In this document: positions 1 to 64,000 of the stretch, in pieces
How positions within the stretch are numbered: position 1 is the first letter of the stretch
How the letters are laid out: each line of letters opens with the position of its first letter
Assembly (NCBI GenBank): GCA_017654855.1
Contig: CM030333.1
Coordinates: 2,294,001 to 2,358,000 of the forward strand
Origin: Podospora anserina
Lineage: Eukaryota
Direction of reading: 5' to 3'
DNA: 64,000 bases
The notes under the pieces: model-generated
What the model was told of the DNA's origin: nothing
Seen by the model: the letters and a program-made list of their open reading frames with translations, nothing else
The model's database searches: none
Made by a program: the position numbers and the translations under genes

Positions 1-100
1 CCTTCTCTCGCCCCCTTACCATCCCATTCTGCAGCAACATCTTCCACGACCCAACGATCTCCTATTTCCAAATCTTCATTCATGAGGTTTCCAACTAAAT

Positions 101-1076
101 TCAGTCCCCGACTTTCTTCATAGAGTCAACATACTGCAAGATTTGAAAGACCATCTGCACAAGACCGATCAGAATGCTTGATGTGCCAAAGATCAGGACG
201 CTCCAGAACGCGAGCCATGCGGTCGAGTCCCGCCTGTCCTGCCATAGCTGGCGAAGAGAGCGTGGTTTCTTGCCTGCTGCATAACTGTTCAACCGGACAA
301 TCCTGCTGCGAAGATGGGGGAAGTCACCAGCAAGATTGTACTCATCCCGCCCAGTCAACGGCACAGGACACTGAAATCTCTTCCGACCGCAGAGCTCGAC
401 GAGGAGCTGATCTTGACCCTGAGGTGTGGCAGATGTAGGTTGCAGCCGGCGAAATGCCAGATATTGATCTTTTACCTTGCCCAATGATCAAACGGTACGA
501 AAGCAACACCTCCTCCAGCAGACCTGTGACACCCTCCTCGGTTGCCCACGGGACCAAATCCGGTCTGTCGAATGCGCAGCGATATACCACACTGTTGCGC
601 CCTTCATTCCCGTCCACCCCTCGGTGTTGCTGGAGACTCGCGACGCAAAATGATGGGTATCGGTAGACGAAAAGCCTCCCTGAAGGTCTGTCGAGCTCGA
701 GGTGGCAGGGTAGGCAGTCGACCCATTGAATCTCCACGCGGCAGACACTTTGCCGTCCGAGGACAGAAAATACGAGGTCTTTGGCGGACTGAGGACCTTC
801 GTCGTTGTCTTGGATTGATATGGTGCCGGAACTTATGAGCGTGTCCGTGATGCTGCTGATGCTTTTGGGCCCTGGGCGGAGGATGAGTTCTGGTATCTGG
901 TCCCAAAGGAGAAAGAAGCCCGTCCAGTCGGGATCTCCATCGAAATCAATCTCCGGCAGACATAGGAAGATTCGTCGTGGCTGACTACGGACCTGCTCGA
1001 TCACCCAGGAACGGTACCATGGCAGTTCATCAAAGACGCGATCAGAGGAGGATGGGAGCTTTTCGGTCAAGGTCAC
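101..1076 (-). pseudogene. Degenerate gene for a fungal hypothetical protein with a C-terminal transmembrane helix
   Basis: Two overlapping ORFs (342..1076, 101..484) join by a frameshift near 460 (…LSYRLIIGQGKRS / QYLAFRRLQP…). The C-terminus LRQLWQDRRDSTAWLAFWSVLIFG… is hydrophobic and protein-like. There is no ATG start (the ORF opens on GTG). The abrupt junction VLGRQSVCRVEIQWVD suggests an internal deletion. Confidence 0.55.
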
Positions 1077-1769
1077 GGTGATGGAACGTGACGATGGCCC
1101 TATTTCATCACAAGGCTGGGGTCAGTGTTGACACTCAGAGATATATATGGAGGGGGAAACGCGTACTGAATACCGTGAAGTTTCTCAGGCTTTGGGGCAT
1201 GGTGTGAGGTAGATTATCTCTGGAGCAAGATAGACATCAAGTTGAAGTTATTATTTTGTCAATTGATATCACAGCATGTGCTATATAATAGCGGACAGCT
1301 GTAATGTCGCACCGTGTACTCAAAACATACCATCATGTATTATCTCTGTGCTGAACGTCCTGGAACCACAGTTTGAATGCAACCTTCAGCTGAGCCTGAC
1401 CCGGCCATGACTTCAGGAAACACGGTTTGTTGCAACCAACGGGGAGTTTTTTGTTAGACGGCGACCAGAGGGCGCGTGTGAAACAGCAGTTCAAGCCACC
1501 TTTAAAGGTGATTTGTGACAAGGGTGGGAAGTGTGGTTGACCTCCCCTCTTTTCATCACAGAGCTGATAACTCTCTTCATCCTTTCCTGTAGCCCCTAGC
1601 CCCTCGTCAGAGCCCCTCCGCTTCTTTGCTCAAAGAGCCGCGCTGTGTTCTCATCAATGAAGATGACAACAACACCAACGTGAGTGCCGTCCATTCCAGC
1701 TCGTGTACTTGAAGCTGGTGAGTAAAGATAGGGTAGTGACCATGTTTTCAGACCAGATACCAGGGGCAC

Positions 1770-4018
1770 GGCCTCTGAGACTCTCCAAGACGTCCTTGAC
1801 ATGTTGGAGAAACTCAGCCTTACTCTTCCTCGTTTCCAAATCTGGGAAGAGACCCTCCCACTCGACCGTCGACTGCAGAGCACCCTCGTCGATGTGTATT
1901 GTGAGGTTATCTGCTTCTACGCGCGAACGATTTACTTCCTTCGAAGCAATCCCCACCTTGTCCTAAGGAAGAACTCCTGGCGGGCCTTTCGCAATGACTT
2001 CTCGCGCACTATGATGCGTATCAAGCGCATGTCTTGTGCTGTAGAGAGCGAGGCTGATGTGTTGCGGATGCAAAAAGACGAAGGCCGATACAAGGAAGTG
2101 CTCGAGCTTTTGAACGCGATGAAAGTCACCTAAATACAGACTCTCAGTAGTGATAGTATCCGGTACAATAACATCCCCTACACGGCCAACACCAAGTTCA
2201 GTGGGCGCGGTGATATTCTAGGCAGGCTTGACGAGGTTCTGAAGCCTGGAGCCGCCGTGTCACCATTGAACTCCTTGGCCTTGTTCGGGATGGGTGGTGT
2301 TGGCAAAACTCAGATCGCAACCCAGTATGCGTACCAAAGCCTGGACAAGTTTGATGCTGTTCTGTGGATGGCAAGTGATAATGCAATTGCCATCGGTCAA
2401 AGCTTTCGTACAGTTGCTGGTGGGCTTGGCTTGCTGGGGACCGATGAGGAGACCAAAGACGCCGCTGGAGCATCGTGGAAGGTGAAGAGCTGGCTGCTCA
2501 CAACAAGTAAGTCATCCGCCATTGGGAGTCGATAGGCCCGGCGGGAGGTTCTAGTCTTGTGGCAAAGCATGACTTTGGCATGTCTCTTTTCTCATGAGGA
2601 TCGAAACCCTGACGTGCTCAGATACAACTTGCCTTATCATATTCGACAACGCGGATGATCTCACATCCTTGAAGACAGCCTGGCCTGGCTCGATTAGTGC
2701 CTCGATTCTTGTCGCCACAAGGGATCTCTCTGTTGCAACAGCCTCGACAGCCCAGCATATACAGGTCAATGCATTAGGCGATGATGAGGGGACCAGATGC
2801 TTCTCAAGGCTATTGACATCGGCGCTGCATCACAGGCCGATCTTCAGAATGCTTCAAACATCAGCCGGAGCCTTGGGGGGTTACCCCTGGCGCTAGCTCA
2901 GATTGGCGGTTTTGTTACTCAACGCAAGTTGTCTTTGCAAGAGGTCCTCCCGCTATATGAGCGTTACGCCGCCAAAATCGACGCCCGGAAGGCTCCTAGA
3001 AGCGACTACGAACGTACCCTGAGCACTGTGTGGGATGTCTCATTCCAAAAGTTATCAGCAAACCCCACTCGACTTCTCTACTTACTATCTTACTTCGACC
3101 CGGATGGTATCTCAGAAGACATCTTGATCCATGGTTCTGAGGGCCTCAGCGAAAGTTTTGCATTCCTATCAGATGAACTTGAGTTAGTGTTACAGCTTCC
3201 CATTTAGCAATGTTGAAAAAAGAGACCAATTTTCGGTCAGCCTAGGTGATGCTTCGGAAGAGCTTGGACCTGAGGATCCCTTCATTGCCTATAGTCTTAA
3301 CAACATCACGCTGGCATATACTGAGGTGAACGCACTGGATTTGGCCTGTGAGACTCATCAGGAGGCCATTAGACTCCGACTGAAGGCGAATAGCGACAGA
3401 ATCGGCAATTCATACAGCAATATGTCGAGTCTACTTCTCCGCATGGGCCGTCCGGATGAAGCGGAGGAGATGCTCGCAAGATGTCCCTCCCTGAAGGACT
3501 TCACTGATGAGACCTTTCTCAGCACTGGAAATCCTCGCTTCTCAGGGGACATGGTCTTATTGTCGCGTATTCGTCTTGCTCAGGGGCGGACGAGCGAAGC
3601 CTTGCGGCTGGCATCAAAAGCACTGGCCTTTCGTCGCGGATTTATTGGGCAACCGGCTCAAAACTTGCGACTCTCAGTACGATGTAGCCTCAATGCCGTA
3701 CCGGGATGGCCACGTTAGCTCAGCTGTGTAAGTGCCAACTTTCTGCTTACTACCGTCACCCTCTGCTAACATCATGGCATTAGTAACCTGCTGGAGGAGG
3801 TTGTTGGGATTTCGGAGACTCTGGTCGAGGGACAAGGACAGCAAGCTCGTGCTCTATTCAAGCTTTCTCAGATACAGGGGGAGAATGGAAGAGAGGCTGA
3901 AAGCGCGGCTCTCAAGGAACGGGCTGTTTAGCTCCTGGTAAAACTCAAACCGGAGCTCAAGGATGCGCCGTTCGAGGAGGCCACATTTCCAAAACTGGTC
4001 GTCTGGATGTTGTGGTAA
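1770..4018 (+). pseudogene. Fungal NLR-like STAND protein (helical N-terminus, NB-ARC, TPR), pseudogenised
   Basis: P-loop ALFGMGGVGKTQIA, Walker B CLIIFDNADD, GLPL motif LGGLPLALAQIG and TPR-like helices (NSYSNMSSLLLRMGRPDEAEEML; LLSRIRLAQGRTSEALRLASKAL). Lesions: in-frame TAA at 2131-2133, frameshifts near 2795 and 3640, apparent deletion near 3265. Introns about 2507-2620, 3183-3240 and 3727-3783. Stop TAA 4016-4018. Confidence 0.85.
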
Positions 4019-5079
4019 TGTGTCAGCTTTCAGGGATTGTAACGAAGCAATGATAACCTCGCAACACTTGGCGGTGTGCTCACATATCGTCATGGTGAAT
4101 AGCAATTGGAGGCACATGTCAGAAAGAGGCATCCCATTCAACGGCCCCGATCTTGGCAGTGGGACACTTGAGCCGCAACGGGGCATCTGGGCCGGTCTGC
4201 CGACCGTCACAGGCTCCACGCCGGTAGCCCCACCAACCATCACCTTCCACAACGACCCCACCAATGCCAGTCACGCTGAACCCCGCCTCCAGTCGCAAGT
4301 GGCAGTGGGTTGCGGTGGTTCTTTCCCCTCCCTTAGACTAGTTCGCTTCCCGCAGCATTGGGAAGCTGTCACTGCCAGTGTCCCTTCCCTTCCCTTGTGT
4401 AAGGTCTTCTCTTACACTTTCCTCTCTGTTGGGGACCAATGAGAACATCTCTAAAAGTCAGACAACGTTCTCCTTTTGCTCCTTTTCACGGACAGTTCTT
4501 TCAGCTTGTCTTGGGCTGATCCGTCCGAACCATTATCTATATACGAGATCAAGATATCCCCGCCCACAACCAGCCTTTTTTAGATCTCCCAAACGGCCCG
4601 CTTGGAAAGCCAATCGTTTAGAGGATAACCCGGCCGTCTTCAGCTTTCCTTTCGCCTCTCCAAGGATAGAAGGGTGGATATCACAGCAGGCCCCAGAGAT
4701 TCTCGAACTTTTTTTTACCTAAAACTCCCAACCAGGGGGCCGCACTCCTCATCCCACCCTTTATCCGTTTCCATTTGTCCACAAACCCAGAAGCGAAACG
4801 CGAGTGTGGCGACACTTTAGGGAAAGACGAGACCGGACCGGGAAACGTCACCTATACCTATACCTTGCGCGTTCCCGCCGCTGCTGCTGCTTCTGATCTT
4901 GTTGACAGGAAGTTTACCATTGACATTTCCTCCCAACTACGACAACACCACCACACTTTCACACATCGCACTACACCACAGCCAGCGTATTTGATTTTCT
5001 TGACGTTTTCGACAAAATCTAATATCTAATCCCCCCTCTCACCACCACCCATCCCCTCTCCTCCCTCAAAGCCGCAAAA

Positions 5080-5831
5080 ATGCCCGCCAACACCCCAACA
5101 AAACAGCGTAAAATCGCCATTGTCGGCTCCCGCTCCGTCGGTCAGTTTTCTTCTCTCTCTCTCTCCCTCCCTCCCTCCCTCTCTCTTTCTCTCTCTCTCT
5201 CTCTAACACACCTCTCCCACAGGTAAATCCTCGCTCGCGGTCCGCTACGTAGACGGGCACTTCGTCGAGTCGTACTACCCCACCATCGAAAACACCTTTA
5301 GCAAAGAGATTCGGTACAAGGGGCAGGACTATTCGACGGAAATTGTCGACACTGCGGGCCAGGATGAGTACAGCATCCTGAACAGCAAGCACTTTATTGG
5401 GATTCACGGGTACATGTTGGTGTACTCGGTCAGCAGCCTGCCGAGCTTTGAGATGGTGCAGGTGATTAGGGATAAGATTTTGAACCATTTGGTGAGTTGC
5501 GCGAGCGTTAGTGAGGGCTATACCATCGCTTTCTGCGAGAATTGGAGGGTAAATGTGGGATATTAGGCTGACTTGTGACGAAAAAAAATAGGGAACGGAC
5601 TCGGTCCCCATCTGCATCGTGGGCAACAAGTCTGATCTTCGTCCTGAGCAGCGACAGGTCACGCCGGAAGAGGGGAAGGCGCTTTGCGAAAAGTTCAAGT
5701 GTGCGTGGACCGAGGCGAGCGCGAGGTATGATGAGAATGTGGCCAAGGCGTTTGAGCTGTTGATTGGGCAGATTGAGAAGACGCAGAATCCTGGGGAGGA
5801 GGTGGGGGGGAGTAAGTGTGTTTTGATGTGA
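5080..5831 (+). CDS. RHB1: Rheb small GTPase
   Basis: MPANTPTKQRKIAIVGSRSVG|KSSLAVRYVDGHFVESYYPTIENTF…DTAGQDEYS…GNKSDL…EASA…CVLM*. The G1 box GSRSVGKS (Arg at the Ras G12/13 region) is Rheb-typical, and there is a CaaX end. Introns about 5141-5222 and 5492-5591. Confidence 0.95.
5151..5204. repeat. (CT)n/(CCCT)n microsatellite in Rheb intron 1
   Basis: ttctctctctctctccctccctccctccctctctctttctctctctctctctct read directly. Confidence 0.85.
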
Positions 5832-6380
5832 AGGATGGGAAGAGGGGAGAAGAGGTGGGGGGTAATGGATCGGAGATACCCAAGAGAGAGAAGTAAGGAG
5901 AGGGGGTAATGGACCTGGAATGGGACACAACAACGTTTTTTTTTGTTTTGGTGATTGGTTGCGGGGCTAGGGAGTAAAGCAGGGCATGGTGAAAGTGTCT
6001 TGTTCCTTTGCTGGTTTGCCGCTGGGTTGGTTGTCACAGTTGTGAAGTGCCCTCGTTTTCAACAGGGGCATGTTCTCTACGTTTTTTGTCTTTTTTTTTT
6101 TTTGTTCACGATTTGATATGCGATGTATGAACCTGGGGAGGGTTTACGTTTTCTTGTCTTTTCTTTTTTCATCATCTGTTTTCTTTTTCTCGGCCGAGGT
6201 CGGCAACGGTTATATGTTTCGGGAAAGGGATGGGGAAACGAGAAACGAGCGGACGTCGAACGGGTTTTGCGGTTGTTTATTGATGTCTATTTTGTGTCAT
6301 GTTGTGTATGATGAAGCGGGCGGTATAAGTCACAGTGGATCGATCCTACCATGCATATATCTTTCACACAAAATAAATAA

Positions 6381-6522
6381 ATCTACGACACCCTTTACGG
6401 TTGTTGTTTTTCTTTTTTGTTTCTTCGACTAGATGCGATGGGCTGAAGGTTTTGCTTCAACCCACTGCGTTTGCTCGAGGAGACAAGAAAGGAAAACAAT
6501 AACTGTAAAGGGTGTCGTGGAT
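6381..6522 (+). repeat. 68-bp gap-free inverted repeat / RNA hairpin with 6-nt loop (candidate structured ncRNA or 3'UTR element)
   Basis: Arms 6381-6448 and 6455-6522 are reverse-complementary without indels. As + strand RNA: 54 Watson-Crick pairs, 11 G-U pairs and 3 mismatches. Confidence 0.85.
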
Positions 6523-6820
6523 CTGATATGAACATATTTTCTCCCTCCTGAAAATTGACACTGGATGCTGGGCATGATCGACTGGTGGATGAGTAGAGAA
6601 GGATCAAGGCTGACTGCTTGATAAGTCACAGATGGAAATACAGGTGACACGCATGTATAGATGAGCCGTTCAAAGTGACCGGCTCGAAGCAAGAGTCAAC
6701 ACCTCACTTCAACACAAAACAAATAACAATACTTTTTCAGTTCAAATCATTACACACTCACAAAACTCCCTGCTTCCCATGCATCATCAAACTCTTTTTT
6801 ATATTTCTACCAAAAAGCAC

Positions 6821-8711
6821 TTAACGAATAGGAATCTCCTTTGTCTCCTCCGCCTTCTTGGCCTTGCCAGGGAAAGGGATAAAGTCAGGGGCGCCAGGAA
6901 GGTACTTGCGCAGTGGCTCTGGGATTTTGACGCCCTAAATCACATTGTCAGCACATCACATCACTCAACACACTCCCCCCAGGTCAAAAACTTACATCCT
7001 CAGTCTGGAAGTTTTCCAAAATGGCGCAAATAGTTCTCGTGGTGGCGGTAAGCGTAGAGTTGAGGGCGTGGACATAGGTCTTCTTGATCTCGGTCTGTTT
7101 CTTGACGCCGAAGCGGATCTCGAGGTCTCTGCTCTGGTAGTCGGTGCAGTTGGAGCACGAGACCAGCTCCTTGAACTCTCCTTGGTGGGGGAACCAAGCC
7201 TCAAGATCGAGCTTCTTGGAGGCGGCGTTGTTGAGCGCGCCGGAAACGATGGCCACGACGCGGTAGGGGATGCCGAGCGACTTGTAAAACTCCTCCGAGT
7301 TGGCAATCATCTGGTCAAACATCTCCCACGACTTCTCGGGATCCGTGAGGCAGAACTGCTCCACCTTGGTAAATTCGTGGACGCGGAAAATGCCCCAGAC
7401 ATCTCTGCCGTGCTAGAGGGGTGTGAGTAAATGTTTTTGCAGGATAGACGGGGGCAAAGGACATACAGCACCAGCCTCCTTGCGGAAGCATGTCGAGTAG
7501 CCGGCATACTTGAGAGGGAGGTCCTTGGATTGGAGCCACTCGTCGCTGTGGAACGCGGAGATGGGCTGTTCCGAGGTCTGTTGGATGTCAGTATCAGAAG
7601 TATGCCAAGGTATTCTCATCGAATGTCACGGTGATACAAGTGCAAGAAATAGGGGTAAAAAGGGGCTACTCACAGCGATCAGGTACTTGTCAGCTTGGTC
7701 GCCAGTGACCTTGTACAGCTCCTCGTCGAATCTGAACCAACGTTAGCATTTAATCTCTATCGTCAGTCCAGAAGGTGAACTAACTGTGAGAGCTGAGCGG
7801 TCTTGGCCATTTGCTCCTTAAGCATGAGCATAGGAGTGCCAAGAGCGATGTAGTCCTTCTGGTCCAAGAACTCGAGACCATAGTTGATGATAGCCCTGTT
7901 TGTCTCCCGTCAGTATCCTCTCTGCAGTTTCGAAAAGAGTGTCGAATACGTACTGGTTCAAGAAGAGGCCCCACTTCTTGAGGAAGTAACCACGATGGCC
8001 AACAACCTTGACACCTCTGACTGGGTCGTATCCGTCGAGCTTCTCGAGAACTTCGTGGTCTGTCCAACGTCATGTCTTAGTCATTGCTTCTTTCCAACCA
8101 TAGACCTGCGGTGTTTCTCACGAGAAAGGACATTCTTCTTCTCAAACGTGACGCCCTCGGGAGCCCACGTCCGTACGACCTCGTTGTTGTCCTCGTTGTT
8201 AGACACAGGAACCGACTCGTGAACAAGATTTCCGATGGTCTTGAGCTTAGCGTTCAAGATCTGCTGCTTCTCAGCAGCCTGGGCGAGCATGTCCTTCTTT
8301 TCCTTTTCGAGCTCGGCCTTCTTCGCGAGGAGTTCGGTGACATCTTCCTTGGCCTGTTTGCGAGTGCGCGCGCATGTCAGATAGCCGTCGCAAACATGAT
8401 GCTGGATGAGGTTCAAGGTTTATGGTACCTTCTTCTTGGGGCCGATCTGCTTCTGGACCTCGTTGATCTTGGCGTTGAATTGTGTGGCCGCGTACTGAGC
8501 TGTTATGGGTGATCAAAGAGATCAATCAGTCTACTGTGGCATGTTGTACAATTCGGGGCAGACTAGAAGTTGACTCACTCTTGCGGTGGTCCTCGAACAA
8601 GGCAATCACCTCGTCGACAGCCTCCTCGGGAGCATGGCGCTTGCGCTGGGACTCCCTGATCTTCTCGGGGTTGCCGCCGCGCTCGGCAATGAAGTCGTTG
8701 ATGTCGAGCAT
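6821..8711 (-). CDS. SES1: Cytosolic seryl-tRNA synthetase
   Basis: [25 protein letters not shown]…[15 protein letters not shown]…[14 protein letters not shown]…[14 protein letters not shown]…YVHALNST…[21 protein letters not shown]. Class II aaRS motifs. About 8 short introns. Stop TAA 6821-6823. Confidence 0.95.
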
Positions 8712-9029
8712 GGTGGTGACTGGTACTGGTAGGTGATGTGGTGTAGAGGAAGAAGAGGATGTCACGGCAAAAAGATATGGAAAGATGGCAAAGTACACAC
8801 AGTCACAAACACAACGTCGCTACTTGACTTGCACACACAGTGGATGGATGGACTGATAGAAGGACGGGACTCGCTCTCGAGGACAGTCGCAACGGTATGG
8901 CGGGGCAGATAATTATTTCGGCGGCGGGGTGGAGGGGAAGGTGGGGCCTCGATCTGCTTCCAAGTTCAAAGATGAGACCAGGGGCCAGGGGTCCTCCTCT
9001 TTTATAGCGATATCCACCAATCATCCCTG

Positions 9030-9036
9030 TGACTCA
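9030..9036. promoter_or_regulatory. TGACTCA Gcn4/CPC-1-type site in the SES1-HAM1 divergent promoter
   Basis: Perfect TGACTCA about 320 bp upstream of the SES1 ATG. Aminoacyl-tRNA synthetases are typical cross-pathway control targets. Confidence 0.45.
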
Positions 9037-9224
9037 GGCCAAGAAGGGATGCTGTCATTCGGCGTAGATGCATATAAAACAATGAGAACTGTATTTACAG
9101 GTTAAGAATACAGCGTATGAGTAACGATTTATCTCACAGGTCAACCTCACAGCCCAATCCTGTCACTCATACAAACTCTTTCTCTTCCCACTTCCACTCT
9201 CAAGGACTCCCACAAACCGCCAAA

Positions 9225-9844
9225 ATGACCGAAGCCCGCCACCAAGTCAACTTCATCACCGGCAACGCCAACAAGCTCTCCGAGGTAAAGGCCATCCTCG
9301 AGCCCGCCATCTCCGTCACAAACCAGTCCCTCGACCTTGTCGAGATCCAAGGCACCCTCGAGGAAGTAACCATTGACAAATGCCGCCGCGCCGCCGAACT
9401 CGTCGGCGGTCCCGTCTTGGTAGAAGACACCTGCCTCTGTTTCGATGCTCTGCAGGATCTCCCAGGACCATACATCAAGTGGTTCCTGGGGTCTATCGGC
9501 CACGAAGGTCTCAACAACATGTTGCTTGCCTATGAAGACAAGGGTGCCAAAGCTGTTTGCACGTTCGGATACTCTGCCGGACCTGGACATGAGCCCATCC
9601 TTTTCCAGGGCATCACACACGGAAAGATTGTGCCCGCAAGGGGGCCAAGCAACTTTGGCTGGGATCCTATTTTTGAGTATGAGGGGAAGACGTAGGTTTA
9701 TTTTCAGAGGACGAGGAAGTGAGAAGAAGCTGACAGGATAACAGATACGCCGAGATGGACAAGGCCGAGAAGAACAAGATCTCTCACCGGAGCAGAGCTT
9801 TGGCGAAGCTCCAAGAGTGGTTCGCCAAGGAGATGACCGCGTAA
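9225..9844 (+). CDS. HAM1: Inosine triphosphate pyrophosphatase (Ham1/ITPase)
   Basis: [40 protein letters not shown], then [15 protein letters not shown] after intron about 9692-9744. Stop TAA 9842-9844. Confidence 0.95.
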
Positions 9845-10460
9845 GTCAAAATCTGAGAAATAAAAATAATCACATTGCGGACCAAACGATCAGTGCTTGA
9901 AGTGTTTTACAAAAGCTCTACATGTCTGATAAGGCCCTCTAGCATCCAAGAAGACCCGGCTGCCATCTCGATCTCTTGGACCATCTCTATTTCTATCTCC
10001 CCCTTTCCCTCCTAATACCGCCTAGCATAGCACTCTTGTTTCAAGCGCAATGTGATAAACTAGTGCTACTGAACCATGTTCGCTACCTATCTGGGCTAAA
10101 CTGGCTCATGGAGATGATATCCCTGAAATATAGCCAAGAATACCACAGCAGTATGACTACACGCTTGTCCCACTGATAACCATCAGTACGCTCCATGCCC
10201 TCGTCCTCTCCTTCCTCTCCTACCTCCTCTTCCTCCTCCACGTGGCCGCTGGTGGTGAACCGGGTACGTCGGCATCTCACCAAAAATAGTCTCAAGCGTC
10301 TTTTCGACCTTGTCCGCCACCTTTTTCCCAACGCGGAACCCTGCCCACACCACCGCTGTATCCTCCTCTGTCGTCTCGTAACCATGAAGCATCCTACAGA
10401 TCATTAGCAATCCGCACACATCTTCCCAGAACAGAAGTCTTACTCGCCCTATGTACTTCC

Positions 10461-12226
10461 CTATCCCCCCACAGGTACCGCCCCAGGAAGAAGCCTATTT
10501 CTCGTCAGCGCCCATCATCATCATCAACATCATCAACAATTTAGTCCAACCCACTTCAAAAGCTCAAACTCTTTAAAATCCCCCAAATACCCCCCACCCC
10601 TCCTATACCCCTTCAGCGCCCCATCCGGATAAGGATACCTCACCGGCACCACCCCCGCCCCCCTCTTCCCATCGCCACCATTATTACTGTTATTGTTCAT
10701 CCCCACCATCCCCAAAACCTGATAACAATCCTTAAAATGCGGATCGAAAACCAACAACCTCCCCTCCCCCGTCCCCGCCCCCCTCTCAAACCCAACAATA
10801 GTCATCGAATGCCCCAAATGCTGAAAATACAACGGCGGCAACCCCGTCAACCTCACCTTGCCCCCCTCCCCCCTCACTATCGCCTTGTCATCTGACCTAA
10901 AATACTCCTCCACCGTCCTCAGCAGCATCTCGACCGCCTTGGCGGGGGACTTGTCCTTGATCGACTGGGCAGCAAACGGGACGCCCAAGTACCTAAACAT
11001 GGCCACCGCCTCGGGGGTGCCAATGTACTTTCTCGTGTTGCGTATCCCGCCTGTTTCGGCGCGGCCCGTGGCGGAGATGTTGTTGTCCCAGGCCGTCTCG
11101 ATGTAGTCTTGGATTTGGAAGATTGTTGGGATTTGGGAGGCGAGCTTGTGGGCGTTGGGGATGGTGGTTGATTGGGGGGGTTGGGTTAGGTAGGAGCAGA
11201 GCATTTGGATGTTGCGGTAGCCGCAGAAGCCGCCTTCGCGCTTGAGCTTGGAGATGTGGTGGACGCAGGGGTGGCAGAGGTAGGCGCGGTGGGTCGAGGG
11301 GGAGGATTCGAGGAGTTGGGCTAGGACCGGGACTACGCCTGGGGGGTTTTGTTAAGTGTTTTGCGTGAATTCGAGAGCTTTGAGACTGCTTACCAGCTGT
11401 TTGGACTTGTCCCTTTTTCCGTAAAAGGTCCGCAAGCCAGTCTGGCATTCGGTCTTCGTGCGCATATCTACCGAGATGCTTCCTCTGTTCGGTTTCAATG
11501 TTAACAAGAGCTCCTTCCTTACTTAAAATGCAGACATGAACTTACACCCAACCGCGTCCCGCGCGTTTTACTCTCGGAATCGCCAGACGTCTTAGAATCA
11601 TGGCGACGCCATAGAATACGATGTGAATATGAAGAGGAACTAGGCATTTTCAGGAGTCTTTTCCACGCTGATATCGCCTTGGAGTGGCGTGTACTTGGCT
11701 CCGAGGCCTTGTGAGATGATTTTGATACTGATTCAGGAGCGTTTGATAAGGGTGATGATGATGCAGTAGGTTCTGACACGGCTGTGATAGGGTCTGGTGG
11801 AGGAGGGTGATGATCATGGACGCCGGTCTCCTCTGTAGTATGGAGTTCTAAGTGATATTCCACCTGGCTAAGAAGAAGAAATTCTCCACACCCTTCAACC
11901 GGGCACTCGACGTATCCTGGATCGTCGTCATTGCCCGTGTTGGCAGTGCCATTACTATTTGGAGAAGGGGAGGTGCCGTCTTGATCAGCAACAGCAAGAA
12001 AGGGCGGTTCTCCTTCAGCGTGCAGCGTTTCCATGTGCTTTGTCACGTTGCGCACCTGAATTAGCGGGCAGGCTCTACGGGGGTTGGGGTCGGGGTCACT
12101 TCAAAGATGGGAAGCCGGCGACAATATCATTGTGTTCTGCAAACGGAAGGGACTTACAAGCAGCATTTGATACTCGCCCTCTTTGGTCTTCCAGCCACAA
12201 AAGGGGCACTCCATTGTGTCTGCCAT
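10461..12226 (-). CDS. ZUP1/ZUFSP (Mug105)-like peptidase family C78 deubiquitinase with N-terminal zinc-finger-like motifs
   Basis: MADTMECPFCG…HMETLH, ECPVEGCGE…YHLELH; catalytic GGFCGYRNIQML (Cys), YFQHLGHSMTIVG (His), LLVFDP (Asp); YIGTPEA. About 4 introns, the last 10495-10554. First stop TAG 10461-10463; see findings for the extension to 10183. Confidence 0.85.
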
Positions 12227-15200
12227 GGCTGGATGGAGCTCCAGAGGGGCTTTGTCTGTTCGAGTCCAGCTGCAGGGTCGTCGCGTGGAGGGCAAGGATA
12301 ATGGTATCCATCAAAGAGGGCGATGTGACTTTGCTGTAGGAACCCGAGGATACATGATATCCGCAAAAAGAGCGTAATGATACTTTGCCATGACGAGAGA
12401 ATGCGGCACGTTCCCAGAGTTGCGTGAAACTTGCCCCGAGAGAAGGCCTGTTGGCCAATTGGTTGATACTGGATAGTGCCGAACCACCGTTGGCAGAGTG
12501 GCAAGTTGTGCCATGCCTTGTTCGGCTTAGGGTATGCCGTTGTTGGATATGCAAGGGTGCTATACCGCGACAAACCTTCAAGGTGCCCATCTTGATAGAT
12601 GTTGTCCTTGATGTCCCTACCAAGGCAACTTGAGGTTATTCCAACTCGGCTGATCATCAACAACTACGGTGACCCAACGCTCTGGGTCACTTTCGTTACG
12701 AGCTCGCCTGGTCAGCCCTGGTATTTCAGCTGGTATTGAAAGGTTTGCCCCGCAAAACCGCCGCGGAGAGTCGGCCCAATGCGGTTAGACTGTTGGTTTT
12801 ACTGCCACCCTTCAACCGTTTGGAGTTGGAATCTTGACTTCTTTTCTTTTCGCTTTCCAACATCGATATTTTGATCTTGTTGTACTTCAACTTCACGGGG
12901 TTACCGATGCAGCAATACATCTCGTGAGAGCTTCATGTTTCATTTCCATCAATTGGCCGGAGCGTATTCAGCTGGAGTCGGTTCCCAATCCGGAAGTCAT
13001 GGCGATACATCGCGTATTCGCGGCAACACATCAACTGCCTGTGACCGCAACTTGGAGTCCCTGATCTGGCTTAATTCCGATGCATCACAGGGCCACCTTC
13101 ACGCTACATCCCCTATGAAACACCTCTACGACTTTGCCGTCGTTTATTCCAAATGGCGGAGGCACAAACAAGCCGATTGCAAGATCGCCGTCACCCAAGT
13201 TTGGTACCAGCGCATGTGGTCAGCAGCTCTGCAGCAAAAGGGCGCGGCGCGGGGGGAAGCATTGCGAGCTATTAACCGACGCTGCCTCGGATTAGTGTTT
13301 CGATCTCGTCGGAAGCGTACCTATGCCACATCTTCGTACATACAGCCGAAGAAACCGTCGGATGCCGCCTTTGTCAGCTGTACCATCGACGTTGGAGTAG
13401 ATGACCTCTATCCCAATTGTCGTCAGCGGATTCAGAACCCGAACACCGATCTTTGCAACACCGAAATCCGATCATCAACCTGTTGTGCATGCTGTCACGA
13501 TGAAGTCAAATCCTAGTTGTGATCCCGTCGCTGCCTGTGACTCCCAGCCGATATGTTTTTCGCACTAAAAGATTACCCATTGGGGCGCAGCTGACTATTC
13601 TCTACCAGGACATGGAACTACCTAGTTTTGTTTTCCATCTTACGGCCCAAGCTCTCGTCGTCGGCAGCTATGACGTGTCGGCGTTGAACCCTCCTGTTCA
13701 TGGGAACATTCGAGCCCGGGAGATCCGCCCCAGTGGACGCCAGGGACTTCGCTAACGAAGCCCATGATGCCTAAACAGGAATCTTGTTCGTGCCTGGGTC
13801 GAACTGCCTCTCCCACATGGCCCCAGGCAACAATATGCTGTCAAAGGAGATGCAATATCTTCACCACAGTGAAGACGTCAAGGCCGAAGAGCGAGACAGT
13901 GCCGTCACCGACATCTGGCCCTCATGGAATCAAACGAAGAGCCCACTGCGCATACCCGGATCGCCCAGGAAAACCGGATGCCGAGGTAACATTGCGTCGA
14001 TACGAGCTTCTGGTCATGCCGTCAGGCTATCGAAAGTTCTTTCTTGTCACTGATAGAATCCCTCCAAACAGGCCGAGGGGAAGCACGTGAATATTGTTCT
14101 CAACGTTGAAGAAACTCAATGTGAAGCTTGAAGAATACTTCGGAGCTAACAGCTTTGGGGACGATATCGTCAGCAACTCACTTACATACGGTCTTGGCGC
14201 AAGCGGGAGATCTCCGAGTCGAAAAGTCTTGGCTTTCCATTCTTAACTACGACAAGCTTTCTCCCAGTCCGCTACCAGACTTGGGACCCGCCGTTCGGCC
14301 AACAAGCCACTCCCTCCCTTTCCTCAACACCGGTAGTCAATTGCACCCTGCCGAGTAGGTTGGTGCCACGCGCAATATTCTCACTAAGCCCTACGCATGG
14401 CTAATATCGGGTGTCACGTCAAACTAGCACCTCTAGCGTGACACAGGCGAATCAAGGTATGGTCTAAATAATGCTAGGGCACGGTAGAAGAGCCCTGTAG
14501 AGCTCATCGACTAGGCCCATGTCCCCCTGAGGCGAGTATTCCGTTAGCTTCCAGGCAGGTATTCATTGCCTGTCTTCGATGAAAGGTTTCGCCCCCAAAC
14601 AAATGAACACTTACAGATCAGCTGTGTAATTGTTCATGCAAGGACGTTTCCAGAGCCGAAATGTGGCGGCGGCAGAGCACGCAGTGCACATTGCAAATCA
14701 GGGATCGGTCGACACGATCGAAACAAGCTTCCGGCTTCATTATGGCCTGGCTTTGGAGGCTGTGGCACAACAACACCACGGGCATGGACATTTTAGTGGC
14801 CGCGGAGAAGCCAAAAGATTCCAACTTTGATGTTAGAGATGAGGTAAGCGACAATGTTATTGGCTGTGAATGCTGATCGGATTCACAAAACAGTGAGGGA
14901 AATACCACACGCACATCTAGATATGAGGAAGCAACCAATATCAGTGGACTTGATCTCTAGATTGGGAAGGCGACACCACAACACAGAAGAGTCACAGACT
15001 TGATATCTTGCATATCGCAAGGGTTCTCCCGTGACAGTCTCGGGGGGCGGAATCGGCTGTGATTGGGCGCCAGATCAGCAATTGAGGCTGAAGCAGGTAA
15101 GCCTTGGCTACATGATAGTACATATTCACATAACCATCAGGAGAACAGGAGTGGGTTTGAGGACGTCCAGAGAGGGCATAGGTGAAAGGAGGTTGCCGTC

Positions 15201-16051
15201 TCACCTGCAAAGATCACTAAACCAGCAGTGATTGGCAGAACAGTGCATGCTCTGGCTGTGTTTAGTTGACCGGATTACTCAACCCACTGGCTCTACTATT
15301 TCATTCCCGCACATGCTGCAAGGCCCCTGGAACCGATCTTACTCGATTTTCCCTCCAGTCTTTTGTTAGGTAATACTTTGGTACATGTGAAAACAAAGAT
15401 AGGATCAACTTTCCACCATTTGACCCCGGGCTAGGCAGGGATCTCGGAAGTGGGTGTAACGGTTGCTGAGTTAATCACCATTTTCCACGTTGCGGAGACA
15501 CACCCTTCTTTTTACTTGGCTACCTAGAGTAAACCCCGGACAATCGCACGGGGCGGCATTCTAGCGTACGGCGGTAGCTGCAAGCAAAGGACATCCGCCT
15601 CCCGAAGCTGTCATCCTGGGCGTCATGTTCTTCCCACACCTGGCTACCTGGCTGCTGCTTTACCTACACAAACTACTTAGCTGGTATGTCATCATGGAGG
15701 GGGGAGGAGGAGAAACGAGGGGTGATTGTGTGTGTTACTTCCAGCCACTCCATGTACGTAGAAAGGAACCTCGGAATTAAGAAGCGGGTATAAACTTGGG
15801 GGTGGTTGTGATGAGGGGGCGGAAGAAACTGGGTTACAGTATGGAGGAATATAACTTGAAGCTCCCTCCCTCACATGGAAGTTCGGATTCGGCTCGAGGG
15901 AGATTCAGCAAACAAGGTTTTGGTATAGCTATAAAAATATTGAAGTTGTGTGTTGAATACTGGGACATACTCTACCACTTACTACATCTTACCCTTTTTT
16001 CTTACGAGTTACCCAAACAAGATACCAACCACCATTTACTTCCAACCAAAA

Positions 16052-17160
16052 ATGGCAGACACTCTAAAGAGGACATTCCATGGTGAGTAAACCCCCTGCC
16101 AAGACTTTGTCATCAACCCCAACCTGCCTTACCTCACTCACACCCATCATCATCATCATCACCATTGTATCTTTCCCTCCCATTCGGAGGGACGGGAAAG
16201 CAATATACATGCATACACTTTCCTGACATCAGCTAACAACCACCCTTTTCCCCCACAGGCTGCCTAACCTGCCGCAAACGCAAAGTCCGCTGCCTCGGCG
16301 GCTCCCCCTCCTGCCAAAACTGCTCCCGCATGAACATCACCTGCCACTCCTCCTTCGAGACCAACCTCCGCATCAGGGTGTCAACGCCCACAGGACAAAA
16401 ACTGGTGGACAACAGGCCTGCCCCCCCTATCCGGGGACCTCGCCGTTGTTTACCGCAACCCCGGGCGGCAGCACCAGCACCAGCGTTTGACCACACCCAC
16501 CAACACCAACAAAACGAGACCTATCCCTCCATCACGTTCGAACCTCACTTTTCGTCGTTTTCCCTGTCTCAATCACCACCACCACCACCGACAGCGGGTT
16601 ATGGGCAGGGTCAGGGTGGTGGATTGGCTGTTCAAGTCCCACCACAGTATACCACCACCACTACTCCAGCAGCGGTTTCGATCCCTAGTTTCGACAACGG
16701 GCTGTACAACTGGAACAGCAGCTTTGACTTTTCGTGTGTAGATCCCAGCCTTGACCCCGGTTTTGGGAATGGATTCAACAATGGGGTTTCGGCGGGGATG
16801 GTGAACAGCAGCAGCACGATGGGGTACGGGGATTTGATGCCTGGACTGCTGTTGCCGCCTGGGTTTGCTACTTCGGCGCAGATGCCTGGGTTGGTGGTGG
16901 TATCGTCGGAGAGTGACTTTGGTGGTGGTGGTGGTGGTGTTTTTCTTCCGGGGGGGCAGGAAGGGACGAAGGAGTGGGTTCCTAAACGGAGGAAGAGGAG
17001 TAAGAAGGTTGTTGAGAAGGAGGGGGAGGGGGAGGGGGAGGGGGGTGGGTGGTCGTATCACAGGTGAGTTTTGAAGAGGCTATGGATTCTTTTGGCCTTG
17101 TTGGTGGTGATGCAATCTGGCTAACAAGTCGATAGACCACAGCCTTACCACTTGGCATAG
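16052..17160 (+). CDS. Zn(II)2Cys6 fungal transcription factor, short; 3' end uncertain
   Basis: MADTLKRTFHG|CLTCRKRKVRCLGGSPSCQNCSRMNITCH (six Cys) across intron 16084-16258. P/Q/G-rich region and basic NLS PKRRKRSKK. Intron about 17064-17135, then TAG 17158-17160. Confidence 0.75.
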
Positions 17161-17596
17161 CCAGTTTTTTCTTGAAAGTCAACATAGTCCAGAAGGGCTC
17201 CAGTCACGGAGAAGGTATAAATTTGGTACCAGCTAGCTCATGCCATGATGCTCTGATGAGGGCTCAGCCATGGGAGACGACCACCCCGTGTGCTCAGACC
17301 AGAGCTTGCAGCATTTTTACCGCCTACCGCAGCGAGAGGGGACACATTGAGGATAACAGCGACACGGAAACCGAGGGAGAAATGATAACCGCCCCTCTTT
17401 CACGTTGGTGAAAGCAATGTTTTCCCGTTGCATGACATGATCCGCTGTTGAACTACACGCGAGCACCGATCAAGACCACCAGCCGGGCGCAGAAGGGAAA
17501 CCAGTTCCACCAGTTGCCTTCGAAACTCGAGTACACGCAGCGGGGGCATCCGAGAGGTCAAGATACCAGGGAGGTTGAGGAGGAGTTGAGAAAGGT

Positions 17597-17630
17597 GGGA
17601 TGGGATGGGATGGGATGGGATGGGATGGGA
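17597..17630. repeat. (GGGAT)n pentanucleotide microsatellite
   Basis: gggatgggatgggatgggatgggatgggatggga. Confidence 0.85.
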
Positions 17631-18011
17631 GGGGAGTCGGAATCCCGCGATCGAGCCATCTTAAAGTATGACTGTGAGAGAGACGGGGTTCGAAGCTGAC
17701 AAGAAGAAGAGAGACATGAAGTGTGGTATATCAGACGAGATGAATAGATATAAACCTTTTGCAATTATCCGTGTTCTACAACTTGGCGCACACAGTAAAA
17801 ATCGTTTGTTTACGCAACTTTACGTTTCAACCCGTTACGCCGAAATCAAATTTTAGCGGGGGCACACTTCCACTTATACATTTTTTCTCACCACCCGCTC
17901 TCCTCTCACTCACCCCACTACTCATATTAATCTCACTCACCACTCACTCTCACCATCCATACCTCCAAAATTCTACCCCCCTTTCACCCCCAATATTTCA
18001 CACCCGCAAAC

Positions 18012-18668
18012 ATGACAAGAACCCTCCCAAACATAATCCTAACCGGCACCCCAGGCACAGGCAAAACAACCCACGCCTCCCTCCTAGCCGAGCGCACCCC
18101 CCTCCGGCACCTCTCCATCAACGACGTCGTAAAAGACAAGGGCTGCCACGAGGGCTTCGACGAAGAATACCAGTCCTGGATCGTAGACGAGGACAAGCTC
18201 CTCGACGCGATCGAGGAGCAGGTCAAGGAAGGGGGGTGGATCATCGACTGGCATGCCTGCGACCTCTTCCCCAAGAGCTGGGTTGACTTGGTGGTTGTGT
18301 TGCGCGCCGGGACGGAGGTGTTGTTTGATCGGTTGAGTAAACGGTAGGTTATCCCCTCCCCCTCCCCCCCTTCCTCTGGATTTGGAGGGTACATGTCTGG
18401 AAAGGGAGGGGGGAAAGAGTGGTGTGGGACAGGGCAGGAGGAAGATGAATTGATCGCTGACGGGAAGAATAGAAACTACCCCGACCACAAACTCCAAGAA
18501 AACCTCGACAGCGAAATCATGGACGTCCTCCTCCAAGAAGCCCGCGACAGCTACGACGAGGAGATCGTCGTCGAGCTCCAGTCCGGCGACGCCGACGAGC
18601 TAGAGGCAAATGTCGAGAGGATTGAGGCTTGGCTGGAGCAGTGGAAGAAGGATAATAACCAAAATTAA
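18012..18668 (+). CDS. FAP7: Adenylate kinase 6 / Fap7 (hCINAP family)
   Basis: NIILTGTPGTGKTT, WIVDEDKLLD, IIDWHACDLFPKSWVDLVVVLR, NYPDHKLQENLDSEIM. One intron about 18344-18472. Confidence 0.95.
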
Positions 18669-19859
18669 CTTGTCTTTTCCTTATCAAAATTGGAGTTGGG
18701 ATGGCATGGGGAAATTTGATGGGTCACATTTTTCACATGACGATTGGTTTTCAGTACCTTAGCTAAGGAAAGTAAAATTTTCAAAACCATGAGACACACA
18801 TTCTCCCTGACTTAAACTGTGTGAAATATCAACATCAAGATGGCTGCAGCGAGTGAGTGAGTCGTCGGGCATCAAACCGTTCATCTCATATCAGAATGCA
18901 TTAAACGAGGTTTTCAGTAAGATTTTATATGGCGTAATGATACATGGCAATTACCAAAGTTACAGCCACTCAGCTCGTCCAGAACCTATCAATGACAACA
19001 GACGATGATCTCAGCAACATCAATCATAGAATATTCAAAATCCTAAATCCTCTCCTTATATAAGAGGATTATCTATGCACCTTATACAACCCCTACTTCC
19101 TCTACATGCACCCACCCAAGCACTTCAAGTAAAAATCAAGAATAAAACCACGAAACCATCAATCATCTTTCATGCTCTTCTTGCTTCTACTACCTACACA
19201 ACAACTAAACACCACACAGCTAGCTACAAGAAACAACACCCTTCCCCTCCTCTGTTTGGCCAAACAGAAAAAAAAAAGAAGAAAAAAAACAGAACCAATG
19301 CCCCAACCGGGCCAGCCAGCAGTAAAGCAAGCCTCTTCTTCCTCCTTCCCTCCTCCAACAAGTCTAACACCCAACAACAATTATCATATCTATTTAATAT
19401 TTTTCCTCCCTTTACCAAACCAACCAACCCATCAATCCATCCATCTTCCAACGCCAACCCCCATCCCCCAACTGCCGACTCAACTTTGTAAAAAGGTATG
19501 TATTGTAATTTTATCCTCATGAAACCACCACTATAACAACACACCCCATATGTAGTGTATCCGTGGCATAAATTTTCACACTCACCCCAACCACCCCTAC
19601 TTCTCTCAACTACTAACCAAACCACCTCACCCCCCGTTCCTGCGCAAGAACAAACCCCCCTCCCACCCCCCCTTCATCCGCTGTTACTCCTAGACTTCAG
19701 CATAACATTCCTGGCGGCGGGCGGCACCGGTCCATTATTCCCACTCCCATTCCTCCACGAACTCAACAGCACACTCGCCGGCCTCTGATGATGATGGCTC
19801 GACCCCCCCGGAGACGGCTGCTGTTGTTGATGAAAACCCAGAAACGAGCGAGGAGCCAC

Positions 19860-22800
19860 CTAGGCGCTCGCCTGTATCGATCCCGGGCCCTCCTCCATCT
19901 CCTGAAGATCATTCATGCTGTGCGTGTCAAAGTCGCCCGCCTGCGACCCAAACTCGAGCTTCTCCTGCTGGGCAATAGCCTGCTGGGAGACAATCTCGGC
20001 CAGGCGCTTCAACCGTGGGGTTTGGAGCCCTATTCATCATTAGTTAGCAGACATTCTCACTTGTACCCTCACGGGAAAAAAAAAAAAAAAACTCACAAGA
20101 CGGCGTATAAGTCTCCAAAGCAGTAATCACTCTCGGCTCCGCAATCTCATACGGCCCGCTGTCGTCCATATCGACAGCCTGCAGCAGCAACACATCGCTC
20201 TTCTCCGTCACCCTCGACGCCACCGCCTTCATAATCTCGCCATTGATCGGCTGCTCGTAATCCGCCACCAGGTACTGGTTCAGCAGCTTCTGGATCTGGT
20301 TGGGCGACAGCATCCAGCAAATGTCCTGAATGATCTCGATGTCGTTGAGCGTCGCCTTCTTGAGCTGCAACAGCTTGGTCGCCTGCATCAAGTGCTCCAG
20401 CTGGAGCGTCCCCTCGGGCATGTCGTGGCTCTTGCACCACTCCTCGATACGGGTGATGTTGTAGTTGATCTGCAGACCACGCTTCCAAGAGAGGAAGTTG
20501 CGGCGCATGAGCAGATCGTTGAACGCCGTCACGCCAACAAGCCTGAGCAGCTCGGTGATGGTCTGGGTAATGATGGAATCCTCAAGGTAGTAAGCCTTCA
20601 TGGCGCGGAAGACGCTGTTAAGAAGCGACAGCAAGTTATCCATGCTGTACGCGGGAGCAGAGTTGCCCTGCAAAAGCTTGCCAAGGAACCTGTTGTTTTC
20701 GTTCGTGACGAAGCCCGGCAGGGACTGCGACTCGATGATGGCGGGCACAATCATCTTGTTAAGCTTCTTCTTGAGTACCTTCATCCAGGTGTGGTAAATG
20801 TTGAACTCGAGACTCTCGAGATCGTGCTTGACAATCTCCAACAGGCGGTCATACTCGTAGTTGTCCGTCTTTTGGGCCTCGTACCAGTCCTCGGCGAGGA
20901 AGACAAAAGACAGCATCTCGTGGACGTTGGAGAGCCAGAACGCACCGGGGTTGATAGCCTCCTCGTCGTCGTGGTTCATCACCTCCTGCTGAATCGACTG
21001 CATGACGTTGGCAAGGAACCGCTCCGACTCCTTGACGAAGCCGTTGTTCCACATCTCGGACGTCACCAAGTTGATGAGATACGAAGGGAAAAGGACCTCC
21101 TTGTCGGTAGGGGCAGGGTTGCTGGATGGCGAAGGGATCTTGAGGTTGCGAATAAGGCCAATGGTGACCTCCTGGTTCAGGCCCTCCTCATCGGCAAGGA
21201 GACCTTCCAACTCCATCTCGATGCTATCAATACCGGGAATAAATGTCGAACCGGAAAGAGTAGTCTGGCGGTTCATGCCAGGAACAGCCATGGAGACAGG
21301 GCGGGGGTTGTAGGCCATGCTGTACCTATCCATCTCGCGAGGCTCTGCACCCGCACTCCGTCTCTTGGGCTTCTTGGACGACACCAGATTGATGAGACCG
21401 GCCGGCGCAGCAGACGCCGGTCCGTTCCCGTTGACAAGCTCGCCGTTGACGGGAGCAGCTCTTCTAGCCTGCTCCAGTGCCTCTTGAAGCTCAGCAATCT
21501 GTTGCCTGAGCGAGTTCTTCTCAACCTCGGACTGCTCGCTCTGCTGGCGCGCAGCCTCAAGCTCCTCGTTGGTAGCGCGGAGGCTCTCCCGAAGTTGTCG
21601 CTCCTCCTCTTGCATCCTCTTCACATTCGCCGTCGACTCCTCAAAGCTAGTCTGCAGCTTCTTCATCTCCGCCTCCATAGCCTCCAGACGAGCAGCCGCA
21701 ATACCAGCCTGGTTGGCCTCAGTCTGCAGCTCCTTCGTCCTAGCCTCCAGAGCATTGTGCCTATTTCTCCAAATGGCAACCTGCCCTTCATAGTTCTCCA
21801 CCTGCACCTTCAACTCCTTGTTCTGCGCCTTCATGGTACCCAAAGACTGCGTCAACTCAACGACCTTGTTCTCCAGCTTGTAAGAGATCTGCTTCAAGTC
21901 ACGAGCCTCGGCACGGACAACCTTGTACTCCTTCCGAGCAGTCTTGCCACGCCACAAGCTCTGCACAATGACAATCTTGCGGCGGTAGTCTCTCCAGGCA
22001 CGAAGCTGTTGTCTCGAGCGCCAGTTGCGCTGAATGATAAGAACAGCGTTGCCAACCCGGGTCTCCATGATCTCCTTGCGGCGCAGATAACCCTTAATAG
22101 CGGCCTGAGCGCGAATGACATCGTTGCGGATAACGAGGAACTCTCTCCTCTGCTTGAAACCACGCCAGTTCTTTTGGATGGTAACCGCAGCCCTGATCGT
22201 CCGCAGCTCCTGAGCCTCCTTGCGGGCCCTGTAGCCCCGGAAGAGAGCCTGGAAGCTGACAATGGCACCCCTGGCAGCAAGATACTTCTTGCGGTAGTAC
22301 TTGGCCTTGAGGTTCTTTTGAATGAGAATGGCGCAGTCGTTGAGACGGGTCGTCCTCAGGTTCTCCAAAAAGGCAAGCATACCCGCCCTGAAGAAGATCT
22401 TGGTCAGACCCATCTGGTACTTGTCCATACCCGGGGCCACCTTGTTGGCGCCGAGGGCCTTGGTCAGGATGGCATCGGCCATCTGCCTAATTTCCGAGGT
22501 CCATTGCTGCGACGGCACCAACATGTAGTACCGCAGCGCAAACTCCTCATACGTCCACCTCGTGGGGTAACCCGCACAACTAATACGGACTGTTTCGAGA
22601 ACACCGCAGGCGCGGAGCTGGCTGAGAACCATGGGGCCCTCAAACTTCCACGCCTCCTTGGCCTCGTTGGGCTTGATACATCTGATGTAGTGCACATCAG
22701 TGCTGTTGATGGTGGTCATGAGCTCGATCAGCGAGGACTTGAAGATGCCTCCCAGAGTGGGCTTGCGGTTGACGGCGACGCCAATTCTCCTACCGGCCGC

Positions 22801-24905
22801 CGGCTTCACCGCATTAGAGCTTGCCTGGGCGAGGTCCTTCTCCCGCACCGCCGACGCGGCATCCAACACCTGGCCGAGGAACGCATTGGTCGACGCGCGC
22901 AGTACCGCCATGTGTTCGTCGGGAACCGTGTCACGGTTCTTTTCTATGAAACCGTCCGACTCATACGTGACGTCGATGGCATAGTGGCAGACGGTGAAAG
23001 ACGACTTGCCGAACCTTGGCTTCTTGTAGAACTTGTGCTTGTCGGCAGCATAGTTGTGGTGGAGCTTGGTGACAAACTGCTCATCAGATCCCATAGGCAG
23101 CCTGGATTCTTCATCAAGGAGAGAAAGAATACCGAGCTTGCCCTCAATCAAATCGATACAGGGCTGGTTATCCGCGAAATCAATAAAGGTCCAGTCGATC
23201 TTCTCCCTAAGATACTCCTCCTGCTCAAGCTTGAAGACGTGCTGGTTGAACTCTTGCTGCAGCTTCTCGTTGGCATAGTTGATGCAGAACTGCTCAAACG
23301 AGTTCTTGGCGAAATGTTCGAAACCGTAAATATCGAGCACACCGATAAACGACTTGACCCTGCTGAGAACCTCCTCGGTCGCCAAGCTCCTGTTTATAAT
23401 CTCCACCAGCCAGTCGAACAAGCTAGAGTAGATGAACTTGGCCACGGAATCCCTGACAACGATAGCCTGAGCTTGCGACAGGTTCGAAGTGATCTTCTCG
23501 CCACGAGTGACAAGCTGCTTCTTGACAATCCACTTGGCAAACTCGGGGGCATCAATACCGAGAATCTCGCAAGCCTTGACCAACGATGGCTCCGTCGCAG
23601 CGAGCACGCTTTCCGTCCTGGACGCCCCGATCTTGACGTTGCCGAGGTGGAGCAAACCAGCAAGCAGCTTAAAGATCTCGGCCTGCTCGCCCTCACTCAC
23701 ACCAATCGTCGTCAGCGACTGCTTCGTCGCCTTGAATTCCGCCTTGTCGTCCACGCCGTCAATCGTCGGGGTGTTGCCCTGGTTGAGGTAGTCAAACTGC
23801 TCAATAGGCAGCAGACCCAGCTCCTGGCGCTCCTTGTCCGTCACACCGGCTACGAGCTGGTAGAAAATGTGATAATTCCTCTCCTTGAGCGGCTGGAAGA
23901 CCAATCTCGACCGTTCCAGCAAATATGTCCTGATCTTAGCTCCGATAATATTTGTTTCCTTGTCGAACATGATTTCAATGTACTTTCCGAACCGCGAGGA
24001 GTTGTCGTTTCTCGTCGTCTTGGCGTTACCGAAGGCTTCCATGATGGGGTTGGTGGCCAGGATAGCCTCTTCGGTCTTGCTCATCGCCTCTGGGCCCTTC
24101 TTTGCCCTCGATCCCGGGCTGTCTGATGGATGTCTTGTCGCGAAGTATCGCATGATGTACTTGGCGCTGACAGTTTTACCAGCACCGGACTCACCAGACA
24201 CGACGATGGTCTGGTTCTTGTTGTCGCGCAGCATGTCCCTATTCCCAGCGTCAGCCAACCGCCTGTGTCCCAAACCTCGCATCCACCGCGGGTCCCTACA
24301 TGAAAGCTTCCTCAGCAATGGCAAACAGGTGAGGAGCTTGTGTGGCTCTCTGCTTCCCGGCATATACTTGCACCATGCCAGGTACGTAGAGGGAATCGAC
24401 GCGAGCAAAGGGGTTGGTTGCTATCAGCACAATACCGGAGTATGTGTAGATCTCTTTTTGGAGGTATCGAAGGCGAATGGCCTGCAGAACTGTATTCCGG
24501 CAAATATCGTCAGCATGCTGTTGCCTCGTGCCATCTCTCCATCCTCCACCGCCATATCATCTTTGGGCTATTTACCGGCAGGCTCGTTGAGATGGGAAAG
24601 ATTTGTCAAATCATCGCTGGCTTCGAGCATGGTAGGGTTCATCAGAGGAGGTAAGGACGGGTCGTTGCCGGACTGGAGGGCCTCCAGCGAGACCTCAAGT
24701 TCCTTGGTCTGCAAACACAACAGAAGTCAGCGTTTTGGATGAGCTTCCAGCGAGTATCAAAGCTGCCTACCTCGTCATTTTCTAACCGGAAGATGAGCTT
24801 GACTTTGTCCCCATCTACCGTCTTCTTGACAACCTCAGACGCAACCCAGCCCTCGGTTGCGTCGGGCTGCCACGCTCGCGTGCCAACATCATAACTCTCA
24901 GACAT
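19860..24905 (-). CDS. MYO2: Class V myosin
   Basis: MSESYDVGTRAWQPD…; motor motifs GESGAGKT, NDNSSRFGK, LDIYGFE; IQ repeats, coiled coil and dilute (DIL) tail NFLSWKRGLQINYN. Last exon WLQTPRLKRLAEIVSQQA…QASA then TAG 19860-19862. About 4 introns. Confidence 0.95.
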
Positions 24906-27187
24906 TGGATGTGGTTGTTTTCTGGTCTTGAGCTCTCCCTAGCTTTGAATGTGGTATTAAAAGAAGAAGTATGTTGGGAAAAGAATCCAGTTATTACTGG
25001 AAGCTGTCGCCTGGAGAAGAAAGGATGGCCAGTATTCGCAGCTGGAGGCGGGTACCGTGTGCTGGGAGGTGGTTGGCTGGCTGTGTTATTTGGTAGGTTG
25101 GTATTCGTCGTCGTCGTGGGTTACGGAAGCCGGGGCGAACACGCAACTGGCGGAAGGCACTGTGCTGAGCTGTGCTGGGGGGGCTTGGCTGAGAAGCACT
25201 GGCTGGCTGCAAAAAAAAAAAAAAGGGCGCTGGCAACTAGCGGGTGATGCGAATCAAGTTGGAGGCGGAGCGTCTGCCTTTGAACTTGAAGGCATTCATG
25301 AGTAGGTGGGAAGGGAGGAATTAACGGGGCTGTTAATTGTTAATTAGCGGTCACTAGGTTTCGGCGGTCGAGGAATCTCCGCTTTCCCTTCTCTTGTCTG
25401 GCACTGACAGCAACAAGCCTAGGTACTAGACGATGGCCCTTGGGTTGTGGTGGAGTTGGATGGCCGCTGCAGAGTGTCGTTTGTCTCTTGCTGCAACTTC
25501 TTCTTCGTCGTCGTCGTTCCGGGCTCAAGAAGTGAAGCTTGAGAAAAGGTTAAGGAAGACAAAACGAAAAGGAAACCCGTCGTTAGAGTTTAGGGGGCTG
25601 AAAAAAAGAGACAGCGTGCATGGACTGGCGCACTGTAGAATGCTCGTTGATAGGTAAAGAGGAGAAAGACAGTGGTATCGCGTCGGTACGATTGGATTGG
25701 CGGGGGGGTTGGACAGGGCGGGCACGGACTCTCCAGTGATTCTGGGGCACGCCTCTCTCTCCATGTTCTTGTCTCACGACCCCCTATTTTTTTGTTCTTG
25801 TTAAACTTGGGAAAAAGGAAGAACAAAAAGAAGAAGCCACACATGAATAAACATTCTCTCCATCCTGTCAAATACCTTCCACCTATGGCCCCCTCAAACC
25901 ATCCAACCTCACCTCACCCCTCAACCATCCCAGCCCAAACCTAACCCCCAACAAATCCCCAAACAGCCCAGCTTGGAGATGCCTGTCTTGCATTTGCCAT
26001 CCTCATGCCTTTCACAAGGGAAATCCTTTATACTCTTCGTTACCGCCTACCACCCGCCTTACAGATGCCCCCCCTTTTCACAACCAACCAACCCGACCCC
26101 ATCTTCAAAAAGGGGGCTCGTTCGTTCAGCATTGGAATCCAGTGGAGCAAAAAAGCTGATGCACATCCCATATGCAGGGGTTACAAAGTAGTTTCCCCCC
26201 CCCTCCACATCACTAACAAAAGCGGGGACATCCCCTTTCTTTCTCTCTCTGGGCAGTTTGATAGAAAACCATGCTTTGTCAAGTGAGCCCTAACCCGCCT
26301 CTGTGTTTCAACCTCTTCCATTTCCAACCGCTCAAGGTTGTTGTTTGTTATACAGCATTATCTAAATATCCAACAACCGCGAGATATTGAGTTGGTTTTG
26401 GCTCAGACGCGGGCTCGGAAAACCACCCGGTCTTGTATATGGAACCCACCTACTGACGTCGTCCACCCGTGGTCTGGTCATATTTCTCCCATCACTTTCA
26501 ACAACACTCTCAATATGGTTCAAAATCACAAAAAAAAACCCTTCCAACCACCTCCCATAAACAAAGTGGACATGTCTCATCCCATGCGAAACGCCCTCCA
26601 AAATTCTCCGGTAGGCCAACTGGACTTGGCCTGTTCGGCGTGGGGTGGACGCACCTTACCAAAGCACGCTGTTGCACACTCGATCCCGTCATTTTTCAGG
26701 GGTGCCCTCCACCACCTCACCAAGCACCCACTATCCACAATCCTCACCGCTTTCTCGTTTCCCTTTTCGCTGCTGGCCGTCTTGTTCACCTAGCCCTGTG
26801 GAATTTATACATGGCATTTATGCACTCTCATTCTCACAGGCTCAGTACATAAAGCCATCATCGTTGTGAATATCAAAAGTCATGTTATTCTTGATCTCTA
26901 ACCCCCTATTTTTGTTGAACCCATCTTTTTGATATACCGAACCGCCACCCCCCCCCCCCCCACCCCCCCCTTCCCCCTCATATGATGATATAATTTTTCC
27001 TTGCTCCATGTTGAAATGCTTTTTGTTCTTGCTCTCCCATCACTGACTCCGTCAACCAAGCAAACAAAAGAAAATGTCCAAAAAATATCACATCACACAC
27101 ATACAAAACACCAAAATATCCACCCATTATAAACAAACCAGATAAACCCATTTCCTCAGAAAACACACACACCCCCTATCTATATAT

Positions 27188-28357
27188 CTAATACAGAACC
27201 CGGGTAAGAATGCGTGAGCTGAGTCCGTCCAAGCTGTCCCGAATCTCCTTGATATCCTCCGGCCGGACGTCGCTAACATCGGCCATGAGGTAAGCAATGT
27301 CGCCCTTGGAGTCCGAAATCTGCTTGTCGACGTTGTGGTCGCCCAAGATCTCGTTCACCCTGCGCAGCACACCGGGCACGTTGCGATGGATGTAGATGAT
27401 GCGCGCGTGGTTGCTCTCGTCGAGGGTAAGCTGGCGCATGTTGACCTCGGGCAGGTTGACGCTCCCAAGGGTGACACCCTGGTTGATGTACCTCACGAGC
27501 GCATCCGCAACCTCAATACCAATCGCCCTCTGCGCCTCCTCCGTGCTACCACCGATATGAGGAGTCAAAATAATGTTGTTGAGACCGCGGAGCTCCTCCG
27601 CCCACGGGTTCAGGTCAGTGGTGAAGTAATCCCCATTCCCAGCCGGCTCATTAGGATAGACATCCAGCGCCGCACCAGCAACCTTGCCCGCCCTCATAGC
27701 CTTGATCAGCGCCGGGATATCAACCACCGTCCCACGGCTGGCATTAATAAGATAAGACCCATTCTTCATCTGCTCAAACTGCTTCGCCCCCAGCATGTTC
27801 TTCGTCTCCGGAGTCTCGGGCACATGCAGCGTGACAAAATCCGCCTCCCCAAGCAGCGCCTCCAGCGTAGGCACCTGCCTCGCGGTACCAATGGCCATCA
27901 AGCTGACCACGTCATAGTAAATGACATTCATCCCCATCGCCTCCGCCAACACCGACAGCTGCGAGCCAATATGCCCATACCCAACAATACCCAGCGTCTT
28001 GCCACGCACCTCCCAGCACTTGGCGCTGACCTTGTTCCAAGTGCCCCGGTGAAGCTCATTCGAGCGATCGCCCAGCTGGCGGGCAAGAGAGATAATCTCG
28101 GCAATCACCAACTCGGCCACACTGCGCGAGTTGGCAAAGGGAGAGTTGAAAACAGCGATACCCTGCTTGGCAGCATAATCCAGATCAACCTGGTTAGTGC
28201 CGATGCAGAAGCAGCCGATGACGAGAAGGTTCTTGGCCTCCTGGAGCACCTTGGCCGTCAACTTTGTCTTTGAGCGGATGCCAATGACGTGGACATCTCT
28301 GAAGTGTAAATGTCAGCAAATTTGAAGCCGGAATAAGGACTTATGAGGTGGTAGTAA

Positions 28358-28392
<35 letters not shown>

Positions 28393-28701
28393 ATAGTGAA
28401 CTCACCTAATCTTCTCAATCAACTGATCCTCCGGCAACGAAGCCTTGTGAAATTCAACCTGGTACCCCTGACCAGACAGAATATCCCTCCCGGTCTGGTT
28501 CACATTCTCCAGCAGCAGAATCTTGATGTCCTCCGTGCTGAACGGCTTGAGCTGCTTAGCAGCAGCGCGCAACGCAAGGCTGGCCATGAAGCTGCTCGAC
28601 GCGGGTGGTGAGTGGAAAGTAGCGGTAGGGGAAACACTGAGGCTGTTGGACACGGCAGGTCTAGCCAACGAAGACTGTGAGATTGGTTTTGGGGTTGTCA
28701 T
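27188..28701 (-). CDS. SER3: D-3-phosphoglycerate dehydrogenase
   Basis: LKPFSTEDIKILLLENVNQTG, IGCFCIGTNQVDL, LGIVGYGHIGSQL, LINASRG, ILTPHIGGSTEEAQ and a C-terminal ACT domain. Intron about 28278-28405. Stop TAG 27188-27190. Confidence 0.95.
28351..28397. repeat. (TAG/GTA)n trinucleotide microsatellite in the SER3 intron
   Basis: gtagtaatagtagtagtagt… about 15 units. Confidence 0.85.
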
Positions 28702-28747
28702 TGTGGCAGTTTTCCTTTTCAACTGGCGGAATCAAGAAAAAAGATAT

Positions 28748-28984
28748 TGACTCAAAAGGCGGCGGCAACAGGGAACAGGCTTTGTAACATGGGCTAATAA
28801 AGCTTCTTCGCGGTCAGAAAAAGTTGGGTAAAGTTTTGAGTCGAGATTGAAGAAGAAAAAGGTCCCCCGAACAAACAAGGCGTGGGATGTGTCACCTCTT
28901 TGAATACTCAGCCCGTGGTTCAAGGTCGATCCACGGTGGGATGGTTCCATGGTGGGGTTTCTTGGGGATGGCGGGGTTGACTCA
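28748..28984. promoter_or_regulatory. Two TGACTCA Gcn4/CPC-1-type sites upstream of SER3
   Basis: Perfect TGACTCA at 28748-28754 and 28978-28984. Confidence 0.5.
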
Positions 28985-30095
28985 CTGTGTGGTGGGTTCA
29001 CGCTGGCTAAAAGAAAACTTTTTGGGCCATCCATGACGGAATGCGAGTTCTTCATTCGACAAGCCCACACCTGCGCCTCCGATCAAGGCGTGCTCGCCCT
29101 GACTACGTACCTACTCACTCTAGACTATACTGTACGTTCTATAGAACACCCAATGGCTCTCTTTTGGTTTATTTTCGGTTCCCGGGCCCTTCACGTAGCA
29201 TACCTCTTTGACAAAATGGAACTATGTTATCCAACACATCCATAGACACTACCTCGACTCTTTGTCTCTTGTCCAGGTACCAAAAGTATAGCATAGCACT
29301 TACATCCAGGGTCTACCACCAATGGTTGTCTATTCCGGTCCGGATACCGGGACATTCCTGGATCTGTCGAAACACCAAAAATGGAACAATCGCCTCAATG
29401 TATCACCTAATTTTCCGGGTCAAGAGGCCCCCATACCAATGAACATTCACCCCGCATAATCGCCGCATATGTACGGCTCAGCTGCACACCGTGTGCCGGG
29501 GTCGCAATGAGTCGACTTCGATCCGACATCCTGGGCCCGCTCAGCAGCGACTACGGAGGCCCTCAGATCAGACATGGACAAAATAAAAGACACCTCATGA
29601 TGATCACGATGTTGATGAGTTTGCTACATAATGTGAATTCACTGCCTACTGACTGCTGGGCTCAGGTGCCATAAACCTAATACCAAGTGTTCCCATACAG
29701 TGCTCGAGACTCGTCCTGCCCCCAGTTGTGAGCCCCCCTTTTTGTCTGCCTTCTAGTATGCCCTCACATCTCGGGAAAAGACAATCGCTTCCCACCCGCA
29801 CAAATGAAAATTGAAAAACCCATAAACAAACTGAGACGAGGAGAAGCCATCAAACGCAAAGGGCATGCAAAGACAAGACATATTACCCGGAAATGTCCTC
29901 AAAAACAAGTACAAATCAGAGCTCAATTTCGGCACTCCTGCATGTCCATCATTCGCCGTATTGCTCCCTAATGGAGCCTGCTGATGAGCAGTGTAATTGG
30001 GACACCAGTGAAAAAAAGGCCCGGGTAGAGGGCGGAGGGGCGATTGCCCGATCAATGAAGTATGCTAGGCCATGTTGGCGAGAAGTCTACACCAT

Positions 30096-31617
30096 TTAGC
30101 TTTGCTTGCACTCCGAGGGCTCCTGCTTGGGCTTGCTGCCATCCTCCTGGAAAGCTGTCAGTCTTTGACCTTTGTCTGGTGGACAAAATTGATTCTTACC
30201 TCTTCCTCCTCGGACTCGTCCTCATCATCGTGGTCCTCGCTGTCATCGTCCTCGTCATCCTCATCATCGTCGTCGAAATCGGCATAGTCCTCCTCGTCCA
30301 ACTCCTCGAAAGCGAGGGCCTCGCCGGTGAACCAGTCGATGGCGCGGGGAATAAGCTTCTCCTTGATGTCCTCACCGAGCTGGTAGTCGAGCTCGAGACG
30401 CTCCTCAATATCCTCGGCCGCCTCGTCGTCGTCGTCGGTGGGGGGCTTGGGGGGCGAGAAGAAGTTGAAGAAGGACTCGGTTGGGACAGTCTTCTTAACG
30501 ATGCGAGTCTGCTTCGTGGCTGGTTTGTGTTAGAAAAAACCCCAATTTTACACGAGTTTTCGCCTTCAACTTACTCTTGTTACGTTGCTTCTTCTGTTCG
30601 ATGCGAACGGTAAGATCCTGACCGGCCTTCCAGTCGATCTTGTCACCCTCGGCATGGTCATAAATGAAGTCACCGCCATACCCGCTCTCGTTCTGGTAGT
30701 AGTAGGTCTTGGTGATGATCTTGTTGGTGAAAAACTCGTTCTCAGCGAACTCGAAGATCAGGCGGAAACCGGGCTTGTCGAGGTACTCCATGCGGATGTC
30801 GATCAGGGACTTGAGAGCGCCCTCATCGCGGTCGGTGATCATCTCGGCAAGGGAGATCTGGTTCTTCATGGCAGAGAGCCAGAACTCGGGAATACCGCTG
30901 ACCTTACCGCCGTCGGTGGCGCCCTTGTTCTCGACAGCGGCGCCCTCCGCCTTGTCCTCATCCTCCTCGCCGGCCTTGACGAGGTCCTCGGTGGGCTCGG
31001 TCTTGCCGTTGACGATGGCGGCACGCTGCTCATAGAGAGGGGTGAACTTGGCGAAGAATTTCTTCTCGAGCTGAAGGACCTCCTCCTGGAACTCGGCCTC
31101 GAGCTTGGAGTGCTCTTTCTGGATGCCCTTGAGACCGGAGACACGGCGCTTGACCTCGGCAGGGAGCGACTCAATGTAGCCGGAAGACTTGCCAACGAGG
31201 GAACCGAGACGGCCCTGGATCAGAGACACGAGGCGGGGGTCGTGAGCAAAGATGGAAGCGGCAGTGACACCACCACCCAGATCCTCTGCGTCATGCAAAA
31301 TGGTCAGTTCATGATCACAAGCCAAATCTTGTTGGGCCGCAACAACGGCGGGGTAGATGGGGGAGATGAATACGAACCTTCATTGATGCTAGCAACTCCG
31401 GGCTGCTGGGCGTGCGATGAGATGGGAGCTGCGTTCAAAGGTGTGTTCTGAGGAGTGCTGTTGTCGACGAGTCGCAGTCAGTACAGGACGGGCAGGGCAG
31501 ACAGCTTATCGCCAGTCGGCCGGGGGCAGTCGACCGACTGGCAAGCAGACAGAATGCCGAGAAAACTTACGGGGCAACGGCGGGGTCGGGCCGCTTGTTC
31601 TTAATCGGTTCGGCCAT
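30096..31617 (-). CDS. NAP1: Nucleosome assembly protein 1
   Basis: [11 protein letters not shown]…; [67 protein letters not shown], acidic tail, ends …EPSECKQS* (TAA 30096-30098). About 4 introns. Confidence 0.95.
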
Positions 31618-33603
31618 TTTGATTGACTGATTGTGATGATGGACGGGGATGGGGATCGTGCAAACAGCGGCACCAACAGGCGATTTGTGAGGGCAGAACG
31701 AGGAGAAAGAACTGCACGGAAACAGCGGGTGGTGAAGCGTCGACAGATTGCTCAGAGCCGGAGGAAATGTTGAGGGAGGGGAAGGAAAAGCTATCAATGG
31801 GTCACTAAAAAATTTGCGGGGCAACCTTACGCCTCTGCCTCCCACCGGCCTGTGCGGTCACTGGGCGTTCACTGCCTGCACCCAACACTCACAGTGGCTC
31901 TACGCGTCTTTTTTCCCTCTTTTTTACTGGGCGTGGTCTGGATCGCGATGGCAATGTTCCTAACCGTTGCTTTCTCCAATCCGTGAACCGAAGCTTAGCA
32001 TGCCTCACCCATGAGTCGCATCTCGAATCTCCACACCGGACCACAGCCATCACCAAGGGCCCTCCTAGTTGACGTGGCAGCCGTGGCAGCCTCTTCCGGC
32101 TCTTGCTAATGCTAGGTAGCAGAAATTTGCTTTGGTTTCTTCACCTTCACCGCTCTCTGCGGCCCTACTGTCACTCACTCATCTTGCCCTTTGTCAGAGA
32201 GCATGGCATGTCATGGCATATCACCAGCCTATCTAGGGCTTCGCCATCCATCCGGCCCCGTCAAAGTTTCCAGGGATGGCATCTAAATTTTCTTTCGCCT
32301 CCCACCTCCCACCTCCCACTTCCAGCCCACCGACTTTCCGTCTCCACCTGTCAAACTCGCTTTTACTTTTGGGAGGGACCCTTTGACTCCTCATCCGAAG
32401 CCGATGATTACACAGCACAGTAGACACAATGAACACACGCCATCACAGACAGGTCTTGTTTCTGCTGCATATGGACTTTTGACAAGCAAAGTAAGTGTAT
32501 TGTCACAAAGTACATATGTCTTCTAAATCGATCGGGCGATATCAATGATCACGGGATCTCCGGGAATTTCAACTTAGTTACCCGTGTGGGCATCCTTCAG
32601 ATGACTGCATACTTGCAGATATAATGCCAAGAGGCCGGTAGCCAGCCAACACTCAACATTTACCTGAACAAATGGTGTTGAGGGATGACAGATGGATGTC
32701 GGCTACGGAGCATCACGGAAGTCCAATGTCTACCGAGGATCCCGTTGCTCGCCACCTTTTGCAGGATTCGTGCAAGGTAGCCCCAAGTCTGCCAGACCAT
32801 TGTTCATCTCACGATGCCAGCTACACATATGAGCCTCAAGATTCCCTACGCTGTTGGCTGGCATATTTTTAAGCCTCCTAAGTAATCTTTGAGCCAAGAA
32901 CCATTGTAGTTTTGTCTGTGGACCCCCACTTACACAACCAAAAGAGGAAAGATTCTTATAAGCGGTACGGAGAATAGTGTATGAGCACCACATTGGAACA
33001 CACTCCCACACATCTACCTAGTTACCCAAGAACTGATCGGCGAATCGGTACCCAGAGTGCCAAAGGTCCCAAATATTGACTTTGAAGCCTGAATAAAATG
33101 CAGGGACACGTCTAGTGGCACCTTGAGGCATATGCATGGAGCAGACATGCACCCCATGACCCACATGAAATGTAGTATGATTCTGCAACTAGACACACAA
33201 TGTTCCATGTCATCCAACATACAAGCTATATATCCAGTAGTCCATCTGACTACTTACTTGACGTCTATTAATCTTTAGGAATAACTACATCCTCCGCATT
33301 TTGTATGAATGGTATTTTAGGTCATCAAGAGTGTTGCTGGCCTGCCAAGACGCACCATGCAGCTATCCGAGTAGATCCAATCGAGTCCGACGTCATGGTG
33401 CTTATCAGAACCAGCTCCACAACCGCTCTGTTCTCCGTACCTGAATTCTAGCTTCGGTTCATCCATTTCACCCACGCGCTCAGCTATACCACGGCCAATC
33501 CATTGGCAGCTGCTGTTGACAATGCGCATGCGATCAATTTTTCTCTCTCCAGAACCTTGCTGAGGATCTATCAGCTGCCTTCCGCTTTATACCCCAAACC
33601 AAC

Positions 33604-36600
33604 ATGGAAAACGACCGAGATCACGATCTGCCGCCGGCGGCAAGCAACCGAAATGGCTTTTATAGTCTCCAAGGAAACCACAGCAGCGTCAGCGTTTTCG
33701 AGGATGTTGAGATGGCGCACGATGAGGTGAGTGGAACCGTGCACAATCCAAGCCTGCGGCAGTGGTACTAACCACACACATAGCTCTACTCGGGGCCGAT
33801 GGCTGAATCGTTACCCACGAGTGTCTCTGCCTTTCATCACCGCCGCTCACGAGCCGATTCCACAGCAAGCTTCTCATTCTGGCAGGAAGAAGATGAACTG
33901 AATGACCCCCTTGCGATAGAGGAGCGGCGCATCGGGGATCTGGACGAGCTCCCGTTCGACGACGAACTCGACGAGGAACAGGACTCTACCGACCTCGAAC
34001 GAACCGCCGAGGAAAACGATTACGTCCTCCATCGGCGCGCATCCATGCAATCCCGAGGGGACTCTGTGCACAGTATGTTGCTACGTAGGGACAGTGGCAC
34101 ATCGGCAGGGAGTGGATATGGGTCGAATCGACACAGTCAAAAGGCGCATATTCAGAATGAGGACCTCTACATTGCGATCGCCGGGTTCAGAACCAGTAAA
34201 ATCGGCTATGCTCTGTACCTTTTGATATGCGTATTCACGTTGGGGGTAGGGTGGCTAATCTTCTACTGGTCGCCAAAGTGGCGAGTCAAGCTGGTTGGGA
34301 GGTCCGCGCTCCTCAGGGAGTGCGAGTGGGTGGTGGTGGAAAACTCGTGGAACGAGATGACCGCGGTGGATGTGGTATCGAAGGAGTATGGGAGGACGCT
34401 TTCGACAGTTTTTGGGTCGCCTTCCAAGTTCACTTCGTACCTCCTGGATGACGATCCAGATCCAATTCTTCCGGAACTGAGGTACATAGACTATCGCCAC
34501 ATTCGCTTCTTCTTCCACCCTGTGCGCGACAAATTTCTCATCTGCAATGGCTGGAAGGATCCCCTCTGGACAGATGTCCAAGACGTTCGCAATGGTATCG
34601 ACAACGACGAGCAGGTCAGCCGTCGCACTGTCTTTGGGAAAAACGATATCAATATCGAAAAGAAGACTATTGGCCAGCTCCTCGTGAAGGAAGTAGGTTT
34701 CCCCCCATATATGTGAATTCGAAGAAAGCCCGGTTGCTGACAAAGTTCAGGTCTTTCACCCATTCTACGTGTTTCAAGTCGCCAGTCTTGTCCTATGGTC
34801 TCTGGACGAATACTACTACTACGCTTGCGCCATCTTCTTGATCTCGGCCATTTCTATCATACAGACTTTGATAGAAACACGGCAGACTGAGAGGAGACTT
34901 CGGGACATTTCTCGGTTTGAGTGTGATGTCAGAATCTGTCGACACGGCTTCTGTAAGTTTCTCTCCTCTTTTGAGGTCAATGGGCACTTCTTGCGGTATT
35001 CTAGCGCAGCATCCTCTTTGCCACATGACCACAGACCATTTCTAGTCCGTGATAGCCGCTAATACAACCCCAGGGAACACAATCCTCTCAAGCGAACTAG
35101 TACCCGGTGACGTCTACGAAGTCAGCGACCCCAGGTTGACTCAGTTTCCTGCCGATAGCATCCTTCTAAGCGGTGACTGCATTGTCAACGAGAGCATGCT
35201 CACAGGAGAATCGATACCTGTAACCAAAACCCCAGCTACAAACGACACGCTTCAGAAGCTTGATTTGAATGCTCCAACACCAGTAGCCGAGGTGGCCAAA
35301 CACACTCTGTTTTGCGGAACCAAGATCATCCGCGCTCGAAGGCCTCAGAATGAAGATGAACAAGCTGTTGCTCTTGCCATGGTTATCAAGACCGGCTTCA
35401 ACACAACAAAGGGTGCCTTGGTTCGGTCAATGCTCTTCCCGAAGCCGTCTGGCTTCAAGTTCTACAGAGATTCCTTCCGGTACATTGGTGTGATGGCCAT
35501 TGTGGCAGCTGTTGGTTTCTTGGCCAGTATCGTCAACTTCATTCACCTTGGCTTGGCGTGGCATGAAATCATCATTCGCGCCCTGGATCTGATCACGATT
35601 GTGGTTCCACCGGCGTTGCCAGCCACCTTGACTATTGGCACCACCTTTGCGGTGCGCCGGCTCAAGAGACAGAACATCTTTTGCACGAGCCCGCAGAGGG
35701 TCCAGGTTGGAGGAAAACTTGACATTATGTGCTTTGACAAGACTGGGACTTTGACAGAGGAGGGCCTTGACATCCTTGGTGTGCATCTCGTTTCTAGGGA
35801 CACCAACAAGTTTATTGATTTGATTGAGAATCCTGATGATTTGGCGGTTGGTCATGACCAGCCCCCTGCTGTGGGGGGTAAGCCTGACACCAGGTCGACG
35901 GCGCTTTATACCATGGCCACTTGCCATGCGCTGAGGAAGATCGATGGCGAGATGCTCGGGGAGCCTCTTGAGCTAAAGATGTTTGAGTTTACAAAGTGGT
36001 CTTTCGAAGAGGGTGACCTGGGTGGTGGAAGAGGGGATGACGAGGAGCAAGGAACTCTGAAGCCTTCAATCGCTAGGCCGCCTCCGGACGCGAAAGCTGA
36101 TGGCACTGGGGAGGCATCTTCTATCGAACTGGGTGTGCTCAAGTCGTTTGAGTTTGTGTCTCATCTTCGCCGGGCCAGTGTCATTGTCAAAGACTTTGGC
36201 AAGCCAAGCGGAGACATTTATGTCAAGGGTTCGCCTGAGTGTATGAGGGAGATTTGCAAGCCAGAGACATTCCCTGAGGACTATGACGAGGTCTTGGGGC
36301 AGTATACTCGCAAGGGGTACAGAGTCATCGCTTGTGCCTCGAGACATATCAAGAAGCTCAGCTGGGTCAAGGCTCAGAAGATGCACAGGCATGATGTCGA
36401 GTCGAACCTCGAGTTTGTCGGCTTCATCATTTTTGAGAACAAGCTCAAGCCTACCACGGCGGCGGTACTCAAGGAGCTTGGAGATTCTAATATCGGAACT
36501 GTCATGGTTACCGGCGACAACATCTTGACCGCCATCAGTGTGGCGAGGGAATCTGGCATGATCAGCGAGACGGCACATTGTTTCTACGCTCGGTTCGCAA

Positions 36601-37891
36601 CAGGGCACACCAAAGACCCCAACGCCGAGTTACAGTGGGAGAGTATCGACAACCCCATCTACCGTCTCGATCCCCGAACCCTACTCCCACTACCGGCTCC
36701 TCCGGAAGGCGACGCCTCGCTACCATACGACATCTCTAACATGAGGAATTACTCCATCGCAGTCTCAGGCGATGTCTTCCGCTGGGTAGTCGACTACGCC
36801 CCAGCAGAAGTAATGCAGCGCATGCTCGTCACCGGCAAGGTCTTTGCGCGCATGTCGCCAGATGAGAAGCACGAGCTGGTCGACAAGCTTCAGAGCATCG
36901 ACTACTCGTGCGGCTTCTGCGGCGACGGCGCCAACGACTGCGGCGCGCTCAAGGCAGCCGACGTTGGGATCTCCCTCTCGGAAGCGGAAGCCTCTGTCGC
37001 AGCCCCTTTCACCTCGCGCGTCTTTGACATCACGTGCGTCCCCAAAGTGATAAGGGAAGGCCGGGCCGCGTTGGTGACGTCGTTTGCCTGTTTCAAGTAC
37101 ATGAGTCTCTACTCGGCGATCCAGTTCACGACAGTCTCGTTCCTCTACGCGTCTGCTTCCAACCTGGGGGATTTTCAGTTTCTGTATATTGACCTGGCGT
37201 TGATCCTGCCGATAGCGGTGTTTATGGGGTGGTCGAAACCGTACCCGGTGCTGTGCAAGAAGAAGCCGATTGCGGATTTGGTGTCTAGAAAGGTGCTGAC
37301 GCCGTTGATGTGCCACATGGTGGTTTGTGTCGGTATCCAAACGGTGGCGTTTGTGGGGGTGAGGGGGATGGAGGGGTTTATTGCGCCGACGACGCCAAAA
37401 CCGGGGGAGAAGCCGGATGTGGAGAATAGCGAGGTGACGGGGTTGTTTCTGGTTAGTTGCTGGCAGTATGTGCTTGCGGGGTGGGTGTTGAATGCTGGGA
37501 GGCCGTTTAGGGAGGGGGTGGGGAAGAATTGTGAGTATTATACATTCCCGGGGGAGATGAAAGGGGGTGGTGATGATGGCTGACAATGATGATAGGGCCT
37601 TTTTTGGTCACGATGGCGACTGCGTTGGGGTTGAATGGGTTTATGGCTGTTGCGCCGCCGGAGTGGATTGGGTTTATGAGGTTGACGAGGACGAGTTGGG
37701 AGTACAAGGTTGTGTTTGTTTTTGGGTTGGGGGCGGGGGTATATTTGGGGTTGGCGTGGGTGGGAGAGCATTATGTTTTTCAGAGGTTGGCGGGGTGGGT
37801 TGGGCGGGTCAAGGGGTGGCTGAGGGGGGGGGAGAAGGGGGGTAAGAAGAGGAAGGAGTACAAGGTTATTTTGGAGAGGATGAGGTTTTGA
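33604..37891 (+). CDS. YPK9: P5B-type ATPase (Ypk9/ATP13A2 family)
   Basis: LTGES, PPALP (P5B signature), DKTGTLT phosphorylation site, KGSPE, MVTGDN, GDGANDCGALK. Introns about 33727-33783, 34693-34750, 34953-35073, 37531-37595. Confidence 0.9.
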
Positions 37892-38025
37892 TGGGTGTAA
37901 GGGATGGAATGGGGTGGGCTGGTTGGACATTGGAGAATGGGGAGAGCTAGGTAGGGGATGGGTATGACTATACGAGGATATGTAGGTTATGGATGGATAG
38001 ACATGAGTCTTTTTGGGCTGGGCTG

Positions 38026-38072
38026 GCTGGCGTTGGTAAGGACTGGGTCAGCTGGCGTTGGTAAGGACTGGG
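38026..38072. repeat. Tandem duplication of a 22-mer (period 25)
   Basis: gctggcgttggtaaggactggg at 38026-38047 and 38051-38072. Confidence 0.85.
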
Positions 38073-38493
38073 CGGAAACGTGTGGCAAGAGATAGAGGAT
38101 ATACAGACTTGTAGTCAAGGTCTCGAGCGAAAGTTGAAATATGTTTGGGTTGTGATTGGGGTGGGTAGGTGGGTGTGATGTGTGTGTTTGACAAGTAGGG
38201 AAGATGTGTCTCGTTTTGACATGGCGGGTTTCTCCGAAAGTATTGAGAACCAGTGGGCTGTATAATCTTGCTACTTAGAGATTAACGTATAATATCAACT
38301 GAACAGCAAACAATGTGACTGTTAAACTGATTTAATTTGGTATCTCCTTCCTCTCTTGCTCTTGGCTTCCTCCTCGGCCTGTTGTCCGTCCGTCTAGTTG
38401 GGTCTGCGTTATTGCTACTTTGGCGCCTGACCATGTATCTACATTTATTTCTCTTCACCACCTCGTCGTTTTCATATCCTCGATGCGAGTCGT

Positions 38494-38729
38494 TTAGTGA
38501 TCCCAGGGGTGCTTCCAGCCGAGAAGGACAGGTCCTGTTCTTCTTGTGAGTAACACTGTTCTGGCTCGAGGGGTAGAGCTGAGAAAGACATACCGTCCTC
38601 CTTCGCCTTGTAAAAGATCCAGAACCACATGGAAGCTCCCAGGCCGGTGGCGGTATAGCGGTAGAGGGGCCGGATGGGGGGGCCGGCGAGTTGGGAGCGG
38701 GGGAGGGCTCGGGAGAAGCGGGCGAACAT
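38494..38729 (-). CDS. Small mitochondrial complex I accessory subunit, NDUFB2-like
   Basis: MFARFSRALPRSQLAGPPIRPLYRYTATGLGASMWFWIFYKAKEDG|PVLLGWKHPWDH*. One intron (about 38534-38593) and a probable 5'UTR intron (about 38753-38815). The C-terminal GWKHPWDH matches the fungal NADH_B2 family as I recall it. Confidence 0.75.
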
Positions 38730-39378
38730 TTTTGGTTTTTTTTCTTTCTCTGCTGGATGGAGGAGATCAGGTACTGAAGGAGACAAAGCAATTGAATAGA
38801 GAGGGACAAACTCACGCTGGCTGGTGGCAGACGGGGAAAGAAATGGGTGGGTTGGTAGGTGTGTCGCGATAGAGCTTCTCGAGCTGGCTGTGTCGTCGTT
38901 GCGCCGATTGCTTGCCCTCTCAGTGACCAGGGTTGGGGTACGTACTCTGTATCTGCCGTCATTGGGCGTGGGTGCCTGAAGAACAAGGCAGAAACAGCCA
39001 AGAAATGGTTCCAGCCCAGCAAGGTGCGTCTGTCATTTCTTGGCAGGCATCGGCAGCGCGCGCTCTCGGCTTAATCTTGGTCTCTTGCCCGTTCTTTGCT
39101 TTCTTACAACCTTCTCTTCTTCGTCACACTTTTAGAAAGCAGCAAATTGAGAGGATAAGAGTATTTCGGCAGCGAGCTTGCAGAAACTGGATCAAACGTA
39201 CCACTCTGGATTGACAAACGGCCTTGCGAAGCAATCCAGGCGTCAGCAATTCCATCAGTGGCAGTCAACTGTTCCACTGTCAGTTCAACAAACGAAAGCC
39301 TTATCCAGAAACCGCCGATAAGATATTCTTCGTCCGACAACCGCCATCAAACACGAACAAAACAGTTACAACGGCGCG

Positions 39379-41199
39379 ATGAGCGCCTCCGAGTCGCAGG
39401 AGGCTGCGGGGAGGCCGCAATCTCCCCGCAGCTTTGCCATTGCGCACCAGAGGCCGAGAAGCAGCTTTGTCGGGTGCTCCAAGATTGCCGACTACGAGGT
39501 GTTGGGGAAACTGGGCGAGGGTACCTTTGGGTAGGTGGTGGTTCTTTTGCCTTCCCATCTTGGCCGTGTCCGAAGCTGACATTGTTGCCCTACACAGAGA
39601 GGTTTACCGCGCGAGATCGAGAAAGACGGGTGCTTTGGTTGCGCTCAAGAAGATCATCATGCATAACGAAAAGGATGGCTTTCCGATTACGGCATTGAGA
39701 GAAATCAAGCTGCTCAAGCTACTGTCGCATCCAAACATCCTCCGACTGGAGGATATGGCAGTGGAACACCCGCCCAGGAGTGGTGAGTTGATGCTATCTG
39801 TCGAGGAGGTTCCAGGACATGCATGGCTAACAGGCGCCCTTTGCCAGCGGACAAACGAAAGCGACCCATCATGTACATGGTCACGCCCTACATGGACCAT
39901 GACCTGTCGGGCTTGCTCGACAACCCCTCGGTGACATTGACCGAGCCGCAAATCAAGTGCTACATGCAGCAACTGCTCCAGGGCCTGGAGTATCTACACG
40001 CCAATCGCATTTTGCACAGAGATATGAAGGCTGCCAACCTGTTGATCAACAACAAGGGCATTCTTCAGATTGCTGATTTCGGTCTTGCGAGACACTACGA
40101 GGGCAAGACACCACAGCCTGGTCACGGCGGTGGGGAAGGAACGCGTGACTACACTGCTTTGGTGGTCACGCGCTGGTACCGCCCGCCCGAGTTGTTGATG
40201 CATCTCAAAAGATACACCACATCGATTGACTTGTGGGGAGTTGGGTAGGCAGCCTGTGGTCGGTTCTTTGTTGCAAGGGATCATGCTGACAATGTCCCTA
40301 GGTGTGTTTTTGGCGAGATGCTAGTTGGCAAGCCCATTCTCACCGGCGAATCTGATGGGCACCAGTTGGAGTTGATATGGGACCTCTGCGGTACGCCCAC
40401 CATCGAGACAATGCCTGGGTTGAAAGACTTGCCTGGAGCCGAAGCGATGTCACCCAAGCCGCGACAAGGTAACCTGGGGCAAAGGTTCAGAGAATACGGC
40501 TCGGGTGCCATCTCGTTACTTCGAGAGCTTCTCAAGCTGGACTGGAGGAGCAGAATCAACGCTCATGACGCCCTGCAGCACCCTTACTTCCGCAACCCCC
40601 CATATCCCGCCAAGCCAGAAGAACTGCCGTCTTTCGAAGAAAGTCACGAATATGATCGTAAGAAGTACCATGAGAAAAGAACCGTGTTGCCTCCAGCGCC
40701 CAGGGGCGGTACCGTGGGCCGCGGTCCCAACAATGACGGCGATGGCTACAGGAACAGCGGTGGCCCCGGCGGAAGAGGCTATCCTCGGAACAACAACAAC
40801 CGCAATTTTGGTGGTCCGGCCCCGGCACCAGACGAGCGAGTGCCCGCTTGGCACAGAGACACCAGGCTTCCACCGCGCCCACCTCCACCTGCAGACTATG
40901 GCAACGGCCGTGATCGAGCTCCTCGTGGAGGTGGCGGAGGAAATCGTCAGGACGTCGATACGTATATCCCCAGTTATGATAGGGACGCTCCAAGACGAGA
41001 CGATCGGCGGAGGGACGACAGGCGAGACCGCGGAGGCCCAGGGGACAGGAGGAGGGGGGATTATGATGACCGCACAAGGAGCAATCGCACGCGCAGCAGA
41101 AGTCGGTCACCTCTGCCGCCAAGAGACCGCGATAGGGACAGGGACAGGGACAGGGACAGAGATCGGCCACCTCGCGATGGTCCACCGCATCCTAGATAG
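39379..41199 (+). CDS. BUR1: Bur1/Sgv1 (CDK9-like) cyclin-dependent kinase
   Basis: [37 protein letters not shown] (PITALRE), [29 protein letters not shown] and an RD/RS-rich tail. Three introns. Stop TAG 41197-41199. Confidence 0.95.
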
Positions 41200-41953
41200 G
41201 TTCAGGGTCGCAGAGGCCAGGAGCAGGGATACGGACGTAATCCCCGTCGGTAGGGAGGTGGGAATACCAAACGGGGCTCCAGGCGCTCGGGGGAGAATGA
41301 GCAACCCAGACCGGGGTCTGGCGGTCATGAGCAGAGGCCTGAGGGGGGAGGGGGGTTGGGTGGCTCTACATCACGGGCTGGACGTCAAAGCAATCCGGCA
41401 CCAGTAGCAAACAGGAGGCGAATCCCATTGTACAGTCCTGATAGACCTATTCCATCGATTGAAGCAGAGCCGCTAGCACCCTCACAATTGCGCCCGTCAC
41501 GCTCGCCGTCACGCTCGTTGTCACTCAACTCATGCAATCGACAATTGCTCGTCCAAGCAAGCGGCCGAAGCCGATCTTTTGCTTCTGGTGATTTTTCGGA
41601 TCCGGAGCTGCCTGCAGACCCACCACGTAGACAATCTCTTCTTTCTCGGGTCGTTCAGCCTGAGGATGTAGTTGAGCAAGCACCCGAGGAGACAGCTGAG
41701 CAACCATCCGAGGACGCAGCGGAGAGACCACGGCAGCGTGTTAAATTACCGCCTTTGCCATCACCGCTCGGATCGTCGGTCGAAAGACTTCTTGGGCTGA
41801 GAACAGCCAGTGAGTCCTTGGATCTGAGTCTAGGAACAAGCAGGGCTCGGGCTGGCATAGCCAGGTCGAGGGTGCTGGCTGATGAGGACGGCTCGTCCGC
41901 AGTGGTGACTCGCCCTCGTTCGCATCAGCATCATCCGGGAGGCGGAATCGGGG

Positions 41954-42844
41954 ATGTTTAGGGGGGTGGGTTGGAGACGCCGGCATAGTCAAGAAGAGAT
42001 TGAGCGGGCGGCTAGGGTGTTGGGTATGCCGGTGCCGGTGCCGGGGTCAAGGGGAAGCAGTAGAGGGAGGGTTCTTCCGACTGATGGTGGGTGGGAGAGG
42101 TGCTCTACGTCGAGTTCGGGAGAGGTGGAGAGTACACGACCGTCGGTGGTGCCGCCGCGGAGAAGTGGGCAGAGAAGAAGTCGGAGGCCGGGTGATGGTT
42201 GGGAGGCGGATGATGAGTTGCGGAAGGGGTCGGGAGAGAGGTCGGAGGAGGAAATTGCCTGGTCGGTGGGGCCTGAGGAACGGCCGAGCACACCGCCGAG
42301 GGTTGGGTTTTGTGAGGGTGAGGGTGGTGAGGAGGGGGGTGGTGAGCAAGAGGGGAGTGGTGAAGAGGATGGTGGTGAGCAAGGAGAAAAGGGTGGTGAT
42401 GATAAGAAGAGAAAGAGGTCGAGGTCTCCTGGCGGGTCTGAGAGGCAAGGCAAGAAGAGAAGGAGGGGGTCAAAACCACCGTCTGCTGAAGCGTCTGAGG
42501 AGTCAGAGGTTGACTTGAATGATAATCCGTCTGCTGAAGCACCAGAGGAGCGGTCTGATGTCGAAATGGATGATGAGGAAGTTGATGATGAACCGGCTGA
42601 GGAGCAGGCCGAGGTTCAAATGGATGACGAGCAAACTGATGATGAATCCCCTGCTCAACCACAAGCCCCTCCTCAAGCTCAACCCCCTCCTCCACCTCAA
42701 CTTCCTCCTCAACCAAGCCCTGTCACGAGACGATCAACAAGGAGCAGTACCGCACGGGAGCCTGGTTTCTATGCTGAGGTAAACACGAGCACTGGGCGTA
42801 AGAACAGTAGTAGAAATAATCACTGGCGCGGGAGATTCGGGTGA
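41954..42844 (+). CDS. Low-complexity acidic/basic ORF (296 aa), either an orphan gene or the distal part of a BUR1 extension
   Basis: Long ORF with NLS-like KKRKRSRS and GKKRRR, and internally repeated PSAEA(S/P)EE…V(E/Q)MDDE units. No recognisable domain. Confidence 0.4.
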   Translation: MFRGVGWRRRHSQEEIERAARVLGMPVPVPGSRGSSRGRVLPTDGGWERCSTSSSGEVESTRPSVVPPRRSGQRRSRRPGDGWEADDELRKGSGERSEEEIAWSVGPEERPSTPPRVGFCEGEGGEEGGGEQEGSGEEDGGEQGEKGGDDKKRKRSRSPGGSERQGKKRRRGSKPPSAEASEESEVDLNDNPSAEAPEERSDVEMDDEEVDDEPAEEQAEVQMDDEQTDDESPAQPQAPPQAQPPPPPQLPPQPSPVTRRSTRSSTAREPGFYAEVNTSTGRKNSSRNNHWRGRFG

Positions 42845-43288
42845 TTAGGATATAGACACCCAGAAAAGCGTGAATTTTGGTGTGGCTTGCAGCTGGCTTC
42901 TGGAATTTGGTCAACAAGCGAGGAGTATTAGTAATGTGTAAAAGTCATGTTTGGAGAGGGTTTTAGATGCATTCTGAAAGTGTCTGCGTGTGGTTTTCTT
43001 CAGAGTAAGTTCGAAAGAACGGAGGAGAATTGCATACTTGTTTTCAGGTTGTGCAGCCATTTCAACATCGTGTTCAGTTGTGAATGTAACCTTGTGCGAT
43101 ACTGGTGCTGTTGATGTTATAGTGAATTCTCTCGCAAGTAGTTACGTCTCTGAATGACCATCCCCAGCCCCATCACGTCACAACAAAAACTCATCTTCTT
43201 CCATCCAAGTCAGAATCAAATTACTACTACGCTTTTAAAACCGAACCTCTGTATCAACCACCCCTCCTTCTAGTCCCTCACCCCATCA

Positions 43289-44383
43289 TCAAAACAACGA
43301 ACCAAACCACCCTTCCGTCTCCTCCACCCTCTCACGCACCTCCTCCTCTTTGTCCTCTTCACTCTCACCCCCAGCCCCCTCCTCCTCATCCGCTTCATAC
43401 TCCTTCTCCTTCTTAATCTCCTTACTTACCCTCCTATTCTGTTCCAACATTGAAAAGGGCTTATCCCGACTATACCCCCGCTTCTTCTTGTTCTTCTTAT
43501 CCACATCCCCCTCATACGCTTTAATCTCCTCAGCTTCCTTTATCTTGTTTAATATACTTGTCAGTTCCGGCTCCGCTTCCTCGTCATTCTTGACAATAAT
43601 CTCTTCCCTCCCCTTCTTCAACCTCTTCCTCGCGCTACTCCCCAACTTCTTCTTCGTGGCAGTAGTCTCACTCTCCACAGCAACATCCTCCCCCATTAAA
43701 TACTTCAAATCATCACCCCCAAACCCCTCACCCTGAAACTCATTCTTCCCCTTGACCTTCTTCCTCTTCTGCTTCTTCTTGTTCCTCACCCCTTCCCCCT
43801 TCCCCCCACCAGCTTCGGTCCCAGCAATATCACTCTCCCTCTCATCCCAATCCCCCCTCTCCTTCCCACTCCCCTCCCCCTCAACCTCCTCAATAACCCC
43901 CAAATCCAACATCGCCAACCCAGCCTCGTCGACTCTCTCCTTCCACCCCATCCCCCGTCTCGTATCGCCATACATCGTCCCCACCACAAACGGCATACCC
44001 TTCCTCCTTTCAAACTCCCACTCCTCCCACCACCCATCCCACCTCCTCTTGTCCTCCCCCACCGTCAACTGTATCCTCCTCCTCAACCACCTCCAATCCA
44101 CCCCCGTCTGACGACAAAAAGCCTGCTCCGTATCCAGCAGCACCGTCCGATGCGGCGCCAGAAAGCAGATAACATCCCAAATCAACGCCGGGGCAAAATG
44201 CCTGTAGCCGATCGCCACAAAATAGTACAGCACCCTCAAGACAAGTAAAAACGGCGTGGCGACAAAGAGCAAAAGCCGGAGAAGATACCTCAGAATGGAG
44301 CCAACAAGGGAAAAGACGCCGAGGAGGTAGGAAATCACCTAGTATATGACGAGGAGGAGTGCAATCAGTCCAACAATCTTGTG
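43289..44383 (-). other. In-frame continuation of the 45117 gene beyond TAG (hydrophobic segments plus charged tail), broken only by TAG 44339-44341
   Basis: HKIVGLIALLLVIY*VISYLLGVFSLVGSILRYLLRLL… runs open to TGA 43289-43291. It has no ATG near its 5' end. Confidence 0.6.
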
Positions 44384-45117
44384 CTACGCTGATGATTCGG
44401 ACGAGGAAGAAGGGGAGACGAGGTTGGACGAGGATTCCTCGTGGATCGTCTCTGTCAGTAACCCCTGAAGCCGAGGTTTCTGAGGGCGTTGCTTGATGGA
44501 GGCGGCGGGGATCAAAAAGTTGGCTTGGTTGGAGGATGACATGACGGCTGTTGTGGCGCTGCTGTCCCAGGGGTCGTCGTCGGTTCCAAAGGATAGGGAG
44601 CTGGTGCTGTCGACCGAGCCGGGAGTAACGGGGAGGTCCATTTTTTGCTGTTTGTATGTCATGGCGCCTGGAGGTTTGTTGGGGGTGGCAGTCCGCTTAG
44701 GGGTGCTGGTGCTGGTGCTGGTGCTGGTGAGGGCTAGGAATTGTTCTGTGATGAACACTATGAGGGCGCCGGTTGTGAAGCCTATTACTGCTGCGTAGAG
44801 GAGCTGACGATCAAGTCAGTAGGAACCGTCAGAGATGCATAAGGATCACGTACCAAGATGGGCAACGGCTTAAGCTCCAGAAAGATATGGATTACAATCC
44901 CGAACGGGGCTGTCGCCAAGTTGAAGACGGCTCTAGTAGGAGAGATGATGAAGAATGAAATCACACTCCAGATTGTCTGCAAACTCCAAATGGTGACAGT
45001 CTTGGTAATCAACCAAGGCCAATACAAGGTACCGAAGATGGTCCTGAGCAGCGTGAGACTGGTTCTCTCGGAAACGGGGGCGGTGGTGCTGTTGACGAGA
45101 ACAGTGAGAGGGTCCAT
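44384..45117 (-). CDS. Hypothetical membrane protein, about 227 aa
   Basis: MDPLTVLVNSTT… with hydrophobic helices. Intron 44804-44853 (GTACGT…CTGAC…CAG) keeps frame (PLPIL|LLYAAVIGF). Ends …GLLTETIHEESSSNLVSPSSSSESSA TAG 44384-44386. Confidence 0.7.
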
Positions 45118-45151
45118 AGTCGAGCTACCGCAGATATAAACGAGTGTTGGA

Positions 45152-45197
45152 GTTGTTGTTGTTGTTGTTGTTGTTGTGGTGGTGGTGGTGGTGGTGG
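45152..45197. repeat. (GTT)n(GGT)n microsatellite
   Basis: gttgttgtt…gtggtggtggtg read directly. Confidence 0.85.
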
Positions 45198-45793
45198 GTG
45201 AAATGCTACTGGATACTTCGCGGGGGCATCTTGACAGTGGAGGTGACGGGAGATGCAGTGTAAGCGGCTGCAAGGTGTTGAGGCAAGAGCGACTACTTCT
45301 CGGAGTCCATTGCTGGTGCCTTCTCAACAGCGACGGCGGGATGCAAATGCCATCCGAAAGTGCAGGCACGATGGGTGTCATGTGTAAGTGTGATGTCCAG
45401 AGCCTCCTTCCTTGGAATGCATGTAATCATGGGTGATGATGCACGACCGGCAGTGACGGGACAGGGGGGGCTCCTGGGCAGTGATGCAGGGGAGGGAGAA
45501 TGAATTGTGGGGCAGGGCCAAGGTAACTTTTGAGACCCCGGTATTAGCATATCGATTTGAGCTTCACATCAAGGTTTATGAAGTGAACCTTGAATTCTTA
45601 TTCTCACAACGACAGAACTATTCTGAAACCTACTTATTCAAAGCAGGAAATTCATCTGAACATTTCACTCTCAGTAGCTTAATCTTCTCAGCAAATTGAG
45701 ATATATCAACTCTTCTCACCAGCGACTCAACCCACACTCACAAACACCAGCAACATCACCACTCAACTTAACCAACCACCACCTATAACCACC

Positions 45794-46240
45794 ATGACCG
45801 AAGCAATGGATCTCGACCCCCCTCCCCCCACCAGCACCACCTCCCTCCCCAAACCCAAAACCTCCAAACCCCTCCTCACCACCCTAACCCTCCCCACACC
45901 CCCCTTCTCCTACGCCAACCTCACCTTTCTAACCCCCTCCCCCTCCACAACCCAGCAACAGCTCGACCCCCTCCTCCTGAAATCCTACCTAACCTCCGCT
46001 TTATCTCAATTCCTCGGCCAAACCGGCGCCGCCATCCCAATCGACATCCTCCAAGTCGGCCCTGCCTCCTCCTGGGTCCGCCTCCCCCGCCCCGACCTCG
46101 CCGCATTCACCGCAGCAATCGCCTCATTCAGCGGTCTAAACAACGGGAAAGAAAAACTGGTGCTCAGAGTAGAGGCAGCCGGGGATTTCCTCGGGGCTCT
46201 TGTCGGCAGAGGGGAGGAACGTGAGATTTGGGGAAAGTGA
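45794..46240 (+). CDS. POP8: RNase P/MRP subunit Pop8-like protein
   Basis: PFSYANL…LDPLLLKSYLTSALSQFLGQTGAAIPIDIL…WVRLPRPDLAAFTAAI…AGDFLGAL resembles fungal Pop8. Single exon. Confidence 0.75.
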   Translation: MTEAMDLDPPPPTSTTSLPKPKTSKPLLTTLTLPTPPFSYANLTFLTPSPSTTQQQLDPLLLKSYLTSALSQFLGQTGAAIPIDILQVGPASSWVRLPRPDLAAFTAAIASFSGLNNGKEKLVLRVEAAGDFLGALVGRGEEREIWGK

Positions 46241-46702
46241 TTTCTCTTTTTGGACAAGTTTGTTTTGTTCACAAAAAAGTGGGACGGCATATGGATAGGG
46301 CAGACAGAAAGGAAGGAAACATTTTTGCGGAAAAGGGATGGCAGAGGTTGCTGTTGGAGTTGATACCCAAGTTATAGAGGCGGAAAACAGGGCGGGATGT
46401 TTACGAGGGAGAAAACAGAAAACTGTTCTCGTTCCAAAAGATCTGAATTCGATTTTTTTCTTTCTTTCTGTTCGGACATGTTTATGATGTCATATAGCGA
46501 GAATATCTTCTTGCCAGTGTTGGTTTTGTCCACCATCATCATACATTGGATATCATACCACCCGGTCACCACCAATCAACCAGCCACGAACCCCTACCGC
46601 CCTCAAAACGCCATGCTAATGATGCTCCCCAATTTCCTTGCGTGAGCGGAGCCAGTCTTGTCTTCTTCGTACATGCATTTATTCTCGACTGCAACTTGTC
46701 GC

Positions 46703-48435
46703 TTACATGAGCGAGGACATCATGCTCGAGTTGGCGTAGGCCTGCGAGATAAAACGTCAGCTTTGGTGTGTGGTAGGGTTGGGGGAAAGGAAACCTTACC
46801 ATCGGCCGGATATTTGGATGAGGCACGGCATCAAACTGTGTGAATCTAAGCTTGAGATCGGGGCCGATATTGATGAAGGCGCCCTTGTTCTCCGTCATGT
46901 CGCAGTACTTGGGCGCGGAGAAGACTGGATTCAGTGTTAACATAATGTCGGTAAAGAGAAGGGTTGAGTTGAAACATACCAGTGATGCACTTTCCATCAT
47001 GCTCCTCCTCATAACCCGCCATCCTGACCTCGTGCGATCTAATAACCGCCTCCAACCCGTTCTTCTCACAGAACCTCTTGGTAACGTCCGGACCGAACTG
47101 CATACCCACACCACGCTTGCTTGGTCCACGGCCGGGCTCCGACTGAGGATCTGTCCACAACATCTCCATCATCAAACCGGCCTGGCCGGGCTGCCTCTGC
47201 TTATGCCTGTCGAGCTTCCTGATATCATCCAGCGTTACGTTGTCGTCTGAGAACAAACCGCCGTGCAGAACAAAGTATTTCTTGCCAACAAGTGTTGCCA
47301 GGGGCAGGGCAGAGAAGCTCTCAGAGAACAGCTTGAAGATCCTCTCGTTGTACTTGGCCTTGCACTCGCCCTCGAAGCCGTACACTCTGTTCATGTCGTC
47401 TGTTTCGTGGTTGCCTCGGTTGATGAAGAAGTTCTTGGGGCGGAGCCACTTGTTGGCGTAGAGAAGAAGGGCGATTTCGGTGGACCACGAGCCTCTGTCG
47501 ACAAAGTCGCCGTTGAAGAGATACCAGTGCTTGTCGCTGGGAGTGCCGTTTATCCGGAAGAGTTCCATAAGATCAAAGTATTGACCTGTATTTGGTCAGT
47601 GCCTGTACTCTTGATACGATACCAAAGAAGAAAACCTACCGTGTGTATCACCGCAAACTGTGAGCTCGACATCCTCAGGAATCTCCACCTCCACCATCGT
47701 AGGCTCGTCATACACCAGCTTCTTGACCGCAATGACAATTTGGTACACATATTTCTTGTGTATGGTCTTGCCGTTCTTGAACCTCTCCGTCATGTCATCG
47801 ATAAACTCTTGTGTCATTTCACTCCCTAACCTCACACCATCATACGAGTCTTCCACATGCATCGAGTCGACATCGAGTCCGTCAGCAACCGATGGCTCAT
47901 CCCCAACCTCGATCGCCTCGAAGAAGGCAAGTTGCCTGACGGCCTTTTGGCACTCGACAAGCTTGAGCTTGGCATCCTTATTACCAGGGTCGATCTTGAC
48001 ACAGGTCTGAAAGTCCTTGACGGCCTCCTTGGGCTTGAGGATGGCTACGTAGGCGGTGGCTCGGCGGTAGTAGGCCTTGATCATCCCTGGGTTCAGCTCG
48101 ATGGCTTTCGTCGCGTCCCTGATCGCATAGCCGTAGGCTTCTGTCTTCATGTATGCCTATTTCACATACCAAGATGCATAGGTTAGTAAAACAAAAAAAG
48201 TGGTGACGTCGGGTTCCTGAAAGCTACCCACCTGAGCTCTGTTTGACCAGAATGTTGGCTCCTTGTCGTTCAGCTCGATGGCCTGGGAGTAAAAGTCAAT
48301 GGCGGTTGGCCAGTCATGGGCGGCAAAGGCCTTGTTTCCCTGGTTCTTCAAGGCCACGGCCTGCTCCTCTGGTGTAGCCATCTCGACGTCCTCCTTTTCC
48401 GGTTCGGGCTGCGCTTTTCTTGACCACAGGAACAT
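46703..48435 (-). CDS. PPT1: Serine/threonine protein phosphatase 5 (TPR + PPP domain)
   Basis: TPRs (LKNQGNKAF…[20 protein letters not shown]), [39 protein letters not shown], ends [13 protein letters not shown] (TAA 46703-46705). In-frame ATGs at 48435 and 48381. About 4 introns. Confidence 0.95.
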
Positions 48436-49397
48436 GCGCGGGGTTGGGACGAATGGGTGACAGGGCCGGAGGTTTTGTTTGGGAAAGATAGATGTATATC
48501 TAAACCGGCCGCTGGTGCTTTTCGGAGAGAGAGAATAAATCCACGGTGGCAAGCTTGCTGAAACGATAGTTTCTTCTGTCTTGCGGGAAGCGCAAATAGC
48601 AATGAATCGGAGGTGCCTTGAACGGGTCGCTGCGTGCGGTTGAGACCTGGGCGAGATCTGCAGGACCCCGCAGTATTTGCTTTTAAACGGTACTAGCGTA
48701 TCATCTTATCTGATGGGTATCGAGAGGCGGAGTTTAATGTATCTGGGGTGCTCTAGCGGTTTCTTGCTTGTAGGAGCATCATATTCCAGACCCATCTTCC
48801 CGACTCCGCCATCTTTTTTTGTTGTACTTTGTGCTGCTCCCTCCGACTTTCAAGATGTTGACTGTATGTCCACGTGCTTCGCCCCGTTACAGTAATGCTC
48901 CCCTGGTCGACCCAGGTTGCAAATCAAATGACAGGATAGCTGAATATCTATCAAGGTGCACCAGGGGACGTCTCGGCAATCATGCATTTGCCCTTTTGTC
49001 ATTATGCGATAAACATTTTGATTCTGGCCACTAGCCTTGGCGCCGACAGTCGAGTACGATGGCAAGGAGCCAAAGGACCCGGTAGTCTGGTTTGTCTGGG
49101 GAGCCACGTGCCGGTCAACGGCTAGGCCGGTCCAGTTGTGGCCTGGTCTTGACCATGAAAGTGACAGGACGGGCTCCCGTGCGGTGGCCTGGAGCCACCT
49201 TAGCTGGCCGGTTGGCGCGCCATACCATTGTCTGTCGGGTCTAATAATTACATTGTCTGTATTCGCTGGTGAAATTCTCCAAGACCAGATATCTCCAACC
49301 CAAGGACCGTTGACAACTCCGTCCGGTTTTTGAAAGGATTCGATATAAAAACGCCGCGCCCTATGCATGAAAGAACGGAATATTAATATGTTCCCTG

Positions 49398-49952
49398 TCA
49401 CCTCGACGAGTCGTCTGATGAGGACTCGTCGCTATCATCGATGAAACCTTCCTCCAAGCTACGAGGTGTTAGCATACCATCCCAAGACATCAAAGGGCCA
49501 TTCCCGCTTACTCTCTGCTTAACCTCCTCGAGCTGTCAATACTGTCACCAATGTTTCCACCTCTTCCGGTAGACTCATCCACATCCTCCAGCTCTTCCCC
49601 GTCTTCTGAATCAAACGACGGCCGACCACCAACAACGAGCCGATCAGCAAAGCCTGTGCTCCACCTAGAGGTAAATATCAGGCTACTAAGGCCGCCTGTT
49701 ATCCTGGCCCTGAGCGAAGATGTCTGTTCGGATAAAGTGTCTATTGGGAGGTACTGGCTGTAACGGTTTCGATAGCGTTGCCACAAGGGGTAGAGGACAA
49801 ACGTCGACAGGAGGAAGAGTATCAGCGATATTATGGCGGGGACAACCAGCGTCTGGGAGAAAAAAATCATGTTAGTACATGTTCACTGCGAACTTGTTCT
49901 CAGAAGCTGACGGATATCTGGATACCTTGACGGCTGAGAATGTGGCTCCCAT
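49398..49952 (-). CDS. Small single-pass membrane protein (hypothetical)
   Basis: MGATFSAVK|TLVVPAIISLILFLLSTFVLYPLWQRYRNRYSQYLP…RRLSR(D)|LEEGFIDDSDE…*. Introns about 49853-49925 (TACTAAC branch) and 49459-49511. Confidence 0.7.
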
Positions 49953-51180
49953 GGTGTGGAGGTGTTCCAGAAGCAACAGTTGAGATTCTTCGGAGGGTGA
50001 GCTGCGTCGCAAAGTCTGAGTGTCAGGATGCTAATGATAACCACTCCAGTTGCATACATAGAATGTGCCCGCAAGAGGCAGCGAGGCTCTGTCAATCAAT
50101 TAATCCACATGTCAGAAGCAGGACGGAAACGCGAAGCCTTGCTTGCTGCACGTCAACGAGCTCCAGCTTGGCACTCCGATTATTGTGGGGCCACGGACAA
50201 TCACCCGCAACCCACCGTGCCCACCCAACCCACAGTGGACCCTACCCGTCAGCGGCGGCGCCCGCTTTTAAGCAGCGAGGGTCTGTCTGTTCTGGCGGTT
50301 GATGAGATCCGATATGGATGTCTCTGCACATGCTGAGGTTGTGCAAACTACTCCTAATATGTCTCCAACTAGCACCATTTCAGCTGCCTTGAAGACAATG
50401 GTGGCGGCAATGATCCCCATGCCCATCGGAGGCTCAGGAGCAAACGTACCGGTGGCCGTGGACAACTTATCAGGCTGATCTACCACGGACACGTCGTGGT
50501 TTATTACCGCGCCCGTCTTTGGGCATCTTTGGTGTTCTAGTTATCCACTAGAAAGCGGGATAGCGACTCTAAGACCACCGTTGGAAATGAGCACCCCCCG
50601 TGACAAACGGGGACCAGGAAATTGCCAACAAAAATAGACGCCTGGCGGGGTTACCTACGGAGTACCTACCTTACTCAACCTCAACTGTCACCTCCGGTCT
50701 GCTGTTGCTGCTTGCTCCTTTGGGGACAGAGTGATGAGAACAGACTCGGAAACAGAGAGCATCAAGTTGAAACAACATTTATCCCTCGCAACCACGCAAC
50801 CTAAGGAGGGAGTTGGTTGAAGAAGGGGAAGGAAAAAGCGCGGGGTTGAAGAACAGGGTTCACCACCCACCCGCACAGGCCACCGCATGGCCCCTGTCTG
50901 AAAATATCCAGGGGCTGGTTTGGGCTAGGCCAGTTTCAGACCAGCGAACCCCCTTTGTCGACCCGTCCAGAGGCTCATCGGCTCATCGCACACTCCTCCA
51001 TTCCTTATCGATTCTGAGAGATCCAGGGTGGTCCCCAGCTTCGCGTTCATTTTGTTATCCAGCCCGACAGAGAGCATCCCGGAGGTGTTTTGTGTTTTCG
51101 CAGGCCTTGCATCATTCTTTCCTTTTTCAAAAGAGACACCTATCAATGTTCCTCTTCTGTATGTCCACTGCTTGAGGTTC

Positions 51181-51204
51181 GCTGCTGCTGCTGCTGCTGC
51201 TGCT
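51181..51204. repeat. (GCT)8 microsatellite upstream of the formin
   Basis: gctgctgctgctgctgctgctgct. Confidence 0.85.
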
Positions 51205-51545
51205 GTTGGAAAAAGCTTAATGCTAAACAGTGCCGGTTTATGCCACACAGAAAGACAACCTACCACCCCCGGCTCTGCGAATCGCGGAATACAACCCCGG
51301 CCGCTTCCCACAAGAACATGAATGATGCGATGCGCTCTTGGTTTGAGACACCGAGTCCATTGACGACGCCTTCCATCTTCTCCCGAGCCGACCCACTGCT
51401 GCCTCAGCATTGATCGAATTGCTCCAAGAGCTTCCCTTTTCCCAGTTTCCACATCTAGCTTGCTTGAGCTTCAGCCTCTAGCCGCAACCGAACGGCTGTT
51501 TCACGCCGTACCATCCATCCGGCGAACGACGACGACGACCACGCC

Positions 51546-54500
51546 ATGTCATCCCACGACAAGGCGAGGGCTTCCAGCGGGAAGGCCTCGTCCTTCTTCC
51601 ACCGATCCAAGAACAAGGTCGACAAGCGAACCACGGCCAACGATGCCCAATACTTGGCCACCGACAACGACGGTGCCAGCTCTGTACACTCGCGCAGCTC
51701 GCGCCACCAACGAGAGTCCTCGGTCATCTCTCTCGATCGCCCAGACTCATCCGGCTCCGGCATCAATAACATGGCCGGAGTCATGACCACAATCCCATAC
51801 GATGCCGTCCCGAGCGGCCGCCGCTCGCCCGTTCCCGTGGAATATCTCCCACAAGGCGATCAGATGCCCATTCGACTTCAACCGCACCACTTAAACAAGG
51901 CCACCAGCGATTTTCATCAGTACCCAACTTTTGATACCCCTCAGCATGCTTCTAGTCCTAACCTCAGCACACCGCGCGTGCCCGCACACGCCTCTCCGAG
52001 CATATCTAATATCACAATGGCTACCACAGGCCGCCAGGCCCAATTTCAACAATGGGGACCGCCGCGAGAGGGCGGAAGTTCCAACAATTCCCGCTACAAT
52101 TCATACATGACGACCACAACCAGGAGCTCTGGAGACAACGCAAGCATCATGTCAGGTAATACAGGATCCTACCATGACCAGGCCCAGGCCCAAGGACACA
52201 ATCGCTCATCAAGAACAGCTTTGCCCAGCGCCTCTTCGCAGTCTTCCTTTTTGTCGCCGCACTCCCCCGCTCCCAGGGACGCCCGCAATACCAAGTTCCC
52301 GTCCGGATTCCAGAACAGCGACGGTTTCCAGTTTCCAAGGCCCACCGACGAATCGATCATCGAGCAAATGTTCCTTGCGCTCATGCAAAAAAGAGGATGG
52401 CACAATCTTCCGGACCAGGCCAAACGACAGATGGTGGCATACCCAGCCGACAAGAAATGGACCCTCATCTACCAGGACCGGCTTGCCGAGTGGCAGGGCG
52501 ACCAGAAACGGAGACAGACCGCCAGGACAGGTCAGTATAGCAATGTTGATCTGACCCAGCTGCCAGACGAAGAGGGAAGCCCCGAATGGTACGTGCGCAA
52601 GGTTATGGAAAATGCGCTTGACTCGAAGGGCTTGGGCAGTTTGGAGGTCAACCTGCGGACGCAGCAGATCGGCTGGGTGAAGCGGTTTATCGAGTGCCAG
52701 GGTCAGGTTGCTTTGACGAACGTGCTGCTCAAGATCAACCGGAGGACGGTCAACGGCCCGACTCAGGACTCTGGAAAGGGCGACAAGAACCTCGACAAGG
52801 AGTACGACATTGTCAAGTGCCTCAAGGCGTTGATGAACAACAAGTTTGGAGCGGAAGATGCGCTGGCCCACCAGCAGGTCCTTGTGGCCTTGGTTGTGTC
52901 TCTGATATCGCCTCGGCTGACGACCCGGAAGCTGGTCAGCGAAGTGTTGACCTTTTTGTGCCATTGGAACGAGGGCAAGGGGCAGCTCAAGGTGATTGAG
53001 GCGATGGACGTGGTCAAGAATCAGCAAGGAGAAAACGGGAGATTTGATGCCTGGATGCGCCTTGTGGAGGTCACCATTGATGGGCGGGGCAAGATGGGCA
53101 GCTTGGTCGGCGCGAGCGAGGAGGTGCGCAGCGGTGGCATTGGCATGGAGAACCTGCTGATGGAATACGCCGTGGCCACGCTCATCTTGATCAACATGTT
53201 CATCGACGCCCCTGAAAAGGACCTCCAGATGCGTGTGCATATCCGTGCGCAGTTTACGGCATGCGGCATCAAGCGGATGCTGAACAAGATGGAGGCGTTT
53301 CAGTACGACCTCATCGACAAGCAGATCGAGAGGTTCCGAACCAACGAGGCCATTGACTATGAGGATATGTTTGAGAGGGAGAACAGCAGTATCAAGGACA
53401 GCGTGGAGGGGGAAGTCAGGGACCTCAATGACCCAGTACAGATTGTTGACGCTATTCAGCAGCGGCTGAAGGGGAGTAAAACGCAGGATTACTTCATCTC
53501 GGCTTTGCAGCATTTGCTTCTAATCAGGGAGAATGATGGCGAGGAACGGTTGCGCATGTTCCAGCTGGTGGATGCCATGTTGAGTTATGTGGCTATGGAT
53601 CGGCGTCTGCCGGATATGGACCTGAAGCAAAGCCTGAATTTTACTGTGCAAAACCTTCTCGACAAGCTGCATACCGACTCGGAAGCTCGACAGGCTTTCG
53701 ATGAAGCTACTGAGCAACGGCGCATTGCCGAGGCTGCCCTGGCAGAGCGCGATGAGCTTAGAGAAAGGATAGCGATGGGCGCCGATGGCCTCGTGGCCAA
53801 GCTTCAGAAGCAGATTGATGAACAGGCCAGGTTTATCGATGCTCAAAGACGACAGGCCGAGGGTCTCAAGTCTGAGATGGATAACCTCCAGACGCTCAGA
53901 GCGAAGGAGGCCCAGCGTTACGAGTTGGAAACACGCGAGCTGTATCTCATGCTTCGCGATGCCCAGGATGTTGCTGCTTCCAACGCTGCCAAGGGTAGCA
54001 AGCTCGGGGAGGAGGATCCAGCTGCCATGCAGGGCATTTTGGATCGCGAGAGGCTCATGAGCCGTCTTCAGATGCAGCTTGAGCGGCAAAAGACGGTGTA
54101 TAAGCTGGAAGGCAGAGTCTGGGGAGAGTCTGTGGGTCCATCAGACAGACTACGTGCTCTGCGTGAGGAGATGGATGGCTTTGGCGGTGCGGCTGATCAT
54201 CCTGACGGTCCCGCTCCCAGAGACTTCACCAATAGCATGCTCGGCAGTGTCAAGAGGTCAACCAGGATACCGCGGAAACCTCTTGGACCTCGTGGTGAGC
54301 GGCAAGCGACAGAGGATGACGTACTGGAAGAGGATATCAATGAGGAAGATGATGCCATCATTATCGAGAAGCCTCGCCTGGTTGAGTACAAGCGGCCTGT
54401 ATTGGATCCCAAGAAGGCTGCTGGCATGTTCAACGAGCTCCAGGGCAAGGTGCAGCGATACGATGCCAGTGACTCCGAAGACAACGATGGCATCACTACC

Positions 54501-57036
54501 GGTCCCTCCCATCCAAGCTTGGAGGCACAGGCTCCTGCTACTCCCAGCGACAATGAGCCGCCCAAGATTCGGATCACGGACACCACACCAGCGGCTCCTG
54601 CTACTCCCGGCCCGGCTGCTGGCGGTCCTCCACCACCGCCTCCTCCCCCCCCCCCGCCCATGCCCGGGAGACTTCCGGGAGCTCCTCCACCAATTCCAGG
54701 TGCTGCTCCTCCAGCAGCCGGCGGCCCTCCTCCGCCGCCTCCACCGCCGCCTCCCCCCATGCCTGGCAAACTGCCCGGTGCTCCCCCTCCGGTGCCGGGT
54801 GCTGGTGGGCCACCACCTCCTCCTCCGCCACCTCCCCCTCCTCCCATGCCCGGCACGGGCGGCATGCCTCCTCCGCCGCCACCGCCCCCGCCTATGCCTG
54901 GTATGAAGGGTATGCCGGCACCTCCACCACCGCCCATGCCTGGTGGAATGTCAGGCCACTTTCTGTCCCGAAACCAGAACCTTGCTCCCGCCGGACCCTC
55001 TCTCGGCTTGTCGATTGTTCGGCCTAAGAAGAAGCTCAAGGCTCTCCACTGGGAGAAGGTCGACTCACCACTCACCACCCACTGGGCCGCCCACACCCCC
55101 TCGGCCGAAGACAGAGAAGAGAAGTACCTGGAGCTTAGTCGCAAGGGCATTCTGGACGAAGTCGAGAAGCTGTTCATGGCGCGAGAAATCAAGGCTCTCG
55201 GAGGAGGGCAGGCCAAGAAGGACGACAAGAAGCAGATCATCTCTAACGACTTGCGTAAGGCTTACGAAATTGCCCTCGCCAAGTTTTCTCAACTGTCTGT
55301 GGAGAAGGTGGTGCAGATGATTATCCACTGCGATCCCGAGGTTCTCGACAACCCGGTCGTGATGGACTTTTTGCAAAAGGAGGACCTGTGCAACATTCCG
55401 GACAGCACGGCCAAGCTGTTGGCGCCGTACAGCAAGGACTGGACGGGGCCCGAGGCGGACAAGGAGACGCGCGAGCAGGATCCGGCGGAGCTGACAAGGC
55501 AGGATCAGATTTATCTCATGACTGCCTTTGAGCTGCATCACTATTGGCGCAGCCGGATGCGCGCCCTGTCGCTGACGCGCAATTTCGAGTCGGAGTATGA
55601 CGAGATCACGGAAAAGATGAGGACCGTGGTTGGGGTCTCGGAGTCGCTTCGGGACTCGGTCGCGTTGATGAATGTTTTGGGGCTGATTCTTGATATCGGC
55701 AATTACATGAACGACGCGAACAAGCAGGCGAGGGGGTTCAAGCTCTCGTCCTTGTCGCGGTTGGCGATGGTGAAGGACGACAAGAACGAGTCGACGCTGG
55801 CGGACCTGGTGGAGAGGATTGTCCGGAACCAGTACCCCGAGTGGGAGAACTTCACGGGGGATATCAACGGGGTGTTGGTGGCGCAGAAGATCAACATTGA
55901 GCAGCTGCAGCAGGACGCGAAGAAGTATATTGACACCATCGCCAGCGTTCAGAGGAGCTTGGACAGTGGGAACTTGTCGGATCCGAAGAAGTTTCACCCC
56001 CAGGATCGGGTCGCGCAGGTTGTGGGACGGTGCATGAAGGATGCGAGGAGGAAGGCGGAGCAGATGGAGGTTTATCTGGAGGAGATGGTCAAGACGTACA
56101 ATGACATTATGGTGTTTTATGGGGAGGATCCGACGGATGAGAATGCCAGACGGGATTTTTTCAGCAAGCTGGCGGGGTTTATTAATGAGTGGAGGAGGAG
56201 TCATGAGAAGAATGAGGCTTTGGAGAGGCAGAGGAAGTTGAATGAGCAGCAGCTGAAGAGGAAGAATGCGGCGATGAAGGCGCTGCAGGATAGAGAGGGG
56301 GGAGGGGGAGGGGGTGGTGGCGGGTTGGCTAGTCCAACCAGTACGGGGGCGATGGATAGTTTGATGGAGAAGTTGAGGGCTGCGGCGCCGCAGGCTAGGG
56401 ATCAGAGGGATAGACGGAGGAGGGCGAGGTTGAAGGATAGGCATCAGGTGAGGGTTGCCAGTGGGCAGAAGCTGCCTGAGCTGGGGAGCGGGGTTAGCGG
56501 GGGGGAGGGGGGGGGTGGTGCTGGGGAGGTGAATGGGGATGGGGGAGGGAGGGTTGGAACGGGTGAAGAGTAATGAGACGGCCGAGGGGGGTGGTGGTGA
56601 GGCTGAGGGTGGTGCTGGGAGGAGAGGCAGCAAACCTGATGTTTTGGTGCCGACGAAGGAAGTCACGGCGGAAAACGACGCAGGAGAAGACGATGTTGCT
56701 CAGCGGGCGGCGTTGTTGCTGCAGGGTTTCAGAGGGGGGGGTGATGGGGTTAATGATGGGGACGATGCGGAAAAGAGGGAGAATTTGAGGAGGTCGAGAA
56801 GGAAAACGGCTGATGATGAAAGGCGGGCGAGGAGGATGAGGAGGGAAAAGGCGCATAGCACGGTCAGCAACGGGGGTGATTCTGCTGCCAGCACGGTTGG
56901 GGATGGGGAGGTTATTGGGGGGGATGTACCGCCTACGCCGAGCGCCGAGGAGTTTGCTGCTGCTGCTGCGGCGGCGGGGGTGGAGTTGACTAGTACGGGG
57001 GGAGGGAATACGGCGAATGGGAATGGAAGTGCGTAG
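51546..57036 (+). CDS. sepA: Formin (SepA/Bni1 type), with an apparent +1 frameshift near 56541
   Basis: GBD/FH3 (LEVNLRTQQIGWVKRF; KCLKALMNNKFG), polyproline FH1, FH2 (RPKKKLKALHWEK; ILDIGNYMN; GFKLSSL) and DAD-like GAMDSLMEKLR. The main ORF stops at TAA 56571-56573, but a protein-like tail (DDVAQRAALLLQGFR…ERRARRMRR) continues in +1 frame to TAG 57034-57036. Confidence 0.9.
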
Positions 57037-58082
57037 GTGTTTTGACTGCTGCTGGGTTGCAAGGTTTTTTCGCGTTGTACATATAACATCATCATACCAT
57101 ACTATCGTAACCATCTTTTTTTTTTTTTTGGTTTGGGATGGAAGAATGATGGTATGGTATGTTACCTACTATAAAAAAAGAGATGGCTGAACGCAAGAAA
57201 TAAAGGGAGATGAGAGGGGAAAGAAACTAGTTTAGCTATATATTGGTGTTGGTGGTGATGTTGTAGTTGGGAGGGATGGATGATGAGTTGGAACCTGGAA
57301 GCATAGCGGGCGAGCAAAGAGGAAAGAATATGAAGATTAATGTGTACTGTGTCTTAATTTGTTTGTTTTGTGGTGTCAAGAGTATGCATGCATGTTTGTT
57401 GTGGTGGTGCCCCCAGGCAAAAGTTGGTGACATGGTGAGATGTTGAGATGTGGAAAGGGGTGATGGGTAATGTTGAAAGGGGTGGGTGGTTTGCTGAGTG
57501 TGGTAGAGGGGGCTTGATGGGCAATGTGGTACGGGGGTGATGTGAAAGGAGAGCAGTGCACCCCTTGATTACCTACCAGGTGGGCAGGCAGGACTTATCG
57601 CCAACTGTGCTGCTACCTTTTACATAGGTATCTCCAGGTCGGTAACAGTCTGGCTGTACAGCAATTGGGGACCTGCTTGATGGAAAGAGGGACCGATGTA
57701 ACGGCATTGTGTTTGAGGGCAACGATTGGCGGAAGAACAGCATCGTTTTTGCTGCTTGAGAGTATTTAGCCGCGAGCCTCTTTTCGTTCCCGTCATGGCT
57801 TGTCCCCTTGCATGCAGGCAGTGACAGTGACAGTTGACCCCTCACTCACCCCAAGCCGGTCGACGACGATGATGTATTCTTCCAGACCGTCTGATTGAGT
57901 TGTCGTCCGTAGCCGGATAGCGGCTAGATGGACAGTCGCAACATGGTTCTCCACGTGGGGGGATGGTCTAGACAGGGAATATATACCCCCAATTGATAGC
58001 CCTCTCCTCAACCACCTGTTATCACCCTCCATTCTCTTTGCTCTCCTCCTTGCCATCCATTTCTTTCAACAACATCAGCATC

Positions 58083-60323
58083 ATGACCTCCACCCCCCCC
58101 AGCCCCCAAGGCCTGAACCTAGGCTACTCGCACCCCCACCCCTTCTCCCTCATTTCACTTTCCACCCGCTCCTCCGTCCAAGCGTTGCTGACCTCCCTCC
58201 TCGACCCCTTGCTGCCATTTTTCTCGCCGCTGAAATCCCGTATCAAGTGCCCGGGCGCCACCGCGGTGAGGTTTGATCAGTCGGCCTCGGAAGTGGAGGG
58301 CATATGCCGCCCGCTGTGGGGGCTTGCGTGCTTGCTGGCGGGAGGGGGGGGGTATCATGCGGCAGAGTACTGGGTGGAGGGGATAAGAAACGGGGTTGAT
58401 CCCGAGGGGGAGGAGTATTGGGGGTATCCGAGGGATAATGACCAGAGGATGGTGGAGATGTGCCCTTTGGGGTTTGCGCTTGCCGTGGTGCCAGGGATAT
58501 GGGAGGGGTTGGGAGATAAGGGGAGGAGGGATCTGGAGAGTTGGTTGGGGAATAGTATCAATGAGAAGAAGTAAGTCTTGCCTGCTCTGGGATGAGAAGG
58601 TAGGGAGAAGGGGGAGGGGGGGGCTGACGCCTAGGGTACCTACAGCATGCCGGACACGAACTGGTTGTGGTTTAGGGTTTTTGCGAATCTTGGGCTGAAG
58701 AAGAATGGGGGAAAGTATAGCCAGGAGAGGTTGGATAGGGATGTTGAGCATCTGGAAACTTTTTACAGAGGGGATGGATGGAGTAATGACGGGCCAAAGG
58801 GGATTCATCGTTTGTTTTCCCTCCCTCGCTCAAACCCGGCAAACATGACTGACGGATGTTGAAAACAGAAATGGACTACTACTCCTCCTCCTTCGCCATC
58901 CACTTCCTCCAACTCCTCTACGCCAAACTCGCCGGCCACGACGAGCCCGCCCGCGCGGCCGAGTTCAAGAAGCGGGCGCAAATGGCCGCCCTCGACCTAG
59001 CTCACTATTACGACACAGAAGGCCGGTCCATCCCCTTTGGCCGGTCGGTAGGCTACCGCTTTGCCATGGTCTCCTTCTGGGGAGCGATTGCCTACGCCGA
59101 TGTTGAACTCCCGAAACCGCTGACGTGGGGGATGGTGAAGGGGATTGTGATGAGACATCTCCGGTGGTGGCAGACGCAGGCTGACATGTGGAGCAGCAGC
59201 GGGACGTTGACGATTGGGTATAGTTATCCGAATATGTACATGGCTGAGAATTACAACAGTCCTGGGTCGCCGGTGAGTCTTGTTTCCCCCCCTTTTTTTT
59301 TTTTTTTCCTTTTTTTTTTTTTTGACAAGAGACCAAAAAGGTTGATAATATGGGGAACAGTACTGGGCTTGTCTGGCGTTTATCTGTCTCGCCGTCCCCG
59401 AGACGCACCCCTTTTGGACTTCGGAAGAACAAGACCACTGGGGTGTGCTGCCCCCGGTGAAGGCTCTGCCTCAGCCGGGCCACATCATGGTCAGCCTCGG
59501 AACACACACCTTCCTCCTCTCCTCCGGCCAAGCCTGCTCCTACCCCATGAAAGGCACCCACGCCAAATACGGCGGCTTCGCCTACTCGTCCTCCTACGCC
59601 TACTCCGTCCCCCCCGGGCTCTTCACACTGGAGCAATACGCCCTAGCCTCCCAACTCGGCCTTTCCGACGACGGGGGCGAGTACTGGAAAACCAGACGGC
59701 TGTCAGCCTCCCAGCTCAAAACAGCACCAGATGGGACCCCGTTCCTCATCTCAGAGTGGAAGCCTTTTGTGGATGTCCACGTCAAGACGTATCTCCTTCC
59801 GCCTGTTCCAGGAGCGACGGAGAACTACCATTTCCGGGTTCATCACATCTGGGCCGAGGGAAGGGAGGTCATGACGGCTGATGGGAGTTTTGCCATCTGC
59901 AATGAGTCGACGCTGCGGGAGTCAAAGGGGCGGTATTTGGATTTGTGGGATGAGTCCAAGGGGGAGGGGACGAGTCCAAAGCTGATTGGGAATTATGATC
60001 TTGCTACTCCTGAGGCGTGGGCAGACGGCCAAAAGGGGGCGTTTGCGGTTCATAAGACCAAGGGTGCGGTCGGGATCAGGGCTTTGGAGGGCGGGAGTAT
60101 AAGGAAGGCGAACTTGGTGAATGCCGACCCCAACAGCAACCTGGTCGAGAGCAGGACTGCTATCCCGACGTTGCAGGGGACGGTGAAGAAGGGGGAAAAG
60201 GTTTGGTATGTCGGTGGGATTTATGCCCGCCCGGGCGGGAAGCCAGAGGAATTTCTGAGCGGGTGGGACAAGATTCCCGAGCTGCCGGGGTGGCTGAAGG
60301 AGGAGATTGAAAAGTCATCTTGA
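58083..60323 (+). CDS. DUF2264-family protein
   Basis: [104 protein letters not shown]. Three introns. Confidence 0.8.
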
Positions 60324-60479
60324 GGTCCGAGTCGGGTAATGAAGTTATGATTTGAAAAGTAACAAGAACGCTAGGTGGTTGAATGAACCAGATTATGCAA
60401 ATATGCAAGAGATACGTGTGAATCCCCTTGTTGAATGCTCATGTGCCCCCTTTTTCAGTTTTCGAGACCAAGAATCCAC

Positions 60480-61870
60480 TCAGGAAGCCTTTGCAAAGTC
60501 ATGGATAAACTTGGCCAGCTTCTCGGCGCCTTCCAGAGGGATGGAGTTGTAGTTGGAGGCACGGATGCCGCCGACGCTGCGGTGGCCCTTGAGACCAGTC
60601 AAGCCCAAGACGGTGGCAGCCTTGAGGAAGCTCTTTTCGGTCTCGTCTGTGTCTCCGTTCTGGGGTTCAGAGTTAGCATCAAGCTTCTTGGTCAACTCAT
60701 GGGAAGCTAAAACTCACCTTTGTCACCCTAAAGCAAATGTTCATCTTTGACCTGACGGTCTTGTCAGGAACAATGCGGTACACATCTGGGTGGGCCTCCA
60801 GAGCGCCGTAGATGAGAGAAGCCTTCTTCTCAGCAACAGCCTGTTGGCCGTCGACCTTGTCGGGGTAGGTGTTGAGGAGCTTCTTGAGCACCTGACCGGC
60901 AATGTAGACGCTGTCTTCCGTCAGTACGCTCTCAGGGATGGCTGGGTAACAGGCATACTCACTCAAAGATGCTCAGAGTGTTGTACAAGCTGTTGTTTTT
61001 GGCAACAATCTCGTACTGCAAGATGATGGGGGGAATTGGCAAGCCGAGCTTCCTGAGAAGGGGAGCGCTGGGCTGGACCGCGTGAGGGGGGAGGAAGCTC
61101 TTCTTGAGGATGGCAACAGTGACACCAGTAGAGCCGAGGTTTTTTTGGGCACCAAAGAAGATGAGAGAGTAGTTGTTGACTGGGATGCGGCGGGACAGAA
61201 TGTTGGAGGACATGTCAGCCACTACGATAGGACCGTTTCCGTTGGCATCAGGGGTGAGGACCAAAGGGAAGGCCGGGAACTCGACGCCGTCGACTGTCTC
61301 GTTGTCGCAGAAGTAGACATAGGCGGCGTCCTTGCTGAGCTTCCATGTCGACTCATCGGGAATCTTGCCAAACTTGCCATCGTTGATGGTGCGGGCGTCA
61401 GCAACGAGGTTGACATACTCGGGGCCCAAGAGTCTTTGAGCTTCTTGGTAAGCCTTGAGGGACCAGCCACCGGTGACGATGTAATCGACCTTGAGCTCTG
61501 TCTCGACCTTCTTGCGGAGAGCAGCCAGGATAGCCTCTTCATCATCACCGAGCTCCTTCTCGAGAGCGGCGTGTTGTCTGCTCACCCAGGCGCCAACAAG
61601 GTTGTAGACTGAGGCGGCGAACTCTCCGGTACCACCGGCTTGCATGAAGATGACCTCATAGTTCTCGGGAGAGAACTCGAGGTAGTTAGCCAGGTCGGCC
61701 TTGGCCTCGTTGATGATTTTGGTGGCCAGCTCAGAGCGATGACTGTGCTCGGCGATGCCGAGACCAGTGCCATTGTAGTCGAGGAGGGCCTTGGAGGCAG
61801 CTTCCAGGACGTCGGTGGGAAGGGCGGCAGGGCCGGCGCCAAAGTATGTGATGTCGGCGCGAGAAGGCAT
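60480..61870 (-). CDS. SER1: Phosphoserine aminotransferase
   Basis: [49 protein letters not shown] (PLP lysine), [23 protein letters not shown]. Two introns. Confidence 0.95.
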
Positions 61871-62749
61871 TTTGATGTGTGTCTTGTAGCACAAGAGATT
61901 TATTACAATGACTCTTTCCAAGAGTTCTCTCGTCTTCAGTGGATGGCGGGGCATCTTTCTTTTATGAATGTGGACCCCGCATCGCCCACCTCGCTCACCC
62001 ACTCCCCTGTCCTGTCTGGACCCTAAGCCAGCCAGTAACGCAACATGACAGTAGGCGATCCGAAACCGGGGCTTTTCTGTCAATGGAAAGCTGCCAGAAA
62101 TGACGCGACTCGTGCCTTTTCCCCAGACTTTTACGCAAGTGTTTTACAGGGGGTTAATGTCAGTCGCAGTGGCTTCCCGTGGGGCGTGGGGTTGTTCACA
62201 GGGCACCAGGGGAATCATTGCCTGCCGGAAGAGAACCTTTTCAGAGGGGGTTGAGTGGATGTGGGGGTCTTGCAGCGCCGAGACCGTTTGATGGCGGGGT
62301 TGCTCTCTGTTCATGTTTCTCCAGACATATATCCGCATGAATAGGATGAAAGATGAGCTCAAACCTTGGTGAGTTGGCTGTTATATGTGAGGTAGAGGTG
62401 TAAAGAGTGGAAGACACTCGGCGGTAAACAGCCGGAGTTTGATCTGACATCCGAGGGTTTGCTCACCTTGGTCGAGGGCATAAACAAAGCATATGCGGTA
62501 GAGGTGTGTCGTTGACCGAAAGAGTGTCATTGGAGGAAGATCAATTGTCAAAGAATTGGTAAGGGACATACTTAATCCGCAACATACAACCTACACTCCT
62601 CCAAAGGCATTGGATCTCCAAGTCACCGTTGATATGTCACCCCTGTCGATGACACCCGCTTGAGCCTCATCGTTCTCTCGGGCCCAGACATCTGCCGTGA
62701 TCCACCAGCCGAAGCTTAGGCACCGTTGACTGGCAGGGATGCTTGCTAT

Positions 62750-62781
62750 CACCACCACCACCACCACCACCACCACCACCA
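62750..62781. repeat. (ACC)n microsatellite
   Basis: caccaccaccacc… about 10 units. Confidence 0.85.
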
Positions 62782-63226
62782 ACCTGCTGGGTGGTGCTTG
62801 GTCAGGGGCATAAATAAGTGTTCGGGTCCCTCTCCCGACCTCGGATGAGAAATATTCCCCCAAGTCGTTGGCCTTTAACTTGTCTCGTCCAGTTACCTAT
62901 CACACCGTCACCAGTCTACAATACCCATGAGAGTGGAGCGCTAGACTTATCCGCCAACACTCCCTCCCGCCTTGTTCCTGTCGCTTATTCCACTCCAGCC
63001 GCTGATCGCCTACCATGGCCGACACTCGAAAGCCAGCCGAAGCAGGCCCGGCAAGACACTCTCACGGCGCACCATCAGCTTCGTTCCGTGCGTGTGCCCA
63101 CCTTGTTTTGGATTTAGCTCTACCCCTCTGTCGCTTGTCTTCCTGCCCCGTTGTCCTGTTCCCGAACACGAGCTTCGTCCTGACCCCCACTCATCGCTCA
63201 TCTCACGGTTTGAATTTCATCGTCTA

Positions 63227-64000
63227 ATGGATCACACAGCAACCCACAACTCGCCACGGACGTGGTTTCTCACATCCTCGCTATCACCGCTATGTATACG
63301 GTTGATCCGGTTATTACTAGCACACGGTGACTACGTGGTGGCCTGTCTACCACCGGCAGAAATCGAAAACGACGACAGAAGCGCCGAGTTCCGTGAGCTC
63401 ATCAACGAATGCAAGAGCAACCGCAAAGACCGCGAAGGATGGAAAGATCGAATCAGGGGTATCCGGTGCGACGGCCGGGTAATGGGGCAGAGTGGTGCTG
63501 CCATAGCGGAAGCCGTCCAAGTCTTTGGCCGAATTGATATCTTGCTATGTTGCAAGTTTGAAGGTATCTCACATTCCCCATCTCACCTCTCCCATGCCCT
63601 CGCTCACATTTCCCACAGCTGTCATCGGCACGGTAGAAGAACTCTCCACCACCCCCCGGACCCGCAACCTCGTCCGCGACCAGTTTGAAACTATCTTCTT
63701 CTCCCAAGTCAACTTTATCAAAGCCGCCCTTCCCCAGTTCCGCGCTCAGCACACAGGTCACATCATCATTCTCACTAGCATCGGCGGGCATATCGGTACC
63801 CCGGGCATGTCGATCTACACCGCCGCCACCTGGGCCCTCGAAGGCTACTGCGACTCCTTGGCCTACGAAATCGCCCCCTTCAACATCAAGGTCACTGTTG
63901 TCCAACCCAACAAGGAGATCCAATCCCTCACCAACAAGATCGTCTTCGCGCCTCAGCTACCGTACTATGACTCTGATGTGAACCCAGCACCGTCGGTGAG
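63227..64000 (+). CDS. Short-chain dehydrogenase/reductase-like protein, runs off the window end
   Basis: PRTWFLTSSLSPLC, VQVFGRIDILL, VRDQFETIFF, FIKAALPQFRAQHTGHIIILTSIGG, IYTAATWALEGYCDSLAYEIAPFNIKVTVVQP. Intron about 63564-63619. Confidence 0.8.

What the first reader, a model, noticed from the sequence alone, without database searches (positions are those of the whole stretch)
10183..10554. C78 deubiquitinase: a 51-nt symmetric exon with two TAGs, then an intron and an in-frame RGG-rich exon
Seen (minus strand): intron 10495-10554, then exon 10444-10494 = G CTT CTT CCT GGG GCG GTA CCT GTG GGG GGA TAG GGA AGT ACA TAG GGC GA. A canonical 50-nt intron 10394-10443 (GTAAGA…GCTAAT…TAG) follows, downstream of the stop. 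The next exon stays in frame: MLHGYETTEEDTAVVWAGFRVGKKVADKVEKTLETIFGEMPTYPVHHQRPRGGGRGGRRGRRGRGHGAY*. Inference: the RGG tail (RNA-binding or nucleolar-type) is reachable either by editing both UAGs to Trp or by skipping the 51-nt exon. Frame kept across an intron after the stop argues for selection, though chance alone would give this about one time in three.
Basis: partly seen in the sequence, partly recalled or inferred. Interest (0 to 1): 0.75.

Follow-up and report, generated by a model that had tools for sequence, protein, structure and literature searches.

The report
Spliced 3'UTR intron behind a deubiquitinase gene
The small intron after the stop codon of this Podospora deubiquitinase gene is real and spliced, but the arginine-glycine "tail" behind it looks like untranslated sequence built on a simple repeat, so the locus is largely ordinary.

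Summary
The window is Podospora (anserina complex) DNA. The minus-strand gene 12226..10461 encodes a zinc-finger/Peptidase_C78 protein of the ZUFSP/Mug105 type. Intron 10394-10443 is really spliced: RNA contigs of 2 of 4 runs carry the 50-nt GT-AG joint. The same 2 runs also carry a 54-nt GC-AG joint from a donor 4 nt upstream, and 3 runs hold unspliced contigs. Intron 10495-10554 sits at a position conserved across Pezizomycotina and yields the family's usual C-terminus (K-L-L-P...), so the stop is TAG 10463-10461. No contig showed its joint. No exon-skip joint and no A>G at 10462 or 10450 appeared. The tail ORF has one relative among 1.84 billion representatives, a 97%-identical Podospora-type ORF. 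Its RGG part is a degenerate (AGG)n microsatellite. A published transcript model ends about 46 nt before its stop codon. Only codons 1-47 look coding-like. Verdict: a real 3'UTR intron behind a mis-annotated terminal exon. The tail is probably untranslated; editing or skipping is untested in sexual tissue.

The parts
12158..12226 (-). Exon 1 of the C78 gene; ATG at 12226-12224
   Evidence: Joint 12037>12158 in 4 of 4 runs. Matches the N-terminus of P0004.
12038..12157 (-). Intron, 120 nt, GT-AG
   Evidence: Joint in 4 of 4 RNA runs; intron ends.
11546..12037 (-). Exon 2 (zinc-finger-like N-terminal region)
11485..11545 (-). Intron, 61 nt, GT-AG
   Evidence: Joint in 4 of 4 runs.
11394..11484 (-). 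Exon 3
11339..11393 (-). Intron, 55 nt, GT-AG (cut +1)
   Evidence: Joint in 4 of 4 runs.
10555..11338 (-). Exon 4: Peptidase_C78 catalytic domain, ending ...FELL + AA of a split Lys codon
   Evidence: Pfam PF07910, E 1.9e-47. ZUFSP and Mug105 structures matched.
10495..10554 (-). The finding's first intron: 60 nt, GTGGGT...GCTGAC...TAG, phase 2, holding an (ATG/TGA)-type microsatellite. It sits at a conserved position. No joint was seen in contigs, and unspliced contigs cross it.
   Evidence: Same split codon followed by GT or GC in L001-L006 and L009. 88 of 118 homologue models continue x-L. Contigs X2 rec14 and X4 rec17 cross it unspliced. Repeat.
10461..10494 (-). Terminal coding piece (K)LLPGAVPVGG plus stop TAG 10463-10461
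   Evidence: Resembles the [KR]-L-x-P ends of homologues.
10444..10460 (-). 3'UTR piece with the second TAG (10451-10449); the GC donor variant ends it at 10448
10394..10443 (-). 3'UTR intron, 50 nt GT-AG. Alternative 54-nt GC-AG form is 10394-10447. It is also retained.
   Evidence: Joints in X2 (depth 7 and 8.9) and X10 (68.8 and 57.5). Unspliced contigs in X2, X10 and X4. Intron ends.
10183..10392 (-). 69-codon 'tail' ORF plus TGA. Codons 1-47 are coding-like with a predicted helix 9-38. Codons 48-69 are the RGG part.
10199..10239 (.). Degenerate (CCT)n on + = (AGG)n on -, a microsatellite that underlies the RGG run. The published transcript end maps to about 10231-10233.
   Evidence: TRF: period 3, 13.7 copies. 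Table S1 of PMC9801653, mapped by me from UTR sizes.

Best explanation
The tail is 3'UTR, not a coding exon. The ZUFSP-type C78 gene ends with a tiny terminal exon (K)LLPGAVPVGG-TAG, reached through an ancient phase-2 intron (10495-10554). Podospora annotations read through this intron and give ...KWVGLNC. Seventeen nt behind that stop lies a genuine short 3'UTR intron. It is spliced from two donors 4 nt apart (GT 10443, GC 10447) to one acceptor (10394), and it is also partly retained. The ORF behind it is confined to the Podospora anserina group, and its RGG part is an (AGG)n simple repeat read in one frame. Its in-frame relation to the C78 frame through two TAGs is a 1-in-3 coincidence. Inferred, not shown: the intron is neutral or regulatory. 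For correctly spliced mRNA the junction is 13-17 nt behind the stop, too close to mark it for EJC-dependent decay. For intron-1-retaining mRNA (stop TGA 10535-10533) it lies 89 nt behind the stop, so it could flag those transcripts for nonsense-mediated decay.
For: Shown:
- The 50-nt and 54-nt joints occur in 2 of 4 RNA runs, and unspliced contigs in 3.
- The three upstream introns are spliced in 4 of 4 runs, so the runs are RNA.
- All 7 metagenome loci that reach the C-terminus, of 9 fetched (4 distinct sequences), split the same K/R codon with GT or GC. After an acceptor they continue with L-x-P-type ends.
- 88 of 118 homologue models continue x-L.
- The tail ORF has 1 relative (97% identity) among 1.84e9 representatives and the same single one in the 5.8e9 set. 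JGI metagenome contigs gave none.
- No NCBI-annotated protein of six Podospora species carries the tail.
- RGG is an (AGG)n repeat.
- 2 of 3 sense frames are open.
- The 54-nt isoform, at similar depth, breaks the frame relation.
- PMC9801653 Table S1 gives one transcript with a 302-nt 3'UTR ending near window 10231, inside the ORF. Table S2 lists the gene under IR only.
- Passages of the same paper report 344 P. anserina genes with 3'UTR introns and expect NMD to act on them.
- Passages of PMC7746235 say 3'UTR introns can trigger NMD in Neurospora.
Against: - No contig showed the intron-1 joint, and three contigs cross intron 1 unspliced. All six annotated Podospora models read through it. 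The true stop may therefore be the TGA at 10535-10533 in most mRNAs.
- Codons 1-47 of the tail score 0.42 on a codon log-odds. Coding chunks average 0.25 +/- 0.26. Only 0.8% of non-ORF windows and 5% of stop-free ones reach 0.42, and the other two frames score -0.39 and -0.48. That is more coding-like than expected for UTR.
- RNA contigs run on continuously to 9745, past the published transcript end.
- The NMD role is pure inference.
Confidence: 0.6

Rival explanations
1. The annotated model is right for Podospora. Intron 10495-10554 is no longer used, the protein ends ...KWVGLNC at TGA 10535-10533, and the whole 51-nt segment is UTR. Intron 10394-10443 then lies 89 nt behind the stop.
For: Unspliced contigs cross the intron in X2 (rec14) and X4 (rec17), and partly in X10 (rec9), and no joint is listed in 4 runs. 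Six Podospora annotations end KWVGLNC or KWVGPNC.
Against: The splice signals are canonical (GTGGGT, GCTGAC, TAG). The position is conserved and the spliced product fits the family's [KR]-L-x-P end, while KWVGLNC fits nothing. RNA contig cover stops at 10563-10585 in all runs, so a spliced branch could have been lost in assembly (my inference). The L-to-P change in P0130 inside the read-through peptide suggests no constraint.
Confidence: 0.15
2. The tail is a young, separately translated small protein of 69 aa (a helix plus an RG-rich end). It starts at ATG 10392, one nt behind the acceptor. It would be made either from the 3' part of the C78 mRNA or from a short transcript starting near 10585, for which intron 10394-10443 would be a 5'UTR intron.
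For: Codon score and GC by codon position of codons 1-47 fit coding sequence. The 51-nt segment holds no ATG, so in spliced RNA ATG 10392 is the first ATG after the repeat uORF. Contigs of three runs end at 10563-10585. A 97%-identical ORF is kept open in a relative.
Against: It has no relatives beyond near-identical kin and is annotated in no Podospora species. The published transcript is one unit with the C78 gene and ends before the ORF's stop. The only two known substitutions are both amino-acid changing. The AF2 model is poor (pLDDT 61). The codon-score p-value is only about 0.05 among stop-free windows.
Confidence: 0.12
3. One reading: in sexual tissue both UAGs are edited to UGG by the ADAT-type A-to-I system. 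With the 50-nt splice this adds a 76-residue extension (helix plus RGG) to the deubiquitinase.
For: Both sites are UAG, so U is at -1, the preferred context. Stop-loss and double-UAG editing are known in Sordariomycetes (abstract and passages of PMC11156358; abstract of PMC4817773; passages of PMC13123824). The frame is open to 10183. The tail start is coding-like.
Against: No T>C at 10462 or 10450 in contigs of the 3 runs that cover them, though stage is unknown and rare variants are dropped. Neither A is in a hairpin loop in the MFE fold of the mature RNA. It needs intron 1 spliced, two edits and the GT rather than the GC donor. The S. macrospora orthologue id is absent from the one held supplement of PMC5381528. 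The tail is not conserved.
Confidence: 0.06
4. Skipping of the 51-nt segment (one 161-nt intron, 10554-10394) makes a C78-RGG fusion isoform.
For: The frame arithmetic works, and donor GTGGGT and acceptor TAG are both functional-looking.
Against: No such joint in 4 runs. Table S2 of PMC9801653 lists the gene under IR only, not ES.
Confidence: 0.03

Closest known systems
ZUFSP/ZUP1 (human) and Mug105 (S. pombe), Peptidase_C78 deubiquitinases
   Same: The C78 domain matches PF07910 (E 1.9e-47) and PDB chains 7oje, 6ei1, 6fge (ZUFSP) and 7oiy (Mug105). The CGYRN and GHS motifs align.
   Different: Fungal architecture with a short N-terminal Cys/His region and a Gly/Asn-rich insert. No activity data. 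The finding concerns its 3' end, not its catalysis.
3'UTR introns of filamentous fungi (344 genes in P. anserina; the NMD-triggering 3'UTR introns of N. crassa, Zhang and Sachs 2015)
   Same: A short canonical intron behind the stop codon, spliced and partly retained. The class is described in passages of PMC9801653 and PMC7746235.
   Different: It lies only 13-17 nt behind the conserved stop, so it is unlikely to trigger EJC-type decay unless the upstream intron is retained (89 nt). It uses tandem GT/GC donors 4 nt apart. NMD sensitivity is untested. I saw Zhang and Sachs only as a citation.
Fungal A-to-I stop-loss and premature-stop-correcting editing (PUK1 tandem UAGs, DBF2 stop-loss in Fusarium graminearum)
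   Same: UAG stops followed by an open frame. Two UAGs recall PUK1 (abstract of PMC4817773; PMC11156358; PMC13123824).
   Different: No edited base was seen here and there is no hairpin-loop context. The extension would have to cross an intron, and editing in Podospora itself is only assumed (passage of the 2024.12.09.627484 preprint).

Membership tests
Peptidase C78, ZUFSP/Mug105 type | C78 domain above Pfam's gathering score | tested here: met
   161.9 bits against a cut-off of 29.1.
Peptidase C78, ZUFSP/Mug105 type | Catalytic Cys, His and Asp motifs | tested here: met
   GGFCGYRN, GHSMTIVG and LLVFDP align with ZUFSP chain 7oje. Which residues are catalytic is recalled, not computed.
Peptidase C78, ZUFSP/Mug105 type | Deubiquitinase activity and linkage preference | not testable with these tools
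3'UTR intron | Lies downstream of the stop codon | tested here: met
   Downstream of both candidate stops, TAG 10463-10461 and TGA 10535-10533.
3'UTR intron | Spliced in RNA on the gene's strand | tested here: met
   CT..AC joints on the + strand (GT..AG on the - strand) in X2 and X10; none in X1 or X4.
NMD-triggering 3'UTR intron (EJC rule) | Junction about 50 nt or more behind the stop (the rule is recalled) | tested here: inconclusive
   13-17 nt behind the TAG (not met); 89 nt behind the TGA of the intron-1-retaining form (met).
NMD-triggering 3'UTR intron (EJC rule) | Transcript stabilised without UPF1 or EJC | not testable with these tools
   Needs mutants.
Fungal A-to-I stop-loss/PSC editing site | U at -1 (UAG) | tested here: met
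   Both sites are TAG.
Fungal A-to-I stop-loss/PSC editing site | Edited A in a hairpin loop | tested here: not met
   In MFE folds of +/-30 nt of the mature RNA, A 10462 sits in a linker between hairpins and A 10450 in a 1-nt bulge. This is a preference, not a requirement.
Fungal A-to-I stop-loss/PSC editing site | A>G in sexual-stage RNA but not in DNA | tested here: inconclusive
   No T>C at 10462 or 10450 in contigs of X2, X4 and X10. Stage is unknown and contigs drop rare variants.
Cassette (skipped) exon | Joint from the upstream donor to the downstream acceptor | tested here: not met
   No 10555>10393 joint in 4 runs. The gene is listed only as IR in Table S2 of PMC9801653.
RGG/RG-motif protein tail | Clustered RGG/RG repeats in a translated protein | tested here: inconclusive
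   The RGGGRGGRRGRRGRG run exists in the ORF, but it is an (AGG)n repeat and there is no evidence of translation.

The most novel reading that the evidence does not exclude
During sexual development the C78 mRNA, spliced at intron 1 and at the GT donor of the 3'UTR intron, has both UAGs edited to UGG. The ZUFSP-type deubiquitinase thereby gains a Podospora-specific 76-residue extension: an amphipathic helix plus an RG-rich end. This would be a stop-loss extension that spans an exon junction, with the GT/GC donor choice acting as a frame switch that allows or forbids it.
Probability: 0.06. Interest if true: 0.6.

Novelty: new member of a known kind. Interest (0 to 1): 0.25.

Why it matters
There are three practical gains. 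First, the terminal exon of this deubiquitinase is probably mis-annotated in all Podospora genomes, and in some relatives with a GC donor. Second, the locus is a clean example of a 3'UTR intron with tandem GT/GC donors. Third, the geometry suggests a testable idea: a 3'UTR intron placed just behind the stop could police retention of the preceding intron through NMD. If the tail were translated after double UAG editing, it would be the first stop-loss extension crossing a splice junction. Present evidence makes that unlikely.

Tried and rejected
- No RNA holder is listed as RNA on record. The four runs I laid are labelled 'RNA?'; I treat them as RNA only because their contigs carry the three upstream splice joints.
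- There is no contig joint for intron 10495-10554, and there is almost no contig cover over 10586-10840 in all four runs. I do not use either as evidence. The stretch is G-rich on the RNA strand, and a spliced branch ending in a cover gap may be clipped in assembly. My attempt to estimate retention from mean contig depths gave anything from about 6% to 65% and was dropped.
- No tail relatives turned up in JGI metagenome contigs: 598 pattern matches, 0 confirmed.
- The ESM Atlas gave a best score of 0.79, below its lead threshold.
- Rfam gave only one match, at E 0.67 and 19 bits against a gathering score of 80.
- AF2 on the tail gave pLDDT 61.4 with one helix at 9-38. That is not informative, so I did no fold search.
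- 'Pa_2_5440' and 'SMAC_04511' occur in no main text. SMAC_04511 is also absent from the one held supplement of PMC5381528.
- The resemblance between the C. samala model end (KWDSSW...ETGGGTSEEDG) and this window's other frame (ASSW...YETTEEDT) could not be tested without that DNA. I left it as likely chance.
- An alternative 56-nt donor (GTTGGA at 10550) plus the 54-nt intron would join the C78 frame to the tail. No joint supports it.

Full report
**What the window is**

The best protein relatives of the minus-strand gene are uncharacterised proteins of Podospora pseudopauciseta, P. comata, P. anserina and their sister species. Identity is 98% over the catalytic exon. This is therefore fungal DNA of the P. 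anserina species complex. All four RNA runs laid differ from the window at only two places, 10287 and 11836. One of these matches the P. anserina S-type protein, which has A where the window has T in ...HT(T/A)EETG.

**The gene**

RNA contigs give three upstream introns in 4 of 4 runs: 12038-12157, 11485-11545 and 11339-11393. The large exon 10555-11338 holds a Peptidase_C78 domain (PF07910, E 1.9e-47). Its nearest solved relatives are ZUFSP (7oje, 6ei1, 6fge) and S. pombe Mug105 (7oiy).

**The observation**

Every coordinate in the finding is right:
- 10554-10495 is a 60-nt GTGGGT...GCTGAC...TAG unit.
- 10494-10444 is 51 nt with TAGs at 10463-10461 and 10451-10449.
- 10443-10394 is a 50-nt GTAAGA...GCTAAT...TAG unit.
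- 10392-10183 is a 69-codon ORF plus TGA, in frame with the C78 frame once both units are removed.

**Is intron 10495-10554 real?**

Evidence for:
- Among the 120 best homologue models, 118 hold the ...YRRG..YL..EFE.L motif. Of these, 88 continue with x-L, often [KR]-L-x-P. Nine end within one residue. The other 21 mostly look like read-through of a donor.
- Nine fungal loci came back from metagenome contigs, and seven reach this point (L001-L003, L004/L005, L006, L009; four distinct sequences). All split the same Lys/Arg codon after its second base.
- Their donors are GTAAGT, GTACGC, GTAAGC or, in L001-L003, GCAAGT. After a branch-site-like CTRAY and an AG they continue with L-T-P-P-P, L-R-V-P or L-S-P-P-A-E-G-F-P-P.
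- The window's spliced product, K-L-L-P-G-A-V-P-V-G-G-stop, fits this pattern. The annotated Podospora end, K-W-V-G-L-N-C, does not.

Evidence against:
- None of the four runs has a contig with this joint.
- Contigs X2 rec14 (10447-10563) and X4 rec17 (9745-10585) cross the intron unspliced.
- Contig cover ends at 10563-10585 and resumes at 10771-10880 in all runs, so the missing joint cannot be weighed.

I conclude, at about 0.7, that the intron is used and that the stop is TAG 10463-10461.

**Is intron 10394-10443 real?**

Yes. X2 and X10 each hold a contig with the 50-nt joint, which is GT..AG on the minus strand (depths 7 and 68.8). Each also holds a contig with a 54-nt joint that reads GC..AG when shifted by one, with its donor at 10447 (depths 8.9 and 57.5). 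Unspliced contigs exist in X2, X10 and X4. The intron thus lies in the 3'UTR, uses tandem donors 4 nt apart, and is partly retained. The 54-nt form puts the tail out of frame with the C78 frame.

**Skipping and editing**

- No 10555>10393 joint is listed in any of the four runs.
- The only letter differences listed are at 10287 and 11836, so there is none at 10462 or 10450.
- Contigs drop rare variants and the stage of the samples is unknown. This is weak evidence against skipping or editing.
- MFE folds of +/-30 nt of the mature RNA place A 10462 in a linker and A 10450 in a one-base bulge. Neither is in a hairpin loop, the context fungal editing prefers (preference from PMC11156358).

**The tail ORF**

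Evidence against coding:
- HMMER against 1.84 billion representatives finds one true relative, P0124. It is a 73-aa ORF from an assembled public run, 97% identical, with K24Q and I36L.
- The word-indexed search of 5.8 billion proteins finds the same single protein.
- JGI metagenome contigs give none.
- None of the six annotated Podospora proteins in the cluster carries the tail.
- The RGG run coincides with a degenerate period-3 repeat: CCT on the + strand, 13.7 copies. That repeat also explains why the neighbouring frame reads EEEEEVGEEGEDEG.
- Two of three sense frames are open here, for 69 and 97 codons. Shuffles give 69 or more codons in about 3% per frame.

Evidence for coding:
- Codons 1-47 have GC by codon position of 0.62/0.36/0.66, close to long ORFs of the window at 0.62/0.44/0.64.
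- Their codon log-odds is 0.42, against -0.39 and -0.48 for the other frames.
- Only 0.8% of windows outside ORFs of 100 aa or more reach 0.42, and 5% of stop-free ones.

This last signal is the one result that keeps a coding reading alive.

**Published transcript data**

Table S1 of Lelandais et al. 2022 (PMC9801653; I read supplementary rows and the header) gives Pa_2_5440 a single transcript with a 371-nt 5'UTR and a 302-nt 3'UTR. Counted from the annotated TGA (10535-10533), that ends near window 10231, inside the repeat and about 46 nt before the tail's stop. The mapping from UTR sizes is mine. It agrees within 2 nt with the neighbour Pa_2_5430's end. Table S2 lists the gene once, as intron retention. 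Passages of the main text report 344 genes with 3'UTR introns and expect NMD to act on them. The RNA contigs nevertheless run on to 9745, where they join the convergent gene, so the true 3' end is not settled.

**Mechanism**

The splicing pattern is shown. The rest is inferred:
- With the conserved stop, the exon junction lies 13-17 nt downstream. That is too close for an EJC to survive a terminating ribosome (the rule is recalled).
- With intron 1 retained, the stop is 89 nt upstream of the junction. The 3'UTR intron could then mark intron-1-retaining transcripts for decay.
- This fits the known role of 3'UTR introns in Neurospora (passage of PMC7746235; Zhang and Sachs 2015 seen only as a citation). 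It is untested here.

**Verdict**

The locus is a new example of a known kind, a fungal 3'UTR intron, with a likely annotation error as a by-product.

Noticed in passing
window 10495-10554 (minus strand); P0004, P0126-P0130: All annotated Podospora models of this gene end ...FELLKWVGLNC (KWVGPNC in one species). That is read-through of a conserved phase-2 intron, so the family-typical end K-L-L-P... is missed.
   Followed up: yes
L001:940-1100, L002, L003; P0008, P0009: A Schizothecium-like fungus in metagenome contigs has a GC-AG intron (CG|GCAAGT...GCTAAC...CAG) at the same conserved site, giving R-L-S-P-P-A-E-G-F-P-P-I-S. The annotated relatives P0008 and P0009 read through it instead.
   Followed up: partly
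window 10581-10870 (minus strand): The coding stretch is very G-rich on the RNA strand, with runs of 4-7 G that encode Gly-rich loops of the C78 domain. RNA contigs of all four runs have little or no cover here. G-quadruplex formation or a technical loss are both possible; neither was tested.
   Followed up: no
window 10513-10539: A (CAT)n/(ATG)n-type microsatellite lies inside the terminal intron. If the intron is retained it gives a run of TGA stops in the C78 frame and a small MMLMMMMGADEK ORF in another frame.
   Followed up: partly
window 10287 and 11836: These are the only two differences between the window and the contigs of all four RNA runs. 10287 would change Ile36 to Leu in the tail ORF, the same change as in P0124. 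11836 changes Thr to Ala in exon 2. The window is therefore a different strain or sister species from the RNA runs.
   Followed up: partly
window 9745 and below (+ strand gene ending TAA 9842-9844): A convergent gene, Pa_2_5430 by the order in Table S1 of PMC9801653, has a splice junction at 9745; the loose ends are identical in 4 runs. Its contigs are continuous with the C78 3' region up to 10393, so the two 3' ends abut or overlap. Its family was not tested.
   Followed up: no
P0128 (older P. anserina S mat+ model, 463 aa): The older model lacks exon 1 and reads into intron 11485-11545 (...TRLGVSSCLHFK-YAHED...). The RNA joints support the newer 485-aa type structure.
   Followed up: partly

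Follow-up and report, generated by a model that had tools for sequence, protein, structure and literature searches.

Five genes in the window, the whole stretch of 64,000 nucleotides analysed here from a fungus of the Podospora anserina species complex, end in TAG and run on in frame beyond it, which raises the question of whether these continuations encode protein. The initial annotation had named the genes C78 peptidase, MYO2, SER3, BUR1 and, by its start position, the 45117 gene, and had proposed that they form a coordinated set of isoforms extended by A-to-I editing of their stops in the sexual stage. All nine TAG positions that it gave are correct and in frame with the upstream ORFs: 10463-61 and 10451-49 (C78), 19862-60 (MYO2), 27190-88 and 27178-76 (SER3), and 44386-84 and 44341-39 (45117 gene) on the minus strand, and 41197-99 and 41251-53 (BUR1) on the plus strand. 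The gene names agree with a Peptidase_C78 match (2.2e-47) and, for SER3 (D-3-phosphoglycerate dehydrogenase), with a 2-Hacid_dh_C match (9.4e-52) accompanied by an ACT match below threshold; the name BUR1 comes from the annotation's own assignment and the kinase tail, the Pkinase C-lobe match from the last exon only being weak (0.0047). We reproduced the extension lengths of MYO2, SER3, BUR1 and the 45117 gene; that of C78, about 75 codons, is obtained only under two introns assumed by the annotation. Compared with chance lengths from 2000 dinucleotide shuffles of the local 1.5 kb of each gene, two of the five (BUR1 and the 45117 gene) stand out by length alone, and MYO2 and SER3 do not. The five cases are unequal. 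MYO2 and the 45117 gene are strong and BUR1 is undecided, while the long extensions of SER3 and C78 have no coding signature and no support, and the evidence does not establish a coordinated five-gene set. We consider it probable that MYO2 and the 45117 gene encode protein sequence that can be reached only via a UAG decoded as sense, most likely by sexual-stage A-to-I editing; we infer both the mechanism and its stage specificity.

In MYO2, a class V myosin, a single TAG separates the last exon from one open frame:
19863..20029, minus strand: last coding exon, ending in GPGSIQASA (translation; relatives named myosin V or myosin-5)
19860..19862, minus strand: canonical stop TAG, candidate edited A at 19861 (sequence reading; TAG in close relatives)
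19848..19871, minus strand: hairpin whose loop contains the UAG, formed by a GCC/GGC stem and an outer helix (predicted fold and covariation)
19677..19859, minus strand: in-frame extension of 61 codons, then TGA 19676-74 (coding signature, motifs, dN/dS)

The length of this extension is close to chance (P 0.05-0.125 in 2000 shuffles). Its codon-position chi2 of 25.2 and third-position A of 0.07 are as in a true CDS, and this chi2 was attained in 2 of 1844 non-coding windows and in none of 1500 ORF-conditioned simulations. Sliding 60-codon windows maintain a chi2 of 27-30 and a third-position A of 0.05-0.07 across the TAG; past TGA 19676 they fall to 2-9 and 0.17-0.32. TAG is the stop in all 26 of the closest metagenome loci but in 15 of 53 that are more distant, and the strict motif in the middle of the extension is present in 22 of the 26 best loci and in none of the 53. 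Two motifs, P-x-S-x-LL-x-P-W-R/K and LK-x-R/K-SNG, are conserved. The dN/dS check that had been suggested for the extensions, run here for MYO2, gave 0.13-0.6 in related loci, and three separate pairs each show more synonymous than non-synonymous changes (P 1.6e-4, 0.003 and 1.5e-6). By these sequence comparisons, related fungi conserve the MYO2 extension, and purifying selection acts on it. In one relative (L018), a second in-frame TAG is found within the conserved extension. All 36 matches to MYO2 in protein collections cover the last exon only, without the extension, and sequence reading revealed no in-frame intron candidate that would remove the TAG.

The hairpin around the MYO2 stop has an MFE of -27.6 kcal/mol (z -2.58), a stability equalled in 1 of 200 shuffles. 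For 20 distinct sequences, the share of cells that pair is 75%, while shuffling gives 59.7% and none of 500 shuffles gets as high; both sides change in four of the seven pairs. We propose that editing would convert the UAG in this conserved loop to UIG and so give rise to the 61-codon C-terminal extension. The conserved motifs and the dN/dS of 0.13-0.6 suggest that the extended protein would have a sequence-specific role.

The 45117 gene encodes an orphan membrane protein and carries two TAGs:
44854..45117, minus strand: exon 1, 88 codons from ATG 45117 (splice joint 44803/44854 in RNA contigs of X5 and X1)
44804..44853, minus strand: intron of 50 nt, GTACGT..CAG (joint in X5 and X1; the X6 and X12 contigs listed retain the intron)
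44387..44803, minus strand: exon 2 to TAG1, 139 codons (homologue P0002 ends at the equivalent position)
44384..44386, minus strand: TAG1, candidate edited A at 44385 (unspliced and unchanged in X1, X6 and X12 contigs)
44342..44383, minus strand: inter-TAG stretch of 14 codons, HKIVGLIALLLVIY, hydrophobic (T at codon position 2)
44339..44341, minus strand: TAG2, candidate edited A at 44340 (sequence and RNA contigs)
43292..44338, minus strand: continuation of 349 codons, then TGA 43291-89 (codon signature, length, near-identical relatives)

The 349-codon continuation contains transmembrane helices, a W-rich segment and a K/E-rich tail; it has a codon score of +0.375, GC by codon position of 0.53/0.38/0.68, a third-position A of 0.07 and a chi2 of 123, and its length was attained in none of 2000 shuffles. 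The coding signature sets in at TAG1, runs across TAG2 and stops at the TGA. Position 2 is T in 9 of the 14 inter-TAG codons (binomial P 0.001), and residues 226-287 of the product, which start at TAG1 and span TAG2, form its strongest hydrophobic/transmembrane block. In X1, X6 and X12, RNA contigs run through both TAGs without splicing and without other letters. One contig has the upstream intron spliced out, contains both TAGs and continues for at least 450 nt into the extension: in-frame UAGs with coding sequence on both sides lie on one transcript. One X12 contig shows a non-canonical in-frame skip of 489 nt within the extension. Three annotated proteins of sister Podospora species bypass the TAGs by an 81-nt in-frame skip (44419..44339). 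The 5' site of this skip, GTCTCC, has no G at +5, a base present in all 14 confirmed introns. No ATG occurs within the first ~110 codons past TAG2.

The ORF is intact in six related sequences, and the continuation is near-identical in three annotated Podospora species and in Logan ORFs; these relatives are ~98% identical where aligned, too close to prove selection on the extension, and among the species differences in the 349-codon frame are two deletions, each of a single codon and in frame. The Triangularia verruculosa homologue (P0002, 49% identity) stops at the position of TAG1, and this stop is thus old. No outgroup homologue with Trp or another sense codon at the TAG positions was found among proteins of 277-882 aa, which yielded two clusters of relatives. 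Both TAGs lie in weakly structured RNA (z +0.6 and +0.7; 1 and 2 of 6 stem pairs), which is not the context preferred by editing. Unedited, the gene would yield a short protein from its 227-codon ORF, with about three transmembrane helices; decoding of both UAGs would lengthen the product to 592 residues, adding a transmembrane block and a charged tail. On this reading, the locus is a premature-stop-correction (PSC) 'functional pseudogene' with two sites. It could equally be termed a stop-loss gene with a very long extension, since the sole outgroup homologue stops at TAG1 and none with a sense codon was found.

In BUR1, the tail of the kinase is followed by two TAGs and a long frame:
40301..41196, plus strand: last exon of the BUR1-type kinase, with an R/D/S-rich tail (intron joints; weak Pkinase C-lobe match)
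41197..41253, plus strand: TAG1 41197-99, 17 codons, TAG2 41251-53 (sequence and RNA contigs)
41254..41961, plus strand: 235-codon open frame closed by a third TAG, 41959-61 (undecided whether coding)

Intron joints of this gene are present in RNA contigs (39529/39597, 39781/39847 and 40243/40301), and contigs of all four RNA runs traverse the TAGs unspliced with no other letters. In the hairpin register, 5 of 6 stem pairs form around TAG1 (z -1.44). The 253-codon frame (17 codons, TAG, 235 codons) is longer than expected (shuffle P 0.0025), and the periodicity of the 235-codon part (chi2 25.7) is attained in 0 of 828 non-coding windows. Against coding stand an atypical codon usage (third-position A 0.27, codon score -0.29) and a homologue search with the open frame that gave none. 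Other plus-strand ORFs of at least 210 codons occur in the region. The 253-codon frame may be a third UAG-decoded case, which we think less likely than not.

The remaining two genes carry these features behind their coding regions:
27176..27197, minus strand: SER3 stop TAG1 (27190-88), enclosed by a perfect 7-bp hairpin; TAG2 (27178-76) follows four codons later (fold prediction)
26981..27175, minus strand: SER3 post-TAG2 frame of 65 codons, a GT-rich 3'UTR judged non-coding (periodicity)
10186..10554, minus strand: C78 3' region, judged unsupported: candidate introns 10554/10550..10495 and 10443..10394, TAGs 10463-61 and 10451-49, terminal ORF 10392-10186 (splice models)

The SER3 continuation (3 codons, TAG, 65 codons, TGA 26980-78) has a shuffle P of 0.066. 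Periodicity is lost directly past the stop, and the post-TAG2 frame has a chi2 of 7.1 (P 0.38-0.48) and a third-position A of about 0.28; we judge the long extension to be non-coding. The TAG1 hairpin, with 7 of 7 pairs and z -2.88, is one of three with 6 of 6 pairs among 958 TAGs, and by this fold model the SER3 stop may be an editing substrate. For C78, the Pfam domain terminates in the upstream exon. Without splicing, the frame meets a TAA two codons past TAG2, and the extension requires the annotation's introns GTGGGT 10554..10495 and GTAAGA 10443..10394; at least two other ends are equally possible, one without an intron (TGA 10535-33) and one from GTTGGA at 10550, which gives an open frame without TAG. 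The extension has no coding signature (chi2 6.1, P 0.49), and the 103-aa C78 frame is contained in no protein among those of 182-2000 aa. Its stop also hinges on one of several splice models, and we regard the C78 extension as unsupported.

We compared the nine TAGs with published editing preferences, namely U at -1, A or G at +1 and +3/+4, G at +2 and hairpin loops, according to the available text of two studies (PMC9600606, PMC11156358), the context preferences being taken from PMC9600606. Every UAG has U at -1 and G at +1, and +3 is a purine in 5 of 9. The initial annotation had observed that the TAGs are mostly followed by G, and this holds for 7 of 9; of 600 TAGs drawn at random from the window, 165 have it. 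The candidate edited A lies in a hairpin loop in MYO2, at SER3 TAG1 and at BUR1 TAG1, and not at the 45117 TAGs or in C78; the base rate of such loops at random TAGs is 31%, and 3% of 958 TAGs have at least 5 stem pairs. In-frame extensions run to a downstream stop, and that of MYO2 is also conserved and selected. The decoder would be the tRNA deaminase Tad2/Tad3 with stage-specific cofactors, converting UAG to UIG, which is read as Trp. Contigs of four RNA runs, covering 26900-45200 (SER3, BUR1 and the 45117 gene), show no other letters at the seven covered TAGs; since contigs drop minority variants and the runs carry no stage label, this empty A>G table neither supports nor excludes editing. 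Protein collections yielded no assembled ORF that reads through the MYO2 or 45117 TAGs, and among the listed papers that treat both Podospora and A-to-I RNA editing (20 of 23), none gives an editing catalogue for this fungus. In the available text of a P. anserina sexual-transcriptome preprint, A-to-I editing is only cited, and ADAT-type genes are up-regulated in fruiting.

Ribosomal readthrough of UAG by a near-cognate tRNA, without editing, could also make the MYO2 extension and perhaps others: programmed stop-codon readthrough shares with MYO2 a conserved, selected extension behind a conserved stop, and no edited RNA is seen in the contigs of the four runs. Known readthrough stimulators, however, lie downstream of the stop, whereas the MYO2 structure encloses the stop in its loop rather than trailing it; a hairpin enclosing the stop would be expected to be melted by the ribosome before decoding. 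In addition, the strict TAG of the closest MYO2 loci is the one stop convertible to sense by A-to-I, and readthrough of two successive 45117 UAGs would square an already low efficiency. We therefore regard readthrough as unlikely. That the continuations are untranslated, the 45117 gene having been recently broken by two nonsense mutations and the other frames arising by chance in T-poor/A-poor 3' regions, would fit the unremarkable lengths of the MYO2, SER3 and C78 extensions (P 0.05-0.13), the other long ORFs around BUR1, the absence of read-through ORFs from collections and the closeness of the Podospora species, which cannot reveal decay of the 45117 extension; moreover, of about 25 coding ORFs in the window that end in TAA or TGA, five run on for at least 50 codons. 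A chance origin of the MYO2 extension is contradicted by a dN/dS well below 1 in three independent pairs together with the conserved motifs, and although its TAG1 stop is old, the 45117 gene keeps a full coding signature over 349 codons with no further stop, its single-codon deletions being in frame. This makes absence of translation improbable.

Alternative splicing, separate transcripts or an internal start might instead reach the downstream coding sequence: three annotated Podospora proteins use the 81-nt skip, the X12 contig carries its 489-nt skip, and rare isoforms escape contig evidence. Such routes appear very unlikely to us, as X1, X6 and X12 contigs span both 45117 TAGs unspliced, the skip site lacks the +5 G, the 14 skipped codons are themselves coding-like and hydrophobic, an internal start would find no ATG soon after TAG2, and MYO2 has no intron candidate to remove its TAG. 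The full proposal of the initial annotation, a five-gene sexual-stage set in which spaced double TAGs act as AND-gates on housekeeping proteins, draws on the confirmed TAGs, on the mildly preferred +2 G at 7 of 9, on the SER3 (6 of 6 pairs) and BUR1 (5 of 6) stops in rare hairpin loops and on the second TAG of relative L018. It is nevertheless hardly credible as a whole: two of the extensions are without coding signature, the C78 stop is tied to one splice model, and second TAGs were found by reading on to frame closure, a procedure that favours such patterns. MYO2, the strongest of the five, has only one TAG, and the AND-gate could apply at most to the 45117 gene and perhaps to BUR1.

It is openly disputed whether fungal stop-loss editing is an adaptation or for the most part error, PMC13123824 arguing for adaptation in its available text and PMC13684035 against; the critics name conservation 3' of the edited stop as the missing evidence (PMC13684035). 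MYO2 supplies evidence of this type from sequence alone: the closest loci all have TAG, the hairpin around it covaries, motifs are conserved and dN/dS lies well below 1. Tentatively, we suggest that across the clade the UAG in an anticodon-arm-like hairpin may be edited in fruiting bodies, so that the cargo-binding tail of myosin V gains a conserved peptide (P-x-S-x-LL-x-P-W-R/K ... LK-x-R/K-SNG) as a sequence-specific, selected stage switch rather than a generic degradation tail, and that the 45117 gene may be a true two-input gate between 227- and 592-residue membrane proteins. If so, the dispute would gain a clear positive case backed by dN/dS. As a central transport motor, MYO2 lends itself to an easy genetic test in Podospora, Neurospora or Sordaria. 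Current Podospora gene models conceal the in-frame UAGs of the 45117 gene behind invented introns, and editing-dependent genes are hence probably under-counted in Podospora.

Among known systems, MYO2 most resembles DBF2 in the stop-loss editing of Sordariomycetes, where the available text of the FgDBF2 study reports 403 stop-loss genes and, for DBF2, a TAG embedded in a hairpin (PMC13123824): in both, the stop is TAG in nearly all clade members (for MYO2, in the closest loci), lies in a hairpin and precedes an in-frame C-terminal extension. The DBF2 stop is known to be edited, and its extension is a poorly conserved, destabilising tail of 24 aa (PMC13123824), whereas editing at the MYO2 stop is proposed from sequence, and the MYO2 extension spans 40-110 aa with conserved motifs. 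'Myo' and 'motor' are absent from the main text of that study. The 45117 gene resembles the PSC genes of Fusarium graminearum, 71 in the available text and 6 of them with two sites, in having its UAGs inside an otherwise intact coding sequence on one mRNA (PMC10776026); it differs in that no sense-codon outgroup was found and that it is known here from sequence and stage-unlabelled RNA contigs. The tandem UAGs of PUK1 mentioned in the initial annotation do appear in the accessible part of PMC4817773; the 45117 UAGs are instead 15 codons apart and outside predicted hairpins. Two-UAG edited genes are thus already published for F. graminearum and are not new with the 45117 gene. In rfk-1 of the Neurospora Sk-2 spore killer, as far as the available preprint text goes, an early UAG gives a short protein and UIG in the sexual phase a longer one with a different activity (bioRxiv 10.1101/2020.12.30.424869); here too a UAG would separate a short from a longer protein, although rfk-1 is a selfish killer with one UAG and a 28-residue extension, and the genes here give no hint of drive. 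Read in this way, MYO2 falls among the stop-loss cases and the 45117 gene among the premature-stop corrections, both of a kind already known from Fusarium, Neurospora and Sordaria.

All nine in-frame TAGs from which the initial annotation had drawn five C-terminally extended genes were recovered at their coordinates and in their frames (9/9), in a window with fungal introns and about 53% G+C. Pfam confirmed the C78 peptidase and a 2-hydroxyacid (phosphoglycerate) dehydrogenase and matched the BUR1 exon to the C-lobe of a kinase; relatives of the last MYO2 exon bear the names myosin V or myosin-5. The in-frame continuations were reproduced for MYO2, SER3, BUR1 and the 45117 gene (an orphan membrane protein gene with its ATG at 45117); that of C78 depends on splicing, its unspliced frame closing two codons past the second TAG.

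TAG codons of the five genes and the frames that follow them (window positions)
10463-10461 and 10451-10449, minus strand: C78 peptidase
19862-19860, minus strand: MYO2 (class V myosin); 61 codons after the TAG
27190-27188 and 27178-27176, minus strand: SER3; 3 codons, TAG, 65 codons
41197-41199 and 41251-41253, plus strand: BUR1; 17 codons, TAG, 235 codons, a third TAG closes the frame
44386-44384 and 44341-44339, minus strand: 45117 gene; 14 codons, TAG, 349 codons

Frame length was compared with 2000 dinucleotide shuffles of the surrounding 1.5 kb: P was 0.05-0.125 for MYO2, 0.066 for SER3 and 0.0025 for BUR1, and the length of the 45117 frame was reached in 0/2000 shuffles. A rough tally of how coding ORFs of the window end shows frames of 40-60 codons to be common behind TAA or TGA. 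We relied on a coding test independent of ORF length, which combines A at third codon positions (A3) with three-base periodicity: in true coding sequences of the window A3 is as low as 7% and periodicity is strong. Of the five coding extensions proposed, two (MYO2 and the 45117 gene) are strongly supported, BUR1 is open, and those of SER3 and C78 are attributable to chance. None of the extensions had a Pfam match above threshold, and BRI3BP reached 0.0046 on the 45117 transmembrane region, under its cut-off. Further long frames interrupted by TAG were rejected, those at 48159, 18345 and 7415 having their TAGs at candidate splice sites by sequence and that at 53522 appearing antisense.

The coding signature of MYO2 (chi2 27-30, A3 0.05-0.07) persists across the TAG and collapses past the TGA at 19676; the chi2 value of the extension was matched by 2/1844 non-coding windows and by 0/1500 ORF-conditioned simulations. 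Querying a representative library with the last exon and extension returned 36 matches, all limited to the pre-stop part, several of them stopping exactly at the MYO2 stop. Scanning metagenome contigs for the MYO2 end yielded 80 loci, 26 closest and 54 more distant. Each of the 26 closest loci has TAG as its stop, and the tblastn alignment reads on past this codon into the extension. The strict motif S-[VAFM]-L-[LF]-x-x-[WFY] is present in 22 of them; the remaining four are two near-variants, one locus cut by the contig end and one without the motif. One distant locus reaches the contig end without a stop; the other 53 end in TAG (15), TAA (3) or TGA (35), and the strict motif occurs in none of these 53. 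The aligned extensions, displayed with their first GTG as M (table 11), have in common P-x-S-x-LL-x-P-W-R/K and, at their end, [ML]-L-[KR]-x-[KR]-S-N-G. The codon-level conservation check that had been proposed came out in favour of MYO2: besides the motifs shared with relatives, the extension has a Nei-Gojobori dN/dS of 0.13-0.6. Non-synonymous changes are significantly too few in each of three separate pairs (P 1.6e-4, 0.003 and 1.5e-6); two close pairs do not reach significance (0.31 and 0.19). One metagenome locus (L018) holds a second in-frame TAG within the conserved extension, just ahead of the terminal motif GYRVLRNKSGSP (L018:1140-1343 and following codons), and is a natural double-UAG version of it; another (L023) has a sense codon at this position.

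The MYO2 UAG lies in the 5-nt loop of a predicted hairpin (MFE -27.6 kcal/mol, z -2.58). We anchored a pairing register on the TAG, upstream base i pairing with downstream base i+2, and counted 20 distinct sequences, not 27, because many loci are duplicated among related samples. The fraction of paired cells in this register is 75%, compared with 59.7% in shuffles (0/500), and the covariation score is 0.342, compared with 0.129 (0/500), for sequences that are related and a structure derived from one of them. Both sides change in 4/7 pairs, and every slid control scored lower. Two third codon positions, one in the last Ala codon and one in the first extension codon, form part of the stem and covary (C-G, U-G, A-U). 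When the innermost pair is open, a seven-base loop results with U-A at loop positions 2-3, the layout of a tRNA anticodon loop with A34. RNAalifold found no consensus within 30 nt on either side of the stop because MAFFT had shifted the arms, and an ungapped 24-nt alignment was substituted. Across the window, only 29 of 958 TAGs pair at 5/6 or more register positions, the SER3 stop and the first BUR1 TAG (5/6) included, while pairing is low at the 45117 TAGs (1 and 2 of 6) and the C78 TAGs (2 and 3 of 6). Hairpin-loop status alone was no significant discriminator (5/10 sites versus a 31% base rate).

RNA contigs from four runs (X1, X5, X6 and X12) were aligned to 26900-45200, 26900-26981 being skipped as repeat; the runs are RNA, since canonical GT..AG and CT..AC joints are seen, and 14/14 confirmed introns have G at +5. 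Over this interval no RNA letter differs from the genome, A>G included, in contigs that drop minority variants and come from runs of unlabelled developmental stage, a result that speaks neither for nor against editing.

In the 45117 gene the coding signature begins at the first TAG (44386-44207: chi2 25.4, A3 0.07), lasts 349 codons and decays past the TGA. The 14 inter-TAG codons have T at position 2 in 9/14 (P 0.001), and the protein's strongest hydrophobic block starts directly after the first TAG and spans the second. The read-through translation is 93% identical to a Podospora pseudocomata protein over its whole length; P. pseudopauciseta and P. bellae-mahoneyi belong to the same cluster, and the Triangularia verruculosa homologue is more distant. 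These matches place the window in the Podospora anserina species complex. The 349-aa ORF had no usable match in the ESM Atlas. Contigs pass both TAGs unspliced (X1 43892-44803, X6 44097-45140, X12 44171-45140). The annotated proteins of three sister species omit 81 nt, 44339-44419, as an in-frame "intron" (GTCTCC..TAG) whose 5' site, unlike those of confirmed introns, lacks G at +5; this skip looks like a predictor's detour around the stops. The RNA gives it no support, and in-frame UAGs are therefore probably hidden by gene predictors in this group. The single intron, 44804-44853, is spliced in X5 and X1 contigs and retained in X6 and X12 contigs among those listed; retention would end the protein after about 110 residues, and may reflect an extra control layer or mixed transcripts. 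One X12 contig omits 489 nt (163 codons, in frame; 43682-44170) inside the extension, with non-canonical ends between two GGATGTT copies; template switching may have produced this skip as an artefact, or it may be a rare form with a deletion.

For BUR1, three introns are followed by contigs that continue from 40301 past both TAGs, without splicing, as far as 42018-43037. The coding evidence is mixed: periodicity of the extension is significant (reached by 0/828 non-coding windows), but A3 is 0.27, the codon score is -0.29, the pattern is uneven along the frame, and two further ORFs of at least 210 codons lie nearby on the same strand; no match was found among proteins of 303-966 aa. Stop-loss may apply to BUR1 too, in which case its tail would be unusually long, young or under weak constraint. 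Directly past its frame lies a 297-codon acidic low-complexity ORF (41951-42841, plus strand), contiguous in transcript with BUR1 in X1 and X6, G/T-rich and C-poor at third positions and without a Pfam match.

The SER3 coding signal vanishes at the stop. This TAG sits in a perfect 7-bp A/U-rich hairpin (27179-27197, loop UAGAU; 6/6 register pairs, z -2.88) and may well be edited, which would add only four residues before the second TAG, the remainder being 3'UTR. The 3' arm of the hairpin ends one base ahead of the second TAG. Of the 958 TAGs in the window, three, this one included, sit in such a perfect hairpin. The C78 extension is unsupported: it requires a first intron ending at 10495, with its 5' splice site at 10554 (GTGGGT) or at a competing 10550 (GTTGGA), plus a second intron 10443..10394, its downstream frame is absent from annotated or assembled proteins of 182-2000 aa, and its terminal ORF lacks coding signal (P about 0.4-0.5).

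Both well-supported extensions (43292-44338 and 19677-19859) use G/T-ending, C-poor codons (third-position G+T 0.82-0.83), whereas ordinary genes of the window have C-rich third positions, the MYO2 body (G+T 0.60, C3 0.35) among the comparisons, and exon 2 of the 45117 gene shows the opposite usage to the extensions (C3 0.54). Long homopolymer runs occur past SER3 (26940-26990, G-rich on the mRNA strand) and in the last MYO2 intron (T run, 20075-20090).

Three other explanations could account for open frames behind TAG. Alternative splicing around the TAGs was not seen in the RNA contigs (26900-45200), and a dominant intron over the BUR1 and 45117 TAGs is excluded because contigs cross them unspliced. 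The dN/dS of the MYO2 extension contradicts the view that this frame is a decaying remnant behind a stop; for the 45117 gene such decay is unlikely, since the Triangularia homologue shows the stop to be old. Ribosomal readthrough of UAG fits poorly, being a poor match to the hairpin geometry and to the double UAG. For MYO2 the best explanation is a conserved stop-loss editing site whose extension is under selection, a case for which the evolutionary support, judged from sequence, is unusually good; for the 45117 gene it is a premature-stop-correction locus carrying two putative editing sites. That A-to-I editing decodes the UAGs is inferred from clade membership, from the occurrence of TAG and no other stop, and from the loop that holds the codon.

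Such editing is reported to depend on U at -1, a purine at +1 and another at +3, G at +2 and a hairpin loop, and to be carried out by Tad2/Tad3 (PMC11156358, PMC9600606). Stop-loss A-to-I editing and hairpin-embedded TAG stops (PMC13123824) and two-site UAG genes (PMC10776026, PMC4817773) are already published, with further literature on the subject (PMC13684035; 10.1101/2020.12.30.424869, 10.1101/059725, 10.1101/2024.12.09.627484); the word editing does not occur in the Podospora re-annotation paper (PMC9801653). Myosin is unmentioned in the stop-loss papers listed; their gene tables sit in supplements, and MYO2 may already figure among published sites there. The kind of locus is already known, and MYO2 and the 45117 gene would be new members of it.

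Follow-up and report, generated by a model that had tools for sequence, protein, structure and literature searches.

Does the BUR1/CDK9-type kinase gene of Podospora anserina end where its stop codon says it ends? Past this codon the reading frame remains open over a considerable distance, and a first reading, made from the sequence alone, had proposed that RNA editing of the interrupting stops would create a long, stage-specific isoform of the kinase, reaching 254 codons further and possibly graded in length. The observation behind this proposal is confirmed. Translated from 40318 to 42030, the kinase frame displays exactly the run of stops that had been described in the window (the whole stretch of 64,000 nucleotides that was analysed), namely four TAGs (41197-41199, 41251-41253, 41959-41961 and 41986-41988) and then a TGA (42001-42003). 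The ORF 41356..41961 does lie in the frame of the kinase; it has 201 codons and begins with TTG. The stop-free stretch of this frame from 41254 to 41958 amounts to 235 codons and is devoid of a start, no in-frame ATG being present between 41200 and 41958. The features discussed below are collected in Table 1.

Table 1. Features of the kinase locus and of the region behind it (window coordinates).
Feature	Position	Strand	Basis or remark
BUR1/CDK9-type kinase gene	39379..41199	+	543 codons, 4 exons
Kinase exons	39379-39530, 39598-39782, 39848-40244, 40302-41199	+	
Native TAG stop of the kinase; candidate A-to-I stop-loss site A41198	41197..41199	+	
17 codons and second in-frame TAG (41251-41253)	41200..41253	+	translation
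Probable 3' UTR of the kinase mRNA	41200..41343	+	contig ends; X1 continues beyond
G6-A-G6 run, of variable length among close relatives, altering the frame relation across it	41343..41355	+	
Probable leader of the downstream transcript	41356..41953	+	second contig; contains most of the start-less frame 41254-41958
Upstream ATG frames in the leader	41532 (19 codons), 41666 (ATG-TAG), 41882 (8 codons)	+	
Downstream gene, function unassigned	41954..42844	+	296 codons; confined to the P. anserina species complex

Contigs from four of the 23 RNA sequencing runs listed (X1, X12, X13 and X14, one from each of four studies, all spliced) contain the three GT..AG joints of the kinase gene, without exception. 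Compared with named BUR1 proteins, the last exon has its best listed match in Triangularia setosa (90% identity, E 2e-165), where BUR1 also has 543 residues; used alone as a query, the same exon retrieves the Pfam family Pkinase weakly (E 0.017). As judged from sequence comparison, the gene is a member of the BUR1/Sgv1/CDK9 family: its nearest named relatives are called BUR1 or bur-1, and its tail can be aligned to the very end in 15 of 15 orthologues. In close relatives this tail has lost 3 nt at one place and carries three substitutions, none of which alters the residue encoded in the kinase frame.

The place where these proteins stop is remarkably constant. In all 15 named BUR1 of the Sordariales the C-terminus comes directly after the RD repeat, as ..YRR, ..HYR or ..HPR, and of 79 metagenome loci 65 close in the same manner; in 12 the contig gives out first, and two have no canonical tail. 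The alignments thus make TAG 41197 the ancestral end of BUR1. What might be translated behind it in other species varies between 0 and 61 codons, with sequences that are unrelated to each other. Within P. anserina's close circle, three relatives keep the translation of another frame unchanged over 41200..41253.

How unusual is it, then, to find such an open frame behind a stop? The segment 41200-41958 was shuffled 20000 times with its dinucleotides preserved. The kinase frame stayed open for at least 235 codons in 64 of the shuffles, a number that rises to 205 when an open stretch in any of the six frames is counted; 103 shuffles had no more than one stop, and this a TAG. In the real sequence the other five frames have between 4 and 16 stops each. 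The open frame is therefore locally unusual (about 0.3 to 1%), yet not extraordinary where every gene gets inspected. As a case in point, 87 stops in the window close at least 150 open codons, and seven of them, that of the kinase included, have a stretch of at least 200 codons within two intervals; among these seven, at least one besides the kinase stop, at 40246, falls in frame within an intron; two overlap a long ORF of the opposite strand. Four features of the frame nevertheless sit uneasily with an accident: it is rarer than the shuffles would have it, it is in phase with the kinase, it lacks methionine, and the stops that interrupt it are all TAG.

The composition of the extension had been likened to the disordered, R/S/P-rich tail of the kinase itself. 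This likeness proves unspecific. With 14% R, 13% S, 12% G and 11% P, the extension stays near what random codons of equal base composition would give (13, 9, 10.5 and 8%, respectively) and is unlike the kinase tail, with its 24% R, 15% D, 15% P and 14% G. Its GC3 (0.46) is below its own GC1 and GC2, and compares with 0.63 in the kinase domain exon, but such frame-specific GC values are not decisive. Open frames that arise by chance in GC-rich untranslated DNA, or that happen to stay open alongside or opposite real coding regions, share the GC-richness of this one and its paucity of T-rich triplets. Frames of this kind are found nearby: 40505..41407 (300 codons, across the kinase tail but not in its frame) and, on the minus strand, 40556..41185 (209 codons) and 42105..42716 (203 codons). 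The extension frame differs in that no known coding frame underlies it and in being rarer than the shuffles would have it.

We looked for a carrier of the extension in several collections. Among 1.84 billion representative proteins, the extension retrieved only the window's ORF of 201 aa and an ORF from a close relative; the latter is read in a different frame, across the kinase tail, and overlaps just 54 residues of the extension. A search of BUR1-like proteins from 303 to 966 aa gave 623 matches, and the 120 listed cover at most 53% of the query, of which the kinase part makes up 54%. With the 201-aa ORF as the query and lengths near its own, the search returned this ORF, from 19 contigs and with the same sequence in each, besides two short proteins that overlap it in part. 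Pfam has no family for the extension, for the 201-aa ORF or for the 296-aa ORF downstream, while Rfam, searched over 40900-43300 with E up to 1, yielded three matches, all at chance level and well short of their gathering scores. These results speak against restorative editing of the type known from PUK1, in which, as PMC4817773 and PMC10776026 describe it (PUK1, AMD1; 71 genes), an in-frame UAG is likewise read as UGG to make a longer protein. In genes of this type the sequence behind the premature stop is homologous to the remainder of the protein in other species; the BUR1 stop, by contrast, is the ancestral end, beyond which no orthologue continues and nothing is conserved.

Conservation of the extension frame in related genomes had been named as a check of the proposal, and the frame is not kept. 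The comparison was made on proteins and ORF calls of the relatives, and several of the changes are differences in homopolymer length, some of them possibly assembly errors. The first lies at the G run, which the relatives' ORFs cross in three ways, from window frame 2 to 2 (P0129 and P0132), from 2 to 1 (P0004) and from 2 to 0 (P0130); the A at 41349, in the middle of this run, is a G in relatives. More frame changes are seen in close relatives near 41449, 41810, 41900 and 41952. The protein annotated at NCBI for Podospora pseudopauciseta comprises three frame changes between 41882 and 42068, and since its genomic coordinates have no gap, these must be changes of length rather than introns. 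Because of such frame-shifting length changes, the frame of the kinase is not joined to the open frame in these sibling species.

The RNA contigs suggest where the transcripts end. It should be kept in mind that contig ends are a weak hint in this respect, and uncovered parts were not counted as silence. The contig of the kinase ends at 41272 in X12, at 41336 in X13 and at 41343 in X14, that is, in three of the four studies, although in X13 and X14 the break is at the G-rich run, where coverage may fall for technical reasons. In three of the four runs another contig sets in behind it, at 41356, 41358 or 41361. In X1 one contig is unbroken across 40301-42900, so that read-through transcripts are possible. 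Taken together, the contigs cover 41356-42900 without any splice joint; X12 leaves 41273-41357 uncovered, X13 and X14 have shorter gaps, and coverage of 42066-42417 is incomplete. The depth of the X12 contigs is 125 over the kinase and 53-55 downstream, depths of a kind that cannot rank genes. The sequence-only reading had itself named two observations that would speak against it, namely that the BUR1 mRNA always stops short of about 41400, or that the downstream ORF is a gene of its own. Both are largely what is seen, the X1 contig, which bridges the gap, being the exception.

The ORF that follows is a separate gene, having its own ATG, annotations in three sibling Podospora species and coverage by RNA contigs. 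An identical protein of 296 residues is present in public collections, and its cluster comprises counterparts in Podospora comata (296 aa), P. pseudocomata (QC762_205525, 274 aa) and P. pseudopauciseta (QC763_205525, 321 aa). The ESM Atlas provided no usable neighbour for the 296-aa protein. Even within the annotated ORF the frames of the siblings differ, at about 42335 and 42717, which would fit a region that is, throughout, under little or no coding constraint. Its probable leader, which matches nothing in Pfam or Rfam, is depleted in ATG, with three observed where 7.7 are expected (Poisson 0.05).

Putting these elements together, we consider it likely that the stop-free stretch is an accident, situated in the 3' end of the kinase gene and in the leader of the next gene, and that BUR1 ends at its ancestral UAG 41197. 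The order of elements behind this UAG would then be a short 3' UTR of about 75-145 nt, a G-rich spacer, longer or shorter depending on the sibling species, and a leader of about 600 nt. This leader would belong to a poorly conserved gene, transcribed separately, with 41954-42844 as its annotated ORF. As for the 235-codon frame, it would be a species-specific accident of a GC-rich and ATG-poor leader, without start, homologue or conserved frame link. The coordinates, the constant position of the stop, the lack of homologues, the frame breaks in relatives, the splice pattern and the ends of the contigs are observations; the boundaries of the transcripts, which we infer from the contigs, and the attribution of the open frame to chance are interpretation.

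An alternative of a more modest kind concerns only the first 54 nt behind the stop and is compatible with an accidental origin of the open frame. In fruiting bodies, a tRNA-type adenosine deaminase would edit A41198, turning UAG into UIG, which is read as UGG, and part of the BUR1 protein would thereby gain a tail reaching to UAG 41251. This putative tail, a tryptophan followed by 17 residues (18 in total, VQGRRGQEQGYGRNPRR), is the only one that a single edit could add. By analogy with FgDbf2, this disordered tail would lower the dosage of the kinase. We regard such editing as possible but doubtful. Stop-loss editing is established in Sordariomycetes, with FgDBF2 and 403 genes of Fusarium graminearum reported in PMC13123824, and the BUR1 site shares with that system, as presented there, a native UAG, a U at position -1 and a predicted hairpin loop. 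A disordered and poorly conserved extension is common to both, as is enrichment of TAG in the Sordariomycete-like orthologues. The mRNA of BUR1 differs from the described cases in that it seems to end some 75-145 nt past the stop.

The local context of A41198 (aga-UAG-guu) is permissive. In minimum-energy folds of both 41 and 61 nt, the adenosine is predicted to lie in a 5-nt hairpin loop, UAGGU. This hairpin is no more stable than those of shuffled sequences (z -0.65 and -1.44), so that its placement in a loop is permissive rather than diagnostic, and the frequency of loop placement, 9 of 17 TAG stops against 9 of 30 other BUR1 stops, does not differ significantly. As for the identity of the stop codon, TAG closes BUR1 in 14 of 21 distinct Sordariomycete-like loci and in 2 of 25 others (Fisher 4e-5), with the reservation that these loci are not phylogenetically independent. 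To be sure, TAG, TAA and TGA alternate at this place among close relatives (compare loci L010 and L011), and among the 16 distinct TAG loci there are 3 in which a tandem TAGTAA would cap any tail at one residue; like the tails of 0-61 codons with their unrelated sequences, this speaks against the short edited tail.

Further, indirect support comes from F. graminearum. Dataset S1 of Du et al. (2026; PMC13123824) contains an entry FG4G15700, 'cmgc cdk protein kinase', edited to 38% at CDS position 1619 (539 aa) with a coverage of 960 (Chr4:3446529), and it also places FGSG_07432 at Chr4:3513967. The BUR1 orthologue of this fungus, FgSGV1, is Fg07409 according to PMC3245316; FGSG_07432 is 23 locus numbers further on and 67 kb away from FG4G15700. 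The BUR1 proteins of Fusarium have 529-582 residues, several of them exactly 539, and some are named CMGC/CDK. By size, name and chromosomal place, FG4G15700 is thus probably FgSGV1. Our literature search retrieved neither FG4G15700 nor papers on BUR1 together with the kinome of F. graminearum, and '07409' does not occur in five supplement files of Liu et al. (2016; PMC4817773), although the original list of sites may still contain it. In P. anserina itself, ADAT genes are regulated during sexual development according to 10.1101/2024.12.09.627484, while a literature search on A-to-I editing in this species found no catalogue of sites. The RNA contigs of the four runs show no differing letters and no loose ends, but as contigs drop minority variants they are silent on editing. 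It has also been argued that most stop-loss editing is non-adaptive error (Li and Zhang, 2026). The retention of TAG, the editing of the probable Fusarium orthologue and the predicted hairpin loop at the UAG point, all three, to conserved editing of BUR1. The wider view, that BUR1, an essential transcription-elongation kinase, is a conserved stop-loss target across Sordariomycetes and that in Podospora fruiting bodies an 18-residue disordered tail would tune its dosage in ascospore formation, as for Dbf2, appears to us rather unlikely.

A second alternative attaches the start-less frame to the gene downstream, of which it would be either a portion whose translation starts at a non-AUG codon of the downstream mRNA, or the remnant of a once longer N-terminal coding region. 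The frame is contained wholly in the second RNA contig, and its terminal stop (41959) overlaps the ATG of the downstream ORF (41954), which could allow termination and re-initiation. In two relatives (P0002 and P0128) an ORF leads from about 41810 directly into the downstream ORF, the annotation in P. pseudopauciseta starts at an ATG corresponding to 41882, and the depletion of stops is confined to one frame. All this has to be weighed against 235 codons without an ATG, against homologues restricted to the closest relatives, and against the low third-position GC and the sibling frame differences at about 42335 and 42717 mentioned above. We find this connection improbable.

There remains the long isoform, which would arise from read-through transcripts edited at both UAG 41197 and UAG 41251, adding 253 residues up to UAG 41959: the frame is indeed open, in phase with the kinase and rarer than in shuffles, both TAGs follow a U and are placed in predicted loops (that at 41251 of 6 nt, on a weak 2-bp stem) and the X1 contig links the two regions, but the native stop is conserved, no carrier of the extension was found, the frame link is lost at the G run in at least two relatives and again further on, two edits would be required on one molecule where the stop-loss tails described in PMC13123824 are short, and the tails of other species do not exceed 61 codons, so that we hold it to be very improbable. 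This isoform, like isoforms of graded length, is contradicted, in addition, by kinase contigs that stop before 41344 in three of the four studies and by the second contig and the separately annotated gene to which the downstream part belongs.

What does this mean for the biology of these fungi? If true, the long isoform would have been remarkable, since two RNA edits would have equipped an essential RNA polymerase II kinase with a sizeable stage-specific domain. The evidence points instead to an ordinary arrangement, in which the native stop is followed by a short 3' UTR and, behind it, the leader of the downstream gene. For those who scan fungal genomes rich in GC, the case is a useful warning: a long frame interrupted by TAG only, behind a gene, is insufficient, and such frames need conservation in sibling species together with an mRNA that reaches them. 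The enrichment of TAG at the BUR1 stop and the presence of a probable Fusarium orthologue on a list of stop-loss sites make the short tail a testable case of a known mechanism, of modest value.

TAG 41197 is the ancestral end of the BUR1 protein. Three GT..AG joints define the kinase gene in RNA contigs from four runs of four studies, and its last exon matches named BUR1/bur-1 kinases, the best match being that of Triangularia setosa (543 aa, 90% identity, E 2e-165). In each of the 15 named Sordariales orthologues inspected, the C-terminus comes directly after the RS/RD repeat (..YRR, ..HYR, ..HPR or similar). The same kind of end is found at 65 of 79 metagenome loci with BUR1 relatives, while 12 of the remaining 14 run off their contig and two are without the canonical tail. 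Because orthologue and metagenome proteins terminate at this same place, a premature stop 'restored' by editing is excluded. The RD-rich tail of the kinase is overlapped by two further open frames: one of 300 codons in another frame (40505-41407, +), reported as a protein by automatic gene callers on public assemblies (P0129 and P0131), and one of 209 codons on the opposite strand (40556-41185, -).

Features of the kinase gene and of the region that follows it
Feature	Coordinates	Strand	Basis
BUR1 kinase gene, 543 codons, four exons	39379-39530, 39598-39782, 39848-40244, 40302-41199	+	RNA joints and sequence
Later kinase-frame stops	TAG 41251, TAG 41959, TAG 41986, TGA 42001	+	translation
ORF with TTG start, 201 codons, in phase with kinase	41356..41961	+	ORF list
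Two ATGs in another frame, both closing at 41407	41297, 41327	+	ATG listing
ATG, 19 codons, presumed leader of downstream gene	41532	+	ATG listing
ATG then TAG at once, A at -3, presumed downstream-gene leader	41666-41671	+	ATG listing
ATG, 8 codons, presumed downstream-gene leader	41882	+	ATG listing
ATG, 296 codons, start of downstream ORF	41954	+	ATG listing
Downstream ORF, 296 codons, low-complexity product	41954-42844	+	

Read from 40318, the kinase frame meets its first stop at TAG 41197, and translation reproduces the series of TAG and TGA codons and the in-phase ORF that the sequence-only reading had reported behind it. The kinase frame holds no ATG in 41200-41958. Among 20000 dinucleotide-preserving shuffles of this interval, 64 keep the kinase frame open for at least 235 codons, 205 keep at least one of the six frames open that long, and 103 have at most one stop, TAG only, in the kinase frame; the other five real frames contain 4 to 16 stops. 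The open frame is therefore uncommon on the local scale (about 0.3 to 1%), a rarity that is expected by chance when every gene end is scanned. Of the 87 stops in the window that terminate a stretch of at least 150 codons, 7 are followed by one of at least 200 codons within two intervals. TAG 41197 is itself among the 7; at least one other is an in-frame intron stop (40246), and two lie over a long ORF of the other strand.

The extension had been likened to the disordered tail of the kinase, a likeness that does not hold: it is unlike the R/D/P/G tail, and its amino-acid composition resembles what random codons of equal base composition would give. The 253-residue extension, with TAG translated as W, was compared with 1.84 billion representative proteins. 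Its matches were limited to the 201-aa ORF of the window itself and to P0004, an ORF of a close relative that was read in a different frame across the kinase tail and has only 54 residues in common with the extension. When the last exon and the extension were used together (against proteins of 303-966 aa), 623 matches were found; the 120 listed each cover at most 53% of the query, of which the kinase part alone makes up 54%. At near lengths, the 201-aa ORF recovered its own sequence, identical on 19 contigs, plus two small overlaps.

Frames in sibling species were derived by mapping proteins (ORF calls) back onto the window, and several of the differences are in homopolymer length and may include assembly errors. 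Between the kinase and the downstream gene lies a G6-A-G6 run (41343-41355) whose length varies among close relatives, A41349 being G there. In window frames it is crossed three ways: from 2 to 2 (P0129, P0132), 2 to 1 (P0004) and 2 to 0 (P0130). In P0004 and P0130, a ribosome passing both TAGs would therefore hit a stop near 41405-41440. In P0004 the frame is lost once more past 41448, and shifts also occur near 41810, 41900, 41952 and 42335 in P0002 and P0128. The P. pseudopauciseta protein annotated at NCBI has three frame changes between 41882 and 42068; these are length changes, not introns, since its genomic coordinates are gapless. The kinase tail of the same relatives differs by a single 3-nt deletion and by three substitutions, each of them third-position and synonymous in the kinase frame. 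By these calls the extension frame is not kept among the siblings.

Four sequencing runs (X1, X12, X13, X14) carry no RNA label on record, and their contigs are nonetheless spliced. Kinase contigs extend to 41272 (X12), 41336 (X13) and 41343 (X14), and a second contig starts at 41358, 41361 and 41356, respectively, extending to about 42058-42078; two of these breaks fall at the G run, where technical coverage loss is possible. In X1 a single contig spans 40301 to 42900, but a contig over two genes does not demonstrate one transcript. Across the four runs there is no splice joint in 41356-42900. Coinciding contig ends across studies are a weak hint of a kinase 3' UTR of ~75-145 nt and of a second transcript from near 41356, whose presumed leader is ATG-poor (3 observed against 7.7 expected, P 0.05). 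In X13 and X14 cover is thin or broken at 42084-42417, in the G-rich central part of the downstream ORF (depth 5-7, as against 17-33 on the flanks), which could have a technical cause or reflect two overlapping transcripts.

The downstream gene would be separately transcribed and lineage-restricted. Its product has a basic N-terminus, an acidic, glycine-rich centre with KKRKR and KKRRR motifs and a P/Q-rich end. It groups with proteins annotated in Podospora comata, P. pseudocomata (QC762_205525) and P. pseudopauciseta (QC763_205525), which places the window in the Podospora anserina species complex. It has no Pfam family, no Atlas neighbour and, at near lengths, no relative beyond that complex. 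Its own frame, too, is not constant between siblings, with shifts at about 42335 and 42717; the differences affect the N-terminal 63 residues in P. pseudopauciseta, the C-terminal end in P. pseudocomata and the middle in two further relatives. It looks as if this were a young or decaying gene, and the entire 41200-42900 region seems to be under weak coding constraint. Just past it lies a convergent, E/K-rich ORF of 349 codons (43289-44338, -). The most plausible reading of the open frame is that of an accident spread over the kinase 3' UTR, the variable G run and the downstream-gene leader. A stage-specific long BUR1/CDK9 isoform obtained by editing of TAGs finds no support, the stop being the native end, the extension having no homologue beyond close relatives in the protein searches and its frame being broken in siblings; nor does a set of isoforms of graded length.

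A shorter product is a different matter. A single edit at A41198 would add W and 17 residues, ending at UAG 41251, an outcome we hold to be possible rather than probable. RNA contigs show no differing letters; they discard minority variants and are thus uninformative on editing. Stop-loss A-to-I editing is already described, for 403 F. graminearum genes, by Du et al. (2026, PMC13123824), who found that protein dosage is lowered by the Dbf2 tail. Most stop-loss events are argued to be errors by Li and Zhang (2026), who count 4292 genes with a TAG stop. Dataset S1 of Du et al. has no bur1, bur-1, sgv1 or cdk9 entry. It lists FG4G15700, a 'cmgc cdk protein kinase' at Chr4:3446529, with an edited stop at CDS position 1619 (539 aa; 38% editing, coverage 960), and FGSG_07432 at Chr4:3513967. 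FgSGV1, the BUR1 orthologue, is the essential Fg07409 (PMC3245316). FGSG_07432 is 23 locus numbers from Fg07409 and 67 kb from FG4G15700; Fusarium BUR1 proteins are 529-582 aa long, several being 539 aa and some named CMGC/CDK. From locus position, protein size and name, we infer that FG4G15700 is BUR1.

Stop codons were counted at 46 distinct metagenome loci (the 65 reaching the conserved end, minus 19 duplicates removed by eye; for example L019:1434 and L075:3435). BUR1 ends in TAG 14 times, TGA 5 and TAA 2 in 21 Sordariomycete-like loci (best named match a Sordariomycete at >=65% identity), as against TAG 2, TGA 17 and TAA 6 in 25 other ascomycete-like ones (Fisher 4e-5, a probability overstated, as the loci are related). 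Such TAG enrichment is the pattern described for DBF2 by Du et al. (PMC13123824). Near-identical loci differ in their stop (L010 TAG, L011 TAA), in-frame tails past TAG run from 0 to 61 codons with unrelated sequences, and at three TAG loci a tandem TAGTAA blocks the tail immediately. A41198 has U at -1 and is predicted to sit in a hairpin loop of 5 nt, in a fold no better than shuffles; such placement is found for 9 of 17 TAG stops and 9 of 30 others, which is not significant. A short edited tail on BUR1 is a reasonable candidate of the known stop-loss class.

Follow-up and report, generated by a model that had tools for sequence, protein, structure and literature searches.

Organization of the locus

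The gene described herein raises the question of whether, and by what route, a protein can be made from a reading frame that lies behind two in-frame stop codons. The locus is found on the minus strand of a 64,000 nt stretch of Podospora anserina DNA (GCA_017654855.1, contig CM030333.1, positions 2,294,001 to 2,358,000), hereafter the window, to which all coordinates refer. Exon 1 (44854..45117) comprises 88 codons from the ATG at 45117 (MDPLTV...), and is separated by the 50 nt intron 1 (44804..44853, GTACGT..CTGAC..CAG) from exon 2, the upstream part of which (44387..44803) contains 139 codons and ends ...SESSA. This is followed by the first in-frame TAG (44384..44386, codon 228), a hydrophobic segment of 14 sense codons (44342..44383, HKIVGLIALLLVIY), the second in-frame TAG (44339..44341, codon 243) and a downstream open reading frame of 349 codons (43292..44338), which shares one and the same frame with the upstream one and is closed by a TGA (43289..43291). 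Read literally, the mRNA yields a membrane protein of 227 aa that terminates at the first UAG, whilst reading both TAGs as Trp (from the same ATG, with intron 1 removed) yields a protein of 592 residues.

The downstream frame displays transmembrane-like helices, a conserved Trp/Arg-rich block (VDWRW...DKRRWDGWWEE) and a Lys/Glu-rich tail, with its first in-frame ATG occurring only at codon 115 (43996). The highest Kyte–Doolittle peak of the entire 592-codon reading (19-aa mean of 2.66) covers residues 226–259 and spans the second TAG, with this hydropathy profile suggesting that the stop falls within a transmembrane helix. As such, the original prediction was accurate with regard to the positions of the stops, the 14 codons between them and the 349 open codons up to the TGA, the approximate product lengths of 227 and 590 aa, the hydrophobic segment across the second stop, and the lack of an ATG close to the start of the downstream frame. 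The long product is predicted to be a multi-pass membrane protein with a charged tail. No Pfam domain is detected above threshold (BRI3BP remains below it, with a score of 17 bits where 27 are required), a PDB sequence search returns no match below an E-value of 0.6, and Rfam reveals no match within window positions 42800–45800. A literature search using the presumed locus name likewise returned nothing.

An additional in-frame ATG (45381..45379, minus strand) is located 88 codons 5′ of the ATG at 45117. It serves as the start in the gene models of P. pseudocomata, P. pseudopauciseta and T. verruculosa, but not in those of P. bellae-mahoneyi, T. setosa and A. backusii, and only a contig from run X7 (see below) extends 5′ as far as 45377. 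Two repeats, described here on the plus strand, are present in the 5′ region and in exon 2: (GTT)8.7 at 45141–45204 and (GGTGCT)4.7 at 44702–44729, respectively. These encode Thr and Ser-Thr runs, the lengths of which vary among the proteins of sister species; both repeats were skipped during contig placement.

Transcription across both stop codons

Contigs were available from four runs of four studies (X1, X5, X6 and X7), none of which is recorded as RNA, and for which the developmental stage is unrecorded. In X1, X5 and X7, representing three studies, contigs contain a joint (44803>44854) that skips exactly the 50 nt of intron 1 and connects exons 1 and 2; this joint is the sole basis on which they are considered to be RNA-derived. 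The contigs of these three runs are colinear from exon 1, over both TAGs, to positions 43839, 43900 and 44127, and the X6 contig also crosses both TAGs, but with intron 1 retained. A joint over the TAGs, including at an 81 nt GT..AG span that is considered below, is present in none of the four runs. The colinear, spliced contigs thus indicate that a single transcript contains both halves of the gene, and that the 81 nt span is kept in its major form. The original prediction had named two observations that would count against it: the absence of a transcript over the TAGs, and an independent start with an upstream ATG exon for the downstream frame. In both respects the opposite is found, as contigs cross both TAGs together with the spliced upstream exon, and there is no ATG for the conserved start of the downstream frame.

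Both stop codons carry A at the relevant position in the crossing contigs of all four runs, with no other letter observed, in assemblies that drop minority variants. This agreement demonstrates that the TAGs are not an assembly slip. Due to the loss of minority variants, and to the unrecorded stage of the runs, the absence of G, although the one direct view of the two sites, constitutes weak evidence against editing. Contigs that bear the end of the downstream frame stop at 43070–43128 in four runs, which is 161–219 nt past the TGA; this weakly suggests that the transcript end is that of the long frame, with a probable 3′ UTR at 43070..43288. The region at approximately 43750–43838 has no contig cover. 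An apparent joint at 43413>43479 was set aside as low-complexity cross-matching, as it derives from long foreign contigs that match over 20–33 nt with 5 mismatches.

Coding capacity of the downstream frame

Same-frame pairs of open reading frames are not rare in this DNA, as 24 cases occur in the 64 kb window in which two open stretches, each of ≥ 100 codons, are interrupted by a single stop or by a pair of stops no more than 20 codons apart. For this reason the case made here rests on homology and RNA, rather than on the length of the reading frame. The downstream frame has a GC3 of 0.68, compared with 0.69–0.70 in the upstream exons, and contains no stops, whereas the two alternative frames of the same region contain 14 and 26. 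Together with homologues in other genera, this establishes the downstream frame as real coding sequence.

Conservation of the split gene in the Podosporaceae

An exhaustive search of 1.84 billion representatives returned six proteins with an E-value ≤ 0.001, of which the named ones all belong to the Podosporaceae, whilst word-indexed searches gave 2, 2 and 5 matches (the last being a profile search). No protein from any of these searches covers the inter-stop segment, and exhaustive, word-indexed and profile searching alike yielded no more distant, intact orthologue in which Trp occupies the stop positions. Two scans of metagenome contigs generated 594 and 237 pattern matches, with no relative among them. 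Within the P. anserina species complex, the window proteins are 96–98 % identical to their counterparts, and the downstream frame is intact in all of the complex sequences retrieved (P0004, P0006 and P0011–P0015).

Beyond the species complex, the two halves are annotated apart. The N-terminal half stands alone as proteins of 224 aa in Triangularia setosa (P0016), 293 aa in T. verruculosa (P0005) and 195 aa in Apiosordaria backusii (P0008), to which the window N-half is 54–57 % identical. As judged from the protein models, these N-halves share their end column with that of the window species (...S-x-A, then stop), so that a stop at the position of the first TAG is common to all four species. 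As this stop column spans three genera, the split is old. Homologues of the downstream frame comprise P0007, P0009, P0006 and P0013–P0015, with 39–51 % identity between genera; that to T. setosa P0007 reaches 51 % over 128 aa (E-value 4 × 10−40). The P0007 alignment begins at codon 30 of the downstream frame, 85 codons before its first ATG. In A. backusii the C-half (P0009) has an accession adjoining that of P0008, and resides on the same contig; in T. setosa P0007 shares a contig with P0016, is flagged 'partial' and begins without Met. A Met present in A. backusii and T. setosa aligns to approximately codon 66 of the downstream frame, where the window has Leu.

The situation is different in the three annotated sister species, P. 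pseudocomata, P. pseudopauciseta and P. bellae-mahoneyi, the models of which join both halves and omit exactly 27 residues. This gap corresponds to the 81 nt span (44339..44419, minus strand, GTCTCC..TACTAG) that includes both TAGs. As the sister annotations were produced by a single MAKER pipeline with ab initio predictors (PMC10936905), they cannot be viewed as three independent observations. The P. pseudopauciseta model also ends ...SLFDDGVRD, rather than in ...SLF followed by the stop, at window positions 43289–43300 (minus strand), which suggests a one-base length difference immediately before the terminal TGA in that species.

Retention of the split in Triangularia and Apiosordaria, alongside a conserved downstream protein, points to recoding rather than decay. 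The locus had been put forward at the outset as a candidate for editing or readthrough; the conserved split and the downstream protein do favour recoding, although the contigs read A at both sites, and editing and readthrough are candidate mechanisms.

Alternative explanations for the downstream frame

The sister-species models raise the possibility that the 81 nt span is an intron spliced in a stage-specific manner, thereby removing both stops, with the unspliced form dominating in the runs examined. The span possesses GT..AG ends, a length divisible by three, a body rich in pyrimidines and a branch-like motif, CTGAT, and the contigs reveal only the major form of the transcript. Nevertheless, its joint occurs in none of the four runs, as opposed to that of intron 1, which is made in three of the four on the same contigs. 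The fungal donor consensus is GTRNGT, and the GTCTCC donor lacks both the +3 purine and the +5 G of the two confirmed introns in the window (GTACGT and GTAGGC). Nor is this donor conserved, given that T. setosa and A. backusii have Pro in place of the Val whose codon provides its GT. Moreover, the first 11 supposedly intronic codons show in-frame conservation as far as the shared stop column in all four species, and the presence of the intron in the models of all three sister species is diminished by their common automated origin. Such splicing is accordingly rated as quite unlikely. The original prediction had considered a single GT..AG candidate of 49 nt, which does shift the frame into a TGA as claimed, but is not the only candidate: a total of 15 in-frame GT..AG spans of 45–300 nt remove both TAGs, none of them with a GTRNGT-type donor. 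Its view that splicing does not rescue the frame is upheld for the 81 nt span by RNA and conservation, although the 49 nt argument had overlooked that span. The other 14 in-frame spans were dismissed, having poor donors and no counterpart in the RNA contigs.

An unlikely, if more plausible, explanation is that two products are made without editing, namely the 227 aa N-half and a separately translated C-half that would arise via an internal transcript with a non-AUG start, from Met115, or by reinitiation. The annotation of two adjacent genes in other genera is in keeping with this, as are the conservation of the N-half in its own right and the Met of A. backusii and T. setosa near codon 66. That Met is, however, a Leu in the window, which offers no ATG before codon 115, whereas conservation with T. 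setosa is already apparent from codon 30 and covers transmembrane helices in a model that is itself partial and without a start. In addition, the two frames are in register, and the contigs continue uninterrupted from exon 1 into the downstream frame. The latter two properties, an uninterrupted mRNA and a frame that is maintained, would equally suit translational readthrough by near-cognate tRNAs at both UAGs, which would provide a little long protein at all stages. High-readthrough contexts include UAG-CAR-YYA and UGA-CUA, and by-eye comparison finds the codons after the two stops (CAC-AAG and GUG-AUU) to be unlike these. Two successive events would also multiply two small efficiencies, making this route improbable, despite the PaYIP3 frameshift providing a precedent for translational recoding in Podospora (PMC3777964). 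Finally, the gene may be decaying, with the nonsense mutations being terminal and the downstream frame a relic that is still unbroken. Whilst the lack of an edited letter in the RNA contigs and the small size of a family restricted to the Podosporaceae would fit such a relic, the age of a stop column shared by four species, the identity that the still open downstream frame retains between genera, and its integrity throughout the Podospora complex render decay very unlikely.

Editing of both UAG codons as the preferred explanation

The explanation preferred here, with a probability of roughly one in two, is that A-to-I editing in the sexual stage converts UAG to UGG and so makes the long protein. 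One gene would produce one mRNA containing both halves; in perithecia or asci, ADAT-type A-to-I editing would then convert both UAGs to UIG, to be read as Trp. The ribosome would continue through the 14 further codons, and then through 349 more, to generate a product of 592 aa with extra transmembrane helices, the conserved Trp/Arg-rich block and the long Lys/Glu-rich tail. We infer that the recoding would be by editing, would take place at both sites and would be specific to the sexual stage. Because the long product would require two editing events on one mRNA molecule, it could be made in small amounts.

A number of properties of the locus are in accordance with editing. Of the three stop codons, TAG is the only one turned into Trp by a single A-to-I change, and both internal stops are TAG, whilst the final stop is TGA. 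Each site has U at −1 and G at +1, in line with the preference of editing sites for U at −1 and A or G at +1; in Fusarium graminearum, U occupies −1 at 85.7 % of editing sites and the preferred triplets are UAG and UAA (PMC4817773). The UAGs lie in a transcribed, unspliced exon (in X1, X5 and X7, with their intron 1 joint, and in X6 too), and the frame past them is conserved coding sequence that is continuous with the upstream frame. Conserved premature stops are, similarly, reported for functional PSC genes (PMC10776026). False introns annotated over the stops are described as a signature of edited F. graminearum genes, namely PUK1 and a further 69 (PMC4817773), to which the three sister annotations, bridging the stops with a non-consensus intron, correspond. 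Genes with two sites are also on record, in the form of PUK1 and six of the 71 PSC genes (PMC4817773, PMC10776026). Sexual-stage A-to-I editing is the established means of recoding stops in Sordariomycetes; besides the two UAGs of PUK1, it is reported to change premature UAGs to UGG in some 70 more F. graminearum genes, with such stops being retained in evolution (PMC4817773, PMC10776026, PMC11156358). A-to-I editing has been demonstrated in Neurospora and Sordaria, both within the Sordariales (PMC11156358), and a preprint describes expression of ADAT genes during the sexual cycle of Podospora. No published case of mRNA editing in Podospora was found in the literature.

Local folding is less favourable. 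When 61 nt segments are folded by minimum free energy, a size also used previously (PMC4817773), both of the A residues lie in weak stems rather than in hairpin loops, with z-scores of +0.60 and +0.72 relative to shuffled sequences; segments shorter than 61 nt give inconsistent folds. As the edited A occupies a stable hairpin loop at approximately 62 % of sites, which is a preference, this counts mildly against editing. Overall, the locus matches the known picture of editing point by point, except for an observed A>G change. A broader proposal is that of a developmental switch across the Podosporaceae, in which the short protein would be vegetative and the long one, more than twice its length, would be formed only upon recoding of both UAGs, with the boldest variant invoking programmed double readthrough or a non-ADAT route. 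This is regarded as very doubtful, but filamentous fungi would, if that variant were true, possess a type of recoding that is new for them.

Comparison with known systems

The nearest parallel to the editing proposed here is PUK1 (FGRRES_01058 in F. graminearum, with NCU03242 as its Neurospora orthologue), which also harbours two in-frame UAGs in an exon hidden by a false annotated intron (PMC4817773). The PUK1 UAGs are reported to be corrected to UGG only in perithecia (PMC4817773), whereas editing of the Podospora locus is a proposal. There is no sequence relationship between the two genes, and their arrangement differs as well: the PUK1 stops are in tandem within a kinase domain, whilst those of Podospora lie at a distance of 15 codons from one another, within the gene of a membrane protein that lacks a Pfam domain. 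Further similarities exist to the PSC ('restorative editing') pseudogenes of F. graminearum, which possess a premature UAG, a stop that is conserved and, in many instances, disordered regions, and a large number of which encode hypothetical proteins (PMC10776026). One example, AMD1, is an MFS membrane protein (PMC5496914). As the Podospora family is confined to the Podosporaceae in the searches, its gene does not appear to be orthologous to any of the listed PSC genes.

In the case of rfk-1 from Neurospora Sk-2, an early UAG specifies a short product, and its editing to UIG lets translation proceed to a later stop, generating a long product with a different activity (10.1101/2020.12.30.424869). 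That gene, however, has one site and an extension of 28 aa, compared with two sites and 365 codons in Podospora, and nothing suggests a killer function for the latter. In stop-loss editing, of which FgDBF2 is an example, the stop of a functional protein is edited to add a C-terminal extension (PMC13123824). Conservation of the 227 aa N-half suggests that it is functional in itself, in which case a change of its UAG by editing would formally count as a stop-loss event. The Podospora extension nonetheless exceeds the core protein in length and shows conservation between genera at the protein level, making it atypical of the stop-loss extensions described.

Implications

Detection of G at the two positions in perithecial RNA would provide a clear example of stop-correcting mRNA editing in Podospora, a fungus in which sexual development has classically been studied. 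Stop-correcting editing is in itself a known mechanism, for which the locus is a well-supported candidate; if confirmed, it would add a case with two sites and a conserved extension of 365 codons. Since the stop position is kept across genera, with some 350 conserved codons behind it, the gene forms a good test case for the debate, still conducted in papers of 2024–2026, as to whether stop-codon editing is adaptive. There are also consequences for annotation, in that three published models from sister species would contain a false intron that deletes 27 residues, and the Triangularia and Apiosordaria models would be halves of one gene; in total, at least six published gene models would be in need of correction.

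Neighbouring loci

A CDK-like protein kinase gene is situated at 39787–41196 on the plus strand (Pfam Pkinase, E-value 2 × 10−32). An in-frame TAG at 40246–40248 was discounted as a recoding case, as it resides within an ordinary intron (GTAGGC..GCTGAC..CTAG) that splits the DLWGVG|CVFGEM motif; this is consequently a same-frame pair of open reading frames that needs no recoding. Beyond the Arg/Asp-rich tail of the kinase, and in the kinase frame, the region at 41197–41961 (plus strand) contains two TAGs 17 codons apart (approximately 41197 and 41251), with around 235 open codons behind them. Such an arrangement could have arisen by chance where sequence complexity is low, or could represent a second candidate for stop loss. 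On the other side of the membrane protein gene lies a divergent neighbour (45794–46237, plus strand), which is a homologue of Pop8, a subunit of RNase P/MRP (Pfam PF20976, E-value 3 × 10−23).
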